DNA of 64,000 bases, filler included, from Stramenopiles sp. TOSAG23-6 (taxonomy: Eukaryota), in assembly GCA_900128565.1 (NCBI GenBank). It is 8 parts of 8 records of this genome, joined end to end, with 100 filler letters (N's around TTAATTAATTAA, not from the genome) between each part and the next. Parts side by side here need not be neighbours in the genome. Positions count along the whole stretch, not along the records: positions 16,195 to 24,186 come from LT636490.1; positions 24,287 to 32,267 come from LT636491.1; positions 32,368 to 40,310 come from LT636493.1; positions 40,411 to 48,352 come from LT636494.1; positions 48,453 to 56,388 come from LT636495.1; positions 56,489 to 64,000 come from LT636556.1; 2 more parts are not named here. The stretch is one strand, 5' to 3'. The notes under the pieces are model-generated. The model saw only the letters and a list, made by a program, of their open reading frames with translations. It was not told the origin of the DNA and searched no databases. Position 1 is the first letter of the stretch; the number at the start of each line of letters is the position of its first letter. The translations under genes were made by a program, and so were the position numbers. Below are positions 1 through 64,000 of the stretch, piece by piece.

Positions 1-27
1 GCACTGTGGGCTATAAAAACCTTAACT

Positions 28-3000
28 CTAATCTATGCTACTAGAACTTTCATCAAAATCATCATCATAAATTAAGCCAGGTAAAAAAAGTTTAACTTTT
101 GATATTTCATCAATGGTCAAATGAATCTTTTGTATAGTGGCAACCTGAAGTTCTTTAATCGCATTCATTGTATTATGCATTTCAACCATTGCCGTATTCG
201 TTTGTGTTTCTATTTGTTTCATAGTTTTACTTACTAAACGTATTTGTGTAATATCTACACCACTACCTATTATAATTTTATGCTTTTCAGGAATAATACT
301 ACATTTCATGTCAAATTCCCATTTCTTTAACAAAAAATCAGATGGAAAAGTTATTTCTTGTAATTCTCTAAATATACGTTCTGCTTCTGAAAATGCAGTT
401 CCATCAATCATCGCTAATAATTCTGGATCTGCATTTATATATTCAGCTAATTGTCTTTCATATATGTATGGAAAATGTATTAGAACTTCATAAGACTGCC
501 TCCATTTTTTTAATTTACTTTTTAATTTACTTAATGAAATACGACGCGTATTTCTGTTAAGTAATAAATTTCGAATAAAAATAGCTTTACTTTTCACAAA
601 ATTGATAATTGTATGAAGAATCGTGGCTATTAGATTTCCATTCCTTATTTGTTTCATTAAGCTTTTAAGAAGCCGTTTAGAAGTTGACGATCGTATCAAC
701 GTACCAATCTTTCCTTCATTGTAAATAAATCGGTATTTTTTCCAATTTGCAATCATATAACAAGAAATAATACAAACCAAAAAATATCTAAATACAATGA
801 TATACGAAATGAAATAAAGAAATAATACTGAAACTGTATTATCATTCATATTTTTTTCATCTTTCAAATGTAGAAAAATATTATTATTTAAGATGCCTAA
901 GCTAAGATTAGAAATTGTTGCAGAAAGAGTTGAAAATCTATGCGAATTAAAAACAAAGCAAAAGTATCCAAATACAGTAAATGCTGCAAAAATTGATCCT
1001 ATAGTAAACATAATTGTTATAATTTCTTTCCATGATTTGACTAAAATATGCACAAATGTCCTAAGAAAATCAGAATAGGGTGTATATTTCAATACACGGA
1101 ATGTCAAAAGTAGAATAACAAATGATAATCGTAAATGTTGACGTTCAATAGCATCAAAAGCAGTTTCCATATCTTGATAATTGTTCATTGTGAAGGCTTG
1201 TCTTAGTTTTTCATCCATATTTAATGTGTGAAGATCCCAATGAAAGGCTAATTCTTGAACTACATACACGGTAATAAATACAGCTATATCATAAAAGGCA
1301 AATATAATTTCATAATAGAATTCTGTAGTTTGTTTTCGCCAATCGAGTATTTCTCTCCTTGACTGATATACTGTAAGTATCGACAATGTGATTAAAGGGA
1401 GCACCAGAAAAAAACGTACAATAATATTTGAAGTATTTAAATGAAGCAATGAATCATTTGTTGGTGTCAGCCAAGCAATGTTTGCATTCCAATGAGGAAC
1501 AACTAAACCTTCAGGTCCAATTTCAAACCAAACTTTAACAAGACATAAAGCATGAGCATCATGAATGTAATAAGTGATTTTGAAAAATATTGCTCGTGTT
1601 GCTAGTCCTAAGAAGTGTTTCAAATCTCCAATTTCAGCTTTGATTTGTTCAGCGGATTTATCATACCGTAAAGTATGTAAAAATCCTGAACCATCATATG
1701 TAGCATAGAGTCCATCTGATGACATTGCATCTGTTTCTGTAGACCGGAACCAATTGTATTCACATCTATAATCTCGTGCATTACTACTTTTGTAAGTTTC
1801 ATGCACAGTATGAATAAGTTTATAACATTCCAGCTGACGATGTTCCTCCTTTAAATCCTTCGATGCAATGTATCCACATGTTTCTGTGTTTTTAATATTT
1901 TTATTATGCAAATCACAATGATTAATATCAACATAACACCACACTTGATCACAAGTTTGATCTCTAGCAGCATTTAATTCACCAGTCGTTTGGTTCAAAC
2001 AATTTGTTGAGTCTAATATATTGTAATTAAAGCACCCTTGATAACCCAATTCGTCTGACTCTTTGATAATACATTTACAAGATGGATTTTCAACATACCG
2101 ACAAACACCGAAAACTTCATTTATTTTTTCACTTGCACCATTACAAACCCCACCATTTGGTGCACAATCATTTGTTGTGACACAATTTAAATCCACTGAA
2201 ATACTACACTTTCCAATGACAGGGTCTACAGCAGGTTTATATCCAATACATTGTTTTTCACTTGGTGTTAGTATATAGTGAGATCTTTTAATACAATCAT
2301 TTGTAGTTCTACATCCTACAACACAAATTCCATACGTTGCACCTGTTTTTTTTATACAATTTGATAATTTATTTCTCAGTAGTCCCTGTTCTGATGTACA
2401 ATCTGAATCTTTCGTACAAGAAATTTTACATACTTTATTTGTAGTTGTTGTTGCTGGATTTTCTGATACACAACTTCCGATACCACACTCGGCTGGACTA
2501 ACACACTGTGTTTTGTTAGCATTATCTGCAATTATGTCTGAATTAGTTCCTATAATATTAGTTTTCACTCGACTAATTCCTCCAAATTCTTCAAGATTGG
2601 CAACATTATAACTATACCTAGGAAAGTTCTGATTACTTAGTCGTACTGGGCGTTTGATTGGTTTATTTCTATCATTTATTACAGTTCCAAAATAATTTTG
2701 GGTTGTTTCATCCTGAGGCATTTTTTGCACACGTACTTGACGAACTCGAACTCCCCACATTCCAATCATTCCATTTTTATTTTCTTTGTCTTCCTGCTTT
2801 TCATTTTGGGTATGAAATAATTCTGGGACAATGATTTCTTCTACATATGCCCAAATATTAGGGATTATATCAACTTTTTCCAAGGTCAAATTTTCACTAC
2901 CTTGGTGTTCCGTGGTAAAGGGAGCATATCTCAACATCTTTTCTACACGATCAATTATAAGAAATTTTTCGGCAGGACGTACAGTATCAACGATTGCAAT

Positions 3001-3159
3001 AATACTAGAAACCAAAGCAATTACATAGAAAAGTATATCAAGTCGTCTCAAACGTAACTTTTGTGTTTTATCAAACCACTTGTCAAAGTCGTCGAGACCA
3101 ATCATTCCAACGTCTTCAAGAGAATCAACAGACTCTAACACGGAACTTTGGGTACTCAT
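28..3159 (-). CDS. Polycystin-2 (PKD2/TRPP)-like cation channel with a large Cys-rich insertion
   Basis: Intronless 1043-aa ORF. PKD2 TOP-domain-like motifs GVRVRQVRV, GLYATYDGSGF, TRAIFFKITYY and CLVKVWFEIGPEG, followed by several TM helices and a C-terminal coiled coil. Confidence 0.8.
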   Translation of the reverse strand: MSTQSSVLESVDSLEDVGMIGLDDFDKWFDKTQKLRLRRLDILFYVIALVSSIIAIVDTVRPAEKFLIIDRVEKMLRYAPFTTEHQGSENLTLEKVDIIPNIWAYVEEIIVPELFHTQNEKQEDKENKNGMIGMWGVRVRQVRVQKMPQDETTQNYFGTVINDRNKPIKRPVRLSNQNFPRYSYNVANLEEFGGISRVKTNIIGTNSDIIADNANKTQCVSPAECGIGSCVSENPATTTTNKVCKISCTKDSDCTSEQGLLRNKLSNCIKKTGATYGICVVGCRTTNDCIKRSHYILTPSEKQCIGYKPAVDPVIGKCSISVDLNCVTTNDCAPNGGVCNGASEKINEVFGVCRYVENPSCKCIIKESDELGYQGCFNYNILDSTNCLNQTTGELNAARDQTCDQVWCYVDINHCDLHNKNIKNTETCGYIASKDLKEEHRQLECYKLIHTVHETYKSSNARDYRCEYNWFRSTETDAMSSDGLYATYDGSGFLHTLRYDKSAEQIKAEIGDLKHFLGLATRAIFFKITYYIHDAHALCLVKVWFEIGPEGLVVPHWNANIAWLTPTNDSLLHLNTSNIIVRFFLVLPLITLSILTVYQSRREILDWRKQTTEFYYEIIFAFYDIAVFITVYVVQELAFHWDLHTLNMDEKLRQAFTMNNYQDMETAFDAIERQHLRLSFVILLLTFRVLKYTPYSDFLRTFVHILVKSWKEIITIMFTIGSIFAAFTVFGYFCFVFNSHRFSTLSATISNLSLGILNNNIFLHLKDEKNMNDNTVSVLFLYFISYIIVFRYFLVCIISCYMIANWKKYRFIYNEGKIGTLIRSSTSKRLLKSLMKQIRNGNLIATILHTIINFVKSKAIFIRNLLLNRNTRRISLSKLKSKLKKWRQSYEVLIHFPYIYERQLAEYINADPELLAMIDGTAFSEAERIFRELQEITFPSDFLLKKWEFDMKCSIIPEKHKIIIGSGVDITQIRLVSKTMKQIETQTNTAMVEMHNTMNAIKELQVATIQKIHLTIDEISKVKLFLPGLIYDDDFDESSSSID

Positions 3160-3860
3160 TTCAAATATAAAGCGTTTAAGATTTTTTCATACTTCAAGTG
3201 TAAGAGGAAAGTCAAATGTCAATCAATTGCAAAGTTTTAGGCTTTGAAGAAAGAAGATGAGAGAGGAGGAGGAGGAGAGGAGGAGGAGGAGAGAGTGTTG
3301 TTGTTTCAAAATTTCAAATTGAAATAATAATCTCCGCCCGGAGCGGGAAAAAAAAGATAAATTGCAAATTGGAATTATTTTGCGATTTTGTAATTTGAAA
3401 TTTGAAATTTTGAATTTATTTTCTGTTTTTGACGACTAATGTCTCATTCATCAATTGGCCATACTATAATATGCTTTGAATATAACTACCTAATTGACGA
3501 ATCGTGTACTATATGGAAATACTGCACACACAATGAAAAATTGAATATTAATAGAAAGAAAAAAGTTTCAATTTTATTTCTCTTTTTTCCAGTTCTATTT
3601 GAATATCATAATATATCAACCCACTGAACATCTTTCATAAATTTTTATCGCCTTTACGAAGACAAATTGAAACGATATTGATGGATTTGTGAGTGTTTAT
3701 TCCACACACGTAACTTATTCATTTCAATTTGTGTCTCACACGTAATTTATTCACTCCAATTTGTAATCCATTTGCAAGTTTTGTAAGTTCTTCGAGTTCT
3801 GGTTCAATAATTTGTAATTGACCTTTACCAACCCTTCTAAAAACGACGTTCATTGTCGAA

Positions 3861-4277
3861 TTAGGTCGCCTTTCTCTTTTNGAGATTTTTTTTTNGNCTT
3901 NCANGTAAGCATGTGGGACGATGTCGTCTCCGTATTCTTCGTGGTTGACTGACATCAGCCACTGGTTGACAAGGGATACAACAAGGGATACAATGACAAT
4001 TTCGCCCGAAAAAAGATGTAATACGCATCTGTTTTATGTCGCCTCTTTTATCTTGAGGNAGTNAATNTTGTGGTAGTGCAGTCCACTCGTTTGTANTATC
4101 TGGATTTNTATCGTCAGCACCAGAGATTTCCATATCCCTTCCCTTTATTAAAGTCTCTGAAGGGGTTTCTGTTTCCATGGTCATTTGCTTGANTGAAGTA
4201 TCTGCAGCATGAACAACACTAAGCGCATAACAGAATATNCAAAGCATGTACGTGAATCTATTATAAAATGTTGACAT
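3861..4277 (-). CDS. Hypothetical small protein with possible signal peptide; 3' structure uncertain because of Ns
   Basis: ORF with hydrophobic N-terminus and a CHCIPCCIPC motif; an overlapping ORF at 3719-3955 suggests a frame ambiguity in an N-rich homopolymer. Confidence 0.3.
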   Translation of the reverse strand: MSTFYNRFTYMLXIFCYALSVVHAADTSXKQMTMETETPSETLIKGRDMEISGADDXNPDXTNEWTALPQXXXPQDKRGDIKQMRITSFFGRNCHCIPCCIPCQPVADVSQPRRIRRRHRPTCLXXXXKKNLXKRKAT

Positions 4278-4594
4278 AATTGGTTTAATATTCAATGGTA
4301 TAGCAGTNCTCTTGGTGTAGTTGTCGAAGTTGTCTTGTCTTGCTTTTTTTAGAGTGGTACTTTGCTGACTCTGACTAATGATAATATCAGATTCGAACCC
4401 GAACCCTAACCCTAGTAATAATTATACGCAATCGCAATCGAGATACAAAAATAACTAGGGTTAGGGTTACTCCCGGAGATTTTCAATTTCCGTTTCGTCT
4501 TTTTATCAATTATTTACATAATACATCCCAATCTTTTTCTCATCTACATAAAAAAGCAAGTTCTTTTATTGTTTGAACATTCAACGNCATTCAA

Positions 4595-6712
4595 ATGAAA
4601 ATCCAACCAGAGAGTACATCTGGTAATAGTGCAAATGCATATTTACTACAATCCAAAGTAGCCGAACATGGAGTAGTAGCTATAAAAGAAGAAAAAACTT
4701 CATTGGAAGAGGCTCGAGAAGAGTCTGACGCTCGTTTGTTACAACAGGCAAAAGAGATGAATTCTACTAATTCTACGAATAAACAAGAACTTAAGCAAGG
4801 ACCTATGGGTACTTCAACGAACGCAATGCCCAAAGGTCAATATTTTATAAATCCATATTCAGATTTTATGAAAAAATGGGACAATTTCATTATGATATTA
4901 TTATTATTTACCGCTGCTGTTACTCCTTTTGAAGTTGCTTTNATGGGTGAAACAAGAGTAGATTTATTATTTTTTGTGAATAGAATTGTTGATTTAGGTT
5001 TCACAGTGGATATGTTTTTTCAATTTAATCTTGGATTTCCAGATCCTGAAACAAATGAAATCATTTATCATCATGGCGCAATTGCACATCGATACTTAAC
5101 AACGTGGTTTTTGATAGATTTTGTATCAATTTTACCATTTGATATTGTAGCAATGAATATTAATACAGAAGATATGGATGTATCTCAATTAAAGATTGTT
5201 CGTACAATTCGTTTGTTGAGATTGATTAAGTTGTTGCGTGTGNTGAGGTCATCAAGAATATTAAAAAGAATTGAACATTCTTTAGGTTGGTCCTTTGTCA
5301 CATTTGCTTTAATTAAATTTGTTATTGCATTATTTGTTACGATGCATTGGGTTGCATGTATTTGGGGTATATGTCCATCAATGTCATCATCCGCATTAAA
5401 TTGGTATACAGAATTTGGTATGGAATATGCAACTACAGGAGATCGTTATGCTGCTGCTGTAGAATTTGCTATGATGTCATTTGTTGTAGGATATGGATCA
5501 TTTACACCAACTACGACAGGTGAACGTGTTGTTGCTTTATTCTGTATGTTTTTATCAGGTAGTATATACGCTTATATTATTGGTGCAATATGTCAGGCAG
5601 TGTCGATGAGAGATCCAGGAACTCAAAAATTTCATCAAACTATGGATTTATTAAATATGTACATGACAGAAATCAGAATGCCACCAGATGATCGAATTCG
5701 TATGAGAGAATTTGTACATAATTGTAAAGGTTTACAAAGACAAGAATTTTATCAAGAAGTTCTTCGAGTCTTATCACCAAAATTACAGGGTGAATTTGCA
5801 ATGCGTACAACAGGTCAATGGATTGAACAAGTTCCATTTTTTTGTTGTGACGAAACAGAAGAGAGAAGGCGATTTGTAGTTGATGTTGCATTAACGTTAA
5901 GTCGTAGAGCATATACTCGTGGTGAAATTTTATTTAAGATAAATGAAACAGCAGATTTGATGTTTATAGTTGCTCAAGGTGTGATTGGTGCAAAAGGNAG
6001 TATACTTCGATCAGGTGATTTTGTNGGCGAAGATATGATTATGCAGANTGGTCTACGTACGTATAGAGCAACGGCAATGACATTTGTTGATACGCAAACA
6101 CTTTCAAGAGATAACTTATTTAGAGTATTAGAAAGAGGTGATTTTCCTGAAACAGAAAAANTAATTCATATTGCAGCACTTCGATTAGCAATCAAAAGAT
6201 ACTTTAAAAAATTGGTGACTACTATACAGTCGGGTNATGCTTTCGCAAGCAAGAAAAAAATGACGGAAGAAGAAATTTCAGAGTGGAAACTTCAAATGAA
6301 AAAAAAATCATCAGAAAAGTCATTATTGGCTTCTCCACTAGGAAAAAGAAAAAAACAGAAAGAAGAAAAAACAGAAAGTGATGAAAAAGTACATGCAGAT
6401 CCAATTCGATCTTGTTTACAAGAATCAATTACAAAAGAAGTAGACTTAAATTCTTTATTACAAAAGCTTGAAAATATGTCCCGTGGAATAAAGCTTTTAC
6501 AATCTGCAGTTACAGCTACTGCACAAAATATCCATGAATTACAGTCTGATTTTAGTACACATTTAGGTATTGGAAAAGATACAAGAAATGTTGAGTCTAG
6601 AAAATATCCAGAAATTAATGGTGATGATGAAAGTTGGAGNCCATCAACACCAAATATACAAAATATCGATATTTTGGAAGATTTGAAAGAGGGTATTTCA
6701 CGTCGTATTTAA
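4595..6712 (+). CDS. Voltage-gated K+ channel with cyclic-nucleotide-binding domain (KCNH/HCN/plant Shaker-like)
   Basis: INPYSDFMKKWD, YLTTWFLIDFVSILPFD, S4 RTIRLLRLIKLLR, HWVACIW, GYG pore, C-linker and CNBD (GDFXGE...RTYRATA). Confidence 0.9.
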   Translation: MKIQPESTSGNSANAYLLQSKVAEHGVVAIKEEKTSLEEAREESDARLLQQAKEMNSTNSTNKQELKQGPMGTSTNAMPKGQYFINPYSDFMKKWDNFIMILLLFTAAVTPFEVAXMGETRVDLLFFVNRIVDLGFTVDMFFQFNLGFPDPETNEIIYHHGAIAHRYLTTWFLIDFVSILPFDIVAMNINTEDMDVSQLKIVRTIRLLRLIKLLRVXRSSRILKRIEHSLGWSFVTFALIKFVIALFVTMHWVACIWGICPSMSSSALNWYTEFGMEYATTGDRYAAAVEFAMMSFVVGYGSFTPTTTGERVVALFCMFLSGSIYAYIIGAICQAVSMRDPGTQKFHQTMDLLNMYMTEIRMPPDDRIRMREFVHNCKGLQRQEFYQEVLRVLSPKLQGEFAMRTTGQWIEQVPFFCCDETEERRRFVVDVALTLSRRAYTRGEILFKINETADLMFIVAQGVIGAKXSILRSGDFXGEDMIMQXGLRTYRATAMTFVDTQTLSRDNLFRVLERGDFPETEKXIHIAALRLAIKRYFKKLVTTIQSGXAFASKKKMTEEEISEWKLQMKKKSSEKSLLASPLGKRKKQKEEKTESDEKVHADPIRSCLQESITKEVDLNSLLQKLENMSRGIKLLQSAVTATAQNIHELQSDFSTHLGIGKDTRNVESRKYPEINGDDESWXPSTPNIQNIDILEDLKEGISRRI

Positions 6713-6934
6713 ATGTAGTAAAAAAAAANTAAAAAAATCTTTTTTTTACTAGCATTTGCTGTTCTGTTAAACTGAATTTCGGAATTTATTTTTTAATTTA
6801 TTTTTTCGGAATTTTTCCAAGATCTCTCAGATCGTCTAAAAACGAGTCTAAAAAGTATCTTTTTTTACTCGAAAAACTTTCACAAATAACATTACACATG
6901 GTTGCTATAATNTACAAGTAGTGTAGTACATTAA

Positions 6935-7546
6935 ATGGCTAGCATTTATCACGAGCATATCGCTTGGAAAAAGAAAATTTACGCCGACCGAAAGAAACGT
7001 AAAGCAAAAAAACTTCAAGAAGAGCGAGCGAAGCATCAAGAGTCTTGCACATTTAAGCCAACTATTACTGAATATAAACCTCATGTTCAACAAAAGGTAA
7101 GTATTCCCCAGCACAAATCTTGTTTGCAACACAAATGGCGACAAGANCGGGCGCGAATACAACGAAAACAAGAGGAAGAATTGANACAGCATAGAAGTTA
7201 TGCGTCAAGCCGAGGAGTTACTAAATCAAACTGGGACTCAAGTTCTTCACAAAAAAAAACTGAGAAGCTACAACAAAATTCAAATAATCATTTAAATAAT
7301 AGTAAANAAAGNCATGACCTGTCAAAAAAGACNAAAAAAGAGCTACTTATGTACGCTATTACTTTAAAAAAGGATCATGAATATAAGCTGAAAGAACAAG
7401 AACTTTTTCTCCGAGACAAATTCCAGAAAAGACTTCATGATCTTTCAGTACAATGGATGCAGAGTAAAGATAATCTTTTACAACGCATAAATAAGTTAGA
7501 AAAGTATTTTCAAGAAAGTGNAGATTATAATCAAGGCAATAAATAA
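6935..7546 (+). CDS. Hypothetical basic coiled-coil protein (CTFKP motif)
   Basis: 203-aa ORF with coiled-coil composition. Confidence 0.55.
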   Translation: MASIYHEHIAWKKKIYADRKKRKAKKLQEERAKHQESCTFKPTITEYKPHVQQKVSIPQHKSCLQHKWRQXRARIQRKQEEELXQHRSYASSRGVTKSNWDSSSSQKKTEKLQQNSNNHLNNSKXXHDLSKKXKKELLMYAITLKKDHEYKLKEQELFLRDKFQKRLHDLSVQWMQSKDNLLQRINKLEKYFQESXDYNQGNK

Positions 7547-7587
7547 ATTTATATGAGATTTTATCTATATTTCAAAACTAGTATACA

Positions 7588-7997
7588 TTATATTATATGA
7601 TCTGTAACTTCAAATNAAGTACTTAAACTATCCATCATGCTTATTGTTGCTTGTAGCTCAACTCTGGCTTTGCGCAACTCTTCACTTATATTGTTCTCAT
7701 CTTTTTGAAATTTTTTACTAACCTTGTTTACAATAGAATTTGTACCAATTGCTCCTTGTAAGGTTTCTTGAAGAGTCAGTTTTTGTACGCGTAATTTCAG
7801 TCTATTTCTATTACTTAATAAATTATCTAGAAGACTTATAGTAATACTACCATCTGATTTATTATTTGCATTATTTTCATTATTTTCATTGTATTGAATT
7901 TCTGATGTATTAAAATCCAATAGTTCAGATGATTTTGGTTGTGTATTAATAAAATTATTCGATGTATTGTTTATGTGGTCTGTATTATTATTATTAT
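7588..7997 (-). CDS. Hypothetical protein, 3' fragment (5' end beyond contig edge)
   Basis: Asn-rich then helical ORF running toward the contig end. Confidence 0.4.
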
Positions 7998-8097
7998 NNN
8001 NNNNNNNNNNNNNNNNNNNNNNNNNNNNNNNNNNNNNNNNNTTAATTAATTAANNNNNNNNNNNNNNNNNNNNNNNNNNNNNNNNNNNNNNNNNNNN
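7998..8097. other. Artificial contig spacer
   Basis: N44-TTAATTAATTAA-N44, with stops in all six frames. Confidence 0.98.
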
Positions 8098-8124
8098 GCA
8101 CTGTGGGCTATAAAAACCTTAACT

Positions 8125-11100
8125 CTAATCTATGCTACTAGAACTTTCATCAAAATCATCATCATAAATTAAGCCAGGTAAAAAAAGTTTAACTTTTGAT
8201 ATTTCATCAATGGTCAAATGAATCTTTTGTATAGTGGCAACCTGAAGTTCTTTAATCGCATTCATTGTATTATGCATTTCAACCATTGCCGTATTCGTTT
8301 GTGTTTCTATTTGTTTCATAGTTTTACTTACTAAACGTATTTGTGTAATATCTACACCACTACCTATTATAATTTTATGCTTTTCAGGAATAATACTACA
8401 TTTCATGTCAAATTCCCATTTCTTTAACAAAAAATCAGATGGAAAAGTTATTTCTTGTAATTCTCTAAATATACGTTCTGCTTCTGAAAATGCAGTTCCA
8501 TCAATCATCGCTAATAATTCTGGATCTGCATTTATATATTCAGCTAATTGTCTTTCATATATGTATGGAAAATGTATTAGAACTTCATAAGACTGCCTCC
8601 ATTTTTTTAATTTACTTTTTAATTTACTTAATGAAATACGACGCGTATTTCTGTTAAGTAATAAATTTCGAATAAAAATAGCTTTACTTTTCACAAAATT
8701 GATAATTGTATGAAGAATCGTGGCTATTAGATTTCCATTCCTTATTTGTTTCATTAAGCTTTTAAGAAGCCGTTTAGAAGTTGACGATCGTATCAACGTA
8801 CCAATCTTTCCTTCATTGTAAATAAATCGGTATTTTTTCCAATTTGCAATCATATAACAAGAAATAATACAAACCAAAAAATATCTAAATACAATGATAT
8901 ACGAAATGAAATAAAGAAATAATACTGAAACTGTATTATCATTCATATTTTTTTCATCTTTCAAATGTAGAAAAATATTATTATTTAAGATGCCTAAGCT
9001 AAGATTAGAAATTGTTGCAGAAAGAGTTGAAAATCTATGCGAATTAAAAACAAAGCAAAAGTATCCAAATACAGTAAATGCTGCAAAAATTGATCCTATA
9101 GTAAACATAATTGTTATAATTTCTTTCCATGATTTGACTAAAATATGCACAAATGTCCTAAGAAAATCAGAATAGGGTGTATATTTCAATACACGGAATG
9201 TCAAAAGTAGAATAACAAATGATAATCGTAAATGTTGACGTTCAATAGCATCAAAAGCAGTTTCCATATCTTGATAATTGTTCATTGTGAAGGCTTGTCT
9301 TAGTTTTTCATCCATATTTAATGTGTGAAGATCCCAATGAAAGGCTAATTCTTGAACTACATACACGGTAATAAATACAGCTATATCATAAAAGGCAAAT
9401 ATAATTTCATAATAGAATTCTGTAGTTTGTTTTCGCCAATCGAGTATTTCTCTCCTTGACTGATATACTGTAAGTATCGACAATGTGATTAAAGGGAGCA
9501 CCAGAAAAAAACGTACAATAATATTTGAAGTATTTAAATGAAGCAATGAATCATTTGTTGGTGTCAGCCAAGCAATGTTTGCATTCCAATGAGGAACAAC
9601 TAAACCTTCAGGTCCAATTTCAAACCAAACTTTAACAAGACATAAAGCATGAGCATCATGAATGTAATAAGTGATTTTGAAAAATATTGCTCGTGTTGCT
9701 AGTCCTAAGAAGTGTTTCAAATCTCCAATTTCAGCTTTGATTTGTTCAGCGGATTTATCATACCGTAAAGTATGTAAAAATCCTGAACCATCATATGTAG
9801 CATAGAGTCCATCTGATGACATTGCATCTGTTTCTGTAGACCGGAACCAATTGTATTCACATCTATAATCTCGTGCATTACTACTTTTGTAAGTTTCATG
9901 CACAGTATGAATAAGTTTATAACATTCCAGCTGACGATGTTCCTCCTTTAAATCCTTCGATGCAATGTATCCACATGTTTCTGTGTTTTTAATATTTTTA
10001 TTATGCAAATCACAATGATTAATATCAACATAACACCACACTTGATCACAAGTTTGATCTCTAGCAGCATTTAATTCACCAGTCGTTTGGTTCAAACAAT
10101 TTGTTGAGTCTAATATATTGTAATTAAAGCACCCTTGATAACCCAATTCGTCTGACTCTTTGATAATACATTTACAAGATGGATTTTCAACATACCGACA
10201 AACACCGAAAACTTCATTTATTTTTTCACTTGCACCATTACAAACCCCACCATTTGGTGCACAATCATTTGTTGTGACACAATTTAAATCCACTGAAATA
10301 CTACACTTTCCAATGACAGGGTCTACAGCAGGTTTATATCCAATACATTGTTTTTCACTTGGTGTTAGTATATAGTGAGATCTTTTAATACAATCATTTG
10401 TAGTTCTACATCCTACAACACAAATTCCATACGTTGCACCTGTTTTTTTTATACAATTTGATAATTTATTTCTCAGTAGTCCCTGTTCTGATGTACAATC
10501 TGAATCTTTCGTACAAGAAATTTTACATACTTTATTTGTAGTTGTTGTTGCTGGATTTTCTGATACACAACTTCCGATACCACACTCGGCTGGACTAACA
10601 CACTGTGTTTTGTTAGCATTATCTGCAATTATGTCTGAATTAGTTCCTATAATATTAGTTTTCACTCGACTAATTCCTCCAAATTCTTCAAGATTGGCAA
10701 CATTATAACTATACCTAGGAAAGTTCTGATTACTTAGTCGTACTGGGCGTTTGATTGGTTTATTTCTATCATTTATTACAGTTCCAAAATAATTTTGGGT
10801 TGTTTCATCCTGAGGCATTTTTTGCACACGTACTTGACGAACTCGAACTCCCCACATTCCAATCATTCCATTTTTATTTTCTTTGTCTTCCTGCTTTTCA
10901 TTTTGGGTATGAAATAATTCTGGGACAATGATTTCTTCTACATATGCCCAAATATTAGGGATTATATCAACTTTTTCCAAGGTCAAATTTTCACTACCTT
11001 GGTGTTCCGTGGTAAAGGGAGCATATCTCAACATCTTTTCTACACGATCAATTATAAGAAATTTTTCGGCAGGACGTACAGTATCAACGATTGCAATAAT

Positions 11101-11256
11101 ACTAGAAACCAAAGCAATTACATAGAAAAGTATATCAAGTCGTCTCAAACGTAACTTTTGTGTTTTATCAAACCACTTGTCAAAGTCGTCGAGACCAATC
11201 ATTCCAACGTCTTCAAGAGAATCAACAGACTCTAACACGGAACTTTGGGTACTCAT
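8125..11256 (-). CDS. PKD2-like channel (duplicate-contig copy)
   Basis: Identical to 28-3159. Confidence 0.8.
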   Translation of the reverse strand: MSTQSSVLESVDSLEDVGMIGLDDFDKWFDKTQKLRLRRLDILFYVIALVSSIIAIVDTVRPAEKFLIIDRVEKMLRYAPFTTEHQGSENLTLEKVDIIPNIWAYVEEIIVPELFHTQNEKQEDKENKNGMIGMWGVRVRQVRVQKMPQDETTQNYFGTVINDRNKPIKRPVRLSNQNFPRYSYNVANLEEFGGISRVKTNIIGTNSDIIADNANKTQCVSPAECGIGSCVSENPATTTTNKVCKISCTKDSDCTSEQGLLRNKLSNCIKKTGATYGICVVGCRTTNDCIKRSHYILTPSEKQCIGYKPAVDPVIGKCSISVDLNCVTTNDCAPNGGVCNGASEKINEVFGVCRYVENPSCKCIIKESDELGYQGCFNYNILDSTNCLNQTTGELNAARDQTCDQVWCYVDINHCDLHNKNIKNTETCGYIASKDLKEEHRQLECYKLIHTVHETYKSSNARDYRCEYNWFRSTETDAMSSDGLYATYDGSGFLHTLRYDKSAEQIKAEIGDLKHFLGLATRAIFFKITYYIHDAHALCLVKVWFEIGPEGLVVPHWNANIAWLTPTNDSLLHLNTSNIIVRFFLVLPLITLSILTVYQSRREILDWRKQTTEFYYEIIFAFYDIAVFITVYVVQELAFHWDLHTLNMDEKLRQAFTMNNYQDMETAFDAIERQHLRLSFVILLLTFRVLKYTPYSDFLRTFVHILVKSWKEIITIMFTIGSIFAAFTVFGYFCFVFNSHRFSTLSATISNLSLGILNNNIFLHLKDEKNMNDNTVSVLFLYFISYIIVFRYFLVCIISCYMIANWKKYRFIYNEGKIGTLIRSSTSKRLLKSLMKQIRNGNLIATILHTIINFVKSKAIFIRNLLLNRNTRRISLSKLKSKLKKWRQSYEVLIHFPYIYERQLAEYINADPELLAMIDGTAFSEAERIFRELQEITFPSDFLLKKWEFDMKCSIIPEKHKIIIGSGVDITQIRLVSKTMKQIETQTNTAMVEMHNTMNAIKELQVATIQKIHLTIDEISKVKLFLPGLIYDDDFDESSSSID

Positions 11257-12691
11257 TTCAAATATAAAGCGTTTAAGATTTTTTCATACTTCAAGTGTAA
11301 GAGGAAAGTCAAATGTCAATCAATTGCAAAGTTTTAGGCTTTGAAGAAAGAAGATGAGAGAGGAGGAGGAGGAGAGGAGGAGGAGGAGAGAGTGTTGTTG
11401 TTTCAAAATTTCAAATTGAAATAATAATCTCCGCCCGGAGCGGGAAAAAAAAGATAAATTGCAAATTGGAATTATTTTGCGATTTTGTAATTTGAAATTT
11501 GAAATTTTGAATTTATTTTCTGTTTTTGACGACTAATGTCTCATTCATCAATTGGCCATACTATAATATGCTTTGAATATAACTACCTAATTGACGAATC
11601 GTGTACTATATGGAAATACTGCACACACAATGAAAAATTGAATATTAATAGAAAGAAAAAAGTTTCAATTTTATTTCTCTTTTTTCCAGTTCTATTTGAA
11701 TATCATAATATATCAACCCACTGAACATCTTTCATAAATTTTTATCGCCTTTACGAAGACAAATTGAAACGATATTGATGGATTTGTGAGTGTTTATTCC
11801 ACACACGTAACTTATTCATTTCAATTTGTGTCTCACACGTAATTTATTCACTCCAATTTGTAATCCATTTGCAAGTTTTGTAAGTTCTTCGAGTTCTGGT
11901 TCAATAATTTGTAATTGACCTTTACCAACCCTTCTAAAAACGACGTTCATTGTCGAATTAGGTCGCCTTTCTCTTTTNGAGATTTTTTTTTNGNCTTNCA
12001 NGTAAGCATGTGGGACGATGTCGTCTCCGTATTCTTCGTGGTTGACTGACATCAGCCACTGGTTGACAAGGGATACAACAAGGGATACAATGACAATTTC
12101 GCCCGAAAAAAGATGTAATACGCATCTGTTTTATGTCGCCTCTTTTATCTTGAGGNAGTNAATNTTGTGGTAGTGCAGTCCACTCGTTTGTANTATCTGG
12201 ATTTNTATCGTCAGCACCAGAGATTTCCATATCCCTTCCCTTTATTAAAGTCTCTGAAGGGGTTTCTGTTTCCATGGTCATTTGCTTGANTGAAGTATCT
12301 GCAGCATGAACAACACTAAGCGCATAACAGAATATNCAAAGCATGTACGTGAATCTATTATAAAATGTTGACATAATTGGTTTAATATTCAATGGTATAG
12401 CAGTNCTCTTGGTGTAGTTGTCGAAGTTGTCTTGTCTTGCTTTTTTTAGAGTGGTACTTTGCTGACTCTGACTAATGATAATATCAGATTCGAACCCGAA
12501 CCCTAACCCTAGTAATAATTATACGCAATCGCAATCGAGATACAAAAATAACTAGGGTTAGGGTTACTCCCGGAGATTTTCAATTTCCGTTTCGTCTTTT
12601 TATCAATTATTTACATAATACATNCCAATCTTTTTCTCATCTACATAAAAAAGCAAGTTCTTTTATTGTTTGAACATTCAACGNCATTCAA

Positions 12692-14809
12692 ATGAAAATC
12701 CAACCAGAGAGTACATCTGGTAATAGTGCAAATGCATATTTACTACAATCCAAAGTAGCCGAACATGGAGTAGTAGCTATAAAAGAAGAAAAAACTTCAT
12801 TGGAAGAGGCTCGAGAAGAGTCTGACGCTCGTTTGTTACAACAGGCAAAAGAGATGAATTCTACTAATTCTACGAATAAACAAGAACTTAAGCAAGGACC
12901 TATGGGTACTTCAACGAACGCAATGCCCAAAGGTCAATATTTTATAAATCCATATTCAGATTTTATGAAAAAATGGGACAATTTCATTATGATATTATTA
13001 TTATTTACCGCTGCTGTTACTCCTTTTGAAGTTGCTTTNATGGGTGAAACAAGAGTAGATTTATTATTTTTTGTGAATAGAATTGTTGATTTAGGTTTCA
13101 CAGTGGATATGTTTTTTCAATTTAATCTTGGATTTCCAGATCCTGAAACAAATGAAATCATTTATCATCATGGCGCAATTGCACATCGATACTTAACAAC
13201 GTGGTTTTTGATAGATTTTGTATCAATTTTACCATTTGATATTGTAGCAATGAATATTAATACAGAAGATATGGATGTATCTCAATTAAAGATTGTTCGT
13301 ACAATTCGTTTGTTGAGATTGATTAAGTTGTTGCGTGTGNTGAGGTCATCAAGAATATTAAAAAGAATTGAACATTCTTTAGGTTGGTCCTTTGTCACAT
13401 TTGCTTTAATTAAATTTGTTATTGCATTATTTGTTACGATGCATTGGGTTGCATGTATTTGGGGTATATGTCCATCAATGTCATCATCCGCATTAAATTG
13501 GTATACAGAATTTGGTATGGAATATGCAACTACAGGAGATCGTTATGCTGCTGCTGTAGAATTTGCTATGATGTCATTTGTTGTAGGATATGGATCATTT
13601 ACACCAACTACGACAGGTGAACGTGTTGTTGCTTTATTCTGTATGTTTTTATCAGGTAGTATATACGCTTATATTATTGGTGCAATATGTCAGGCAGTGT
13701 CGATGAGAGATCCAGGAACTCAAAAATTTCATCAAACTATGGATTTATTAAATATGTACATGACAGAAATCAGAATGCCACCAGATGATCGAATTCGTAT
13801 GAGAGAATTTGTACATAATTGTAAAGGTTTACAAAGACAAGAATTTTATCAAGAAGTTCTTCGAGTCTTATCACCAAAATTACAGGGTGAATTTGCAATG
13901 CGTACAACAGGTCAATGGATTGAACAAGTTCCATTTTTTTGTTGTGACGAAACAGAAGAGAGAAGGCGATTTGTAGTTGATGTTGCATTAACGTTAAGTC
14001 GTAGAGCATATACTCGTGGTGAAATTTTATTTAAGATAAATGAAACAGCAGATTTGATGTTTATAGTTGCTCAAGGTGTGATTGGTGCAAAAGGNAGTAT
14101 ACTTCGATCAGGTGATTTTGTNGGCGAAGATATGATTATGCAGANTGGTCTACGTACGTATAGAGCAACGGCAATGACATTTGTTGATACGCAAACACTT
14201 TCAAGAGATAACTTATTTAGAGTATTAGAAAGAGGTGATTTTCCTGAAACAGAAAAANTAATTCATATTGCAGCACTTCGATTAGCAATCAAAAGATACT
14301 TTAAAAAATTGGTGACTACTATACAGTCGGGTNATGCTTTCGCAAGCAAGAAAAAAATGACGGAAGAAGAAATTTCAGAGTGGAAACTTCAAATGAAAAA
14401 AAAATCATCAGAAAAGTCATTATTGGCTTCTCCACTAGGAAAAAGAAAAAAACAGAAAGAAGAAAAAACAGAAAGTGATGAAAAAGTACATGCAGATCCA
14501 ATTCGATCTTGTTTACAAGAATCAATTACAAAAGAAGTAGACTTAAATTCTTTATTACAAAAGCTTGAAAATATGTCCCGTGGAATAAAGCTTTTACAAT
14601 CTGCAGTTACAGCTACTGCACAAAATATCCATGAATTACAGTCTGATTTTAGTACACATTTAGGTATTGGAAAAGATACAAGAAATGTTGAGTCTAGAAA
14701 ATATCCAGAAATTAATGGTGATGATGAAAGTTGGAGNCCATCAACACCAAATATACAAAATATCGATATTTTGGAAGATTTGAAAGAGGGTATTTCACGT
14801 CGTATTTAA
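12692..14809 (+). CDS. CNBD K+ channel (duplicate-contig copy)
   Basis: Identical to 4595-6712. Confidence 0.9.
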   Translation: MKIQPESTSGNSANAYLLQSKVAEHGVVAIKEEKTSLEEAREESDARLLQQAKEMNSTNSTNKQELKQGPMGTSTNAMPKGQYFINPYSDFMKKWDNFIMILLLFTAAVTPFEVAXMGETRVDLLFFVNRIVDLGFTVDMFFQFNLGFPDPETNEIIYHHGAIAHRYLTTWFLIDFVSILPFDIVAMNINTEDMDVSQLKIVRTIRLLRLIKLLRVXRSSRILKRIEHSLGWSFVTFALIKFVIALFVTMHWVACIWGICPSMSSSALNWYTEFGMEYATTGDRYAAAVEFAMMSFVVGYGSFTPTTTGERVVALFCMFLSGSIYAYIIGAICQAVSMRDPGTQKFHQTMDLLNMYMTEIRMPPDDRIRMREFVHNCKGLQRQEFYQEVLRVLSPKLQGEFAMRTTGQWIEQVPFFCCDETEERRRFVVDVALTLSRRAYTRGEILFKINETADLMFIVAQGVIGAKXSILRSGDFXGEDMIMQXGLRTYRATAMTFVDTQTLSRDNLFRVLERGDFPETEKXIHIAALRLAIKRYFKKLVTTIQSGXAFASKKKMTEEEISEWKLQMKKKSSEKSLLASPLGKRKKQKEEKTESDEKVHADPIRSCLQESITKEVDLNSLLQKLENMSRGIKLLQSAVTATAQNIHELQSDFSTHLGIGKDTRNVESRKYPEINGDDESWXPSTPNIQNIDILEDLKEGISRRI

Positions 14810-15031
14810 ATGTAGTAAAAAAAAANTAAAAAAATCTTTTTTTTACTAGCATTTGCTGTTCTGTTAAACTGAATTTCGGAATTTATTTTTTAATTTATTT
14901 TTTCGGAATTTTTCCAAGATCTCTCAGATCGTCTAAAAACGAGTCTAAAAAGTATCTTTTTTTACTCGAAAAACTTTCACAAATAACATTACACATGGTT
15001 GCTATAATNTACAAGTAGTGTAGTACATTAA

Positions 15032-15643
15032 ATGGCTAGCATTTATCACGAGCATATCGCTTGGAAAAAGAAAATTTACGCCGACCGAAAGAAACGTAAA
15101 GCAAAAAAACTTCAAGAAGAGCGAGCGAAGCATCAAGAGTCTTGCACATTTAAGCCAACTATTACTGAATATAAACCTCATGTTCAACAAAAGGTAAGTA
15201 TTCCCCAGCACAAATCTTGTTTGCAACACAAATGGCGACAAGANCGGGCGCGAATACAACGAAAACAAGAGGAAGAATTGANACAGCATAGAAGTTATGC
15301 GTCAAGCCGAGGAGTTACTAAATCAAACTGGGACTCAAGTTCTTCACAAAAAAAAACTGAGAAGCTACAACAAAATTCAAATAATCATTTAAATAATAGT
15401 AAANAAAGNCATGACCTGTCAAAAAAGACNAAAAAAGAGCTACTTATGTACGCTATTACTTTAAAAAAGGATCATGAATATAAGCTGAAAGAACAAGAAC
15501 TTTTTCTCCGAGACAAATTCCAGAAAAGACTTCATGATCTTTCAGTACAATGGATGCAGAGTAAAGATAATCTTTTACAACGCATAAATAAGTTAGAAAA
15601 GTATTTTCAAGAAAGTGNAGATTATAATCAAGGCAATAAATAA
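15032..15643 (+). CDS. Hypothetical coiled-coil protein (duplicate-contig copy)
   Basis: Identical to 6935-7546. Confidence 0.55.
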   Translation: MASIYHEHIAWKKKIYADRKKRKAKKLQEERAKHQESCTFKPTITEYKPHVQQKVSIPQHKSCLQHKWRQXRARIQRKQEEELXQHRSYASSRGVTKSNWDSSSSQKKTEKLQQNSNNHLNNSKXXHDLSKKXKKELLMYAITLKKDHEYKLKEQELFLRDKFQKRLHDLSVQWMQSKDNLLQRINKLEKYFQESXDYNQGNK

Positions 15644-16094
15644 ATTTATATGAGATTTTATCTATATTTCAAAACTAGTATACATTATATTATATGATCT
15701 GTAACTTCAAATNAAGTACTTAAACTATCCATCATGCTTATTGTTGCTTGTAGCTCAACTCTGGCTTTGCGCAACTCTTCACTTATATTGTTCTCATCTT
15801 TTTGAAATTTTTTACTAACCTTGTTTACAATAGAATTTGTACCAATTGCTCCTTGTAAGGTTTCTTGAAGAGTCAGTTTTTGTACGCGTAATTTCAGTCT
15901 ATTTCTATTACTTAATAAATTATCTAGAAGACTTATAGTAATACTACCATCTGATTTATTATTTGCATTATTTTCATTATTTTCATTGTATTGAATTTCT
16001 GATGTATTAAAATCCAATAGTTCAGATGATTTTGGTTGTGTATTAATAAAATTATTCGATGTATTGTTTATGTGGTCTGTATTATTATTATTAT

Positions 16095-16194
16095 NNNNNN
16101 NNNNNNNNNNNNNNNNNNNNNNNNNNNNNNNNNNNNNNTTAATTAATTAANNNNNNNNNNNNNNNNNNNNNNNNNNNNNNNNNNNNNNNNNNNN
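16095..16194. other. Artificial contig spacer
   Basis: N44-TTAATTAATTAA-N44. Confidence 0.98.
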
Positions 16195-16281
16195 TTTTTT
16201 TTTTGTAATATTTTTGTTAGGTACAACATTTCGTACGAAAAAAAAAATTCGATTTTTCTGTAAAAAAAAAATAAAACATAC
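16195..16281 (-). mobile_element. Repeat-family intron, truncated by contig end
   Basis: Donor ATG|GTATGTTTT and core TTCGTACGAAATGTTGTACCTAAC. Confidence 0.75.
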
Positions 16282-18051
16282 CATCGTGAATGGTTGCATA
16301 GACTCGCTGGTCAACAAATTTATCTGAATCTAAATCTTCTTTTGTCATTGAAAATTTCCCTTCAGCAGCCCTACTGAAAAAATTCAAGATATCATCATCT
16401 TCTTTTTGCATTTGAGTTCCCGATGCTGTCGCAATTTCACTAACACATTCTACTGCTGCATATTTTTTAGCCCGTCGTATTACATGTTGAGATTCATCAT
16501 TTGTTCTTTTTCGTTTTGTCTTTATATCAAATGAACCATGCCAAATCTCTAATGCTTGTTTTGCCACAGTTGTAGCTGACTTGGCTTGATCCTCAACTTT
16601 CTGTAAACATGAATCAATTGCGTCAAAACTCAACGAATGCACTCTTAGATAAAATAACGCAGGATCTAAAAGTCCTTCACTAGGTGTAAAACAAAATTTA
16701 GGAAGTTGTCTTGGATGCGTAGGATTACTCATCATACTACTTACATCAACTACGAATGATAAAAGTAACATGTATTTTGGAAAAATATTTGAAAATTTAA
16801 AAAAAATTGTTAGGTACAAAATTTCGTACGAAAAAAAAANTTTAGACNAAAAAANTTNAAAAAAAATAAAACATACATTCGTTTTCTAATGAGTAATGGT
16901 GAATCATCCACTGACATTGGTGGAAGCTCAACGGGAACGCAATCAAAAGGATTTTGAAATGTAGGAACAAATCCATGATATAACAAATAAATTCGATTTG
17001 GATTTTCTCCATAATCTTCAAACACTTGATGTCCTGCTAAAGTTGTACGATCTGCAAATACTTTGAATACAAAACCAAAATCTTTTCCTTTTGTATTTTT
17101 TGTATTTTTTGTATTTTTTGCATCATTAGGGTTAGGGTTATTATTCACCAATTTGTGATATTTCAAAAATGAAGATCCAGAAGAATGTGATGATTCATCC
17201 ATATTAGGTTCATAATTAGTCATATCAGCCAGGGGGACAAGATACTTGTCTCCCTCTATTGTTAGTGCACGAGATCCTATTAGTGCATATACATAAAAAT
17301 ATGCATCAAATGTTAACCAATATGAAAAATTATTTTTTTCGTTTTTTTCGTTTTTTTCATTTTTTTCTTTTGGATTTGAATTTTTTAATATTGATACAAA
17401 ACCATCAGGACCAAATAAATGCATTAATCGTTTTAACAATGATTTATGATGGTTTTGTAGTTGTTTCTTTTGATCATTGGTTGCCATCGTGATTTCTTGA
17501 TCCTGAACTGCGGCAAGTTCAGCAGAAGAGAAATTAATTGGTAATGACACTTTTTTCGGTAATGTTTTTATATACGGATGATAATAAGAGTCATGCCCGA
17601 TGGCTATTTGAAGCATCAAAAAAAGAACTAGTTCTGTTTCATTATCAGATTTTAGATTCCTGAAAGCTTTCCGTAATTTACTTGACTTTGCTTGCTTAAC
17701 AAACGCTGCAATTGTATGGTGACAAATAATCTGCTTCATGGTGACGGATAGTAACAAAGAGTCTTTGGCGATATCCCGTGTAGCAAGTATACCCCTTCCC
17801 ATACCATCAAATTGTACAAGGCGTATGCCACTGGACAAATCGGCACCACCATCTTCTAACCATTGCATTAAGCCTATGCTATCAGCATCTTCAGTACCAG
17901 CAAGTTCTGTCTTCCAAGTATTTCGAATATCCTTAATTACGCTCTCATTTGTAGTTTCTTTTCTTTCATCTATTTGACAATAAATACAACGCCACGAAAG
18001 AAATAATTGTGTTGATAAAAATAATACATGGATAAGACAGCTATATCTCAT
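16282..18051 (-). CDS. SET-domain methyltransferase (SETD3/Rubisco-LSMT-like); exons 18051-16877 and 16769-16282, 3' truncated
   Basis: GRGILATRDI, YIKTLP, LVPLADMTNY, VFEDYG and LLYHGF motifs; removing 16770-16876 joins the two ORFs in frame. Confidence 0.85.
16770..16876 (-). mobile_element. Repeat-family intron, GT-AT (107 nt)
   Basis: AT|GTATGT...AAAATACAT|G; frame restored (RKRM/LLLS). Confidence 0.8.
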
Positions 18052-18255
18052 ACTTTGTGTATACGATGATGATGATGAGTAGATTTATTTTGGATTTATT
18101 GAATGTGTGTTGTAGTAGCGTAGTAGTAGGTCCTAGTAAAAGAAAAAAGAAGAAAAGAAGAAAAAAAAACAAAAGGACAAAAAAGTAACTGTCATTTTTA
18201 GCATACTGTACATATTGTTAGTATCATTTTTAGTGTCTCTCTACAATTACTTACA

Positions 18256-19389
18256 ATGAGTATTCTCGTCCGTCCATACAAACGAACAAAACATGAAGAA
18301 GAAGTTTTCCAACTTTTTCAACGAGTCTTTAGCGGCTTAGGTCCTGGTCTTATAATTACCAGCTTTTTAACTCTGAAAGATAGACTTTCCGGGAGACTTG
18401 CGTCAAATGACGAAAATCGACCTTGGATGGTTGGTGTTGATTGGGGTAAAGTGACTTGTGCTAAAACAGCAAAGCATGGTGACATGATTTTTTTACAATG
18501 GTTAAGAAGTAGAAAACCGCCTTGTCCGTGGGGTAGAACTTCGCGGTGGGAACAAAATACGTGTACTTCTGCAGCTGCAGCCGAAAATGGTCACTTAGAA
18601 GTATTGAAATGGGTTAGAAGTCAAAAACCACCTTGTCCTTGGGATGAACGTACGTGTTGGGAGGCAGCTAGGTCAGGCAACTTAAAAGTATTACAATGGT
18701 TAAGACACCAGAATCCACCTTGTCCATGGGATAAAGATACGTGTTCTATAGCAGCTGAATATGGTCATGTAGAAGTATTAAAATGGGTAAGAAGTCAAAA
18801 TCCACCTTGTCCTTGGGATGAACGTATGTGTCCGAGGGCAGCTAGTTCAGGTAACTTAAAAGTATTACAATTGGTAAGAAATCAAAATCCACCTTGTCCA
18901 TGGGATGAATGGACATGTAGTGAAGCAGCTCGTAAAGGTCACTTGGAAATATTAAAATGGTTAAGAAATCAAAATCCACCTTGTCCATGGGATGAAAGTA
19001 CGTGTAGTTATGCAACTGAAAATGGTCACTTAAAAGTATTGAAATGGTTGAGAAGTCAAAATCCACCTTGTCCATGGGATGCATGGACGTGTTCTACTGC
19101 AGCTGAAAATGGTCAATTAGAAGTATTACAATGGGTAAGAAGTCAAAATCCACCTTGTCCATGGAATGAACAAGCTTGTGAATTTGCAGCTCTAATGGGT
19201 TGGTTAGAAGTATTGAAATGGTTAAGAAGTCAAAATCCACCTTGTCCATGGAGTGATGAAACGTTAAGTGATGTATGCGAAATGAATGGGGGCTTGGAAG
19301 TATTACAATGGTTAAAAGAGGTAAAAGCACCAGGATTTGAAAATATGTCCGAATTCAATGATCGTTTTTTTTCCAGGGTGCAACCTTGA
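18256..19389 (+). CDS. Ankyrin-like repeat protein with nine 29-aa (87-bp) GHLEVLKWLRSQNPPCPWD repeats
   Basis: Intronless ORF; the tandem repeat is visible at both DNA and protein level. Confidence 0.85.
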   Translation: MSILVRPYKRTKHEEEVFQLFQRVFSGLGPGLIITSFLTLKDRLSGRLASNDENRPWMVGVDWGKVTCAKTAKHGDMIFLQWLRSRKPPCPWGRTSRWEQNTCTSAAAAENGHLEVLKWVRSQKPPCPWDERTCWEAARSGNLKVLQWLRHQNPPCPWDKDTCSIAAEYGHVEVLKWVRSQNPPCPWDERMCPRAASSGNLKVLQLVRNQNPPCPWDEWTCSEAARKGHLEILKWLRNQNPPCPWDESTCSYATENGHLKVLKWLRSQNPPCPWDAWTCSTAAENGQLEVLQWVRSQNPPCPWNEQACEFAALMGWLEVLKWLRSQNPPCPWSDETLSDVCEMNGGLEVLQWLKEVKAPGFENMSEFNDRFFSRVQP

Positions 19390-19685
19390 AGCGCCTGGTG
19401 CATTTTATTTTTTATTGCATCTGCGAGTTTTATGTTAGTATGTCCTAGTGTTGAATTAAGAGTGGATTTATTAATTTCTTCTTCTTTTTTTTTAACCGCT
19501 CATGGCGTATTCGACGCAAATTGAGTTTAAGAGCATCTTTAAAAATAAATTTATTTTTCTATTAATAAAAATAACGAAATAAAATTGGTCATATTCAAAA
19601 TTCATATATATATATAAATAATGTAAAACTGTAAGATTTATTATTTTTCAGAAAAAAACACAAACTATTTAAAAAAAGTAAATAA

Positions 19686-21040
19686 TTAATTATCTGAATC
19701 ATCACTTAGTAAATCAGCAATTAAATCTTCTTCACTATTTTTCGTCATTTCTTTCTCCGATAATTTGTCCATATTATTATCCTTCACTATACTAATAATA
19801 GCAATATTTTTTGCAAAATATCCTTGAGAATTCCAGCCTTTCATTTGCATAGTACTAAAAGGTCCATATTTCGTGTTTTTTGTATCGGCTTTCCATCTGT
19901 ATTCCCAAAGCGTTTTGTCATTGCCAGATTTCAAAATGTCTAAATTTTGAAAAATATTTCAAAAAAAAAAATAAAAAAATTTGTTAGGTACAAAATTTCG
20001 TATGAAACCAAAAAAAAAAAATCGAATTTGAAAAAAAAATAAAACATACCTGAATTTGTTTGATACGTGTCATCTTGTGATGCAAAATAATTTTTCTTTG
20101 ACTCTAAAATATCAATTGAAAATTCATTTGATTTTGAGGAATTACGTTCTAAATGTTGAATTTCAGATTGAATTTGTTTTCTAGATAATTCATAAATATG
20201 AGAATATGTATTTTGGAAAAATATTTCAAAAAAAATCAAAAAAAAATTGTTAGGTACAAAATTTCGTACGAAAAAAAATATAGATAAAAAATTCAATTTT
20301 GAAAACAAACAACCACCTTCGGATAATAGTGAATCAGCTGCTTCTGTGACAGTATATAATGATTTCTTTGCTATTTCAGCCGCTTTTACTTGAACTTGTA
20401 GCGATTCATCATTCGTGTCTATTTTTTTGTTTTTTTTTTGTTTTTTTTGTTTTTTTTGTAGAGACTTTGTCGTACCTATTATTTTCCCCAATCTTTGTAA
20501 AGAGGTCAATGCAGTTTCTCCAGGCTTTAGTATGTTAAATAAGGATGTTAGACACAACAACACATCAATCGGGGGTTTAGATGCTTCTTGTTCACTCCGG
20601 CGTTGATCAATAGCGTCTTTTGCTCGCTTTGTCGCAGCGTATTTACTATTAATATCTCCTGACGCTTCCTCTTCGTCTGCTTCATCAAGCCATCCGTCAC
20701 GAACATTACTTTCTTTTTCACTCCACTGATAGGAACCGTCTTCTAAAAAGCGACCTTCACTCATTTCTTCTTTCAAATTGAATGGTGTCATTGCAACATT
20801 ATCTTCCCTTAGACCATCGAGCGTCTCATCATCGCTAACTTCACCATCTACTGACGTAATTATACCATTTTTAACTTGTTGAAGACTTTTACTATCGACC
20901 TCTGCAAACTGTACTTTTTTCTTCTTTTTTTGAGGTGCTTCAACATTTTGAATAGAGACACTTTTGACATTTTCGTCAAGCTTTGCACGGGATCTTTTCT
21001 TTAATCCCGTTTTTGCAAACAAATCCACTTTAGGATTCAT
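19686..21040 (-). CDS. CD2BP2: CD2BP2/Lin1 (U5-52K) GYF-domain protein; exons 21040-20311, 20205-20050, 19939-19686
   Basis: TPFNLKEEMSEGRF, DGWLD, LKPGET, and a C-terminal GYF domain WEYRW..YGPFSTMQMKGW..QGYF. Confidence 0.85.
19940..20049 (-). mobile_element. Repeat-family intron, GT-AG (110 nt)
   Basis: CAG|GTATGT...AAAATTTAG|AC; joins the GYF exon in frame. Confidence 0.85.
20206..20310 (-). mobile_element. Repeat-family intron, GT-AT (105 nt)
   Basis: TT|GTTTGT...AAAATACAT|AT; gives EGGYSHIYE. Confidence 0.75.
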
Positions 21041-21288
21041 TGTTCTTCGAACTATTCTGCACTATATAGTAGTGCATAGATTACGTAATCAATCATGGAG
21101 CACAACAAAATTCGCGTGTTTTTGGTTTGGAAAAAAAAAAATTCAGACTTTTTTCACTTTTTTTCGTGTTTTTGATTTCATTTGATCGGTTCATTTTTGA
21201 TTTTTTGATTTGATTGTGTCTCTCTCTCCTCCTCCTCCCTCTTTTATATAGCAGTGCTCCTTATATATTATATATAGTTGTAAAGAAA

Positions 21289-22440
21289 ATGAATGTCAAA
21301 GATGTTATTTCGTCACTTCTTTTTGTGATTATTTCATTGTTAGTTCTTATTGACACACTTGCAAAGTCAGTTGATGATGATGAATTGTTGGTCATAGATA
21401 TGGACGCTACTGCGTCCAAGAAATTGACTGAGCAACATATTCCAAATCAGCAACAAATTAAACATGAAAAGGAACCAAGTACTCCACCTCGTAATTTGAA
21501 TCAAATGTTTGGACAAAGTTTGCCTTATTTTGGTGGACCCGGTGGCCGATACTTTCCTCCTCCGCCACCACCACCACCAATGTACAATGAAGATGCGAAA
21601 AACGGTGAAATGGGAGAGATTGGAGCCCAAGCGTCTCCGTCTCAATTTGCTTCACGTTTCGTTCATGATCACTTTACTCCTCCAATACCTCCAACATCAA
21701 ATACTGAGCCAATGCTCCCAAAACATCCATCTATGTTTCATCCTCATCAACATGCGATGAAGATACATCCATCATCGGATATGTATCATGGATATTCACA
21801 AACATTTGCACAACCTGGAGTTCCTGGTGTATACGGAGAAATGAGAAATCCTAGTAGTAGTAATTCTGTCAGTTCTCAAGATGATTTGACAAAACAAAAA
21901 GATAAACAAAACCAGACACATGGAGCTCACCCCGGAATGTATCATCATAATATATATCAACCACCACCACAACAACAACAACCTCCACAAATGCCAGGAT
22001 ATAATCATAATATATATCATCAACAACCTCCACAAATGCCAGGATATCACCATCATCATAACATGTATCAACAACCTCCACAAATGCCAGGATATCATCA
22101 CCATCATGATATATATCAACAACAACCTCCACAAATGCCAGGATATCATCATCATAATATGTATCAACAACAACAAAAATATCAACCTTACCTTGGTGTT
22201 ATGCCATTAGAGCGTGATAGGGAACATATACGTTTTGTTTTTATCATTCATTTCAAAAAAATTTCAAAAAAATTTCAAAAAAAAAAAATATTTTTTTTTT
22301 ATAGTAAATTTTGTACCTAACAAATTTCATTTTTTTTATATGTTTTTCTAATATATATCAAGGCATTAAATAATCGAATTGCAGAATTACAAGAAGCTTT
22401 GACAAAAGCAGGTGGTCATGTAAACACTATGTCAAAATAG
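21289..22440 (+). CDS. Secreted/anchored Pro-Gln-His-rich repeat protein; exons 21289-22227 and 22357-22440
   Basis: N-terminal hydrophobic segment, PPQMPGYHHH repeats, and a short coiled-coil terminal exon in frame after intron removal. Confidence 0.7.
22228..22356 (+). mobile_element. Repeat-family intron, probably AT-AT (alternative GT-AT register 22232-22354)
   Basis: CAT|ATACGTTTT...TTTTGTACCTAAC...CTAATATAT|ATC. Confidence 0.65.
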
Positions 22441-22755
22441 TCAAAAATAACAAAAAATTGAGGAAATATAATACACAAGATATTTTTATTAGGGTTAGGG
22501 TTCGGTATTTTTTGTCATTTGAATGAATGTTGATCATTCTATTTTTTTTTACATGATATAAAACAAATAGTACAGAATAAAATTTAAAAAAAATATGTAG
22601 TATCTTTAGATATACATATATTTGTTGTGTTTATCTTTATATGTTATACGATGTACAAAAATAACAATATATTTAAAAAAGAAAAATAATATGCACAAAA
22701 TGTTTATTCAATTCATTCATCAAAAAAAACAAATCTAAATGTCAATGTTCAAAAA

Positions 22756-34445: not shown

Positions 34446-34805
34446 GCAAACGAATAACACAGATATGAAAGAGTTATAATATCTCTCTACAGAGGTATAC
34501 TTTGTAAGAATTGCGAACGAACGTAATTACGTAGCTGCTGTTTCTTCTTGTGTGTGTGTAGACAGTTGTGACTGTGGACGACATGACTCGTGCCTCTCGA
34601 GTCGTCGACTCGACTCGTACGTTCGACACGAAAATCCGAAATTTCAAATTTCAAGGCCTTTTTGCTATTGTCAATTTTTGTTGATGTCGCCCGCGGATCA
34701 GTCGTCAATTTGGAAATGTGCGTTAGAATTGTTCGTCTCATTTGTGCTGGTCTGACAATATTTTAGAATATAATAAGTGTCATTTGAATTGAAATAAAGT
34801 ATATT

Positions 34806-35468
34806 ATGTCTCCCCCTTTAAGTACATCAAGTCACTCACAGCAAGGTGGGTCAAAGAAGAAAAAGAACAATTCCAAGGGGGGTAAAAATCTTGGCGGAAA
34901 AACCTTGACAAAGATTGCCCCTGGGTGTACTTGGGGCTATGCCTCCGAAATTATTTTTATGTATCCGATAGCTGAAATTATTGTTGGGCCCTTGCGGAAA
35001 GTTGGCTTTACACCCAATAGCATCAGTGTTCTAGGGCTTGTATGTTCAGCGTATGTAGCATGGTTAATTACCCAGGGTCGCTTCTATTCTGCAATATTTT
35101 GGTTTGCACTGCACGGAGTTCTAGATGCGGCGGATGGTACCATGGCTAGACGCTTCAATATGTGTTCGCCATTTGGTGCTGCATTAGATATGAATTGCGA
35201 TCTTTTATCAGGGGTACTTTTGGTATTAGGTTCACTGTATATTTCTTGGGGAATCATACCCCTTATTTGTTTTGAACTGGTATATACAGTGATAGCTGCG
35301 TCTTCGTCTGTTCTATTTGACAAGCGGGATAAGTCGGTCAAATATGTCGAGCACCTATCATGGATGGAGTATTTGGGTCTTATTTCATATGAAAATATTA
35401 CATACATTGTCACTATTTTGTTGTTATTTATTAACTATGTCGTAAATTCGCAGAAGCAAGATTTGTAG
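34806..35468 (+). CDS. CDP-alcohol phosphatidyltransferase family protein (paralog 1)
   Basis: TPNSIS and the signature DAADGTMARR....PFGAALDMNCD. Confidence 0.9.
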   Translation: MSPPLSTSSHSQQGGSKKKKNNSKGGKNLGGKTLTKIAPGCTWGYASEIIFMYPIAEIIVGPLRKVGFTPNSISVLGLVCSAYVAWLITQGRFYSAIFWFALHGVLDAADGTMARRFNMCSPFGAALDMNCDLLSGVLLVLGSLYISWGIIPLICFELVYTVIAASSSVLFDKRDKSVKYVEHLSWMEYLGLISYENITYIVTILLLFINYVVNSQKQDL

Positions 35469-35915
35469 AAATATTTTTTTTTCATAGAAAATTCTAACCT
35501 TAACCCTAATCAGGTCAAAAAAAATCTATTAATGTAAATAAAACTTTTGTATTTTTTTTGTCTATAATGTAGATTGTTTTATCTTTGTTGTTTTAAGTTT
35601 ATGCTATACAAAATATGTATTTTTCAGTTCACAAAATCACGAAATCCTGGATAAAATACACTAGATTTTGACCAACTTTAATAAATGAGGATCGACCGGT
35701 CATGACAGACGCAAAGCTAGTGATAGTCGATGCCATTCATCTATTGTTTTATATAATGAAAGCTTATTATTCAACAAGACCTTGCGCAACAAATTATACA
35801 CAAGTATTTACATCTTCAACCTCTTTTTATAACGGCTTGGACTATATAGTATATAGTCTCAAATTAACACGAAATCCAAGAGGAATTGAGAGTTGCCGCC
35901 ATAATTTAGTAAAAT

Positions 35916-35989
35916 GTACCCACTGAACCTTATTTTTTTTCGTACGAAATTTTGTACATAACGAAGTTGCTGGCTATTAATCAGTACAT
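35916..35989 (+). mobile_element. Degenerate family copy in intergenic/5' UTR sequence
   Basis: AT GTAC...TTTTCGTACGAAATTTTGTACATAAC...GTAC AT. Confidence 0.5.
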
Positions 35990-36094
35990 TTTTTTTCTGT
36001 AAGTGTGTGTGGTTCGAACACAACTACAAGGTACTCTTATTGCTGTTTTGAGATTGCGTACTCAACGAAACATCTATACACCACAATTATTAGT

Positions 36095-36748
36095 ATGATA
36101 CCATCCCAATATAAAGATCTATTGGCTAAGTACTTGCGTTTGAGTAATGTACCAAAAAGTAGCTCGCCTAAGAAGTCGCCTGAGAATTTGACAGAGATTT
36201 CCGGTGGTTGCACTTGGTCTTTTGCTTCGGAATATGTTTTTATGTATCCTATGGCCGAGTTAATCGTTGGCCCTTTGCGTTCAATAGGGCTTACACCAAA
36301 CGTTATCAGTGTTATTGGATTGTTTAACTCCTTGTATGTTTCTTACTTGTTAATTATTCGTTATTTCTATTCAGCAATATTTTGGTTCGCTATACACGGT
36401 GTACTTGATGCGGCGGATGGCACAATGGCACGACGTTTTAATATGTGTTCGCCATTTGGTGCGGCATTGGATATGAATTGCGACCTTATATCAGGAGTTG
36501 CAATGACTTTAGCAATTTTTTATGCCGCTTGGGGTGAAGAGGGATTCATTTCATTTATATTTTTTTTTGCAGTATACAATAGCATTCTGGCTATATCAGC
36601 TTTGGCTTATGATAGGCGTGACAAATCTATCAAATATGTAGAGCATTTATCACTATTAGAGTATGTTGGACTAATACAGTATGAAAATATTACATACATT
36701 GTCACTGTCTTGATTATAGCTATTAAATTATGGTTTGATTTTGTTTAA
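36095..36748 (+). CDS. CDP-alcohol phosphatidyltransferase family protein (paralog 2)
   Basis: Same signature; tandem paralog of 34806-35468. Confidence 0.9.
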   Translation: MIPSQYKDLLAKYLRLSNVPKSSSPKKSPENLTEISGGCTWSFASEYVFMYPMAELIVGPLRSIGLTPNVISVIGLFNSLYVSYLLIIRYFYSAIFWFAIHGVLDAADGTMARRFNMCSPFGAALDMNCDLISGVAMTLAIFYAAWGEEGFISFIFFFAVYNSILAISALAYDRRDKSIKYVEHLSLLEYVGLIQYENITYIVTVLIIAIKLWFDFV

Positions 36749-37122
36749 AATCATGTATTGATAAGATGTACAAAAATGTATTTCTTCTCATGTAGGAAAT
36801 TTTGATGAAAAATCTAAATTATAAATTGAAAATATCATCAAGTTCCTTCAATTTCATATTCGTTTACTTTACTTTTCCCATTTCAGATTTAGAAATTTAG
36901 TAAGTGATTTTGTTTGTACTACATTTTCACATTTTCAACTCGATTCTTGTTCGAAGATTTAGATGATTTAGATTTAAATTGTGATTTTCGAATTTATTAA
37001 TTTGCGCAATATTGCAATAATTGCATCAAAAACTAACGGATATCTTATTTGAAATTTTAGATTCGATTGCAATCCAACTCCCACAAAATTTGGAAATTCT
37101 CAATCATTACTTTAATATAATA

Positions 37123-38211
37123 ATGGCAAGTCTCGGAATGGAACCCTGCAAAGTGTGTGTTGCAGGTGGTGGTGGTTTCATTGGTTCCCACCTCGCAAAA
37201 CGCCTCAAAAATGACGGCTTCTACGTTGTTTGCGTTGATTGGAAGCGCAACGAGTTCATGGAGGAGAGTGAGTTCTGTAACGAGTTTCAACTAGGCGATC
37301 TTCGTACTCTAGAAGCATGCAAAAAAGCTACCGCTGGTTGTGAACACGTGTATAATATGGCTGCTGATATGGGAGGTATGGGTTTTATCCTGAGTAACCA
37401 AAGTCTACTTTTTTACAATAACACCATGATTAGTTTCAACATGGCAGAGGCTTCACGCTTTAACGGTGTCAAACGTTTTTTCTACTGTTCATCCGCTTGT
37501 ATCTACCCAGAACACATCCAGATGACTGAAACTATTGGTGATGGTGGTGTTCCCCTCAAGGAAGCGGACGCGTGGCCAGCCCAACCACAGGATGCATATG
37601 GCCTAGAAAAACTTGTCACCGAGGAATTGCTCATGTATTACGAGAAAGATTTTGGCATGAAATGTCGTATTGCTCGTTTCCACAACATTTATGGTCCACA
37701 TGGTACATGGCGTGGTGGTCGTGAAAAGGTTCCGGCAGCATTTTGTCGTAAAGCTTGTGTTTCACAGGAGACCTTTGAGATGTGGGGGGATGGACAACAA
37801 ACAAGATCTTTTTGTTACATTGATGACTGTGTCGAAGGAGTGTTGCGTATTATGAACTCTGATTGTACTGAGCCTTTAAATTTAGGCTCCGATGAATGGA
37901 TTTCTATGTGTGATCTAGCGAAACTTGCAATGAGTTTTGCTGGTAAAGATTTGCCCTTTAATCATATTCCAGGTCCTGAAGGAGTTCGCGGTAGAAACTC
38001 TGATAATAATAAAATCAAGAAAGTTTTAGGTTGGGCGCCTTCGATCTCTGTTGCTGATGGATTAGAGCGCACTTATAAGTGGATCAATAAAGAAGTTGAA
38101 AAATTGTCTGATGCGGAGAAATCTGTATTGATGTCATCCAAAGTAGTCACTAAAGCTGCTGGAATGAAGGAAACTGCTGAGTTAGTATCAATTGTTCAAC
38201 AGCAGCAGTGA
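37123..38211 (+). CDS. GME: GDP-D-mannose 3',5'-epimerase
   Basis: GGGGFIGSH, AADMGGMGFI, SSACIYPE, PQDAYGLEK, GGREKVPAAFCRK and GPEGVRGRNSDN. Confidence 0.95.
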   Translation: MASLGMEPCKVCVAGGGGFIGSHLAKRLKNDGFYVVCVDWKRNEFMEESEFCNEFQLGDLRTLEACKKATAGCEHVYNMAADMGGMGFILSNQSLLFYNNTMISFNMAEASRFNGVKRFFYCSSACIYPEHIQMTETIGDGGVPLKEADAWPAQPQDAYGLEKLVTEELLMYYEKDFGMKCRIARFHNIYGPHGTWRGGREKVPAAFCRKACVSQETFEMWGDGQQTRSFCYIDDCVEGVLRIMNSDCTEPLNLGSDEWISMCDLAKLAMSFAGKDLPFNHIPGPEGVRGRNSDNNKIKKVLGWAPSISVADGLERTYKWINKEVEKLSDAEKSVLMSSKVVTKAAGMKETAELVSIVQQQQ

Positions 38212-38552
38212 TTTTATTTCCACTTTAAATTTTTCAAGATTTGTAAAATATTGTTTACATTGAACATTAAATATGAAATTGAAATAAAAACGAGTTCTTC
38301 TCTATTTGTTAATATTTATGATGTATAAGAGGAATAAACATTTTGTCCTGCGCCTGTTGTAGAAAAGGTTTTTTTGTGATTTCGTGAAATGAAGCACCCA
38401 AAAAATGGAAATTTTATCAGACAGCGCAAAATATGATGTAAGTTATAGTTATATTTATGATGTCTAATTGGATTAAAAGAATTTATCGAAAGTTATCTTA
38501 TTTTTTCCATTTTGCAAATCAATTATTTTGCTTATCATTATCCCTTGATCCC

Positions 38553-39122
38553 TTAATTACATTGGGCTGAAGGATTTATCCCCTCTTTTTCAATATTCAA
38601 TGAAGCTTCACCATTTTTCAAGGTGATGATCCAAATGCTATCAAAATCTTTACCATGCCATTTTGGTGGATGTTCTATACCTAAACTTTTAGCAATATCA
38701 TGAATCTCACTATGTTCCCAAACTAACAGAGCTGTGCCTGTTTTCTTTTTAAGATCTTTTGCAATCTTTGCTGTTTGTTTTTCTCCAAATATAGTGTTGA
38801 TTTTAAGATTGTATTTAATAGCAAATGGAGTGACCGTTTGAAACATTCTAGAGTGTTTTGTCTCTTCGCCAAGTTTTAGGCTTGGTACATAAATATAGTC
38901 TGGCACTCCAATTTTTCCATGTAAAATAGCTGGAAGTTGCAAGGCACGATTTTGCCCTTGGCATGATAGGTTATCACCATTTTCAGGTTTCTCTCCATGG
39001 CGTACAATTACTATTTCCAAATCTTCATCTACTGTTGATGTTGATGCAAGAAGACCTTGAAGTAAAAAGGTACATGCTATTACACCAGAGGTAATGAATA
39101 GTCGAAGTTGTTGTTTTTTCAT
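38553..39122 (-). CDS. Bacterial-type secreted histidine phosphatase superfamily protein
   Basis: Signal peptide, IVRHGEKP, LSCQGQNRA, RMFQTVTP and LVWEH; upstream AAAAGGGGGGAAACC-ATG. Confidence 0.8.
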   Translation of the reverse strand: MKKQQLRLFITSGVIACTFLLQGLLASTSTVDEDLEIVIVRHGEKPENGDNLSCQGQNRALQLPAILHGKIGVPDYIYVPSLKLGEETKHSRMFQTVTPFAIKYNLKINTIFGEKQTAKIAKDLKKKTGTALLVWEHSEIHDIAKSLGIEHPPKWHGKDFDSIWIITLKNGEASLNIEKEGINPSAQCN

Positions 39123-39279
39123 GGTTTCCCCCCTTTTAGTGTATAGTCATTTATTATAAACAATAAAAGTTTTGAAAAAGTCTCTAAAATTGGATTGATT
39201 TGAGATTGGCTATCCGCCAAGAGTTAGGTAGCTATAACTGTAAAAAAAAGTTGACAAGAAATATCTTAATTTGAAGTGT

Positions 39280-39517
39280 CAAAAACTAACGGATATGTAA
39301 TTTGAAATTAATTTCAAATTTCAATCAATCTCATTTGCAATCCAACTCACTTGTCTCCACAAAATTTGGAAATTCTCAATCTCAAATCATTACTTTAATA
39401 TAATAATGGCAAGTCTCGGAATGGAACCCTGCAAAGTGTGCGTTGTTGGAGGTAAATGTGAAATTGAAATAAAAACGAGTTCTTCTCTATTTGTTAATAT
39501 TTATGATGTGTAAGAGG
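39280..39517 (+). pseudogene. Internally deleted GME duplicate (promoter plus ~15 codons fused to GME 3' UTR)
   Basis: Matches 37027-37170 and then 38269-38332 directly. Confidence 0.8.
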
Positions 39518-39550
39518 TAATAGTACGTAGGTAGTAGGATAGTTTCTTTT

Positions 39551-40252
39551 TTATTCAGACGATTTTGATAAAGATTTCGTTTCAGCCTTTGCTCGCTCAT
39601 ACCCCTGAGTAACGAAATCATAAACTCTTTTTCTCTGTTGCAATTCTTCTTCAAGAAATGCAATTTGTTCTTCCTCGAGCTCTTCTTTTTCTTTTTGCAT
39701 TTGCTCGCGTTGTTTCTTCGTCATGAAATATTTTGAATAAACATTTTGTCCTTTTGTAGAAATCGTTTTTTTAGTTTTTTTAGTTGTTTTAGTTGTTTTA
39801 GTTTTTAGTTTTTTTATAGCACTTCCCGTTTTTTGAAAAATATTTTGAAATTGACGATTCTTTCTAAATTTTCTATTTTGAGAATATTTTGGTATAGAGT
39901 TTGATAGCAAGGGAATAGTTGCTTCAGTTGGTTGGGTCCGGCTATTTTCACAGTTATTTGAAGACAACACGAAATCGTGTCTTCTGTGAAGAACATCACT
40001 AGAAACCTTTACTAATGTATTTTGGGAAAATATTTCAAAAAAAAATCGTTAGGTACAAAATTTCGTATGAAAAAAAAATCGGATTTGAAAAAAAATAAAA
40101 CATACACACATTGCGATAGTATCTAAATGCAATAACTGACTTAAAATACGTTTTACATATGATATATGCACACCAGATGATTCTGATATTTGTCGTACAA
40201 TGCGTTTTCCATCTATATGAGGTAATAATTTTTGCAGTGTCAAGTCCGCATC
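39551..40252 (-). CDS. NPRL2/Npr2-like exon (40252-40106) plus a downstream exon of uncertain linkage
   Basis: DLTLQKLLPHIDGKRIVRQIS resembles NPRL2; the consensus donor does not keep frame with the next exon. Confidence 0.5.
40015..40105 (-). mobile_element. Repeat-family intron, GT-AT (frame is kept only with a donor at 40107)
   Basis: Full consensus present. Confidence 0.7.
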
Positions 40253-40310
40253 ATATATTTTGGAAAAATATTTCAAAAAAAATTTAAAAAAATTTGTTAG
40301 GTACAAAATT
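40253..40310 (-). mobile_element. Repeat-family intron, 3' half (AT end), truncated
   Basis: GTACCTAAC...CCAAAATATAT|GAT. Confidence 0.75.
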
Positions 40311-40410
40311 NNNNNNNNNNNNNNNNNNNNNNNNNNNNNNNNNNNNNNNNNNNNTTAATTAATTAANNNNNNNNNNNNNNNNNNNNNNNNNNNNNNNNNN
40401 NNNNNNNNNN
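40311..40410. other. Artificial contig spacer
   Basis: N44-TTAATTAATTAA-N44. Confidence 0.98.
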
Positions 40411-40495
40411 AAAAAATCTAAAAAAAATTGTTAGGTACAAAATTACGTACGAAAAAAAAATCGATTTTTTTGTTAAAAAAAAAAATAAAACATAC
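40411..40495 (-). mobile_element. Repeat-family intron, 5' part, truncated
   Basis: GAC|GTATGTTTT...GTACCTAAC. Confidence 0.75.
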
Positions 40496-42466
40496 GTCCC
40501 ACTCTTCATGAATTCGCTGATTTTTACCTTTTCGTTTTCTCTTTTTTAATTTCTCTTCTTGAGCCTTTTTTAACGCATCGGCCTTTAATTTTTCTCTTTT
40601 TGCATTTTCTCTGGCCCACGTACCATTATTTTGTTTCTCTCTTTTTCGTGCAATCATTTTTTCTAAACGAAGTTTTCTTTGTTTTTCACGAATTTTATCT
40701 AGATAACAAATTGTATCTATATTTATTTCACATTCAGTAAATTCAGATACATCAATTTTTTTCCCAGTTAATTCTGGCATTTTTGGTAATCGTAATAGAG
40801 CGAAAGCATTGGCTAATCGACCTAAATTTAGACTAGAGAATTTAAATATGTATTTTAGAAAAATATTTCAAAAAAAATCTAAAAAAAACTTGTTAGGTAC
40901 AAATTTTCGTATGAAAAATAAATTCAATTTCAAATTTAAAAAAAAATAAAAAAATAAAACATACATATGTCGGCATTCATGTTTCTTATACGATTGAACA
41001 AATGAGACAAAAGCACGAGTTCCTTTTTCCATTAAATCTCGATCTTTTATTGCCGCTTTGCGAATATATGACCAAATTTTTCCAGTTTGACTTTTTGTAT
41101 TTTTTTCAGAATCGTTTAAATCTTTTGAATTTTTTGAATTTTTGGATTTCCATTGAACAATTGGAACTTTTCGAGTTGTAAGAAATGGTATATATTCCAT
41201 TTCTTTATGCAATAAAAATACCAATGCTTTCCCATTACGTCCAGCACGAGCAGTACGTCCTACTCTATGAACAAAAAAGTCAGGATCTTGTGGAGGATCA
41301 AATTGAATAATCCAATCTACATCAGGGACGTCAAGACCTCGAGCTGCAACATCCGTACTCATTAAGATTGCAGGTCGATTTGAACATTGTAAGAATTTAT
41401 CTAAAGTTCCTGAGCGACGTTTTGGTACCATACGACCATGTAAAGAATATAACGCAACCTTTCCTACAATTTCTCTTGATCTGTTTTGAGATTGTTTTGA
41501 TTTTTTTGATTTTTTTGATTTTTGAACATTTTTATGCACAGATCCAAATAATTCAGGCATCACTGATTGAAGACCTCGGTAGAAATAATCCACAGCAGCA
41601 CAAGTAGAAAAAAATATAATAGCTTTCTTATTTGAATCTTGTGTCAATACTTCTGATTTGATAAAATCAATAAAATAATCCAATTTGTTATCTGGACGAC
41701 AATTAATATAAAAGTTTTGAAGTGCACTTGGTGTTTTCTGACTCGATCTATGAGCAGAAGTCTTTACTTTCAGACAAATATTTACAGGGTTTCGAAGTCC
41801 TGCACGAGCAAGAGCAACAACACCCTTTGTCTGTGTAGCAGAGAACAGACCTGTACGGCGTTGTTTTGGTAAAATTGTGAGTAAATCAGTAACTGTTTGG
41901 TGAAAACCCAAGTCTAACAAAACGTCAGCTTCATCCAAAACTAAAACTTCCAATTCTTTGACACTTATTGGAGCTTCATCACGTTGAAGTACATCAAGCA
42001 AACGACCTGGTGTTCCAATTAATACAGCAGCACCATTCTCTTTGACCTCATGGAAACTAGAACGAATATCTGTGCCACCAACCATTAGAGTAGCTGATAG
42101 TTGGGAACATACCTGTTTGAAAACACCATACGTCTGACGTGCTAGCTCTCGTGTGGGAGATACTATAATTACACCTACTTCATGCTTTTTCAGAGGTGTA
42201 GTACGTCTCTTTAATATTTCAATAGCCGGTAAAACAAATGCCAGCGTCTTTCCTGAACCAGTACAGGCTTCGACTGCAACATCTTTGTGTGTAAGAAAAA
42301 GAGGAATTGTTGTAGCTTGAACTGGCGTCATGTGTGTAAACCCTAAAGCGTCAACTGCAGCTAGGGTGCTTTCTGATATTGCTGGAATACAAGCATCAAA
42401 GCGAAATCGTTGCTTAGGATGTGTTCGTTTTGCCAACGGATTGGCATTTGCATCAGCAGATGCCAT
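40496..42466 (-). CDS. DDX55: DEAD-box RNA helicase DDX55/Spb4; exons 42466-40965 and 40847-40496, 3' truncated
   Basis: TGSGKT, DEAD, SAT and HRVGRTAR; splicing restores HECRHIFKFSSLNLGRLANAFALLRLPKMPEL. Confidence 0.93.
40848..40964 (-). mobile_element. Repeat-family intron, GT-AT (117 nt)
   Basis: AT|GTATGT...AAAATACAT|A; restores DDX55 motif spacing. Confidence 0.85.
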
Positions 42467-42743
42467 TTTATAATAGTTGTTTTCCCAAGTTGTATAGACT
42501 TGTGACTTTGTAACTTTGAAGAGACGACAAGTGCTGACTTCTATTTTTTTTTTTTCATGATCGGCGCAGGCAGGTTTGTGCCAAAAAAAAATTAATTTGA
42601 CACAGAGTTTGTGGGTGTAAATTATTATGAATTCCAATATCGATATCAAAAAAATGATTTAAAAATCGAATTAAAATTTTATTTCAAATCAAATTTTATC
42701 AAATGTGTGTTATTGTATAAATAAATAGGAAGAATACAAGACA

Positions 42744-43940
42744 TTAGTAAAAAAAAAGTCTATCAAGCTTTTTTTGTGCACGACTATTACCCGAAACAAT
42801 AGATTTAGAAAACCACTTGAAAGCTTCTTTTTTGTCTTGAGCAACACCAACTCCCGAATAATAGCAATCACCAAGCTTATTTTGTCCTTTACTATTACCT
42901 GCAAGAGCCGATTTCATATACCACTTGAAAGCTTCTTTTTTATCTTCAGCAACACCATCACCATTATCATAGCAAAGACCAAGCATGTATTGTGCCATGC
43001 TATAATCACTATCATCCATAAACATCTTAAATGCTTTTTTTTTATCCCTTTTATAACCATTCCAACGATAAAGTGTACAATATGCAATAGCCATGTGAAA
43101 ACCAGCAATAGCTGCAGATCCAATCATTACTTTTCCATTCTCTTTATCCTGAGTCTCGCAGTCATTCCCATAATATTTTGCATAACCAAGTTCAAATAAA
43201 TTCTGTGCACCTTTGTTTTCTATCTTTTGACGTTTCACTGTGGTATTAGACATTGAAGAACTCAATTTTCGTTTTTTTTCACTACTAATACTACTACTAC
43301 AACTACTATTTGATACAACAGGTGGTACATTTTCATCATCAATATCATCAAGAGCAGCAGATAGTCTCATCTCCTCTTCTTTAAATGTTTTTGTCAACTT
43401 TTTTAAATCACTCAAACGATCGATTTGTTTCTTTCGTGCTTCAACAGCTTTTTCATATTTTTTTTCAGCATCTGCAATAGCATTCTTAATCTCTTCCACA
43501 TTCTTTTGAGCAGCTGTAAGACGCTTTTTTGCTGCTGGTAGCCCTGCTTTTGCATTGGCAAGTTCAGCCCTTGCTTTCAGCACAAAAGCAGGTATACATG
43601 CTGCTAATGCTAAACGATCTATGGATTTTTCGTTGGCTTCTCTCATTTGTTTAACTTTAGAAATTTCTTGAAGTTTATTGTCATATTTTGCTTTCTTGAT
43701 CTTTGCTTGTTTTTCTTTCCATTCGATACATTGCGATTTGCAACGAGAGTTTTTTACAAGGTTCGTGTGAGCCAACACCTCATTAGTTAAAGGCGATGTA
43801 TTTTTCGTACCAAAGTGTTGCACAATTGCTGTTCGTTCATACGTGTGACCATCCGCAGCAACAACAGGATCTTTAAATAATTCACATGTTATAGGACAAG
43901 TTAAATTTTCTGGTACTATTAGATATATGTAAAACGACAT
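42744..43940 (-). CDS. U-box, coiled-coil and Sel1-repeat protein
   Basis: CPITCELFKDPVVAADGHTYER; AQYMLGLCY..GDGVAEDKKEAFKWY repeats. Confidence 0.88.
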   Translation of the reverse strand: MSFYIYLIVPENLTCPITCELFKDPVVAADGHTYERTAIVQHFGTKNTSPLTNEVLAHTNLVKNSRCKSQCIEWKEKQAKIKKAKYDNKLQEISKVKQMREANEKSIDRLALAACIPAFVLKARAELANAKAGLPAAKKRLTAAQKNVEEIKNAIADAEKKYEKAVEARKKQIDRLSDLKKLTKTFKEEEMRLSAALDDIDDENVPPVVSNSSCSSSISSEKKRKLSSSMSNTTVKRQKIENKGAQNLFELGYAKYYGNDCETQDKENGKVMIGSAAIAGFHMAIAYCTLYRWNGYKRDKKKAFKMFMDDSDYSMAQYMLGLCYDNGDGVAEDKKEAFKWYMKSALAGNSKGQNKLGDCYYSGVGVAQDKKEAFKWFSKSIVSGNSRAQKKLDRLFFY

Positions 43941-44201
43941 TGTCTCTGCGATATTTGGTGATTCTTGAATGATATCGATATATTTGCTGTCCCTGTCAGA
44001 AAATTTCGGTCAAGTTCAACCCCAAAAAAAAGCCAATCAATCAAACGAACTCGTTTTTCGTTTGTTGTGTTGACAACTCAAAAAACAAGTCACAACTTTA
44101 AAGCCCTAACCTGGAGACCTAATAGACTCTCTCTTCCAACACCAAGAGATTGAACTTGTACTGCCTTCTTATCATAAAATTGTTTCTTTTGTTATCACAC
44201 A

Positions 44202-45250
44202 ATGTCACCAATTACAGTTCGCTCCGTTGCACGTATGTTTGGAGGTTTAGTAAAGCAATGTACTCATGACTCAACGTCTACCCGCACTGCTATGAACTTT
44301 ACAGTCTTTGTTCCCCCCCAAGCAAGTGAAAGTGTTCGCGTCCCTGTTTTGTATTATTTATCAGGATTAACTTGTACAGACGCAAATGTAAATGAAAAAT
44401 CGGGTGCACAACGGTATGCAGCAGAGCATGGGATTGCATTGGTTATGCCTGATACAAGTCCTCGCGGGCACCCACCTATTGCAGGTGAAGATGATTCATA
44501 TGACTTTGGTACAGGTGCTGGATTCTATGTGAATGCTACCACTCCAAACTATGCTGATAATTATAATATGTATGATTACGTTACCACAGAACTACCTGAA
44601 CTTATACAAGCTGAATTCCCTGTATCTAAGAGTTCTTCTATATTTGGTCATAGTATGGGAGGACATGGCGCTCTAGTATGCGCTTTAAAGAACCCAGGAA
44701 TGTACGTTTTTTTTNCAATTTTTTATCTTTTTTTTTTCGTACGAAATTTCGTACCTAACGAATTTTACAAAAAAAAATTTCACAATATATGTACAAATCT
44801 GTGTCTGCTTTTTCACCCATTTGTAATCCAACTCAATGCCCGTGGGGTGAGAAAGCTTTTAATGGTTATTTAGGTTCTGTTGATGCAGGGTTATCATATG
44901 ATGCGTCTGAACTAATGAAGAGTTATAATGGTCCCGAATTGCATTTATTAATAGATCAAGGATCTGATGATCAATTCTTACATGTACGTTTTTTTAGGGT
45001 TAGGGTTTTTATATATATATATTTTTTTTTTCGTACGAAATTTTGTACCTAATAAATGTAAAATTTTTGATATATTTTTTCAAAATTTCATGATCAATTA
45101 AAACCAGAAACTTTAAAGGCATCTTGTGCAGAAGTTCAACAACCACTGAATTTGAGGATTCATGATGGTTATGATCATAGTTATTATTTTATTGCGTCGT
45201 TTATGGAGGATCATATTCAACATCATGCGAAATATTTGAATAAACAATAA
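44202..45250 (+). CDS. ESD: S-formylglutathione hydrolase (esterase D); exons 44202-44701, 44791-44983, 45092-45250
   Basis: [38 protein letters not shown] and GYDHSYYF after splicing. Confidence 0.95.
44702..44790 (+). mobile_element. Repeat-family intron, GT-AT (89 nt)
   Basis: AT|GTACGT...CACAATATAT|GTAC; no AG anywhere in the intron. Confidence 0.85.
44984..45091 (+). mobile_element. Repeat-family intron, GT-AT (108 nt)
   Basis: CAT|GTACGT...AAAATTTCAT|GAT. Confidence 0.85.
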
Positions 45251-45556
45251 AAAGTTCATTTTTTTTTATTTTTTTTATCTCTAATAAAAAACACGAAATT
45301 TTTTATGAAATTAATAAATATTATTTTTTTAAAATTTATGTATATATCTTACTTTTTTTTATGAAATTAATAAATATAATTTTTTGAAAGACTTTGAAGA
45401 ATCCAAATGAAAAGTACTTGAAATAAAAAGAATTGAAAAGAACATTCCAATTTTTAATTTAGGTGAGTGTCATCCTCCATCATATATATATAATAATATA
45501 TTGTAGTACACATTTCGGCTTGTCAAAAAATCTGAAAAACAAATAAACTACTCGAA

Positions 45557-47965
45557 TTACTGCATCTCATCTTCGATGTTTTCAAACATATTTGCTGCTA
45601 ATCCATCACCTAATCCTGCATGTGTATCAAATACATGACGAATGGCATCTGTCCCCGAAATAGATCCTGGTCCAGTCAATTCGCTGTCCACTTCATCTTT
45701 AATTTGTTTTGGTCTCAAAAAGAGAACTTTTGCTTTTTTTGCTTCTTCAAAAAAATTTGTTTTATTTACAGGTGAAGGAGTAGAATTATCATTGTATAGT
45801 GTTGCATATTGTTCATCTGTACATTGACCATCAATAGCTTCATAACATGTTTGAAATGCAACGTAATGCCCACCACTACCATCTCCATAATGTCTCACTA
45901 ATGAAGAAATTTCATATTCTTTCTGATCTATTATAATTTCTTCCGTCAAGTCATCAATGTCAGCTTCAAATTTAATACCTGGTAGTGGGTTTTCTTTGGT
46001 TGTGTTTGGGTTTTTCTTTTCTCGACTGATCATAAGCACCATTCCATTTTCACCAAACGTACAACGTCCATCAAGTTCAATGAAGAAATCACTAGGCTGT
46101 TTTACTTGTTCAGCGTTTTCTATATTTGGTGAATGATAATTTCGATCTCCTCCCCTGAATACATCATCATAGGTTCTCCATTCCCAATCTTCATTCTCAA
46201 GTTCACCTTCCCCTTTACATCTCCGAGAAATCAATTGAGAAAGTGTATTCCTTTTGCTATTTTGTGGAGGATTTTCTTCAAGTTGAAGTTTAAAATTTGG
46301 AGAAGTATCAATACTATCTTCCTCTCTCCCTCTTCTTAATTCATACTCAAACTTAACCCTACATCTAGCCAATTGTAGTTCCTCCTTCTTCTCCTCCTGA
46401 TCATTCTCCTGATCCTCCGATGATTTCACTTGAAAATCAAAAATATTGTTTACAGTAGTTTTTTTAAATGATAATCGCTCCAAGTATCTCCCAATTATTA
46501 CGTTTGCAATTTCGTCAGGTTTATTTATATTTAGTTGACGATTTAAGTCTCTTGCTAAAGAATCGCATGTTTCATTACCTTGTAATTTGATGTCACGAAC
46601 TAGTGTTACTTTCATTTTCGATTGTTTTATAGTCGTAATTGAGGCTTGCCTCTGAAGTGCATTTTCTTGAATTTCCAAACGTGCTTTGCGATCAACGTCC
46701 TTCCAATCCCTTCGAGAATTCTTAAAATTTTCCAAATAAAACCTATCAGGAAGATTAGTTTGTGTGAATGCTTGAACAGCTTCATCCGCATCGTGTTGAT
46801 CGCCTACAGTGAAGAATCGCGAAGATATAGCAAGTAGACTTTGATCAGTCATTGGTGGAGCACCTTGAATTAGATAGTTGACAATAGGTCTCAATGATTG
46901 CAAATATTTTCCAAACTTTTCTTCTTTGTCAAACGGCCCCAACTGGTCTTGAGCATCAAGATATGTATCTTCAAAGTATGTGTACATTAATTCAGGTGTA
47001 CGAATCATGAACTGTAGGGCAGAGTTAAAATAACAAGTATTACCATTATTGTTTAGTCCTCCATCTTTCGAGTTCGTAGTTGGTCCTGATGATGACCCTT
47101 GTCCTTGACCTCCAGGAGACACTTTTCCTTGACCTCCAGGAGACCCTTGTCCTTGTCTTGGTGGTGACCCTTGTCCTTGACCTCCAGGAGACCCTTGTCC
47201 TTGACCTCCAGGAGACCCTTGGCCTTGTCCTGGTGATGAACCTAGGCCTTTTCCTGGTGATGAACCTCCGCCTAGTCCTGATGGTGGTTTGGAAAATTTT
47301 ACTTCCAAGCCGCCAAAGGGCACACCTTCCTCCTTCAAGTCTTCATATATTTGTTCGTGAAGCGACTTTTCATCGGACACTGTAGTACGAATAAGGAAAT
47401 GCTGTTTACCTTGATTACATTTATCCCATTTTGCTGCCTCGTTGAGTGTTCCTTTTTTCAACGCAGCAACGGCTTTGGTAGCCCATTCTTTTTCACCCTT
47501 TTCGCCACACGATAAAGCTTGAAGACGTCGCCCGCTTGAGGTTCGATATCTATCCATTTTAAGCACAGCGTTGTATTCATCCCGGTTTTGAAACAACGGC
47601 AAAATCACCAAAGGAATCAGCACTCCAATAACTGCGAAACACAAAATTACGGCAACAATAACGATGGTGCGTCTGTTGTAACAATTTTTGTCAGTAGCAT
47701 CGTCATTTGTTTTTTGTATAGTTCCACTGCAACTGTTCGGTCTTTGTAATAACGCTTCTTTCACTAAACTTTGTTTTCTTACTTTACCTACCTCGAGTGT
47801 GTCGACGTTTGGCATGCTTTCCATTTTCTTCATGCTTGTTTCGTAAATTTTAAATTTTTGCTCACTGTGCGCTGCTGCTGACTCGACCGACGGTATACGG
47901 TAAAGAATTCTTGAGCAATTCTTGAGTTCCTGTAACAAATTCAAATTGGTACAAATTGCTACCAT
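45557..47965 (-). CDS. Ubiquitin-specific protease (C19) with N-terminal TM helix and GQGSPG repeats; true start may be a downstream Met
   Basis: Cys box GLNNNGNTCYFNSALQ, QHDADE, His box HYGDGSGGHYVA and YNDN. Confidence 0.85.
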   Translation of the reverse strand: MVAICTNLNLLQELKNCSRILYRIPSVESAAAHSEQKFKIYETSMKKMESMPNVDTLEVGKVRKQSLVKEALLQRPNSCSGTIQKTNDDATDKNCYNRRTIVIVAVILCFAVIGVLIPLVILPLFQNRDEYNAVLKMDRYRTSSGRRLQALSCGEKGEKEWATKAVAALKKGTLNEAAKWDKCNQGKQHFLIRTTVSDEKSLHEQIYEDLKEEGVPFGGLEVKFSKPPSGLGGGSSPGKGLGSSPGQGQGSPGGQGQGSPGGQGQGSPPRQGQGSPGGQGKVSPGGQGQGSSSGPTTNSKDGGLNNNGNTCYFNSALQFMIRTPELMYTYFEDTYLDAQDQLGPFDKEEKFGKYLQSLRPIVNYLIQGAPPMTDQSLLAISSRFFTVGDQHDADEAVQAFTQTNLPDRFYLENFKNSRRDWKDVDRKARLEIQENALQRQASITTIKQSKMKVTLVRDIKLQGNETCDSLARDLNRQLNINKPDEIANVIIGRYLERLSFKKTTVNNIFDFQVKSSEDQENDQEEKKEELQLARCRVKFEYELRRGREEDSIDTSPNFKLQLEENPPQNSKRNTLSQLISRRCKGEGELENEDWEWRTYDDVFRGGDRNYHSPNIENAEQVKQPSDFFIELDGRCTFGENGMVLMISREKKNPNTTKENPLPGIKFEADIDDLTEEIIIDQKEYEISSLVRHYGDGSGGHYVAFQTCYEAIDGQCTDEQYATLYNDNSTPSPVNKTNFFEEAKKAKVLFLRPKQIKDEVDSELTGPGSISGTDAIRHVFDTHAGLGDGLAANMFENIEDEMQ

Positions 47966-48221
47966 TCACAGCACCCACGAAATCCGGGCCTATTCTAGGG
48001 TTAGGGTTTCGTGGGTGATTACTGATTAGAGTCGAAGTTTTGAACATTTTGATTATTTTTGGACAGCAATGCTACTATATAGTATTGAAGAGAGAATTTG
48101 GATATTGTAAAAAACTTAAGAAGCCAAATGTCTACATTTCAAAAATAAATAAGAAAAACTAAAAATATGTCATATTGTTCAGATAAAACTTTATTTATAA
48201 ATTTCATGCATAACTAGTAAC

Positions 48222-48261
<40 letters not shown>

Positions 48262-48271
48262 TTTTTTACCA

Positions 48272-48303
<32 letters not shown>

Positions 48304-48352
48304 CCATCCAAATTTTTTTCCCAAACTTTTTTTTTTTTTTTTTGAAATATTT

Positions 48353-48452
48353 NNNNNNNNNNNNNNNNNNNNNNNNNNNNNNNNNNNNNNNNNNNNTTAA
48401 TTAATTAANNNNNNNNNNNNNNNNNNNNNNNNNNNNNNNNNNNNNNNNNNNN
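48353..48452. other. Artificial contig spacer
   Basis: N44-TTAATTAATTAA-N44. Confidence 0.98.
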
Positions 48453-48517
48453 TCGTTAGGTACAAAATTTCGTACGAAAAATAAATTCGAAATTGAAAAA
48501 AATAAAATAAAAGATAC
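48453..48517 (-). mobile_element. Repeat-family intron, 5' part, truncated
   Basis: AT|GTATCTTTT...TTCGTACGAAATTTTGTACCTAAC. Confidence 0.75.
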
Positions 48518-49587
48518 ATGATTCTCGTATTTTGTTTGGTAATTCATCAAAAGAGCATTCGCTAATATCAATATCACATGACTTTTGAAGATCTCTTCTA
48601 ATTCTGGGTTGATCCCAGGCTTTTTTGTCAACTTCATGTAGAGAGACAGCAAGATTTTTAATCTCTGTTTCATTCTTCAAAGTTGTGTCTTTCAATGGTA
48701 TCATAGATTTTAAGAGAGGATTATATCCAAAATGTATAACTCTTGCAGCAATTTGTAAAAGTCCAAATATTGTGAAAAATATTTTTAGTAAAAATTTACT
48801 AAAAATTTGTTAGGTACAAAATGTCGTACGAAAAAAAAAAAGAAATGTAATGTTGAAATCGTACGAGAGCTTTAGGTAAGACCAGAGTAACCCCAATAGA
48901 TTCAAAATTTAAATGCCTTGGTCGAAACCCCTTCGAACCTAAGTTTACCCACATACAAAATTTAATGGATTCAGTAGCTTCTGTTATTCGCGCTTCAGTT
49001 TTTCCCTTTGCATATTTATTAGGATAAGTTAGGAGGTTGCCCGTGGCTCGATCAATTTTTGAAAGAATGAGGTCGTGTGTTTTATTAGTATATTCTTGAA
49101 AAGTTTTTATTCGAACCGTATCAGAGAAATTAATGGCATTTGTCAGCTGTACTTGAATATCCTTTGCAAAGCAATATGCATTATCACACTTTTCGAGAAC
49201 TTTTGATAAATCACTTTCTTCATCGTTGGTCCAGGCTGCAAGGAATTTGTTGATATCAGGCTCCCTTGACGTTTCTGGAATTGAACCACAAGCTATAAAA
49301 CGTAACCACTCTGCTCTGTCCTCTTTAGTAGCTACACTCTCTTGAAGAGACTGTCTTGCATAAGATTCAACCGTAGCATATTCTTCAAACTCTTCAGATA
49401 GTCGAACAAGTTCTTCTTGGCGAGCTTTGGCTTCTTCTTCAAGTCTCTTCGCTTCAGCTTCAGCTTTAGCTTTTTCATCTGCTGCTTTAGCTTCAGCTAT
49501 AGCCTTTGCTTCTGCGGCCTTTTCTTCAGCTTCAATCCTTGCTTCTTCTGCAAGTTCTTCTGGTGTCTTCTTCTTCTTTTTAGCCAT
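48518..49587 (-). CDS. DNAI7: CASC1/DNAI7 (IC97)-like axonemal protein; exons 49587-48865 and 48764-48518, 3' truncated
   Basis: K/E-rich N-terminus, EWLRFIACGSIP, FCMWVNL and LPKALGLLQIAARV after splicing. Confidence 0.7.
48765..48864 (-). mobile_element. Repeat-family intron, GT-TT (100 nt)
   Basis: CTC|GTACGA...CACAATATTT|GGA; frame restored. Confidence 0.72.
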
Positions 49588-49890
49588 GTCTACTTTCACT
49601 TAGAAAGTGAATAAAGTATGTGATTGTAAAAATGATACAGAAAGGATCTTTTCTACGTAATGCCTATAGTAAGGTAAGGTGTAACGTTTTTCTTTAGTCA
49701 GTTGTTTTTCGTCTTTTTTCGTGTTGTTGTTTGACCAGCACATTTTTTTGCGCCGCTTTTTGCACTAGCCTCTTTGGAGTATAAAAAAGAAACAATTATT
49801 GCTCCGTCTACTTTGAGAAAGTGTCAACATTTCTTACTTTGTCAAGTATTTTCCCTTAGGGTAGCATTTGTACATTATCGAGTAGTATAA

Positions 49891-50637
49891 ATGTCGTACC
49901 AACAGTATGCAACAGCACCACCAGCTTACCCTGGGTCTGGGGTTAACGGTTCAGCGACATCAGCTTCGACAAAAAGGGTTCCTCCAAAGCGTCGCACTTC
50001 CAATCGTGAAGTCAAGCTTTATGATTCTGCCGATGAACGCTCACAATTTGATGAGCTCGCTACTTTATACTCAATTGTCCGTGCAATTGATCTACTGGAA
50101 TCGTGTTTTACCAAAGATCTTGTAGAACAGGAAGAATATGCAAGTGGGTGTTATAAGTTATTACAGCAGTATAAGACACAGGAAGCAGCGTGCATTCGTG
50201 CTGGTAACGTCAAAAGTATTGACCACTTTCTCGCCAAGTATGGTTTTCAATGCACACTCGCATTAGAGCGTATTCGCGTGGGAGCTCCCGCAACATCAGT
50301 ACATTCAAATCCAGGAGAAAAATCTTTATCACAATTTGCCGTAATGGAAGTTGTGCAATTTATGCTTACGTGTATGGATGCATTGAAACTAGCTCAAGGC
50401 TCAGGTGCAGCAGTTGACGATATATTACCATTATTAAGAGACGTTGTTTCATCACTTAATAAGTTACAAAACATACCATCGGCTTTCACTGGTAAGGAAA
50501 ACCCTATGAAATGGATGGTCCAATTAAATGGAATGCGTGCTTCAGAGCTTCTTGATGATGAGACTATGAGAAAAATGTATCTTGATTTAGAAGATTCATA
50601 TAAACAGCTACACGAAGTTTTAAGAGCAAATGGTTGA
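49891..50637 (+). CDS. VPS28: ESCRT-I subunit VPS28
   Basis: EVKLY...ER, LATLYSI, CYKLLQQYK, TCMDALKL and WMVQLNGMRASELL. Confidence 0.93.
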   Translation: MSYQQYATAPPAYPGSGVNGSATSASTKRVPPKRRTSNREVKLYDSADERSQFDELATLYSIVRAIDLLESCFTKDLVEQEEYASGCYKLLQQYKTQEAACIRAGNVKSIDHFLAKYGFQCTLALERIRVGAPATSVHSNPGEKSLSQFAVMEVVQFMLTCMDALKLAQGSGAAVDDILPLLRDVVSSLNKLQNIPSAFTGKENPMKWMVQLNGMRASELLDDETMRKMYLDLEDSYKQLHEVLRANG

Positions 50638-50880
50638 TGTAGTATTTAATAGAATATCCCGGAGAATAAATAATCTTTAAATTTATTTTTCCTTATAAGC
50701 AGAGTCACTCAAATTCTCTTTTTTCAAAAACATTGTAGAACACTGGTTTGTTTGTATTGGGAGATTCCAAGCCATTTTTTCGTACTTACTCGGAGCAATT
50801 AGTACACTATTTCATATCACAAACTAAAGTAAAGAACTCTTGAACATTTCAAATTATATCTAGACAATTTACTACACATT

Positions 50881-51900
50881 TTACTCACTTCCCTTTACAA
50901 AATAAGATTTTTTCAAAGAATATAAATTAGATTGATCTTGGTCAGGTTTTCTAGATTGTCGAAGTTTTTTAAGTTGGTGACAACAAATCACAGTCATGAG
51001 CCCCATTGTAAAAAGCAATAAAAAGAAAAGAAGCAGCGTTAATTGATCACCTGAAGATATCTTTCCAGTTTCCATACTTTGTTTTAAATACGCAGGATCA
51101 CCGGTACAATGGTCTGGACCTTCGATGTTTAGACAATCATACGCATTCAACTCGACACTGACATTTTCGTTTCTATCCATTTGAGATGTACAAAATGATG
51201 ACTGAGAATCTTCAAATAAAGCTTGTGCTGATGTTGAAGCGCATACAAAGTAAAGTCGATTACATAAAGCTGGACATATCCGAACTAACGACTTCGTCAC
51301 AAAGATTTCACGCTCAACTGGTGTTTTATTTATATTTGTATTAGGTGAAGTTTCCAGGATTTTCACAAATTCGTGTTGGTTCGGAGCACAAAATATTGCG
51401 CATTGTAATCGTCTAAAATTTTCAAGACAACCAGGACATTCAGAGTAAATATAGTTGTAGAGAGAACGAAAGTCATCGTCTAATCTTTTGTGCTCTTCAG
51501 GTGAGCAGCACGTAGAATCTGCATACTCAGGGCAACGAAACAAAGTTGGGCCTGGTTTTGGTACTTTATAGTATTTTGATAGTGGACATTGGTATTTGAG
51601 AGTTTCTTCGTTGACCCCAGCAGGAGTAGGCGTATTTGCCAGCTCTTTTGCCTTTAACTTTTCTGGAGTGTCAGTTACTACAAAAGCTTTTTCTGACCAT
51701 ACGTGCATTCCACCGTGGTCAACTTTCGGTTCTATTGTGTTGTAGTTTGATTCTACTGGGATTCTTTCTAGATCTACGTTATAACTCGAGTTGGGATTAC
51801 TACGAACACGTTCCCGCTTTTGTTTAGGAGTGTGTATGGCACTACAGTATGATATCAGTAACAACAAACTTGTAGTAGCTTTGTAACTCAAAACCTTCAT
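50881..51900 (-). CDS. NPC1-N-terminal/folate-receptor-like Cys-rich type I membrane protein
   Basis: Signal peptide, CPEY..STCC, CPGCLENFRRLQCAIFCAPNQ and a C-terminal TM. Confidence 0.75.
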   Translation of the reverse strand: MKVLSYKATTSLLLLISYCSAIHTPKQKRERVRSNPNSSYNVDLERIPVESNYNTIEPKVDHGGMHVWSEKAFVVTDTPEKLKAKELANTPTPAGVNEETLKYQCPLSKYYKVPKPGPTLFRCPEYADSTCCSPEEHKRLDDDFRSLYNYIYSECPGCLENFRRLQCAIFCAPNQHEFVKILETSPNTNINKTPVEREIFVTKSLVRICPALCNRLYFVCASTSAQALFEDSQSSFCTSQMDRNENVSVELNAYDCLNIEGPDHCTGDPAYLKQSMETGKISSGDQLTLLLFFLLLFTMGLMTVICCHQLKKLRQSRKPDQDQSNLYSLKKSYFVKGSE

Positions 51901-52278
51901 TCTCTATTGAAAATGACGAAGAATATTTCCTCCAGTTCGACAATCTTCTAATAAGTTGGGGAAAATATGACTTCCTAGCTAAAGTAATTCAGAAATGGCT
52001 GGTGTATTCTTGGTAAATAGATGAAAGGGGTGTAGTGTAGTGCTGTTACAGTCAAAATTAGCTTACACTGATAATAAATGAAATAATAAATGAAATAATT
52101 CATCCATGGGAAGAATTTGAAATAATTTCATTTTCAAAAAATTTTAATTTTAAATTTCAAATTTCGTGGATTTCGTGTGTTCTCGACCTCGTGTCACTTA
52201 TCAGTATTCGCTTGTTGAAGTGTAAGAACTCAATTTTTTAGCAGGTACTATAGCGAATTAGTCGCAACTATATCTACA

Positions 52279-53172
52279 ATGTTCTTTGCGTGTACATCAA
52301 GAGCTATACGGATACATGCATTCGGTACATTTCGAGGATTTGGAGCTCTGGCTCAACCACGTCAAGTTTTGAAAAAGGTAGAACCTCGCCCAATCGTAGC
52401 TGTGCCATTATCTGTACCAACCTCTGATGCCAGACCAACAAGACTACTTGCACTAAACACAATTTCAGATAATCCAGGTGCTAGAAAATCTGCCAAACGT
52501 GTAGGTAGAGGAATAGGTTCCGGTAGAGGTAAGACATGTGGTCGAGGTCATAAGGGTCAAGGTCAACGTAACAGACGTGCCAAACGTCCTGGCTTTGAAG
52601 GAGGCCAAATGTCGTTAATTAAACGAACACCAAAACGGGGTTTTAACCAGACCTTCTTTGCCAAGCCAATGAACGAGCTTAACATAAACACGTTACAACG
52701 ATTTATTGATGAAGGTAGAATCGATACTTCTAAGCCTATAACAATGAAGGAACTATATGAATGTAATATAGTAGGAAAGATTAAGTATGGTGTGAAACTT
52801 TTGGCTGGCACACGTGACGAAGTGGGGAAGTTAAACACTTCTATCACCATTGAGGTTTCGAAAGCAAGTCAGAGTGCTATAAAGGCTGTTGAAAATGCAG
52901 GCGGTCGTATTGTGTGTGCATATTACAATGATCTTGGTATTAGAGCATTGACCCGACCAGATAAATTTTTGGCAAAAGGTAAACAAATTCCAAAACGGGC
53001 TAGGCCCAAGCCAAAAATTATGCCATATTATACTTCTTTTCGTAATCGAGGCTATCTTTCTCCAGAAATAATGTTGACTGAACAGCCTTTTTTTCCAGAG
53101 GGTGAATATGGTTGTCCTAGAGAAATGAATCAAAAACTGTACCCAAATTTGGAAAAAACAAAAGAAAAATAA
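52279..53172 (+). CDS. MRPL15: Mitochondrial ribosomal protein uL15m
   Basis: RVGRGIGSGRGKTCGRGHKGQ and GFEGGQ, with a presequence-like N-terminus. Confidence 0.92.
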   Translation: MFFACTSRAIRIHAFGTFRGFGALAQPRQVLKKVEPRPIVAVPLSVPTSDARPTRLLALNTISDNPGARKSAKRVGRGIGSGRGKTCGRGHKGQGQRNRRAKRPGFEGGQMSLIKRTPKRGFNQTFFAKPMNELNINTLQRFIDEGRIDTSKPITMKELYECNIVGKIKYGVKLLAGTRDEVGKLNTSITIEVSKASQSAIKAVENAGGRIVCAYYNDLGIRALTRPDKFLAKGKQIPKRARPKPKIMPYYTSFRNRGYLSPEIMLTEQPFFPEGEYGCPREMNQKLYPNLEKTKEK

Positions 53173-53459
53173 ATATTAATTAGGAACTTTCTTGTTAGCA
53201 AATTGTTGAGATAAAAGAATTGATTACGTTTCTATATAAAACTAGTTTTATTCGATTGAAGTTTTATTCACAACTGTCTATTATTTTAATCTAATATTTT
53301 ATCTAGTACAGGGCTTATCTCGCTTATATCGGGCATACGAGACAGCAATAAAAATAATCTTCAGCCAGAAAATTTTGCGAAATGCAAATGCATATCTTAA
53401 ACATATGCAGTCTAGTTGTTTCTCTAAATACCATTGCTATACACTATCGAAAAAGAAGG

Positions 53460-53882
53460 TTATTGTCCTTCATCCATGTTGTTCATTTCAGTTTTGCGAG
53501 TTCGGTTGACTGGTACGTACACCTCTTTAGTTTTTCCAGCAGCTGCGTCAGATTCAGCCTGAGTGAACGCTTTCGTGCGCATACGTTTCAAAGTTCGTTT
53601 GTATTCTTTAGTCCTCATATGTGTATCAAGTGTTTTCTGGTTGATAAAATAACGATTTGTGGCTAAAGCATAAAACTGGCCGCCACCTGGAAGGTCTTCG
53701 TCAAACGGTAATGGGCTAGGGGCAATATTCTTCTTCTCATCTTCGTCATTCTTCTTCAACTCCTTATTGATCTGATCATGATCCTTGCCATAATGACGCA
53801 ATTTATAGCTCCGTCTATATGATTTGTTTTTGGCCCGATGACCCTTGTTACCGCCTTTACGTTTTCCATTTGTACCCCCCAT
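53460..53882 (-). CDS. ZNF593: ZNF593/Bud20 ribosome biogenesis factor
   Basis: KDHDQI, DEDLPGGGQFY..RYF and FTQAESDAAAG. Confidence 0.85.
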   Translation of the reverse strand: MGGTNGKRKGGNKGHRAKNKSYRRSYKLRHYGKDHDQINKELKKNDEDEKKNIAPSPLPFDEDLPGGGQFYALATNRYFINQKTLDTHMRTKEYKRTLKRMRTKAFTQAESDAAAGKTKEVYVPVNRTRKTEMNNMDEGQ

Positions 53883-54398
53883 TATTATTATTGATGAAAT
53901 AAGTGGATTAGACCAAGGCAAACAAGGGAGACCAAAGAACGATGACAGAGCTGAATGAATTTTTTTTCCAAAAACACGAAATACACGAAAAAGGGATCGA
54001 TCTCAGATCTCATAGGTCGATGTTCAACCAAATTATTATACTTATTAAGAAAATTGTCTAGCCTAGACTCTGACAACACAGAGCCAAAATACACTATCGA
54101 ATGTTTAGTGAAGAAGACAAATCCATAGTATGATACAAATAGCTGCAGTAAGTATTCACCAGTAGTAGAATGTAGTATGAATAGTTGATAATGCAAGTCG
54201 GTGGCAAGTTGACAGATGAGAAATGTTTGGGTAGTTTAACACTTTGATTTACATTATCTCTCGACCAAATTAGTCATGATCTATTAAGTTTCTTGATATA
54301 CTTTAACGAGCTGCTCTCGTCCAGCTAAATAAATAGACACCAAGAAATAAGAAAAAAGTATAACCAGCATACAGTCAATGGAGGTTATTTATAAAAAA

Positions 54399-54710
54399 CT
54401 AAAGAACAGGTTCTTCCTGTTGGTTAAATGGGTTCGCAATTTCTTCCATGCCATCAACTGGACACACCGCCATAACAGTGGTACCGCGGCATACACACAA
54501 TCCGAGCTTACGCGTTTTTTTTGTGATACGATATTCATCTTCTGGGTCTCGGATGTATTCGACGCATTCATCGAGAACCAAGTTAACTAGTTGGTCGAAA
54601 CCCTTAAGTAATCCTGTCAACTCTCTACCACCCTGAAACTTGACGCGGACTTCTTTATCAATATGCTTTCCCAAATCTAAAATAGAATTCTTTGTTTTAC
54701 GGGTGGACAT
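54399..54710 (-). CDS. LSM7: U6 snRNA-associated Sm-like protein LSm7
   Basis: SILDLGKHIDK..VKFQGGRE..G.LKGFDQLVNLVLD..RKLGLCVCRGT. Confidence 0.95.
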   Translation of the reverse strand: MSTRKTKNSILDLGKHIDKEVRVKFQGGRELTGLLKGFDQLVNLVLDECVEYIRDPEDEYRITKKTRKLGLCVCRGTTVMAVCPVDGMEEIANPFNQQEEPVL

Positions 54711-55185
54711 TTTTATAATCTTTAATCCACTATTATTGGTCGTGGTCCTATCGACTAACAACAAAGACGTAAATAATTACGTAGTAGCAGAGAGCGATGT
54801 GTGATGCGTGTTGGAGTCAGAGAGAAAAACACGAAATCCCAAATCGGGCCGGACGTTTCTTTAAAAATAGTTTTTCAGTTCCCCGCCATTCAGTCCTTAC
54901 CGCCAAAAATGTCATCGAAGCTTCTACGAAGCTTCTTCTCCTTCGTACTGGTACACGGGCTCTCAACTCCTCCCACTGAAGCACGATGTCCAACAATAAT
55001 AATTCTGATTTCCATGAAGATGACTCTGCAAGTTCATCAATTGCCGAGACGGTAAGTTAAATTTAATGAAATATTTTTATGAATCACATTTCATCTTTTT
55101 TCCTTCGTTAAAATAACTTTTGATTATTTGAACAATGTCACTGACCTCGTTACCCCGTTCCTTTATTTACACAATATAGTGCGAT

Positions 55186-56271
55186 ATGCTATCGACGTCT
55201 CCTTTTGATGAGGCACCGGTTTATCGTAGTCTTGGTGGGTTAGGGAGTGGTTTAACAAAACCAACCTTGATTCGCAATTGTAATTTTGAAGAAGAACCAG
55301 TGTATCGTAGTCTTGGCGGCATTTCAGTGGAGAGTTTTCAGACAATGGGTACAAACCTTCCCTTTGAAAACTCTAATCGTTTTGGACATTTTGAGCATGA
55401 TACTAATTTTAGCGATCCATTTATGATGAATGGACCATTAACAAAAATTCCAGTGAAGGTTGAAAAGAAAAAGAACCTACCACCGACTTTACCAGCGTTT
55501 CCTTATCAACTCTCCCGTACAAGTTTTCCGGTAATTGTGACGAACAAACTTGTAGATAAGCTTTCTAGCATTCTTGATTCCATTCCAGGTACCAAATTTA
55601 CTTTCAATGATAGTAAATGGAAGTTTAAAGGATCTTTTACTTGTGGTCGCTGGTGCGAACAAGTAAAATTTAACATGCGCATCTTTCGGACCACTGAAAA
55701 TTCTTTCGTCCTTGAAATAATTCACCGCCACGGTTGCAATATGGTCTGGTGTGAGTTTTACAAGATTTTCTCGTCCCATTGTGTGACATCTGGAATAACT
55801 ATTTCGGATATTAGTGGACCTTCCATTCTTAACAATGAACAGGTTATGAAACCAATCGACAGGCATCGTCGGGTACGTCACCAAAACCACGTTCATTCTC
55901 GCTTTATAGAAAGCTCTCTAAATGTCACGGAGCCTCGTGTTTTGCTACAGACAATAACCAACATGATGACATCTCCTGAATCTCAGGTCAAACTTGAAGC
56001 CTGGCGGACCCTTGCCCAATTAAGTGGGAAAGTTAGTAGCGTTAAAATTTTACTGAGTGCTCCATCTTTAGTAAAACAACTTTTTCGTATGGCTCCTGAT
56101 AATACTCACGAAACAAGACAAACATATAGATATGTCGCTACAACTATCGGAAACATTTCAGAGCATGCTTCGCTCAATGAAGTGGCAGATTTTTTAGTTT
56201 CTTCAACCCCCGAAATAGTTAATATTTTCCGCGGCAGTGTTGTTATTAGTCTCCTATTCTGCTCAATATGA
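55186..56271 (+). CDS. Hypothetical protein with a duplicated PVYRSL motif, KA1-like segment and ARM-like C-terminus
   Basis: 361-aa ORF; domain calls are by eye only. Confidence 0.55.
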   Translation: MLSTSPFDEAPVYRSLGGLGSGLTKPTLIRNCNFEEEPVYRSLGGISVESFQTMGTNLPFENSNRFGHFEHDTNFSDPFMMNGPLTKIPVKVEKKKNLPPTLPAFPYQLSRTSFPVIVTNKLVDKLSSILDSIPGTKFTFNDSKWKFKGSFTCGRWCEQVKFNMRIFRTTENSFVLEIIHRHGCNMVWCEFYKIFSSHCVTSGITISDISGPSILNNEQVMKPIDRHRRVRHQNHVHSRFIESSLNVTEPRVLLQTITNMMTSPESQVKLEAWRTLAQLSGKVSSVKILLSAPSLVKQLFRMAPDNTHETRQTYRYVATTIGNISEHASLNEVADFLVSSTPEIVNIFRGSVVISLLFCSI

Positions 56272-56388
56272 CAAGGACTGGGGATCACACTATTATTTGA
56301 TGAAGTTGGAGCATATTCGCGTTCTACCCAGTCAGCTAGTCTTTGCTTTTGGGATTCTATAAGACACAGTATTTCATTATATGTTAGA

Positions 56389-56488
56389 NNNNNNNNNNNN
56401 NNNNNNNNNNNNNNNNNNNNNNNNNNNNNNNNTTAATTAATTAANNNNNNNNNNNNNNNNNNNNNNNNNNNNNNNNNNNNNNNNNNNN
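56389..56488. other. Artificial contig spacer
   Basis: N44-TTAATTAATTAA-N44. Confidence 0.98.
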
Positions 56489-59400
56489 CACATTTCGTGT
56501 CTCAGGAGTTGTATTTTCATTTCTTGTTTGAAAATATTTTTTTTAATTTTTTTGTTAGGTACAAAATTTCGTATGAAAATTTAAAATTTTCATTTCTTGT
56601 TTGAAAATATTTTTTTTAAATTTTTTTGTTAGGTACAAAATTTCGTATGAAAATTTAAAATTTTGTAATGATTAAAAATGTACATTGATTGTAGATCCTT
56701 CGGCACCTAATGCAAATGTATTGTAGAAAAATATTTCAAAAAAAAACTAAAAAAAATCGTTAGGTACAAAATTTCGTACGAAAAAAAATTCATACAAAAA
56801 AAAAATAAAACATACATATTTGATACTGCTTTTGCTTTTATACACTGATCATATTTATAACAACGAAAAGCATGGAATGCATATGCATATTGTCGTTGTG
56901 CTACGTACCATAATTTTGAATGTAAGAATTTCGCAGCTGCTTCAAGATTTCCATATTTTGTCTGCGTATTCATAGATACATTGCGAGCAGTTTTGTACCA
57001 AAAGTGTAAGGCTCGTCCTAATTTCTTCTGTATCATTCCTCTCAGGGCAACGGAGAAAAGAAGAGCAGCTATTTGACGTGTATATTCACAATTTCTATAA
57101 TCCATAGTCACCATTTGCCAAATATCAAAGGTATGTGACACAATTCTTTTATTATAATGTCTCAATCTACTGAAAATTGATTTCAAAGCGATTTTCTTTT
57201 CAATTTTTACAAGACGATTTTGTTTTGTTACCTGACACCAATGTTGATAAAAACAATAAACAGTTTTATGGAGAAGTCTATTTAAGATTTTAGGAATGAT
57301 GACAGATGAAAGTATTGTGAAAAATATTCTTTTTTTTTTTTTTAAATTTGTTAGGTACAAAATTTCGTATGAAAAAAAAATTTGAAATTCATGATGAAAA
57401 CGTACAATGTGTCGACGTTTCAAATATTCATTTTTCATTAATTCTGAACCTAATTTCCACTGTGCAAATCCTTGGCTTTTGCTTACTAGAGACATGCGAC
57501 GTACTATGAGATTCATTTTATGAATTTGTGCATTATACATGTATTTTGGGAAAATATTTTTTTTTTTTACCGAAAATAAAAAAAAAATGTTAGGTACAAA
57601 ATTTACTATGAAAAAAAAAATTCGAAATTCAATTTTGAAAACGTACAATCCCATAGATAATATCTGATCTCTCCAGACATTAAAAGCTAAACGTTTTTTA
57701 TTCAAAACTTTGCGCTGACTTAATGTCTTTATACAAGTAACAGACCAACAATATTTTAATACATGTATTTTGGAAAAATATTTCAAAAAAAAAACTAAAA
57801 AATTTGTTAGGTACAAAATTTTCAAAAAAAAAAAACTTCGATTTTTTTTTTACCGAAAAAAAAAAAAATAAAACATACATCGTGTTCTTTGTATGCATTT
57901 ATAAGTTCTGATTCATTTTCACATTTTTTCTGAACTTCTATTTTATTTTTCCATTTATACAATGAAACTTTTAATGTACAACAACGTTTTAAATATGCAG
58001 TTTGGTGAATGTTAATCAGTGTGAGGAATGTGAAATATTTCAGTGCGTTACTTTGACGAGATAATGCTACACTTAATGCGGAATTTTTTTTCTTTTCCTG
58101 TAAAACAGCAAATTTACACATTGATTTTGATTTTTCTTTACACTCTAAAAGCATTTGAGAATATTTGTTCTTTAGTTCTTCTAAGGCATTTCGTGTGTTA
58201 GCACTAGACAATTCACGTTCTTTGTGTAAAGTAACTCTCATATTACGAAGCTCAGCCCTTTGATGTTCATATGCTACAGCATATGATATAATGTAAGAAA
58301 ATATGTCAAGTTTCACATGTATGAGGTACAGAATTTTCTATGGAATTCTGAAAAATTGAGTTTGTACCAAATTTCGTACGTAACAAACATGCTGAAAACG
58401 TACATGGTGCTCCAAGTGCAATAGCTCCATTCGTTTCAATTGATAATTCTTTACTCCATAATTTCATTTTGAGAGCAATTGATTTTAATACATCTAATTC
58501 TTTACTATTTTCATCTGAATCTAAATGAACATTTGGACTATTTTCATCTGAACTTGGATGTATTGCAGAAAATATATATTTTTTTTAGTAAAACAAAAAA
58601 TCGTTAGGTACAGAATTTCGTACAAACAAAAAAATATTTGAAATGTATCATTGAAACAAACATGTATTGCAGAAAGAACAGCATTTTCTGATACTATTTT
58701 AGTATTTTTATGTATTTGATGATAAATCATATTTGTAATTTCATTTACTCTAGTCTCTAGTGAAGCTAAATGATGAATACTAGCTTCTCGTTTTGCATCA
58801 AACTTTGTCTTTTGGATAATTTGTACTACATCGTTTTGGTGTTGTTTCTCGAGTGAACGTATAGACGTCTCCTTTTCTGTAATTGCTTCAAGTTTTTCGC
58901 GTCGTCTGTTTTGTGAAAAAAATATTGTTTTTTCAATAGAACAAATTCGTTAGGTATGAAAAAAAATTTTTGAAAAAAAAAAAATTCAAAAAATTCAAAA
59001 AATTCAAAAAATTCAAAAAAAAAAAAATAAATATAAAATGAATGATGAAAACAAACAATCGACTTTCATATTCTTCCTCCAAATGTTCGCATTTTTTCAG
59101 AGATTCTTTCTTCAAATCTTGAAAAGTGACATGTAATGAATCAATTTCTTTAGAATGTTGAGACATCGTATTTTTCATACGCTCTATAGAAATAATCCTT
59201 TCTTCTTCATGCACTACGTATTTTGGAAAAATATTTCAAATTATTTTTTGTTAGGTACAAAATTTTTATAAAAAAAAAATTCATATAAAAAAAAATAAAA
59301 CATACACTTTTAAAGAAGTAACTAATTTTTCCTGTGCGTCTTTGATTCGTGTGCATTCTATTTGATGTTCCTGTACATATATTGTGAAATTTTTTTTTAA

Positions 59401-60740
59401 TCAAAAAAAAAAATTGTTAGGTACAAAATTTTTTTACAAAAAAAAAAAAAAAATATACATTTGAAATGAAGGATAAAAACGTACGATATTGGAAAATCTT
59501 TTTTCCCATTCTTCAATTTCGGCATTTTTTAACGCTTCCATTTCTTCAAATTTATTATTATATTCTGCTACTAACGCAGATCTCTCTTTATTATGAACAC
59601 TTACAAGTTTTTCTATTTTTGTATGGTGGACTTTTTCAATCTTTTCTATCTTTATAGTATATATAGTTGCATTTTTTTCTATTGTGTCTTTTAATTCATG
59701 TATTTTGGAAAAATATTTCAAAAAAAAATTGTTAGGTACAAAATTTCGTATGAAAAATAAATTCGAAATTAAAAAAAAATAAAACATGCATCTATCTCTA
59801 CACGTAGCAATTTTTCCTCGGATTCCCTCTCTGCCATTAGCTTACTCATATCAGCTGCATGCTCAAGTGATAGGAGACCCCTTAAAGTATCTTCAGCTTG
59901 TATTCTCGATTTATGTTGTTCTTCTTTTGATTTTTGATATTCCAGCTCTCGATTTTTTTCTCTAACTTTCATTTCTTGTATTTTTGCTTTCCAAGTTTTA
60001 TTAATTTCAATAATATTTTGCTCATTTTTATGTTCTTGTTGAATCAATGACTCGTTTAATTGTTTTATAGAAGATTCTAATTTAGCATTCAATCCTGGCC
60101 AATCTTTTTCTTGTATGTGTTGCATAACTTTCCGCATTTTTGCTATATCTTTTGCTTCTTGGTCAGCTAAGCGAGATAGTTCCCTTTCATGTATTGCGCT
60201 GCTTTCCTTTCTTTTCTGTCGTTCTGATATAATCTTTTCTTTATACTTTTTTATTTCATTTTGATGCTTTTTCATCACATTGTCTAATTCATTTTTTGCT
60301 TCTCTACGTAATTCTATTCGTAGATCTGTTAAAGACTCTTTGGTTGCTTCTATTTCACAAGCATATTCTTCGGAAGCAGCCTCCCTCAATGCTTTAGCGG
60401 TAGAAACTTGGCTTTTAAGTTCTAATTCTTTTTTCGATAATTCTTCACATCTTCTCTTAGAAGTGTTTAATTTTTTTTGTATATCTAAATGAAAATATTC
60501 CGTGTGCTCCAAGCCCTCCAAAATTTTAGCGTTGTGGGCGTATTTCATTTCTATTTCCTTTTGATAATTACATTCTTGCTCTAGCAGAGCATGTTTTTCT
60601 TCTGCGTCTCTAACTGCAGATATATCTAAATGAGTAGTATCTAAATGAGAATTATCCATTGCAAAATCGCCTACATGTGAGGAAAATGTAGAGGTTTCCA
60701 CAGATGGAACTTTCGATGTGTCTACGTGTGAGGGAATCAT
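56489..60740 (-). CDS. Large coiled-coil protein with Sfi1-like W repeats; 11 family introns, 3' truncated
   Basis: Exons 60740-59790, 59697-59485, 59376-59306, 59215-59057, 58905-58662, 58557-58404, 58285-57879, 57762-57647, 57538-57406 and 57309-56816 keep phase through nine consecutive junctions; the last two junctions are ambiguous. Confidence 0.75.
56519..56683 (-). mobile_element. Repeat-family intron with internal ~73-bp tandem duplication
   Basis: AT|GTACAT; branch motif and acceptor region present twice; acceptor placement uncertain. Confidence 0.6.
56716..56815 (-). mobile_element. Repeat-family intron, GT-AT (alternative AT donor at 56819)
   Basis: AT|GTATGT...ACAATACAT|TT. Confidence 0.7.
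57310..57405 (-). mobile_element. Repeat-family intron, GT-TT (96 nt)
   Basis: ATT|GTACGT...CACAATACTT|TCA. Confidence 0.7.
57539..57646 (-). mobile_element. Repeat-family intron, GT-AT (108 nt)
   Basis: TT|GTACGT...AAAATACAT|G. Confidence 0.78.
57763..57878 (-). mobile_element. Repeat-family intron, GT-AT (116 nt)
   Basis: GAT|GTATGT...AAAATACAT|GTA; joins two ORFs. Confidence 0.8.
58286..58403 (-). mobile_element. Divergent family intron, GT-AT (118 nt)
   Basis: AT|GTACGT...GTACCTCAT...ATTATAT|CA; frame restored. Confidence 0.7.
58558..58661 (-). mobile_element. Repeat-family intron, GT-AT (104 nt)
   Basis: CAT|GTTTGT...GCAATACAT|CCA. Confidence 0.78.
58906..59056 (-). mobile_element. 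Repeat-family intron, GT-AG (151 nt)
   Basis: TT|GTTTGT...CATACCTAAC...CACAAAACAG|A. Confidence 0.78.
59216..59305 (-). mobile_element. Repeat-family intron, GT-GT (90 nt)
   Basis: GT|GTATGT...AAAATACGT|AGTG; using the adjacent AG gives a stop. Confidence 0.72.
59377..59484 (-). mobile_element. Repeat-family intron, GT-AT (108 nt)
   Basis: ATC|GTACGT...CACAATATAT|GTA. Confidence 0.78.
59698..59789 (-). mobile_element. Repeat-family intron, GC-AT (92 nt)
   Basis: GAT|GCATGTTTT...AAAATACAT|GAA. Confidence 0.75.
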
Positions 60741-60969
60741 TATTCTACAATAATATCAGAGAGGATCAGAGAGAGAGAGTGTTAAAACTTTTTCAAATTT
60801 TGATGGGAAAAAACTAAATTTGAAATTGAATTTTTTTTAAAATCCATCGGCCATGCGTTAAATTCAAATTGCTATTTATGAACTGTATTTAATTACTACG
60901 GTAGTATTTGTGTAATTGTGTTCTTTCAAAGCAAACATAAACGCAAACATAAACACATAATATACGACA

Positions 60970-61569
60970 ATGATAAACTTTCAAAAGCTACTTACTATAT
61001 CACTGGCATTCACTTTTGAAAGTGGATTAGCAGTAATCCCTTTTGAAAGCCTTGATGGAGCAACCCCGGAGGAACAACTGTTGACGCTAGAAGCGGAAAT
61101 AAGAAGTCTGAGACTGCAATTGACCCCGGAGAAAAAACACAAAGCGACTGTACATGCAAGAACAACACAGAATGAGTTGGCACTGGAAACTGGATTTGTT
61201 AATTCGAATAAGAAAGGTGTTTCGACTGCACCGACAAAAAGAGTAACATTCAGTCGTGAAACAAAGCAACAAGAAGAAGTCAAAAAGCCGCCGACGGCGA
61301 GAACAGAAAAGATGAAAGGATCTACGGGATTAAGGCTCGCGGGAGCAGAAGATAGATATGGAAATTTTCACATCCATGGAGGAAATTTTTTCCATGACCA
61401 TGTAAACACTTATTTGGCAGAGAAAGCTGCTAAAGGGCGCGGGGAGCCAACGGAGTTGGAGAAGATAAGAACGCTCATTGAAAACCTGGAGAACATGCAG
61501 ACACGAAAGCTCTTTGAAGACTTGAGGAAGAAAGCACATACGGTCGGATTGCGCAAAATCCTGCAATAA
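60970..61569 (+). CDS. Secreted hypothetical protein
   Basis: 199-aa ORF with a signal-peptide-like start. Confidence 0.6.
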   Translation: MINFQKLLTISLAFTFESGLAVIPFESLDGATPEEQLLTLEAEIRSLRLQLTPEKKHKATVHARTTQNELALETGFVNSNKKGVSTAPTKRVTFSRETKQQEEVKKPPTARTEKMKGSTGLRLAGAEDRYGNFHIHGGNFFHDHVNTYLAEKAAKGRGEPTELEKIRTLIENLENMQTRKLFEDLRKKAHTVGLRKILQ

Positions 61570-61730
61570 TAGAGTCATACGTCTTTATATTTTTATTCAT
61601 CATGTGATATATTGAACATAGCGTTTCAAAATTCATAGTTGCTTCTTTTATTATAGAATGTTTCTTTGAAAAAAAAAAGAATAAAAAAAAGTTCAAATTA
61701 TCTTTTATAGTCTGATACCACGTAAACATA

Positions 61731-62753
61731 TCATCCAATACGAGTTGCGCTAATATCTAAGTTAGGTGCACCTGGAGCCTTCATTGCTGTTTCTAGCAAT
61801 GTCTTTGTCTTAATTTCGTCACTACTTGGCAAACCCTTAGCCTTTTGAGATTGGTCAAACATTATTTTCCGTATGGCTGCTTGAGTTTCTGAGTTATACG
61901 TCTCAAGTTTTTGGGTCGAATCAACTTTCGTACAGTCAATTTCTTGATGGCCTTTTAAAACACTTTTCCACCAAGTAGAAACTTTTTTATCTAAAGTTAG
62001 AGTTATGATTCGTTCACTTGTTTGGAAAATGGAATCTTCAATTTGCCATAAGCATTCAGAAGGTCGCACTGCCATATCAAAGACTCCATCCAAAAGACGA
62101 ACATTCGATGATTCTGAATTATCTAGTCTAATACAAATCTTATCTGTAGAAAATGCACAATTGATGTCCTTACTTTTTGTTCCAAAAGGCACAGGAATGT
62201 TCACAGTGACGTCATCGAGAGTTTGAGTCCACCAATAGTTAGATGTAATTCCTCCATTGCCGATAGGAATTTGTTTGCCATCATCTGTATACTTTATAGA
62301 GGGTACAACCGATTTCTGACATGACACAAAAGACTTGCACTGATTTGCTTTTGTGGATTCTAAGGAGAAATCAGCATTACTCAAACTAGAGACGTCCTGT
62401 ATTGGTCGTTTTAACTGAGCTGCTTTTTCTTTTTTCACACTTGATGGAGTTACTTGCCTCGACGTTTCTATTTTTTTTACATTTTTTTCGACGGAAGAGA
62501 TACCTTTATGTGATATAGGAGATGCATCAGGATGTGGTTTCAAATGCAATTTACGGAAAGAACGAAGGAGAAGAGACTCTGCAACACCTGGCGGAAAACC
62601 CATGTTTGCACCTCCAGGTGGTTGAACTACGTAGAAGTCTGTCCGACGATGCAAGAAACTGAAAAATGTCTCAAGTAGTGGTTCAATACCTCCTTGCTGT
62701 TGTGCTATTCCTAGAAGTACATCATCATACCGTCCGTCACTGGGATCTGGCAT
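61731..62753 (-). CDS. NudC family protein (NudC-N plus CS domain)
   Basis: LLETFFSFLHRRTDFY, NYWWTQTL, WWKSVLKG and AIRKIMFDQ.QK..GLPSSDE. Confidence 0.9.
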   Translation of the reverse strand: MPDPSDGRYDDVLLGIAQQQGGIEPLLETFFSFLHRRTDFYVVQPPGGANMGFPPGVAESLLLRSFRKLHLKPHPDASPISHKGISSVEKNVKKIETSRQVTPSSVKKEKAAQLKRPIQDVSSLSNADFSLESTKANQCKSFVSCQKSVVPSIKYTDDGKQIPIGNGGITSNYWWTQTLDDVTVNIPVPFGTKSKDINCAFSTDKICIRLDNSESSNVRLLDGVFDMAVRPSECLWQIEDSIFQTSERIITLTLDKKVSTWWKSVLKGHQEIDCTKVDSTQKLETYNSETQAAIRKIMFDQSQKAKGLPSSDEIKTKTLLETAMKAPGAPNLDISATRIG

Positions 62754-62996
62754 TTTACAAAAATATAAATTTGATTCAATCTCAAATAACCAACTTGTAT
62801 AGTACGATGAATGAAACAAAAAAATATACTGTCAAATTCATGACACGTGGCGGTGGCGTGCAGTCAAAATTTATCAAAATTTGACGGACTACAGCTGCTA
62901 CTTACTGTGTATGTTTACAGTATGGCATATATGCATAAGATTATCCAATGAAAAATTAGAAATTAAGAATCTGATACTCATTGAATAATTATAATC

Positions 62997-63906
62997 ATGA
63001 CTCCATCTCAGATGCGAGCAATAGCTTCGTTAGACTCTACCTTTGAAAAATCTAGTAAAGAATCAAAAAAGAGGAACCAACCCAGTAGTTCGAAGCGCAG
63101 TGACTCAGGAAAGAAGAAACGTCGCCGTAATACAGCTGCTAATAGTAAAAGATCTAGTGGCACTTCAAATAGTCCACACAAAGATCAACACCATGACCAC
63201 GACATATCTCATGTACAATCCACGGGAGAACTCTCAAATGATAGTAAAATAAAACAGGTAGAATATCTGAGTGATAGTGAGTATGCCGCGGCATCTACAT
63301 ACGTAAATAAATTTTTAGAAACAACCCTAAGTAGCATAGATAAACCTGGAATGCGACCTGGAGACGTAATTAAATCAAAGCTACAGAATAAATTAGTGTT
63401 ATTAGATAATAAAGAGAAGGATGTATCTCTAAGTAAAATGCTTAATATGAATCAAAAAACTGGAGGTGTTGAGATGCGTAATGTTGGTCTACATGGCGAA
63501 GGTGTAAAAGGAGATGGCAGACCTCTGTGGGGTTGTACGAAACGCAATAGTATTTTTCTACAGATGTTTCAAAGTGAAAAAAAATACGATTCTCAAGAAT
63601 CTGCCACTGGAAGATGCAATCAAAACATTAAACACTATGAGAATTTGCATCGCATATGTATGTTTTATTTTTTTTTAATTTCGAATTTATTTTTTCGTAC
63701 GAAATTTTGTACCTAAGGAATTTTTTTTTCAAATATTTTTCCAAAATACATGGATACAGTATGCTAGTGACCTTTACAATATAGTGAGTGGCAAAAAACA
63801 CGAAAGGGGAAAAGCAACCCAAAAAGAACGAAAACCATGGACAAAAGTAGAGAAAGAGGAAATAAGTGCAGCACTTGCTGAAGCATTTCTTTCTGCCGAC
63901 TTGCAT
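62997..63906 (+). CDS. POP4: RNase P/MRP subunit POP4 (Rpp29); exons 62997-63657 and 63752-63906, continues beyond window
   Basis: Splicing gives LHRIWIQYASDL, followed by LSADLH at the next donor, matching the Rpp29 LH..W.QY and ADLHG motifs. Confidence 0.75.
63658..63751 (+). mobile_element. Repeat-family intron, GT-AT (94 nt)
   Basis: AT|GTATGT...AAAATACAT|GG; creates the conserved Trp codon. Confidence 0.83.
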
Positions 63907-64000
63907 GTATGTTTTATTTTTTTTTCAATTTTGAATTTATTTTTCGTACGAAATTTTGTACCTAACAAATTTTAGTTTTTTTTTTTTTGAAATATTTTTC
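63907..64000 (+). mobile_element. Repeat-family intron, cut by window end
   Basis: CAT|GTATGTTTT...GTACCTAAC...GAAATATTTTTC. Confidence 0.78.

Follow-up and report, generated by a model that had tools for sequence, protein, structure and literature searches.

The 64,000-nucleotide stretch of Stramenopiles sp. TOSAG23-6 DNA analysed here (the window) consists of eight contigs of ~8 kb, ordered by length and linked by N44-TTAATTAATTAA-N44. This rules out a one-locus view of the window, and gene adjacency over the linkers is therefore artificial. The host is an uncultured marine protist, a stramenopile with a MAST-3-like label; its genes use the standard code, have long open frames and are otherwise almost intron-free, and short interstitial TTAGGG-type dimers are present in the window. 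Copies of one element family of 89-175 nt, ~33 in all, lie on six of the eight contigs. With up to three mismatches allowed, the core TTTCGTACGAAATTTTGTACCTAAC gave 25 matches, whereas 100 shuffles predict 0.00; this bears out the single repeated family proposed in the initial annotation. The 3′ motif gave 13 matches against 0.01 expected. With at most one mismatch, TTGTACCTAAC matched 34 times; 32 of these matches were judged from context to be family copies, and those at 23081-23091 and 32471-32481 to be chance. Two further decayed copies came from scans for ACCTAAC and GTAYGTTTT. Our recount gives the 33 copies originally reported, of which 24 rather than 25 are complete; one has an uncertain 3′ end, five are 5′ parts and two are 3′ parts truncated at contig or window ends, and one is a remnant. 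All 32 genic copies are in the sense orientation, as had been claimed, but the remnant described as antisense lies on the + strand in intergenic sequence, upstream of a + strand gene. In an ORF-gap survey of the six element-bearing contigs, blind to short in-frame introns and UTR introns, every same-strand ORF break other than a gene start or an intergenic spacer held a family copy; on this basis the family is indeed the source of every detectable intron in the window.

The span of each copy was taken from the start of GTAYGT to 2 nt beyond the conserved ...AAAATAC end; copies are on the − strand unless marked +, and the dinucleotide that ends the preceding exon is given in brackets. A 5′ part truncated by the contig start (16195..16281, with GTATGTTTT at 16281) is followed by complete copies in a SET-domain gene (16770..16876, GT..AT, exon end AT) and in a GYF-domain, CD2BP2-like gene (19940..20049, GT..AG, exon end AG). 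Two complete copies are decayed, one at its 5′ end (20206..20310, GTTTGTTTT, GT..AT, exon end TT) and one with AT..AT ends (22228..22356, +, ATACGTTTT, exon end AT). The GT4 glycosyltransferase gene holds three complete GT..AT copies, at 22815..22929 and 23231..23365 (both with exon end AT) and, decayed, at 23684..23807 (exon end GG). A 3′ part at a contig end (32214..32267) is followed by a 1728-codon ORF, and a 5′ part at a contig start (32368..32433) is preceded by a PPR-gene exon. The complete copy at 33683..33784 (GT..AT, exon end TC) links 247 and 437 open codons. The remnant (35930..35975, +) is 45 nt long and retains the central part only (TTGTACATAAC). A complete copy (40015..40105, GT..AT, exon end GT) and a 3′ part at the contig end (40253..40310) come next. 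DDX55 contains a 5′ part at the contig start (40411..40495), after ...EEWD, where relatives continue, and a complete GT..AT copy (40848..40964). ESD contains two complete GT..AT copies on the + strand, intron 1 (44702..44790) and intron 2 (44984..45091, which contains TTAGGGTTAGGG). In the Casc1_N/DNAI7 gene, there is a 5′ part at the contig start (48453..48517, GTATCTTTT) and a complete GT..TT copy (48765..48864, exon end TC).

The copy with the uncertain 3′ end (56509..56683, apparently AA, with 7 codons after it) has an internal tandem duplication of ~74 nt. It is followed by a complete GT..AT copy in a gene of 1003 codons (56716..56815) and by complete copies at 57310..57405 (GT..TT, exon end TT), 57539..57646 (GT..AT, exon end TT), 57763..57878 (GT..AT, exon end AT), 58558..58661 (GT..AT, with the 14-nt direct repeat TTTCTGCAATACAT on both flanks), 59216..59305 (GT..GT, exon end GT), 59377..59484 (GT..AT, exon end TC) and 59698..59789 (GC..AT, exon end AT). 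Decayed copies lie among them at 58286..58403 (altered branch motif, GT..AT, exon end AT) and 58906..59056 (GT..AG, exon end TT). On the + strand, a complete copy with the branch motif TACCTAAG (63658..63751, GT..AT, exon end AT) precedes a copy truncated by the window end (63907..64000).

Among the 24 complete copies, the end pairs are GT-AT (17), GC-AT (1), AT-AT (1), GT-TT (2), GT-GT (1) and GT-AG (2); the canonical GT-AG is possible at only these last 2. The reported 3′ ends of AG (2), TT (2) and GT (1) and donors of GC (1) and AT (1) stand, and the counts of 20 AT ends and 23 GT donors become 19 and 22. Neither AT nor AG was found in frame within 12 nt of the ends in TT and GT. In 16/23 copies, the dinucleotide closing the intron is identical to the one closing the preceding exon (permutation p = 0.0007), and this co-variation extends to three of the five copies that do not end in AT (AG/AG, GT/GT and TT/TT). 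Because the intron end copies the exon end in 16/24 complete copies, the element resembles a MITE that has short inverted ends and duplicates a 2-bp target (usually AT); the pair differs in the other 8/24, and the duplication is therefore not clean. The simplest reading of the 3′ AT is thus a transposon's target-site duplication, 2 bp long and preferentially AT, and not a novel 3′ signal in itself. In 22/23 copies TACCTAA is invariant (2.0 bits), even where the neighbouring palindrome has decayed, and lies in a branch-like motif 32-51 nt from the 3′ end; GT at +1,+2 carries 1.8 bits over 30 5′ ends. At 7 nt, with a bulge of one base, the inverted repeat is short, and the folds are weak (z from -4.0 to +0.9, below -2 in only 4/23), and no terminal helix forms in the subfamily ending in GTACGTTTT and CACAATAT.

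Precise removal of the element is needed for intact genes, as had been proposed: rule-based removal leaves an open joint frame at 24/24 complete copies. In the 20 copies tested first, the longest upstream and downstream frames were joined in 17, where chance would join them in one of three, and the joint frame was open in all 20; the four copies defined later likewise join open frames. Removing 11 copies from one gene yields 1003 codons with 0 stops, whereas 18/24 copies, if left in place, bring an in-frame stop within the element. Pfam identified the hosts ESD, a DDX55/Spb4-type DEAD-box helicase, Casc1_N (DNAI7), GYF (CD2BP2-like) and Glycos_transf_1 (GT4), in agreement with the genes first named; POP4 alone was not recovered, no such family being found by Pfam scans of single exons. 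Homologues, which could have placed the junctions at GT-AG, are exactly colinear with the GT..AT cuts in ESD and DDX55. At ESD junction 1, exon 1 aligns with the solved structure 3fcx_A to residue 164, codon 165 is split and exon 2 resumes at 166, with KNPGMYRSVS running over the junction in the relatives P0001-P0003; at junction 2, exon 2 aligns with 3i6y_A to residue 228/229 and exon 3 from 230. In DDX55, the GT..AT cut gives HECRH-IFKFSSLNLG, which aligns without a gap to IFKFSKLNLG and IFRFAQLDLG in relatives.

We therefore consider the element to be probably an introner, that is, a non-autonomous MITE-type DNA transposon removed from pre-mRNA as an intron, which would explain its survival within coding exons. 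GTAYGTTTT would double as 5′ inverted repeat and U2-type 5′ splice site, with T-rich filler and small palindromes after it; TTTTGTACCTAAC would be a yeast-like branch site followed by T tracts, the A of TACCTAAC serving as the branch nucleotide in a spliceosomal reading; and ATATTTTTC(C/A)A(A/C)AATAC would form the 3′ inverted repeat, with the final 2 nt duplicating the 2 nt that precede the element. Insertion would duplicate a 2-bp target, usually AT, and excision would take out the element together with one of the two duplication copies, exactly restoring the original reading frame; the 5′ cut would precede the element-borne GT. The 3′ cut would follow the dinucleotide supplied by the target (AT in 19/24 copies, otherwise TT, GT or AG). 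The invariant TACCTAA and the restriction of genic copies to the sense orientation suggest that the spliceosome removes the element. We infer that the elements are cut out of the RNA by a U2-type spliceosome whose second cut would be located with reference to the conserved 3′ motif and not to an AG. Of the original proposal of an introner spliced without a 3′ AG, the single sense-oriented family, the need for removal and the rarity of possible GT-AG ends have held, and the 3′ AT is refined to a probable target-site duplication. In yeast and human spliceosomes, the first and last intron bases pair as G-G or A-C, which a 5′ G with a 3′ T does not fit. Inside the element, seven copies have a good-looking branch site, a T tract and an AG that normal spliceosomes should use; this counts against the introner reading, as do the misfit of the terminal bases, the short inverted repeat, the weak folds, the unclean duplication and the fact that no spliced transcript was seen.

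The same mature mRNA could also arise in another register or by another chemistry, which we regard as unlikely. With both cuts moved 2 nt leftward, AT-AC introns result wherever the duplication is AT and the end reads ATAC; the register is ambiguous at many copies, and at 9/23 it allows AT-AC, a known workable pair. The shifted 5′ end, however, is variable (AT, AG, TT, GT, TC and others), whereas 22/24 unshifted copies begin with GT within the GTAYGT consensus, and U12-type introns have a branch-to-3′-end distance of about 10-26 nt, which the motif here does not fit. Alternatively, an endonuclease could cut the paired inverted ends and the exons be ligated, the helix leaving a hairpin with a 2-nt 3′ overhang. 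Exon(-2,-1) and intron +1 to +4 do pair with the last six intron bases in 7/23 minimum-energy folds, but the subfamily without a terminal helix speaks against such cutting, which also leaves the TACCTAA invariance and the sense-only orientation unexplained.

Ordinary GT-AG splicing, in which the GT of the element would be spliced to the closest usable AG of the following exon and the proteins would lose a few residues, appears quite improbable. An in-frame, stop-free exonic AG does occur downstream of 20/23 copies, at +1 to +47 codons, and the public DDX55 gene model P0121 (99% identical over aligned columns) splices at an AG 15 nt into exon 2. However, chance alone predicts in-frame AGs at such distances in any exon, and three copies have none within 150 nt. 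In ESD intron 1 the first in-frame AG lies 44 codons downstream, and its use would delete a segment colinear with solved structures at every residue; in DDX55, FKFS(S) would be lost, and it is present in both relatives. The public model of this locus is mis-spliced. The first AG past the branch motif (at least 8 nt past CTAAC) breaks the frame in 15/20 copies and keeps it in five, two of them AG-ending; it falls within the element in seven, and none of 23 elements contains an in-frame, stop-free AG acceptor.

Precise excision from an expressed genome copy, as with ciliate internal eliminated sequences or excising transposons, by which transcripts would be free of the elements from the outset, is very improbable. 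Ciliate eliminated sequences lose one flanking-repeat copy together with the excised element, and the inverted ends and short flanking repeat, one copy of which leaves with the element, resemble this. Tail-to-head joints from element end to element start occur in 43 contigs of a source-like run and in 39 assembled from a seawater metagenome of independent origin; these could be circles, and tandem copies explain them equally well. On the other hand, inverted-end excision should ignore orientation, and the strongest conservation falls on the one-strand signals GTAYGT and TACCTAA. DNA contigs from both sources run from ESD exon 1 to 35 nt into the element with no branch, crossing the border at single-copy depth (~41 in X1, 6.9 in X3), and the DNA form is the element-bearing form. 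The standard code and the long open frames also count against excision, as do the TTAGGG-type dimers, since the telomere unit of well-studied ciliates is of another type.

Two metatranscriptome libraries from one sample contain part of the ESD contig. No spliced read or contig was found at the element in these libraries, among the 15 of 143 joints listed; one RNA-library contig (157 nt, depth 3.3) runs unspliced from ESD exon 1 to 65 nt into the element. Depth ratios of RNA to DNA (X6/X3) are 0.15-0.19 in element bins and 0.19 in 23 unique bins, with no depletion of element-bearing bins, as expected from DNA carry-over or unspliced RNA, and the two libraries look like DNA carry-over. That the elements are simply not removed, the host genes being broken or insertion-tolerant, agrees with this sole contig over a junction and with the three copies 20206..20310, 57310..57405 and 57539..57646, whose lengths are divisible by 3 and which lack an in-frame stop, but it is scarcely credible given that translation would stop inside most copies, every one of 11 removals restores the frame of a single gene, the conserved single-copy enzymes ESD and DDX55 would be truncated within their folds, and decay explains neither the sense-only orientation nor the frame statistics.

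Among known systems, U12-type (AT-AC) introns share non-AG 3′ ends with the element, nine copies of which can be written as AT-AC, but there is no ATATCCTT-like 5′ site here and the branch motif lies further from the end. Huff et al. in 2016 reportedly described canonical introners in which one splice site comes from the target duplication. Canonical introners of Micromonas, Aureococcus, Symbiodinium and Chrysochromulina are likewise non-autonomous DNA transposons bearing one splice site, and the element is spliced out with one duplication copy, leaving the mRNA unchanged; the Chrysochromulina family also brings its own 5′ site and takes the 3′ site from the duplication (PMC9860276). They differ in that 3-9 bp duplications supply AG, giving GY-AG (PMC9860276), whereas the element here has a 2-bp duplication that is AT in most copies. 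Because that survey began with annotated introns, a non-AG family could have escaped it. Euglenid nonconventional introns share non-canonical ends and duplication-like border repeats, but lack a polypyrimidine tract and depend on stable pairing between the intron ends (PMC11282704), in contrast to the abundant T tracts, branch motif and weak pairing seen here.

The initial statement that no genome is known with GT-AT as its norm was too strong, as Fritillaria and Amoebophrya offer precedents (PMC13326754, PMC7789003). In Amoebophrya A25 and A120, also marine protists with repeated introns and non-GT-AG ends, >60% of introns are non-canonical, some being repeated elements with inverted repeats of 8-20 nt and direct repeats of 3-5 nt across the exon/intron borders, and a hairpin joining the exon ends has been proposed (PMC7789003). 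There, none of the dinucleotide pairs prevails and family-specific signals were not found (PMC7789003), whereas the family described here is predominantly GT-AT, retains classical 5′ and branch signals and has a weak terminal helix. The introns of the larvacean tunicates Fritillaria borealis and F. pellucida share inverted ends and target duplications with the element, and an exon-end motif (YAY, often TAC) recurs as the last intron bases and forms the 3′ site; these introns are removed by the U2-type spliceosome (PMC13326754, PMC11282704). The YAY triplet precedes the 5′ site and recurs where the intron ends, and AT is the commonest intron end in F. pellucida (44%) and F. borealis (34%) (PMC13326754). 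Fritillaria differs in that the 5′ ends are also non-canonical (mainly AG/AC and AG/AT), families are many and splicing was shown by long-read cDNA (PMC13326754, PMC11282704), whereas here splicing is proposed from sequence and a single family combines an invariant branch motif with a strong GTAYGT donor, departing from the norm only at its 3′ end, in a protist rather than a tunicate. Transposon-derived non-AG introns are thus already known from Fritillaria and Amoebophrya; the stramenopile variant is new, as is the copying of the last two exon bases by the last two intron bases.

The N44-TTAATTAATTAA-N44 runs recur every ~8.1 kb (7998-8097, 16095-16194, 24187-24286, 32268-32367, 40311-40410, 48353-48452 and 56389-56488), and the pieces that they separate fall steadily in size, from 7997 to 7936 bases. 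The window is therefore a string of contigs ordered by length rather than one locus, and genes flanking a linker are not neighbours. The eight contigs are c1 (1-7997), c2 (8098-16094), c3 (16195-24186), c4 (24287-32267), c5 (32368-40310), c6 (40411-48352), c7 (48453-56388) and c8 (56489-64000). Gene density is high, the standard code is used and most genes consist of one long ORF; an Rfam search of the window at the gathering threshold returned no match. Contigs c1 and c2 are identical at 7996 of 7997 positions, carry the same scattered single N and are free of the element; the pair is either a duplicate record or a collapsed allele pair, and its genes, a polycystin-like and a cyclic-nucleotide-gated channel, are without introns. 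Short interstitial dimers of the TTAGGG type lie at 17126, 22489, 25364 and 44994, together with TAGGGTTAGGGTTT at 47997-48010. One such dimer is within ESD intron 2 and another just upstream of the start of an 802-codon ubiquitin-protease-like gene, and the dimers could represent either a promoter motif or telomere-like seeds. One contig of an independent seawater metagenome joins 42591 to 44121 with ~52 other letters between, so that the U-box/Sel1-repeat gene at 42592-44120 is missing from that strain.

The repeated intron family proposed in the initial annotation proved to be real, with motif matches far above expectation. A 25-nt core has 25 matches in the window at ≤3 mismatches, where none is expected, the 3' motif has 13 against an expected 0.01, and 32 of the 34 matches to the 11-mer TTGTACCTAAC at ≤1 mismatch were taken as family copies; two decayed copies were added through scans for ACCTAAC and GTAYGTTTT. 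Altogether, 33 copies are spread over at least 12 genes on six contigs: 24 are complete, 7 are cut by contig or window ends, one carries a tandem duplication internally and is uncertain at its 3' end, and one is an intergenic 45-nt remnant. All 32 genic copies are in the sense orientation relative to the flanking ORFs. Pairwise identity ranges from 0.50 to 0.94 (median 0.69), with nearest neighbours reaching 0.94, and the family therefore includes both young and old copies. Seven contig ends between 16195 and 56489 sit within copies, as expected where a high-copy repeat breaks assembly. When contigs were placed on the 7.9-kb c6, 4964 of 99615 from a source-like DNA run and 4210 from the independent metagenome stacked on the element bins, and the genome therefore has thousands of copies. 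Exact-pattern scans for the core motif gave no match in the metagenome, genome or viral contig collections. Joints of the 40495/40848 type, in which the last base of an element stands directly before the first base of an element, occur in 43 source-like contigs, 39 metagenome contigs and 1-3 RNA-library contigs, and represent either tandem copies with one common AT or circles.

In the alignment and logos, the element opens with GTAYGTTTT (1.0-2.0 bits at +1 to +9; GT start in 22 of 24 copies), often followed by ATTTTTTTT, and continues through a variable T-rich stretch that frequently contains the palindrome AAATTCGAATTT. Its central part, TTTTTTTCRTACGAAATTTTGTACCTAAC, includes the palindrome TTTCGTACGAAA and leads into a T tract, and its 3' part is GAAATATTTTTCCAAAATAC plus two more bases. 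A second subfamily starts with GTACG and has ...TTTCACAATAY in place of GAAATATTTTTCCAAAATAC. The motif TACCTAA is constant (2.0 bits) in 22 of 23 copies; T tracts follow it, and its last A lies 32-51 nt from the 3' end. It is kept in old copies in which the neighbouring palindrome has decayed (22228, 23807, 57878, 59305 and 59484, copies being named by their start coordinate), which suggests that selection has acted on TACCTAA since insertion. TACCTAA and GTAYGT resemble the yeast branch site UACUAAC and donor GUAUGU. The ends form an inverted repeat: with G5 bulged, 7 nt of GTATGTTTT correspond to AAAATAC in reverse complement. Once its last two bases are taken off, the element closes with ...AAAATAC, and its GTAT(G)TTTT start is the reverse complement of this sequence. 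The inverted repeat is short and is weaker in the GTACG/CACAATAT subfamily. Individual copies show further peculiarities. The minus-strand copy 56509-56683 has an internal tandem duplication of ~74 nt in which the branch-like motif is repeated, and the minus-strand copy within 58558-58675 is flanked on both sides by a 14-nt direct repeat, TTTCTGCAATACAT, where 2 nt is usual; the upstream TTTCTGCAATACAT is coding (..VLSAIH). At the end of c6, a long T-rich stretch (48213-48352) closing with TTTTTTGAAATATTT on the plus strand follows what could be a short first exon (ATG at 48167). This stretch, perhaps a plus-strand copy that has decayed, was left out of the count.

Intact reading frames require the element to be removed precisely. 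When copies are cut out from GTAYGT through the two bases that follow the conserved ...ATAC or ...ATAT end, the joint frame is open in all 20 first copies and in 24 of 24 complete copies overall, and the longest upstream frame is joined to the longest downstream frame in 17 of the 20 first copies, where chance predicts one in three. Read-through, by comparison, meets an in-frame stop within the element in 18 of 24 copies. Excision of 11 copies from the minus-strand gene running from 60755 to 56489 on c8 yields 1003 codons with no stop, and the cut at copy 33784-33683 joins 247 and 437 open codons. In two genes, homologues determine the exact position of the junctions. In ESD, exon 1 corresponds to residues 9-164 of 3fcx_A, the split codon to residue 165 and exon 2 to the residues from 166 onwards; exon 2 ends at residue 228/229 of 3i6y_A, exon 3 starts at residue 230, and relatives read KNPGMYRSVS and FxExQLKPE across the two junctions. 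In the DEAD-box helicase gene DDX55, removal yields HECRH-IFKFSSLNLG, which aligns without gaps to the relatives P0122 (IFKFSKLNLG) and P0123 (IFRFAQLDLG), and the next copy begins directly after EEWD, where the relatives run on. Alignments of the GT4 glycosyltransferase exons to solved structures skip the first 5 residues of the exon and lack the strength needed to place the junction. The restoration of frame claimed earlier is thus borne out by all complete copies and by the colinearity of ESD and DDX55 with their homologues; the POP4 assignment was not recovered, as a Pfam search on single exons gave no POP4 match. Judged from sequence, both the family and the need for its removal at non-AG ends are solid.

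The database context of DDX55 illustrates the consequences for annotation. Its exon is best matched by a public gene model, P0121 (source label beginning GSMAST32), at 99% identity over the aligned columns, and P0121 therefore represents this locus or that of a conspecific. The second-best match has 64-67% identity, and named relatives, among them the stramenopiles Chrysoparadoxa and brown algae, have 44-47%. These matches mark the organism as a heterotrophic stramenopile from the sea with MAST-3-like affinity, and no more than that. P0121 (40421-42466, minus strand) adopts a GT-AG pair lying 15 nt inside exon 2, loses FKFS(S) at the family intron, shows five other internal gaps at positions that are filled in relatives, and closes with a translation of the next element. 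Gene finders restricted to GT-AG mis-build genes in this lineage, with P0121, its dropped conserved residues and its invented gaps, as the example, and systematic errors may have entered the proteomes and functional surveys of these ocean grazers, which are abundant. Searches for transcript-derived same-species proteins spanning a junction returned only P0121 for DDX55, and for ESD exon 1 the best hit, 77-80% identical, came from other species. The middle exon of DNAI7 had no match among longer proteins and, against representatives, hit two repetitive proteins of no use for colinearity, and a protein atlas returned only generic DEAD-box clusters. Among metagenome contigs, 33 loci matched the DDX55 exon, the best at 45% identity, with no close relative and no orthologous empty or filled site.

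The ends of the 24 complete copies are GT-AT in 17, GC-AT in one, AT-AT in one, GT-TT in two, GT-GT in one and GT-AG in two. This nearly reproduces the tally in the initial annotation, in which 25 rather than 24 copies were counted as complete. Short repeats make the register ambiguous, so that the same mRNA could be written with AT-AC introns at 9 of 23 copies or TG-CA introns at 13 of 23; the 5' end is constant only in the unshifted register. GT-AG is possible at two copies only, and none of the other 22 can be given a terminal AG in any register. Within 12 nt of the TT and GT ends, no AT or AG is in frame. If the first AG located 8 nt or more beyond CTAAC is taken as the acceptor, the frame survives in 5 of the 20 copies with CTAAC. 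In seven copies (22929, 23365, 40964, 48864, 56815, 57405 and 57878), an AG follows the branch-like motif 5 to 34 nt ahead of the true end, mostly directly behind the T tract; it resembles a canonical acceptor, and its use would shift the frame. An in-frame, stop-free AG acceptor was found inside none of 23 elements.

The terminal dinucleotide appears instead to come from the insertion site. In 16 of 23 copies (16 of 24 with 33784), the upstream exon and the excised piece end in the same two bases, a count for which permutation of exon ends among copies gives p = 0.0007. The match is locus-specific, as illustrated by AG/AG at 20049, GT/GT at 59305 and TT/TT at 57405; mismatches between exon and intron ends include 48864 (TC/TT) and 59056 (TT/AG). 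With its short inverted ends and 2-bp match, the element therefore resembles a small non-autonomous DNA transposon that makes a 2-bp target duplication and prefers AT, and the piece that must be removed from the mRNA is the element together with one copy of the duplication. Within the window, this account of the intron end is well supported, and the case shows how the target preference of a transposon can turn into the dominant intron end of a genome.

Strand-specific removal from RNA by a U2-type spliceosome is the best explanation of these features, and we consider it likely, because the genic copies are sense in 32 of 32 cases, the most conserved positions are GTAYGT and TACCTAA on one strand, T tracts are present, and DNA contigs cross the border of the element. 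The last of these speaks against excision at the DNA level, as in ciliate-type internal eliminated sequences, which are removed from somatic DNA whatever the gene orientation: contigs at single-copy depth, from both the source-like run and the independent seawater metagenome, cross the exon-element border without a branch and keep the element, which also lies in the sense orientation throughout. On splicing, the RNA libraries are uninformative or mildly negative. Two metatranscriptome libraries from one sample contain 11-12% of the sampled words of c6. One of their contigs (157 nt, depth 3.3) runs from ESD exon 1 into 65 nt of element, unspliced, and none of the 15 joints listed among 143 is spliced, at thin cover. 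The RNA/DNA depth ratio, taken between one metatranscriptome library and the seawater metagenome, is 0.15-0.19 in element bins and 0.19 in 23 unique bins, with no depletion of the element. Cover over those unique bins is ~1.3 in mean word depth and even across genes, and it extends to 48035-48212, upstream of a start codon. Because the cover is thin, even across genes and present upstream of a start codon, we read this signal as DNA carry-over, although unspliced RNA would look alike. Translational bypassing was rejected, as copies occur in all three codon phases and the 2-nt flanking repeat makes no codon.

If removal is spliceosomal, the first G of the intron would be branched to the last A of TACCTAAC. 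RNA structure was rejected as the main determinant of the 3' cut: a six-pair terminal helix (exon -2,-1 and intron +1 to +4 with the last six bases) forms in 7 of 23 minimum-energy folds, the folds have weak z-scores, mostly near zero, and one subfamily is without the terminal helix. On these grounds we prefer a model in which the conserved motif ATATTTTTC..AATAY is recognized and the cut follows two bases further on. Nested or two-step splicing through an internal AG was likewise rejected, such an AG being present in only 7 of 20 copies. We tentatively go further and suggest a single joint reading, possible though somewhat less probable than its negation, in which essentially the whole intron complement of this uncultured lineage would derive from one MITE family and position would define the site of the second step of its spliceosome, at 2 nt beyond the conserved 3' motif and at 32-51 nt from the branch point, with any terminal dinucleotide accepted and good internal branch-tract-AG sites skipped. 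If true, nature would offer an instance of AG-independent 3' splice-site choice in which the 5' and branch signals are fully canonical.

Among known intron classes, the element has the 5' GT in a U1/U6-type consensus, the branch-site motif and the pyrimidine tract of U2-type introns, and it departs from them at the 3' AG, with which 2 of 24 copies end. U12-type introns have (A/G)TATCCTT as their 5' consensus and place the branch site near the 3' end; measured against that consensus, the GTAYGTTTT start and the branch distance of 32-51 nt do not fit. Nor does the element resemble the nonconventional introns of euglenids, which have stably paired ends and no pyrimidine tract, as it is T-rich throughout and its folds mostly have z-scores of ~0. 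In sequence it resembles introners: similar copies occupy unrelated sites in unrelated genes, they lie in the sense orientation and their precise removal restores the coding sequence, their ends are inverted repeats, though short, and a locus-specific 2-bp match, as of a target-site duplication, is present in 16 of 23 copies. Our literature searches found no such introns in stramenopiles (the supplementary tables of the 2022 introner survey might list one), no work linking introners to MAST-4 and none on GT-AT introns as non-canonical in protists, and the excerpted passages on marine stramenopile genomes make no mention of intron ends.

The view that no genome has GT-AT as its norm is too strong if taken to mean that there is no precedent. 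According to a study of the tunicate Fritillaria (PMC13326754), AT is the most frequent 3' end in two species, at 44% in F. pellucida and 34% in F. borealis, the main classes of F. borealis are AG/AC and AG/AT, a YAY triplet occurs both ahead of the 5' site and at the intron end, and duplicated, divergent U2AF subunits bind the odd ends. Non-canonical introns derived from transposons are also described in Amoebophrya (PMC7789003) and, in a review, in Polarella and euglenids (PMC11282704). If our reading is right, a tunicate and a parasitic dinoflagellate would be joined by one more independent lineage in which the 3' splice-site rule is relaxed and a burst of transposons either forced that relaxation or exploited it. 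In canonical introners, as described in PMC9860276, one splice site is likewise borne by the element and the other comes from the duplication; here, in contrast, the duplication is not AG. The element is a variation on a known kind of intron, in a new lineage, and an unusually clean case, in which one family has a canonical donor and branch site and the acceptor alone departs, isolating the question of the AG-less 3' site.

What the first reader, a model, noticed from the sequence alone, without database searches (positions are those of the whole stretch)
19940..59305. The 3' dinucleotide looks like a 2-bp target-site duplication around a short inverted-repeat core
Seen: in 17 of 25 complete copies the last two intron bases equal the last two bases of the upstream exon. 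This includes three of the five non-AT cases: AG/AG (19940-20049), TT/TT (57310-57405) and GT/GT (59216-59305). The core between the two dinucleotides has inverted ends, GTAT(G)TTTT...AAAATAC, and an internal 12-bp palindrome TTTCGTACGAAA. Inference: the structure is NN-[GTAT...ATAC]-NN, a MITE-like DNA element with an AT-preferring 2-bp duplication, where splicing removes the element plus one copy and leaves the protein unchanged. An alternative reading is that AT|GT...AT|G is simply this organism's version of the AG|GT...AG|G splice consensus.
Basis: partly seen in the sequence, partly recalled or inferred. Interest (0 to 1): 0.85.

Follow-up and report, generated by a model that had tools for sequence, protein, structure and literature searches.

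The report
Repeated introns ending in AT, not AG
A marine protist's genes are peppered with near-identical 100-base introns that start with the usual GT but end in AT instead of AG, and whose last two bases tend to copy the last two bases of the preceding exon, as expected if they were inserted as mobile DNA.

Summary
The window is eight size-sorted contigs of an AT-rich eukaryote. The label of its best protein hit points to the MAST-3 marine stramenopiles. It holds 26 complete and about 8 truncated copies of a 90-175 nt repeat, all in the sense orientation of their genes.

Each copy carries GTAYGTTTT at its 5' end, a branch-site box (TGTACCTAAC) and a 3' block ending ATAC plus two bases.

Removing "GT...ATAC+NN" restores reading frames:
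- One gene with 11 such introns becomes a 1002-codon ORF without a stop.
- Three junctions, in S-formylglutathione hydrolase and an Spb4-type helicase, fit homologues to the residue.

These are therefore true introns with a non-AG 3' end (AT in 20 of 26), and nearer AG dinucleotides are skipped.

The last two intron bases equal the last two exon bases in 17 of 26 copies, including AG, TT and GT (permutation p = 0.005-0.013). This evidence is thin and post hoc:
- Only 3 of 11 copies with a non-AT exon end match.
- Mismatched copies nearly all end in AT.
- The inverted ends are weak.
- No transposase was found.

Verdict: an introner family with GT-AT splicing is well supported. A 2-bp target-site duplication is about even odds. 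Read evidence could not be obtained.

The parts
16195..16281 (-). copy #1, 5' part only (cut by contig end); exon end TG
16770..16876 (-). intron #2, GTATG subfamily, exon end AT / intron end AT
   Evidence: frame-consistent (402 and 184 codons open)
19940..20049 (-). intron #3, AG/AG; the only GTATG-subfamily copy with a canonical GT..AG; 3' block altered to AAAATTTAG
20206..20310 (-). intron #4, GTTTG 5' end, TT/AT (mismatch)
22228..22356 (+). intron #5, begins ATACG (not GT); frames require 129 nt, AT..AT
   Evidence: model end +2 is out of frame, 129 nt is in frame
22815..22929 (-). intron #6, AT/AT, in glycosyltransferase-1 gene
23231..23365 (-). intron #7, GTTCG 5' end, AT/AT
23684..23807 (-). 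intron #9, diverged copy, GG/AT (mismatch)
   Evidence: phase 0 both sides
32214..32267 (-). 3' part of a copy cut by contig end; ends ATACAT
32368..32433 (-). copy #10, 5' part only (cut by contig end)
33683..33784 (-). intron #11 in a PPR gene, TC/AT (mismatch). Keeping the 3' AT instead of the exon's TC would create an in-frame TGA
   Evidence: (247 and 439 codons)
35916..35989 (+). short diverged copy #12 upstream of a CDP-alcohol phosphatidyltransferase ORF, AT/AT; no ORF test possible (stops upstream)
40015..40105 (-). intron #13, GT/AT. Exception: the model junction gives TGT|TAG (stop). Frames need GTGTATG..ACAT (40015-40107, 93 nt) or GTATG..ATACA (90 nt)
40253..40310 (-). copy #14, 3' part only (cut by contig end), ends ATATAT. 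The following exon reads in phase 0 with a high coding score
40411..40495 (-). copy #15, 5' part only; exon end AC
40848..40964 (-). intron #16, AT/AT. Splits the CTE_SPB4 domain of a DEAD-box helicase; residue numbering is contiguous in Spb4 homologues
44702..44790 (+). intron #17 in S-formylglutathione hydrolase, AT/AT (direct repeat is 6 nt, ATGTAC). No GT-AG phase is possible
   Evidence: G164 | split codon | Y166 of 3fcx; GMY conserved in relatives
44984..45091 (+). intron #18 in the same gene, AT/AT; contains (TTAGGG)2
48453..48517 (-). copy #19, 5' part only; exon end AT
48765..48864 (-). intron #20 in a Casc1_N-domain gene, TC/TT (half match)
56509..56683 (-). intron #21 with an internal 74-nt tandem duplication (two branch-site boxes), AT/AA; 3' boundary uncertain (20 nt from contig end)
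56716..56815 (-). intron #22, AT/AT
57310..57405 (-). intron #23, TT/TT, 96 nt
   Evidence: only offset class 0 mod 3 is feasible; no in-frame GT/GC-AG alternative
57539..57646 (-). intron #24, TT/AT (mismatch)
57763..57878 (-). intron #25, AT/AT (repeat ATGTAT)
58283..58403 (-). intron #26, diverged, AT/AT. It carries an inverted copy of the central block. The family alignment places its 3' end 3 nt further upstream, which is also in frame
58558..58661 (-). intron #27, AT/AT
58906..59056 (-). intron X, diverged, TT/AG (canonical GT..AG, no match)
59216..59305 (-). intron #28, GT/GT; the AG two bases further on is not frame-feasible
59377..59484 (-). intron #29, TC/AT (mismatch)
59698..59789 (-). 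intron #30, begins GC, AT/AT; 94% identical to #31 in another gene
63658..63751 (+). intron #31, AT/AT
63907..64000 (+). copy #32, cut by the window end; exon end AT

Best explanation
The copies belong to an introner-type family in a MAST-3-like marine stramenopile. They are short, non-autonomous repeats that sit in the sense orientation inside protein-coding exons and are removed from the RNA as introns.

Each copy brings three signals of its own:
- a 5' splice site (GTATGT or GTACGT);
- a branch-site box (TGTACCTAAC);
- a conserved T-rich 3' block ending ATAC.

The 3' cut falls two bases past that ATAC, 32-51 nt after the branch box, so the intron ends in AT (20 of 26) rather than AG. AG dinucleotides nearer the branch box are passed over. 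Splicing removes the element plus the 3' dinucleotide and keeps the exon's own last two bases, which restores the uninterrupted coding sequence.

Shown here: the family, its orientation, the exact excised lengths and the non-AG ends.

Inferred: the two terminal bases began as a 2-bp target-site duplication made on DNA-level insertion, mostly into AT, with a weak C-AT-G context. This lineage's splicing machinery favours A-T at the intron end, so older copies inserted at other dinucleotides have drifted to AT and lost the match. I put about 0.9 on the spliced GT-AT introner family and about 0.5 on the duplication itself.
For: Family:
- The core occurs 33 times against 0.38 expected, and the palindrome 25 times against 0.30.
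- Copies in different genes are up to 94% identical over their full length; the maximum for shuffled controls is 62%.
- 9-10 of 14 contig ends fall inside a copy.

Splicing:
- By ORF length, GT..ATAC+2 joins long ORFs in most copies.
- By coding potential, 20 of 25 copies are consistent, against 1/3 expected by chance.
- The 11-intron gene at 60755-56489 becomes 1002 codons with 0 stops; the other frames have 89 and 99 stops.
- At 7 of its 11 introns only this offset class is feasible.
- The junctions of #17, #18 and #16 fit solved homologues and 73-80% identical relatives without any gap.
- No in-frame GT/GC-AG alternative exists for #9, #11, #17, #20, #23 and #24, and internal AGs are skipped in 6 copies.
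- Keeping the 3' AT at #11 would create a TGA.

Duplication:
- 17 of 26 copies match, including AG, TT and GT (p=0.005; stratified p=0.013).
- The excess is confined to position -2, and weakly -1.
- 9 of 11 copies match in the young GTATG subfamily, against 8 of 15 in the other.
- Mismatched copies are more diverged (0.226 vs 0.157, one-sided p=0.019).
- The exon end is AT in 14 of 26, against a 9.1% background (p=1e-8).
Against: - Only 3 of 11 copies with a non-AT exon end carry the same dinucleotide at the intron end.
- 6 of the 9 mismatches end in AT. The terminal A (21/26) and T (23/26) look about as conserved as the adjacent ATAC in the listed ends, as expected if AT simply belongs to the element.
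- AG/AG at #3 could be ordinary splice consensus. Its 3' block is remodelled to TTTAG.
- Two copies (#5, #13) do not obey the +2 rule.
- Inverted ends are short. No conserved or unusually stable structure was found (-0.13 kcal/mol; z from +0.7 to -2.0).
- No antisense or clearly intergenic copy, no long copy and no transposase domain was seen.
- No transcript or read evidence was obtained.
- The statistic was tested on the same copies that suggested it.
Confidence: 0.55

Rival explanations
1. Same spliced GT-AT introner family, but without a target-site duplication. The terminal AT is part of the element and serves as its own 3' splice site. New copies land after AT (a proto-splice site AT|G), for instance by reverse splicing into transcripts followed by reverse transcription and recombination. 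The three non-AT matches are coincidence or ordinary consensus.
For: - The intron end is AT in 20 of 26 copies, but the exon end is AT in only 14 of 26.
- 6 of 9 mismatches keep AT at the intron end.
- All complete copies lie in the sense orientation inside transcribed regions.
- The element carries all the splice signals.
- Inverted ends are weak, and no transposase was found.
- Without AG/AG, my hand estimate of the matching is about p=0.05 (no call).
Against: - Non-AT matches are more frequent than random pairing gives (p=0.005-0.013).
- The excess sits exactly at the two junction positions and nowhere else.
- Matching is best in the least diverged copies.
Confidence: 0.3
2. The introns are removed by a minor (U12-like) or otherwise altered spliceosome. 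Its known tolerance of non-AG ends would explain GT-AT. This is compatible with either origin story.
For: - The 5' end GTATGTTT matches the U12-type GTATCCTT at 6 of 8 bases; this consensus is recalled, not from a call.
- Sheth et al. 2006 (PMC1557818, passages read) list GT-AT among rare functional U12-type and U2-type introns.
Against: - The two CC bases of the U12 5' box are absent.
- The branch-like box lies 32-51 nt from the 3' end. That is far beyond the short spacing I recall for U12 introns.
- GTATGT plus TACCTAAC resembles yeast-type U2 signals.
- No snRNA gene is in the window.
Confidence: 0.05
3. Ordinary, non-mobile introns whose likeness only reflects unusually long and strict splice signals in an intron-poor genome.
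For: The most conserved blocks coincide with the 5' site, the branch box and the 3' end.
Against: - Spacer segments that are not splice signals are shared between genes. Identity reaches 94% end to end, and 91% between different contigs.
- Contig ends pile up in copies, as at high-copy repeats.
- One gene has 11 copies while 1052- and 1728-codon ORFs have none.
Confidence: 0.05
4. DNA-level eliminated sequences of the ciliate IES kind, cut out of the genome between two short direct repeats rather than spliced from RNA.
For: They are short AT-rich inserts in coding sequence, bounded by a 2-nt direct repeat with inverted termini. Removal of the insert plus one repeat restores the gene. The resemblance to Paramecium TA-bounded IESs is recalled, not from a call.
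Against: - The strict sense orientation and the full set of RNA splice signals are unnecessary for DNA excision.
- 9 of 26 copies lack the repeat.
- No nuclear dualism is known in stramenopiles (general knowledge).
Confidence: 0.02

Closest known systems
Introner elements of Micromonas pusilla and Aureococcus anophagefferens. Huff, Zilberman & Roy 2016 is recalled; passages of the review PMC11282704 and of Gozashti et al. 2022, PMC9860276, were read.
   Same: Short non-autonomous repeats inside genes. They carry one splice site themselves, the other lies in the duplicated target bases, and splicing restores the mRNA exactly. Families with the 5' site carried and the 3' site co-opted are described (Chrysochromulina sp. 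example).
   Different: There the duplications are 3-9 bp and supply a canonical AG or GY. Here the repeat is only 2 nt and the 3' end is AT, not AG. The inverted termini are much weaker, and the duplication is not firmly shown.
Non-canonical MITE-derived introns of the tunicate Fritillaria borealis. Henriet et al. 2019 was seen only through the review PMC11282704.
   Same: Transposon-like introns with TIR and TSD. The splice dinucleotides break the GT-AG rule and are removed by a tolerant spliceosome. AG-AT is among the common types.
   Different: In Fritillaria the 5' end is non-canonical (AG-AC, AG-AT) and an exonic TAC precedes the intron. Here the 5' end is a normal GTAYGT and only the 3' end deviates. 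The host lineage also differs (stramenopile protist).
Non-canonical introns / introner elements of Amoebophrya (Farhat et al. 2021, PMC7789003; passages read).
   Same: Repeated introns with inverted repeats at the ends and short direct repeats that overlap the exon-intron boundaries. Their splice dinucleotides are non-GT-AG.
   Different: Amoebophrya has 8-20 nt inverted repeats, 3-5 nt direct repeats and no dominant dinucleotide pair. Here there is one dominant pair (GT-AT), 2-nt repeats, yeast-like 5' and branch signals and hardly any terminal pairing.
Nonconventional introns of euglenids (review PMC11282704).
   Same: Non-canonical borders, TSD-like repeats at the junctions and a proposed pairing of the intron ends.
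   Different: Euglenid nonconventional introns lack a polypyrimidine tract and conventional signals, and rely on a stable end-pairing. Here the 5' site, branch box and T-tracts are present, and no stable pairing is supported.
Rare GT-AT introns of animals (Sheth et al. 2006, PMC1557818; passages read).
   Same: The same terminal dinucleotides, shown elsewhere to be spliceable.
   Different: In animals they are single-digit curiosities (7 U12-type cases in the table read). Here they are the rule: 20 of 26 introns in 64 kb.

Membership tests
Introner (repeated, intron-generating element, sensu Gozashti et al. 2022) | Many highly similar introns at unrelated positions in different genes | tested here: met
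   26 complete copies. The best pairs are 94%, 91%, 89% and 87% identical; the shuffled maximum is 62%.
Introner (repeated, intron-generating element, sensu Gozashti et al. 2022) | The copies are spliced out of the transcript | tested here: inconclusive
   Strong indirect support from frames and homology. No RNA reads were seen.
Introner (repeated, intron-generating element, sensu Gozashti et al. 2022) | Locus-specific match of bases at the 5' and 3' boundaries (TSD); present in only part of the known families | tested here: inconclusive
   17 of 26 match, with 3 non-AT matches (p=0.005-0.013). Only position -2 is individually significant.
MITE (miniature inverted-repeat transposable element) | Terminal inverted repeats of about 10 bp or more | tested here: not met
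   GTAT(G)TTTT/AAAATAC (4+4 with a bulge) in one subfamily, and GTA/TAC in the other.
MITE (miniature inverted-repeat transposable element) | Copies in both orientations and outside genes; a longer autonomous partner with the same ends | tested here: not met
   Within 64 kb there is no antisense or clearly intergenic copy. Every 5' end pairs with a 3' block within 175 nt or is cut by a contig end. None of the 41 ORFs has a transposase domain. The whole genome could not be tested.
Canonical U2-type GT-AG intron | Intron ends in AG | tested here: not met
   Only 2 of 26 end in AG. For #17 and #18 homology leaves no GT-AG phase. For 6 introns there is no in-frame alternative.
U12-type intron | 5' box [AG]TATCCTT and a branch box close to the 3' end (both recalled) | tested here: not met
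   The 5' end is GTA[TC]GTTT. The branch-like box lies 32-51 nt from the end.
Ciliate-type internal eliminated sequence | Excision at the DNA level, independent of gene orientation | tested here: inconclusive
   Orientation is strictly sense, which argues against this. DNA versus RNA reads could not be compared.

The most novel reading that the evidence does not exclude
This MAST-3-like lineage has moved its 3' splice-site rule away from AG. Nearly its whole intron complement would then be one recently expanded introner family, spliced GT...AT at a fixed two bases past an ATAC box, with upstream AGs ignored. The two terminal bases would be the scar of a 2-bp insertion duplication. If so, it would be a stramenopile counterpart of Fritillaria and Amoebophrya in which only the 3' rule has changed. 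It might also help explain the low gene counts reported for MAST-3 single-cell assemblies.
Probability: 0.45. Interest if true: 0.78.

Novelty: new variant of a known kind. Interest (0 to 1): 0.62.

Why it matters
Introners are the best current explanation for bursts of intron gain. Cases where the spliceosome tolerates odd ends show how hosts accommodate such invasions.

This family has a normal 5' site and branch box but a non-AG 3' end. That would isolate the question of how the second splicing step chooses its site.

It also has a practical side. Gene finders that insist on GT-AG will break or mis-join most genes of this abundant, uncultured group of marine grazers and parasites.

I found no paper describing this in MAST-3:
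- Searches.
- Passages of PMC5778133 and PMC8163842.
- The species lists of the introner surveys are in supplements that I could not open, so an earlier listing cannot be excluded.

Tried and rejected
1. Read evidence. The look-up of sequencing runs found 8 runs holding contig 8, two of them metatranscriptomes. Read laying returned nothing. Splicing and presence/absence alleles were therefore not observed.

2. More copies elsewhere. The core pattern gave 3 loci in metagenome contigs, 1 in genome contigs and 28 in viral contigs. None of the 32 has the family's 5' site or palindrome, so all are chance hits.

4. Transcript-derived proteins of the same species. The contig-8 gene part had no hit in the word search and none among 1.84 billion representatives. 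The hydrolase search gave only relatives at up to 80% identity.

5. The alternative model 'remove the upstream dinucleotide and keep the 3' one' (which would give AT...AC introns) is rejected, because it creates a TGA at #11 and makes both ends variable.

6. Canonical GT/GC-AG re-drawing of the boundaries is possible only by deleting 2-10 codons at inconsistent places. It is impossible for 6 introns and contradicted by homology at #17 and #18.

7. End-pairing structure. There is no consensus structure and no significant stability.

8. A 3-nt duplication (CAT) is rejected. Position -3 matches less often than chance (6 vs 7.5).

9. A TA duplication in another register would imply loss of 6 exon bases per insertion. 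I rejected this by reasoning, without a call.

10. snRNA and tRNA genes in the window: none.

11. A homology check of the mismatch intron #9 failed because the upstream exon has no solved relative.

Full report
**What the window is**

The 64 kb are eight contigs joined by N44-TTAATTAATTAA-N44 linkers in order of decreasing length (7997, 7997, 7992, 7981, 7943, 7942, 7936, >=7512 nt). Neighbouring contigs are therefore not neighbours in the genome. Contigs 1 and 2 are the same sequence (7996 of 7997 positions identical).

The DNA is 27-42% G+C and encodes typical eukaryotic proteins under the standard code. These include a polycystin-like channel, a cyclic-nucleotide-gated channel, PPR, ankyrin, a DEAD-box helicase, UCH, VPS28, NudC and Casc1.

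The best hit of the GDP-mannose epimerase ORF is 85% identical and carries a label beginning GSMAST32. I read that label as a marine stramenopile of the MAST-3 group. This is an inference from a label, not a placement. No whole genome is held for the window.

**The observation**

The repeat is real. The 12-nt palindrome occurs 25 times at <=1 mismatch, 12 of them exact, against 0.30 expected. An 18-nt core occurs 33 times against 0.38 expected.

Read on the strand of the host gene, a copy is:

exon..NN | GTA(T/C)GTTTT .. T-rich spacer .. TTTC(G/A)TACGAAATTTTGTACCTAAC .. T/A-rich spacer .. (G)AAATATTTTTC(C/A)(A/C)AAATAC NN | exon

I curated 26 complete copies of 89-175 nt and about 8 copies cut by contig ends or the window end.

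There are two 5' types, GTATGTTTTATTTT (11 copies) and GTACGTTTTCA-like (15 copies), with intermediates.

**They are introns, and they do not end in AG**

Four lines of evidence agree.

1. Cutting from the G of GTAYG to two bases past ATAC joins long ORFs in most copies. Phases assigned independently from codon usage in 60-nt flanks are consistent in 20 of 25 copies, where chance gives one in three. A 21st (#31) is consistent by ORF length. Two (#21, #22) are untestable because the neighbouring exon is too short. Two (#5, #13) truly disagree.

2. The gene on the minus strand from 60755 to 56489 has 11 copies. Spliced by this rule it reads 1002 codons without a stop, while the other two frames have 99 and 89 stops. 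A dynamic-programming scan of 3' offsets from -6 to +9 leaves only the offset class 0 mod 3 at 7 of the 11 introns. It rules out the AG that lies two bases beyond intron #28.

3. Homology fixes three junctions to the residue.
   - In S-formylglutathione hydrolase, exon 1 ends at G164 and exon 2 starts at Y166 of human ESD (3fcx). The split codon AT|G supplies the residue between them.
   - At the second intron the numbering is contiguous in 3i6y, 6jzl, 7yvt and 3ls2.
   - The closest relatives in the protein collection are 73-80% identical, and one is a transcript-derived 'merc' entry. They align without a gap across both junctions and share the G-M-Y.
   - In the Spb4-type helicase the intron splits the CTE_SPB4 domain. 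Numbering is contiguous in 8i9z_CW and 7nac_x, although the downstream alignments are weak (E = 0.0034 and 0.67).

4. Because of the direct repeats the cut can be drawn in several registers. None of the registers of #17 or #18 is GT-AG. For #9, #11, #17, #20, #23 and #24 no in-frame, stop-free GT/GC..AG pair exists within -15..+15 and -60..+30 nt.

The intron ends are AT in 20 of 26 copies. The rest are AG (2), TT (2), GT (1) and AA (1, uncertain). In six copies an AG lying between the branch box and the 3' end is passed over. No RNA reads were seen, so splicing itself is inferred.

**Which dinucleotide is removed**

If the upstream copy were removed instead, the introns would read AT...AC. 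Both ends would then vary between copies, and intron #11 would leave CT|ATGA with an in-frame TGA. The rule 'intron = GT...NN, and the exon keeps its own last two bases' is therefore preferred.

**Is the terminal dinucleotide a target-site duplication?**

For:
- 17 of 26 copies have identical exon-end and intron-end dinucleotides, including AG/AG, TT/TT and GT/GT.
- Permuting ends among copies gives p=0.0022 for all matches and p=0.0054 for three or more non-AT matches (25 copies).
- With 26 copies and permutation within subfamilies these are p=0.005 and p=0.013.
- Scanning positions -6..+6 in the manner of Gozashti et al. (method passage read), only -2 exceeds random pairing (19 vs 14.8, p=0.0085). 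Position -1 is limited by its high T content (20 vs 18.7). Position +4 is marginal (p=0.03, uncorrected).
- Matching is 9 of 11 in the least diverged GTATG subfamily and 8 of 15 in the other.
- Mismatched copies are more diverged from the consensus (0.226 vs 0.157, one-sided Mann-Whitney p=0.019), as expected if an original duplication decays.
- The exon end is AT in 14 of 26, against a 9.1% background (p=1e-8). There is mild enrichment of C before it (8/26, p=0.06) and G after the intron (10/26, p=0.02), giving a palindromic C-AT-G context.

Against:
- Only 3 of the 11 copies with a non-AT exon end match.
- In 6 of the 9 mismatches the intron still ends AT. AT is commoner at the intron end (20/26) than at the exon end (14/26), and looks about as conserved as the neighbouring ATAC.
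- #3 has a remodelled TTTAG end next to a classical AG|GT exon end, so it may reflect ordinary consensus.
- #13 and #5 break the +2 rule. The exon before #13 ends in phase 0, and the rule would give TGT|TAG. #5 begins with AT and needs 129 nt.
- The test is post hoc on 26 copies.

A coherent reading is insertion with a 2-bp duplication, followed by selection for A-T at the 3' end. Under it, TC/TT at #20 would be a half-way state. The data fit almost as well with an element that ends in AT and prefers AT| sites. I put the duplication at about even odds.

**Is it a MITE?**

The inverted ends are GTAT(G)TTTT/AAAATAC in one subfamily and only GTA/TAC in the other.
- RNAalifold finds no terminal helix (consensus energy -0.13 kcal/mol).
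- Single copies fold no better than shuffles (z = -0.17, -0.41, -2.02, +0.71, -0.81). The end helix does appear in the minimum-energy folds of the three GTATG copies.
- All copies lie in the sense orientation of their genes. The one antisense core hit, at 23525, has 3 mismatches, no other family feature, and lies in an exon.
- About 17% of the window lies outside ORFs of 100 codons or more, yet no copy is clearly intergenic.
- No long copy exists in the window, and none of the 41 ORFs scanned has a transposase, integrase or reverse-transcriptase domain.
- That the family is a high-copy repeat genome-wide is suggested by 9-10 of 14 contig ends falling inside a copy.

It therefore works like an introner. 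Membership in the MITE class fails on the features I could test.

**Comparison with what is known**

Transposon-derived introns whose duplicated target supplies a splice site are established in Micromonas, Aureococcus, dinoflagellates and many Tara genomes. Non-canonical versions are known from Fritillaria (AG-AC, AG-AT), Amoebophrya (inverted repeats of 8-20 nt with direct repeats of 3-5 nt) and euglenids. GT-AT introns are rare but functional in animals.

The distinctive points here are a canonical 5' site and branch box combined with a dominant non-AG 3' end, a repeat of only 2 nt, and the host lineage.

I found nothing on splice sites in the MAST single-cell papers:
- PMC5778133 has 'splice' 0 times and 'intron' twice.
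- PMC8163842 has 'intron' 0 times.
- No paper links MAST-3 or stramenopiles to such introns (search listings).
- The species tables of the introner surveys are supplements that I could not open.

**What could not be done**

Read laying returned nothing. Pattern scans of the three public contig collections found only chance hits. Protein searches found no same-species transcripts.

**Verdict**

- A spliced GT-AT introner family is very likely (about 0.9).
- A 2-bp target-site duplication is plausible but unproven (about 0.5).
- The MITE label is not earned.
- This is a new variant of a known kind, of real interest to people who study intron gain and splice-site recognition.

Noticed in passing
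window 1-7997 and 8098-16094: The first two contigs are the same sequence (7996 of 7997 positions identical, with the same scattered single Ns), so the window holds about 56 kb of unique DNA.
   Followed up: yes
linkers at 7998-8097, 16095-16194, 24187-24286, 32268-32367, 40311-40410, 48353-48452, 56389-56488: The contigs are joined by N44-TTAATTAATTAA-N44 in order of decreasing length, so adjacency is artificial. 9-10 of the 14 contig ends (contigs 3-8) lie inside a copy of the intron family, as expected if a high-copy repeat breaks the assembly.
   Followed up: yes
e.g. 4398-4466, 17126-17137, 22489-22500, 23070-23141, 25364-25375, 35498-35509, 44994-45005, 47995-48006: The telomere-like dimer TTAGGGTTAGGG occurs 15 times at <=1 mismatch against 0.10 expected (three of these sit in the duplicate contig). 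Several lie between genes or near ORF ends, and one lies inside intron #18. It may be a promoter or other regulatory motif.
   Followed up: partly
56513-56664: A 74-nt tandem duplication (2.1 copies, 98% match) inside intron #21 gives that intron two palindrome and branch-site boxes.
   Followed up: partly
22228-22356 (+) and 59698-59789 (-): Two copies have non-GT 5' ends. #5 begins ATACG (an AT..AT intron, or a defective copy). #30 begins GCATG.
   Followed up: partly
58283-58403 (-): Intron #26 carries the central palindrome block in inverted orientation near its 5' end, plus a degenerate sense branch box. This suggests an internal rearrangement around the palindrome.
   Followed up: no
palindrome positions listed: In the sense-strand listing, most one-mismatch variants of the palindrome read TTTCATACGAAA, and none there reads TTTCGTATGAAA. 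This variant occurs with both 5' types, which hints at exchange between copies or a recurrent change at one CpG.
   Followed up: no
34788-35465 and 35981-36745 (+): Two tandem ORFs both match the CDP-alcohol phosphatidyltransferase profile from its start, so they are likely paralogous genes. The short diverged copy #12 lies just upstream of the second.
   Followed up: no
18577-19251 (+): An 87-nt (29-codon) unit repeated 7.8 times lies within the ankyrin-repeat gene.
   Followed up: no
27060-32243 (-), 31-3186 (-), versus 60755-56489 (-): Intron density is very uneven. ORFs of 1728 and 1052 codons have no copy, while one gene of about 1000 codons has 11.
   Followed up: no

Follow-up and report, generated by a model that had tools for sequence, protein, structure and literature searches.

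The gene studied here lies on the minus strand of the window, i.e., the whole 64,000-nt stretch of DNA that was analyzed, and belongs to an uncultured marine protist. It starts with an ATG at 60740-60738 and is interrupted by 11 copies of one element family (56489-60740), which we infer to be introner-type spliceosomal introns that the major spliceosome would remove at the RNA level. An introner is understood as a short, non-autonomous, transposon-like element that would become a spliceosomal intron upon sense insertion into a gene, and judging from the sequence, the 11 inserts are probably independent copies of one such family, each acting as an intron wherever it landed in sense orientation. 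Few signals of eukaryotic gene expression are as conserved as the AG at the 3' end of introns, and to our knowledge the large-scale exceptions (Fritillaria, Amoebophrya, and euglenids) all alter the 5' end as well or need RNA structure. In the present elements, 5' site and branch motif have textbook form, and the 3' end alone departs, tracking the insertion site. If true, this would isolate 3' splice-site choice as a single altered step, and it would show that a transposon can generate harmless introns with no need to encounter or contain an AG. Gene finders for which AG is mandatory will fragment every gene with these elements.

Gene structure and predicted introns

The features of the gene and its predicted introns are as follows:

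56489..60740, minus strand: protein-coding gene with 12 exons, the last one partial (spliced frame free of stops; in-frame stop just 5' of the ATG)
59790..60740, minus strand: exon 1, 951 nt, 34% GC
59789-59698, minus strand: intron 1, 92 nt, phase 0, GC..AT, with the same mRNA as AT..AC, TG..CA, or CA..TG (open frame)
59484-59377, minus strand: intron 2, 108 nt, phase 0, GT..AT, exon side TC (open frame)
59305-59216, minus strand: intron 3, 90 nt, phase 2, GT..GT, equivalent to GT..AC as the exon also ends in GT (open frame)
59056-58906, minus strand: intron 4, 151 nt, phase 2, GT..AG, no sliding ambiguity (open frame)
58661-58558, minus strand: intron 5, 104 nt, phase 0, GT..AT (open frame)
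58399-58291, minus strand: intron 6, 109 nt, GT..AT, element 58403-58291 (open frame after a 4-nt boundary shift)
57878-57763, minus strand: intron 7, 116 nt, phase 0, GT..AT, equivalent to AT..AC (open frame)
57646-57539, minus strand: intron 8, 108 nt, phase 2, GT..AT, stop-free in frame (open frame)
57405-57310, minus strand: intron 9, 96 nt, phase 0, GT..TT, equivalent to TT..AC as the exon also ends in TT, stop-free in frame
56815-56716, minus strand: intron 10, 100 nt, phase 2, GT..AT, equivalent to AT..AC (open frame)
56683-56509, minus strand: intron 11, 175 nt, GT..AA at the family register (putative acceptor)
56389..56488, no strand: N44-TTAATTAATTAA-N44 linker joining assembly pieces, not biological sequence

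Removal of the 11 units (90-175 nt, 18% GC) joins exons of 26-41% GC (together ~32% GC) into 1001 codons without a single stop, whereas the two remaining frames of the 2983 exon bases contain 97 and 86 stops. The 3' end of the gene is missing at the contig end and N-linker at 56489. An earlier note on this DNA had counted 11 copies in one gene, and 11 were indeed found; the intervals that it gave for four of them (59698-59789, 59216-59305, 58906-59056, and 57310-57405) proved exact in coordinates and dinucleotides. Its claim that phases match across nine junctions likewise held: with family-consensus boundaries, nine of the ten testable junctions keep the frame, and only intron 6 needs the 4-nt shift. 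This intron is the most degenerate copy and has lost its CTAAC; the family-consensus pair 58403-58291 breaks the frame there, and by reading of the sequence, the alternative 58403-58295 (GT..TT) is also in frame. Two further copies carry internal repeats: the degenerate intron 4 (core ATACCTAAC) contains a tandem repeat, and in intron 11 the core is tandemly duplicated over 74 nt. The putative acceptor of intron 11 is followed by a mere 20 nt of exon 12 before the contig end. With ten checkable junctions and ~3.1 kb genomic compared to ~2.1 kb spliced, the gene is the compact test locus it had been described as. Two brute-force enumerations of boundaries yielded hundreds of in-frame pairs per intron, including pairs 3 nt apart. 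A continuous ORF is not sufficient to fix the boundaries, and we tested the family-consensus register instead.

All 11 copies start with GT or GC. Their 3' ends are AT in seven copies and GT, TT, AG, and AA in the others, and the exon bases preceding the introns are AT, TC, TT, GT, or AC. Ten introns carry CTAAC, with 34-51 nt between the branch A and the 3' end. No AG follows CTAAC in introns 1, 2, 3, 5, and 8, and the sole AG of intron 4 is its terminal one, while AGs are skipped after the branch A in introns 7 (at +11), 9 (at +21), 10 (at +12), and 11 (at +31). Alternatives that use an AG break the frame in this gene, which also applies to the AG located 2 nt inside the exon following intron 3. 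Altogether, only intron 4 among the 11 gene copies and two of the 25 copies of the window end in AG, which places the family outside the canonical GT-AG/GC-AG class. The earlier note had regarded the odd boundaries as real. In favor of this, the units are needed for the open frame and the AG alternatives fail; the series of variants is partly labeling, as set out below, and the evidence is internal only.

The predicted product is an orphan protein of the coiled-coil type, in which exons 7-10 encode a repeat region that contains tryptophan. Pfam returned nothing above noise for four exons of the gene, a word-indexed protein search with a 380-codon read-through ORF returned no match among proteins of 209-665 aa, and a full HMMER search against 1.84 billion representatives returned none at E<=0.001. 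Likewise, a PDB sequence search with exon 10 gave no match at E<=10, the ESM Atlas gave only unnamed clusters, with recognition below a useful level, and a comparison of exon 1 with metagenome contigs gave 112 matched patterns and no confirmed one. As the coiled-coil gene has no homologue, its junctions are not checkable against a conserved protein.

Conserved genes of the window provided controls. The S-formylglutathione hydrolase gene contains two GT..AT units at 44702-44790 (89 nt) and 44984-45091 (108 nt), the predicted removal of which is precise. The resulting protein aligns to 10 homologues (chosen from 120 listed), is gap-free at junction 1, and has the same length at junction 2 as its closest relatives among those listed, P0002 and P0003. 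In the gene for a DEAD-box helicase, the copy at 40964-40848 splits the Pfam CTE_SPB4 domain, and removal is again precise, with profile positions 1-26 before the copy and 25-52 after it. The frame is thus restored at ten junctions in the coiled-coil gene, two in the hydrolase, and one in the helicase domain. As a separate observation, the best hydrolase match listed was 80% identical, which suggests that the word-indexed collection lacks the proteins of the host organism itself.

Boundary register and repeated dinucleotide

The last two bases of the exon equal the last two bases of the intron in 14 of 25 copies (permutation p = 0.004). Exon side AT was found in 12 of the 25, 11 of which also end in AT, and a match is likewise present in three of the six copies with non-AT ends (GT/GT, TT/TT, AG/AG; p = 0.005). 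The matching dinucleotides look like a target-site duplication, and the ends in GT and TT seem to have been copied from the insertion site and not to be mutated acceptors. The repeat is imperfect in the remaining 11 copies, eight of which have AT on the intron side and a variable exon side; these copies fit an AT that belongs to the element equally well as a true target-site duplication. Inverted ends comprise at most GTAT..ATAC and are found in one subfamily only, which is weak for a DNA transposon.

The repeat also bears on where the cuts are placed. Since the exon and intron dinucleotides are identical at introns 1, 3, 5, 7, 9, and 10, GT..NN and NN..AC boundaries give the same mRNA at these six junctions, and several of the "boundary variants" are therefore register labels. 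The earlier note had described a series of such variants in one gene; the dinucleotides are present, but GC-AT, GT-GT, and GT-TT yield the same mRNA as AT-AC, GT-AC, and TT-AC. The ambiguity is largest at intron 5, where the final 14 nt of exon 5 equal the final 14 nt of the intron, resulting in 15 equivalent registers. Intron 2 slides rightward only, up to GT..AC at +4, and for intron 8, with exon side TT, the NN..AC register would yield a different mRNA. In total, the two registers predict different junction bases at introns 2, 4, 6, 8, and 11.

The cuts could lie two bases upstream on both sides, so that the intron comprises NN plus an element ending in AC. Most units would then be AT..AC introns, and the GT, TT, and AT "acceptor variants" would instead be variable 5' ends. 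We consider this unlikely, although several observations agree with it: it is indistinguishable from GT-first boundaries at the six junctions named above (slide of at least 2), AC precedes the final two bases in 15 of 21 aligned copies, and intron 11 becomes AT..AC instead of an odd GT..AA. In addition, AC is among the 3' ends accepted in a curated introner survey (PMC12130899). The AT-AC pair occurs in U12-type and in rare U2-type introns, and the 12 copies with exon side AT would read AT..AC. The remaining copies would start with TC, TT, GT, AC, or AG, whereas GT-first boundaries have a 5' GT in 23 of 25 copies (24 of 25 with GC included), with A[T/C]GT immediately after it, and a 3' AT in 19 of 25. 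U12-type introns are marked by an ATATCC 5' box, and their branch site lies a short distance from the 3' end. The elements contain neither this box nor the U12-type 5' site (ATATCCTT), their 5' dinucleotide in this register is variable, and CTAAC at 34-51 nt from the 3' end is far beyond the U12-type branch distance. Furthermore, moving the cuts would turn intron 4 from a canonical GT..AG into a TT..AC intron and would leave intron 6 out of frame at the family consensus. Taken together, we favor GT-first boundaries, with a duplication that presumably arose at insertion.

Element family and proposed mechanism

The core GTTAGGTACAAAATTT has 38 matches in the window at up to three mismatches, compared to 2.3 expected; the last gene copy has it in duplicate. 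Elements follow the pattern 5' G[T/C]A[T/C]GT with an internal CTAAC, and an alignment of 21 copies revealed that 5' G.ATGTTTT, the core, and the 3' end are invariant or near-invariant. Similarity spans the family from boundary to boundary and does not extend into the exons. The host genes are unrelated, comprising the coiled-coil orphan, the S-formylglutathione hydrolase, the DEAD-box helicase, and genes with SET, Casc1_N, and GYF domains. The earlier note had called the neighboring genes intron-free, which applies to NudC (61734-62831, minus strand), which is uninterrupted, but not to the gene from 62985 (plus strand), which has two copies. A flank-ORF score, which compares how open the flanking frames are on the two strands, puts 30 of 32 copies in sense orientation to the host gene; the other two are partial copies located where a contig or the window ends, and both adjoin long same-strand ORFs. 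Neither an autonomous element nor an intergenic or antisense full-length copy was found within the window.

For nine of ten gene copies, the nearest relative lies outside the gene, and internal duplication was rejected on these grounds as the source of the gene's copies. Elements are seven times as dense in the gene as in the remainder of the window, and the mean pairwise identity of the gene's copies is 0.50, compared to 0.63 elsewhere in the window. An exact search with the 19-nt core in environmental DNA returned three loci, all unrelated chance matches. Three seawater metatranscriptome runs from one study contained only 0.06-0.10 of the sampled words, which the repeated intron core alone could explain.

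We propose that each copy would supply its own 5' splice site (GTATGT or GTACGT, with GC in intron 1), a branch site within the conserved core (TACGAAATTTTGTACCTAAC), and a conserved T-rich 3' end (...ATATTTTTC[C/A]A[A/C]AATAC). From the RNA, the element would be removed together with two further bases, AT in most copies, which tend to match the exon dinucleotide just ahead of the element, as expected from a 2-bp target-site duplication. Because of this tendency, we suggest that the end of the element itself determines the 3' cut, which would fall two bases past ...AATAC and depend neither on a search for AG nor on a fixed distance from the branch site. More tentatively, the spliceosome might ignore the last two intron bases and make a ruler-type second-step cut two bases past ...AAUAC. 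If so, any 2-bp target duplication would be acceptable, so that a DNA transposon could become a clean intron anywhere in coding sequence without an AG, and the gene would represent a natural allelic series (AT, GT, TT, AG, and AA) within one transcript.

Pairing of intron ends that brings the splice sites together has been proposed for Amoebophrya introners and for euglenid nonconventional introns, and RNA structure of this kind could set the 3' cut here, possibly without normal 3' splice-site recognition. In three of six folded introns, the minimum-energy fold indeed pairs 5' GUAU with AUAC and leaves exactly two unpaired 3' bases. We nevertheless regard structure as a very unlikely determinant: the helix is only 4 bp long, it is absent in the GTACG subfamily (introns 8 and 9), where position 4 changed from T to C without a compensating 3' change, and five of six introns fold no better than shuffles (z of -0.7 to +0.3, and -2.4 for the other one).

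It is less probable still that the elements are removed from DNA, as is the case for ciliate internal eliminated sequences, and that the assembly is a germline-like version. The elements are short, AT-rich, and precisely delimited within coding sequence, with a flanking repeated dinucleotide and short inverted ends, all of which would suit such a process. Ciliate internal eliminated sequences are excised independently of orientation and are bounded by TA, whereas the orientation here is strictly tied to the gene strand and the boundary repeat is AT, GT, TT, or AG. Moreover, every well-preserved copy has a classical 5' splice site and CTAAC, neither of which DNA excision needs, the standard genetic code gives ORFs of up to 1728 codons, and the window contains no element-free version of any locus. 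Finally, we give almost no credence to a decaying gene with transposon insertions that were never removed, since decay, though suggested by an orphan without relatives, the high element density, and the more diverged copies, would neither keep the exons free of stops nor put nine of ten junctions in frame.

Comparison with known introners and non-canonical introns

Introner elements are known from Micromonas pusilla (IE1), Aureococcus, Chrysochromulina, Symbiodinium, and others (Gozashti et al. 2022, PMC9860276; PMC11282704). The present elements share with them the occurrence as many near-identical short introns in unrelated genes, a GC content below that of the exons, short direct repeats at the boundaries, and an insertion that, once spliced, leaves the mRNA length unchanged. 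The arrangement proposed here corresponds to that described for Chrysochromulina, where the 5' splice site is part of the element and the duplicated target provides the 3' boundary (PMC9860276). In the introner families described there, the co-opted 3' end is AG (GY..AG) and repeats comprise 3-9 bp, whereas in the present family 19 of 25 copies end in AT and the others in GT, TT, AA, or AG, the repeat comprises 2 bp, and inverted ends are minimal. No paper on GT-AT introners was found, and judged by title and the start of the abstract, none of the papers listed for GT-AT or non-canonical protist introns describes such a family. Published introner surveys start from annotated introns and drop unfamiliar ends that lack RNA support (PMC12130899), so that a family like the present one would be missed.

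Fritillaria borealis, a tunicate, has non-canonical MITE-derived introns that are demonstrably processed by an adapted U2-type spliceosome (Henriet et al. 2019, via PMC11282704; also PMC13326754). As is proposed for the present elements, these introns are described as transposon-derived and species-specific, with a non-AG 3' end from the duplicated target (PMC11282704). In the same account, they are mostly AG..AC or AG..AT after an exonic TAC, in contrast to the GT or GC starts found here, where textbook GTATGT or GTACGT and CTAAC are retained, the 3' end alone is unconventional, and the host is a protist and not an animal.

The introners of Amoebophrya (Farhat et al. 2021, PMC7789003) come from a marine protist as well and resemble the present family in direct repeats that overlap the boundaries, ambiguous cuts, and non-AG ends. 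Their inverted repeats of 8-20 nt fold into a hairpin by which the ends are joined, their direct repeats measure 3-5 nt, their terminal dinucleotides are not consistent, and U1 is apparently lacking in this organism (PMC7789003). The family described here differs from them by a constant GT start, a dominant AT end, a repeat of mostly 2 nt, and end pairing of at most 4 bp without a significant hairpin.

Reading frame of the coiled-coil gene

The gene under study encodes a coiled-coil protein on the minus strand of the last piece of the window (56489-64000), and an in-frame stop precedes its ATG at 60740. It carries eleven element copies between 56509 and 59789, numbered I1 to I11 from 5' to 3' on the transcript, whose boundaries were set from the family register and then checked against the reading frames. 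Copies referred to by position are the following:

59789-59698, minus: I1, GC-AT
59305-59216, minus: I3, GT-GT
59056-58906, minus: copy with GT-AG boundaries
58403-58291, minus: I6
57405-57310, minus: I9, GT-TT
56683-56509, minus: I11

Joined in silico, the exons yield 1001 codons with no stop; the two remaining frames of the same 2983 exon bases contain 97 and 86 stops. GC content is 18% in the introns versus 26-41% in the exons. The four intervals that the earlier note had listed with their dinucleotides (I1, I3, I9, and the GT-AG copy) proved exact; it had also seen phases matching across nine junctions. With boundaries placed at the family consensus, nine of the ten junctions open to testing keep the frame. 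The exception is I6, the most degenerate copy, which has lost the CTAAC motif and is out of frame at 58403/58291; its frame needs a GT four bases further in (58399) or an acceptor four bases earlier (58295, read from sequence). The I11 junction lies outside these ten, with only 20 nt of exon between its acceptor and the contig end and the gene lacking its 3' end. I11 further contains an internal 74-nt duplication, located at the assembly edge.

Several local features were observed on the minus strand. Exon 5 and intron 5 share their final 14 nt (58662-58675 and 58558-58571, respectively), so that the coding sequence of exon 5 finishes with what resembles an element's 3' end; this may be left over from a second element or reflect duplication of a boundary. 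I8 (108 nt) and I9 (96 nt), within 56707-57849, have lengths divisible by three and contain no in-frame stop; their retention would add an in-frame peptide without truncation, and a misleading ORF of 380 codons results. Exons 7-10 (56816-58290), the C-terminal third of the protein, encode a repeat of ~35-40 residues, each unit ending in a hydrophobic residue, two further residues, tryptophan, and a basic residue. We take this repeat to resemble the centrin-binding repeats of Sfi1, a reading that received no support from Pfam, PDB, or the Atlas. No relatives of the gene were found: protein searches returned 0 hits, and metagenome contigs, PDB, and the ESM Atlas yielded nothing.

The element family in the window and in conserved genes

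The window consists of eight pieces of ~8 kb each rather than one contiguous sequence, joined by N44-TTAATTAATTAA-N44 linkers at 8042, 16139, 24231, 32312, 40355, 48397, and 56433. Its DNA is eukaryotic and AT-rich (27-43% GC), with ORFs of up to 1728 codons in the standard code, and the domains it encodes are ordinary eukaryotic ones (NudC, polycystin channel, DEAD-box helicase, UCH, PPR, and ribosomal L27A). Pieces 1-7997 and 8098-16094 are the same DNA (one mismatch in 7997 positions, identical pattern of scattered Ns), so that per-window counts overstate unique sequence by 8 kb. Piece ends fall inside family copies at 16195, 32267/32368, 40310/40411, 48453, and 56489. Evidently, the assembler broke the assembly at the intron-family repeat, and the coiled-coil gene thereby lost its 3' end inside or just after intron 11.

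The 16-nt core of the insert has 38 matches in the window at ≤3 mismatches, against 2.3 expected. On the transcript strand, the insert begins with G[T/C]A[T/C]GTTTT and a T-rich stretch, continues with TACGAAATTTTGTACCTAAC and T/A runs, and ends in ATATTTTTC[C/A]A[A/C]AATAC plus two more bases. Orientation was assessed for 32 copies, comprising 11 in the coiled-coil gene, 14 complete copies elsewhere, and seven cut by contig ends. The element's own strand has the better flanking open frames in 30 of them, and the two exceptions are end-truncated copies adjoining long same-strand ORFs. A plus-strand copy at 22228-22358 starts with ATACGT, compared to GTACGT in the others, and lies in a gene whose open frames are long on both sides. 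At 23500-23545 (minus), right after a conserved glycosyltransferase-1 motif, a short stretch starts with GTACGAAATTT, which is the family's palindromic core as seen from the opposite side, and ends in AACAT ~40 nt on. The stretch is a possible relative of the family, in miniature or truncated form.

As the coiled-coil gene lacks relatives, conserved genes elsewhere in the window served to test the family, with the following three copies:

44702-44790, plus: GT..AT copy of 89 nt, S-formylglutathione hydrolase gene (44178 onwards)
44984-45091, plus: GT..AT copy of 108 nt, same gene
40964-40848, minus: copy in the DEAD-box helicase gene

Both hydrolase copies lie at the family register. After their removal, the protein was aligned to 10 homologues selected from 120 listed. 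Junction 1 falls within a conserved block and shows no gap against the 10 aligned homologues, and at junction 2 the protein agrees in length with the closest relatives among the matches listed, the best of which is 80% identical. The helicase copy splits the Pfam domain CTE_SPB4, with profile positions 1-26 before and 25-52 after it. The feature is real and its coordinates are correct; judged from sequence, it is best read as a family of introner-type introns with 3' ends other than AG. The sense-only distribution, the classical 5' site, and the CTAAC motif favour spliceosomal removal at the RNA level over DNA excision. The coiled-coil gene, which the earlier note called a compact test locus, is well suited as a single-gene test. 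Separately, internal occurrences of two telomere-like repeat units (TTAGGGTTAGGG / CCCTAACCCTAA) lie at 44994, within the second hydrolase copy, and also at 17126, 22489, and 25364.

Boundary dinucleotides and the 3' cut

Both ends are visible in 25 copies, of which 19 have introns ending in AT, two in TT, two in AG, one in GT, and one in AA. Four of the six non-AT ends lie in the coiled-coil gene, in which boundary variants are thus concentrated. In 14 of 25 copies (permutation p = 0.004), the intron closes with the same dinucleotide as the exon before it, and this includes three of the six non-AT ends (I3, GT/GT; I9, TT/TT; 20049-19940, AG/AG; p = 0.005). A target-site duplication of 2 bp would leave such a pattern. 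The element proper would then run from GT to AC, and removal would take out the element together with one duplication copy. Given this pattern, GT and TT ends probably arose at insertion and not via mutation of AT. However, 11 of the 25 pairs are imperfect, contrary to a simple duplication model. Eight of these have AT on the intron side and TC, TT, GT, or AC on the exon side; AT is either part of the element or kept by selection.

The series of boundary variants described in the earlier note holds as regards its dinucleotides. It is partly a choice of label, because registers slide by at least two bases at I1, I3, I5, I7, I9, and I10, and GC-AT, GT-GT, and GT-TT give the same mRNA as AT-AC, GT-AC, and TT-AC, respectively. 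An AC-last register (NN..AC), cutting two bases upstream on both sides, finds AC at the 3' end in 15 of 21 copies and AT at the 5' end in only 12 of 25. We favour the GT-first register (GT..NN), under which 24 of 25 copies start with GT or GC and 19 of 25 end in AT. The two registers predict differing junction sequences at I2, I4, I6, I8, and I11. What the locus adds is that non-AT ends covary with the end of the exon, together with this junction-by-junction list of register-deciding introns.

The constant at the 3' cut is the element's own 3' end. No AG follows CTAAC in I1, I2, I3, I5, and I8, and the sole one in I4 is the terminal AG. AGs are skipped at +11 (I7), +21 (I9), +12 (I10), and +31 (I11) from the branch A, and an AG two bases into the exon after I3 would break the frame. 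Distances between branch and intron end range from 34 to 51 nt, which excludes a ruler of fixed length measured from the branch. Folding of six introns gave no support for a structure-defined cut: five were no stabler than shuffles (z -0.7 to +0.3) and one reached z = -2.4. A 4-bp GUAU/AUAC end helix occurs in three of the six and is absent in the GTACG subfamily, without compensating change.

Copy density, origin, and relation to known introns

Copy density is 2.6 per kb in the coiled-coil gene versus 0.36 per kb elsewhere in the window, i.e., 11 copies against 2.15 expected (Poisson p = 1.6e-5), an expectation slightly too low because the first piece of the window is duplicated. Internal duplication as the source is contradicted by the nearest relatives, which lie outside the gene for nine of ten copies, and by the greater divergence of its copies (mean identity 0.50, versus 0.63 among the others). 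For these two reasons, the copies are better interpreted as independent insertions accumulated over time. By inference, a coiled-coil coding sequence that is AT-rich and under weak constraint could plausibly act as a sink for insertions.

According to PMC12130899, curated surveys accept only AG or AC as 3' ends, and others if RNA-supported. No description of a GT-AT introner family such as this one was found by title or abstract start among the papers listed; supplementary family tables could list a similar element. Introners of Amoebophrya carry long inverted repeats, and their ends are not fixed (PMC7789003); introns of Fritillaria are MITE-derived and non-AG, but start with AG and follow an exonic TAC (PMC11282704). 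Introners with a 5' site of their own and a 3' site taken over from a target duplication have been described, e.g., for Chrysochromulina (PMC9860276 and PMC11282704); these have AG ends and repeats of 3-9 bp, whereas the present family has mostly AT ends and, in 14 of 25 copies, a 2-bp repeat.
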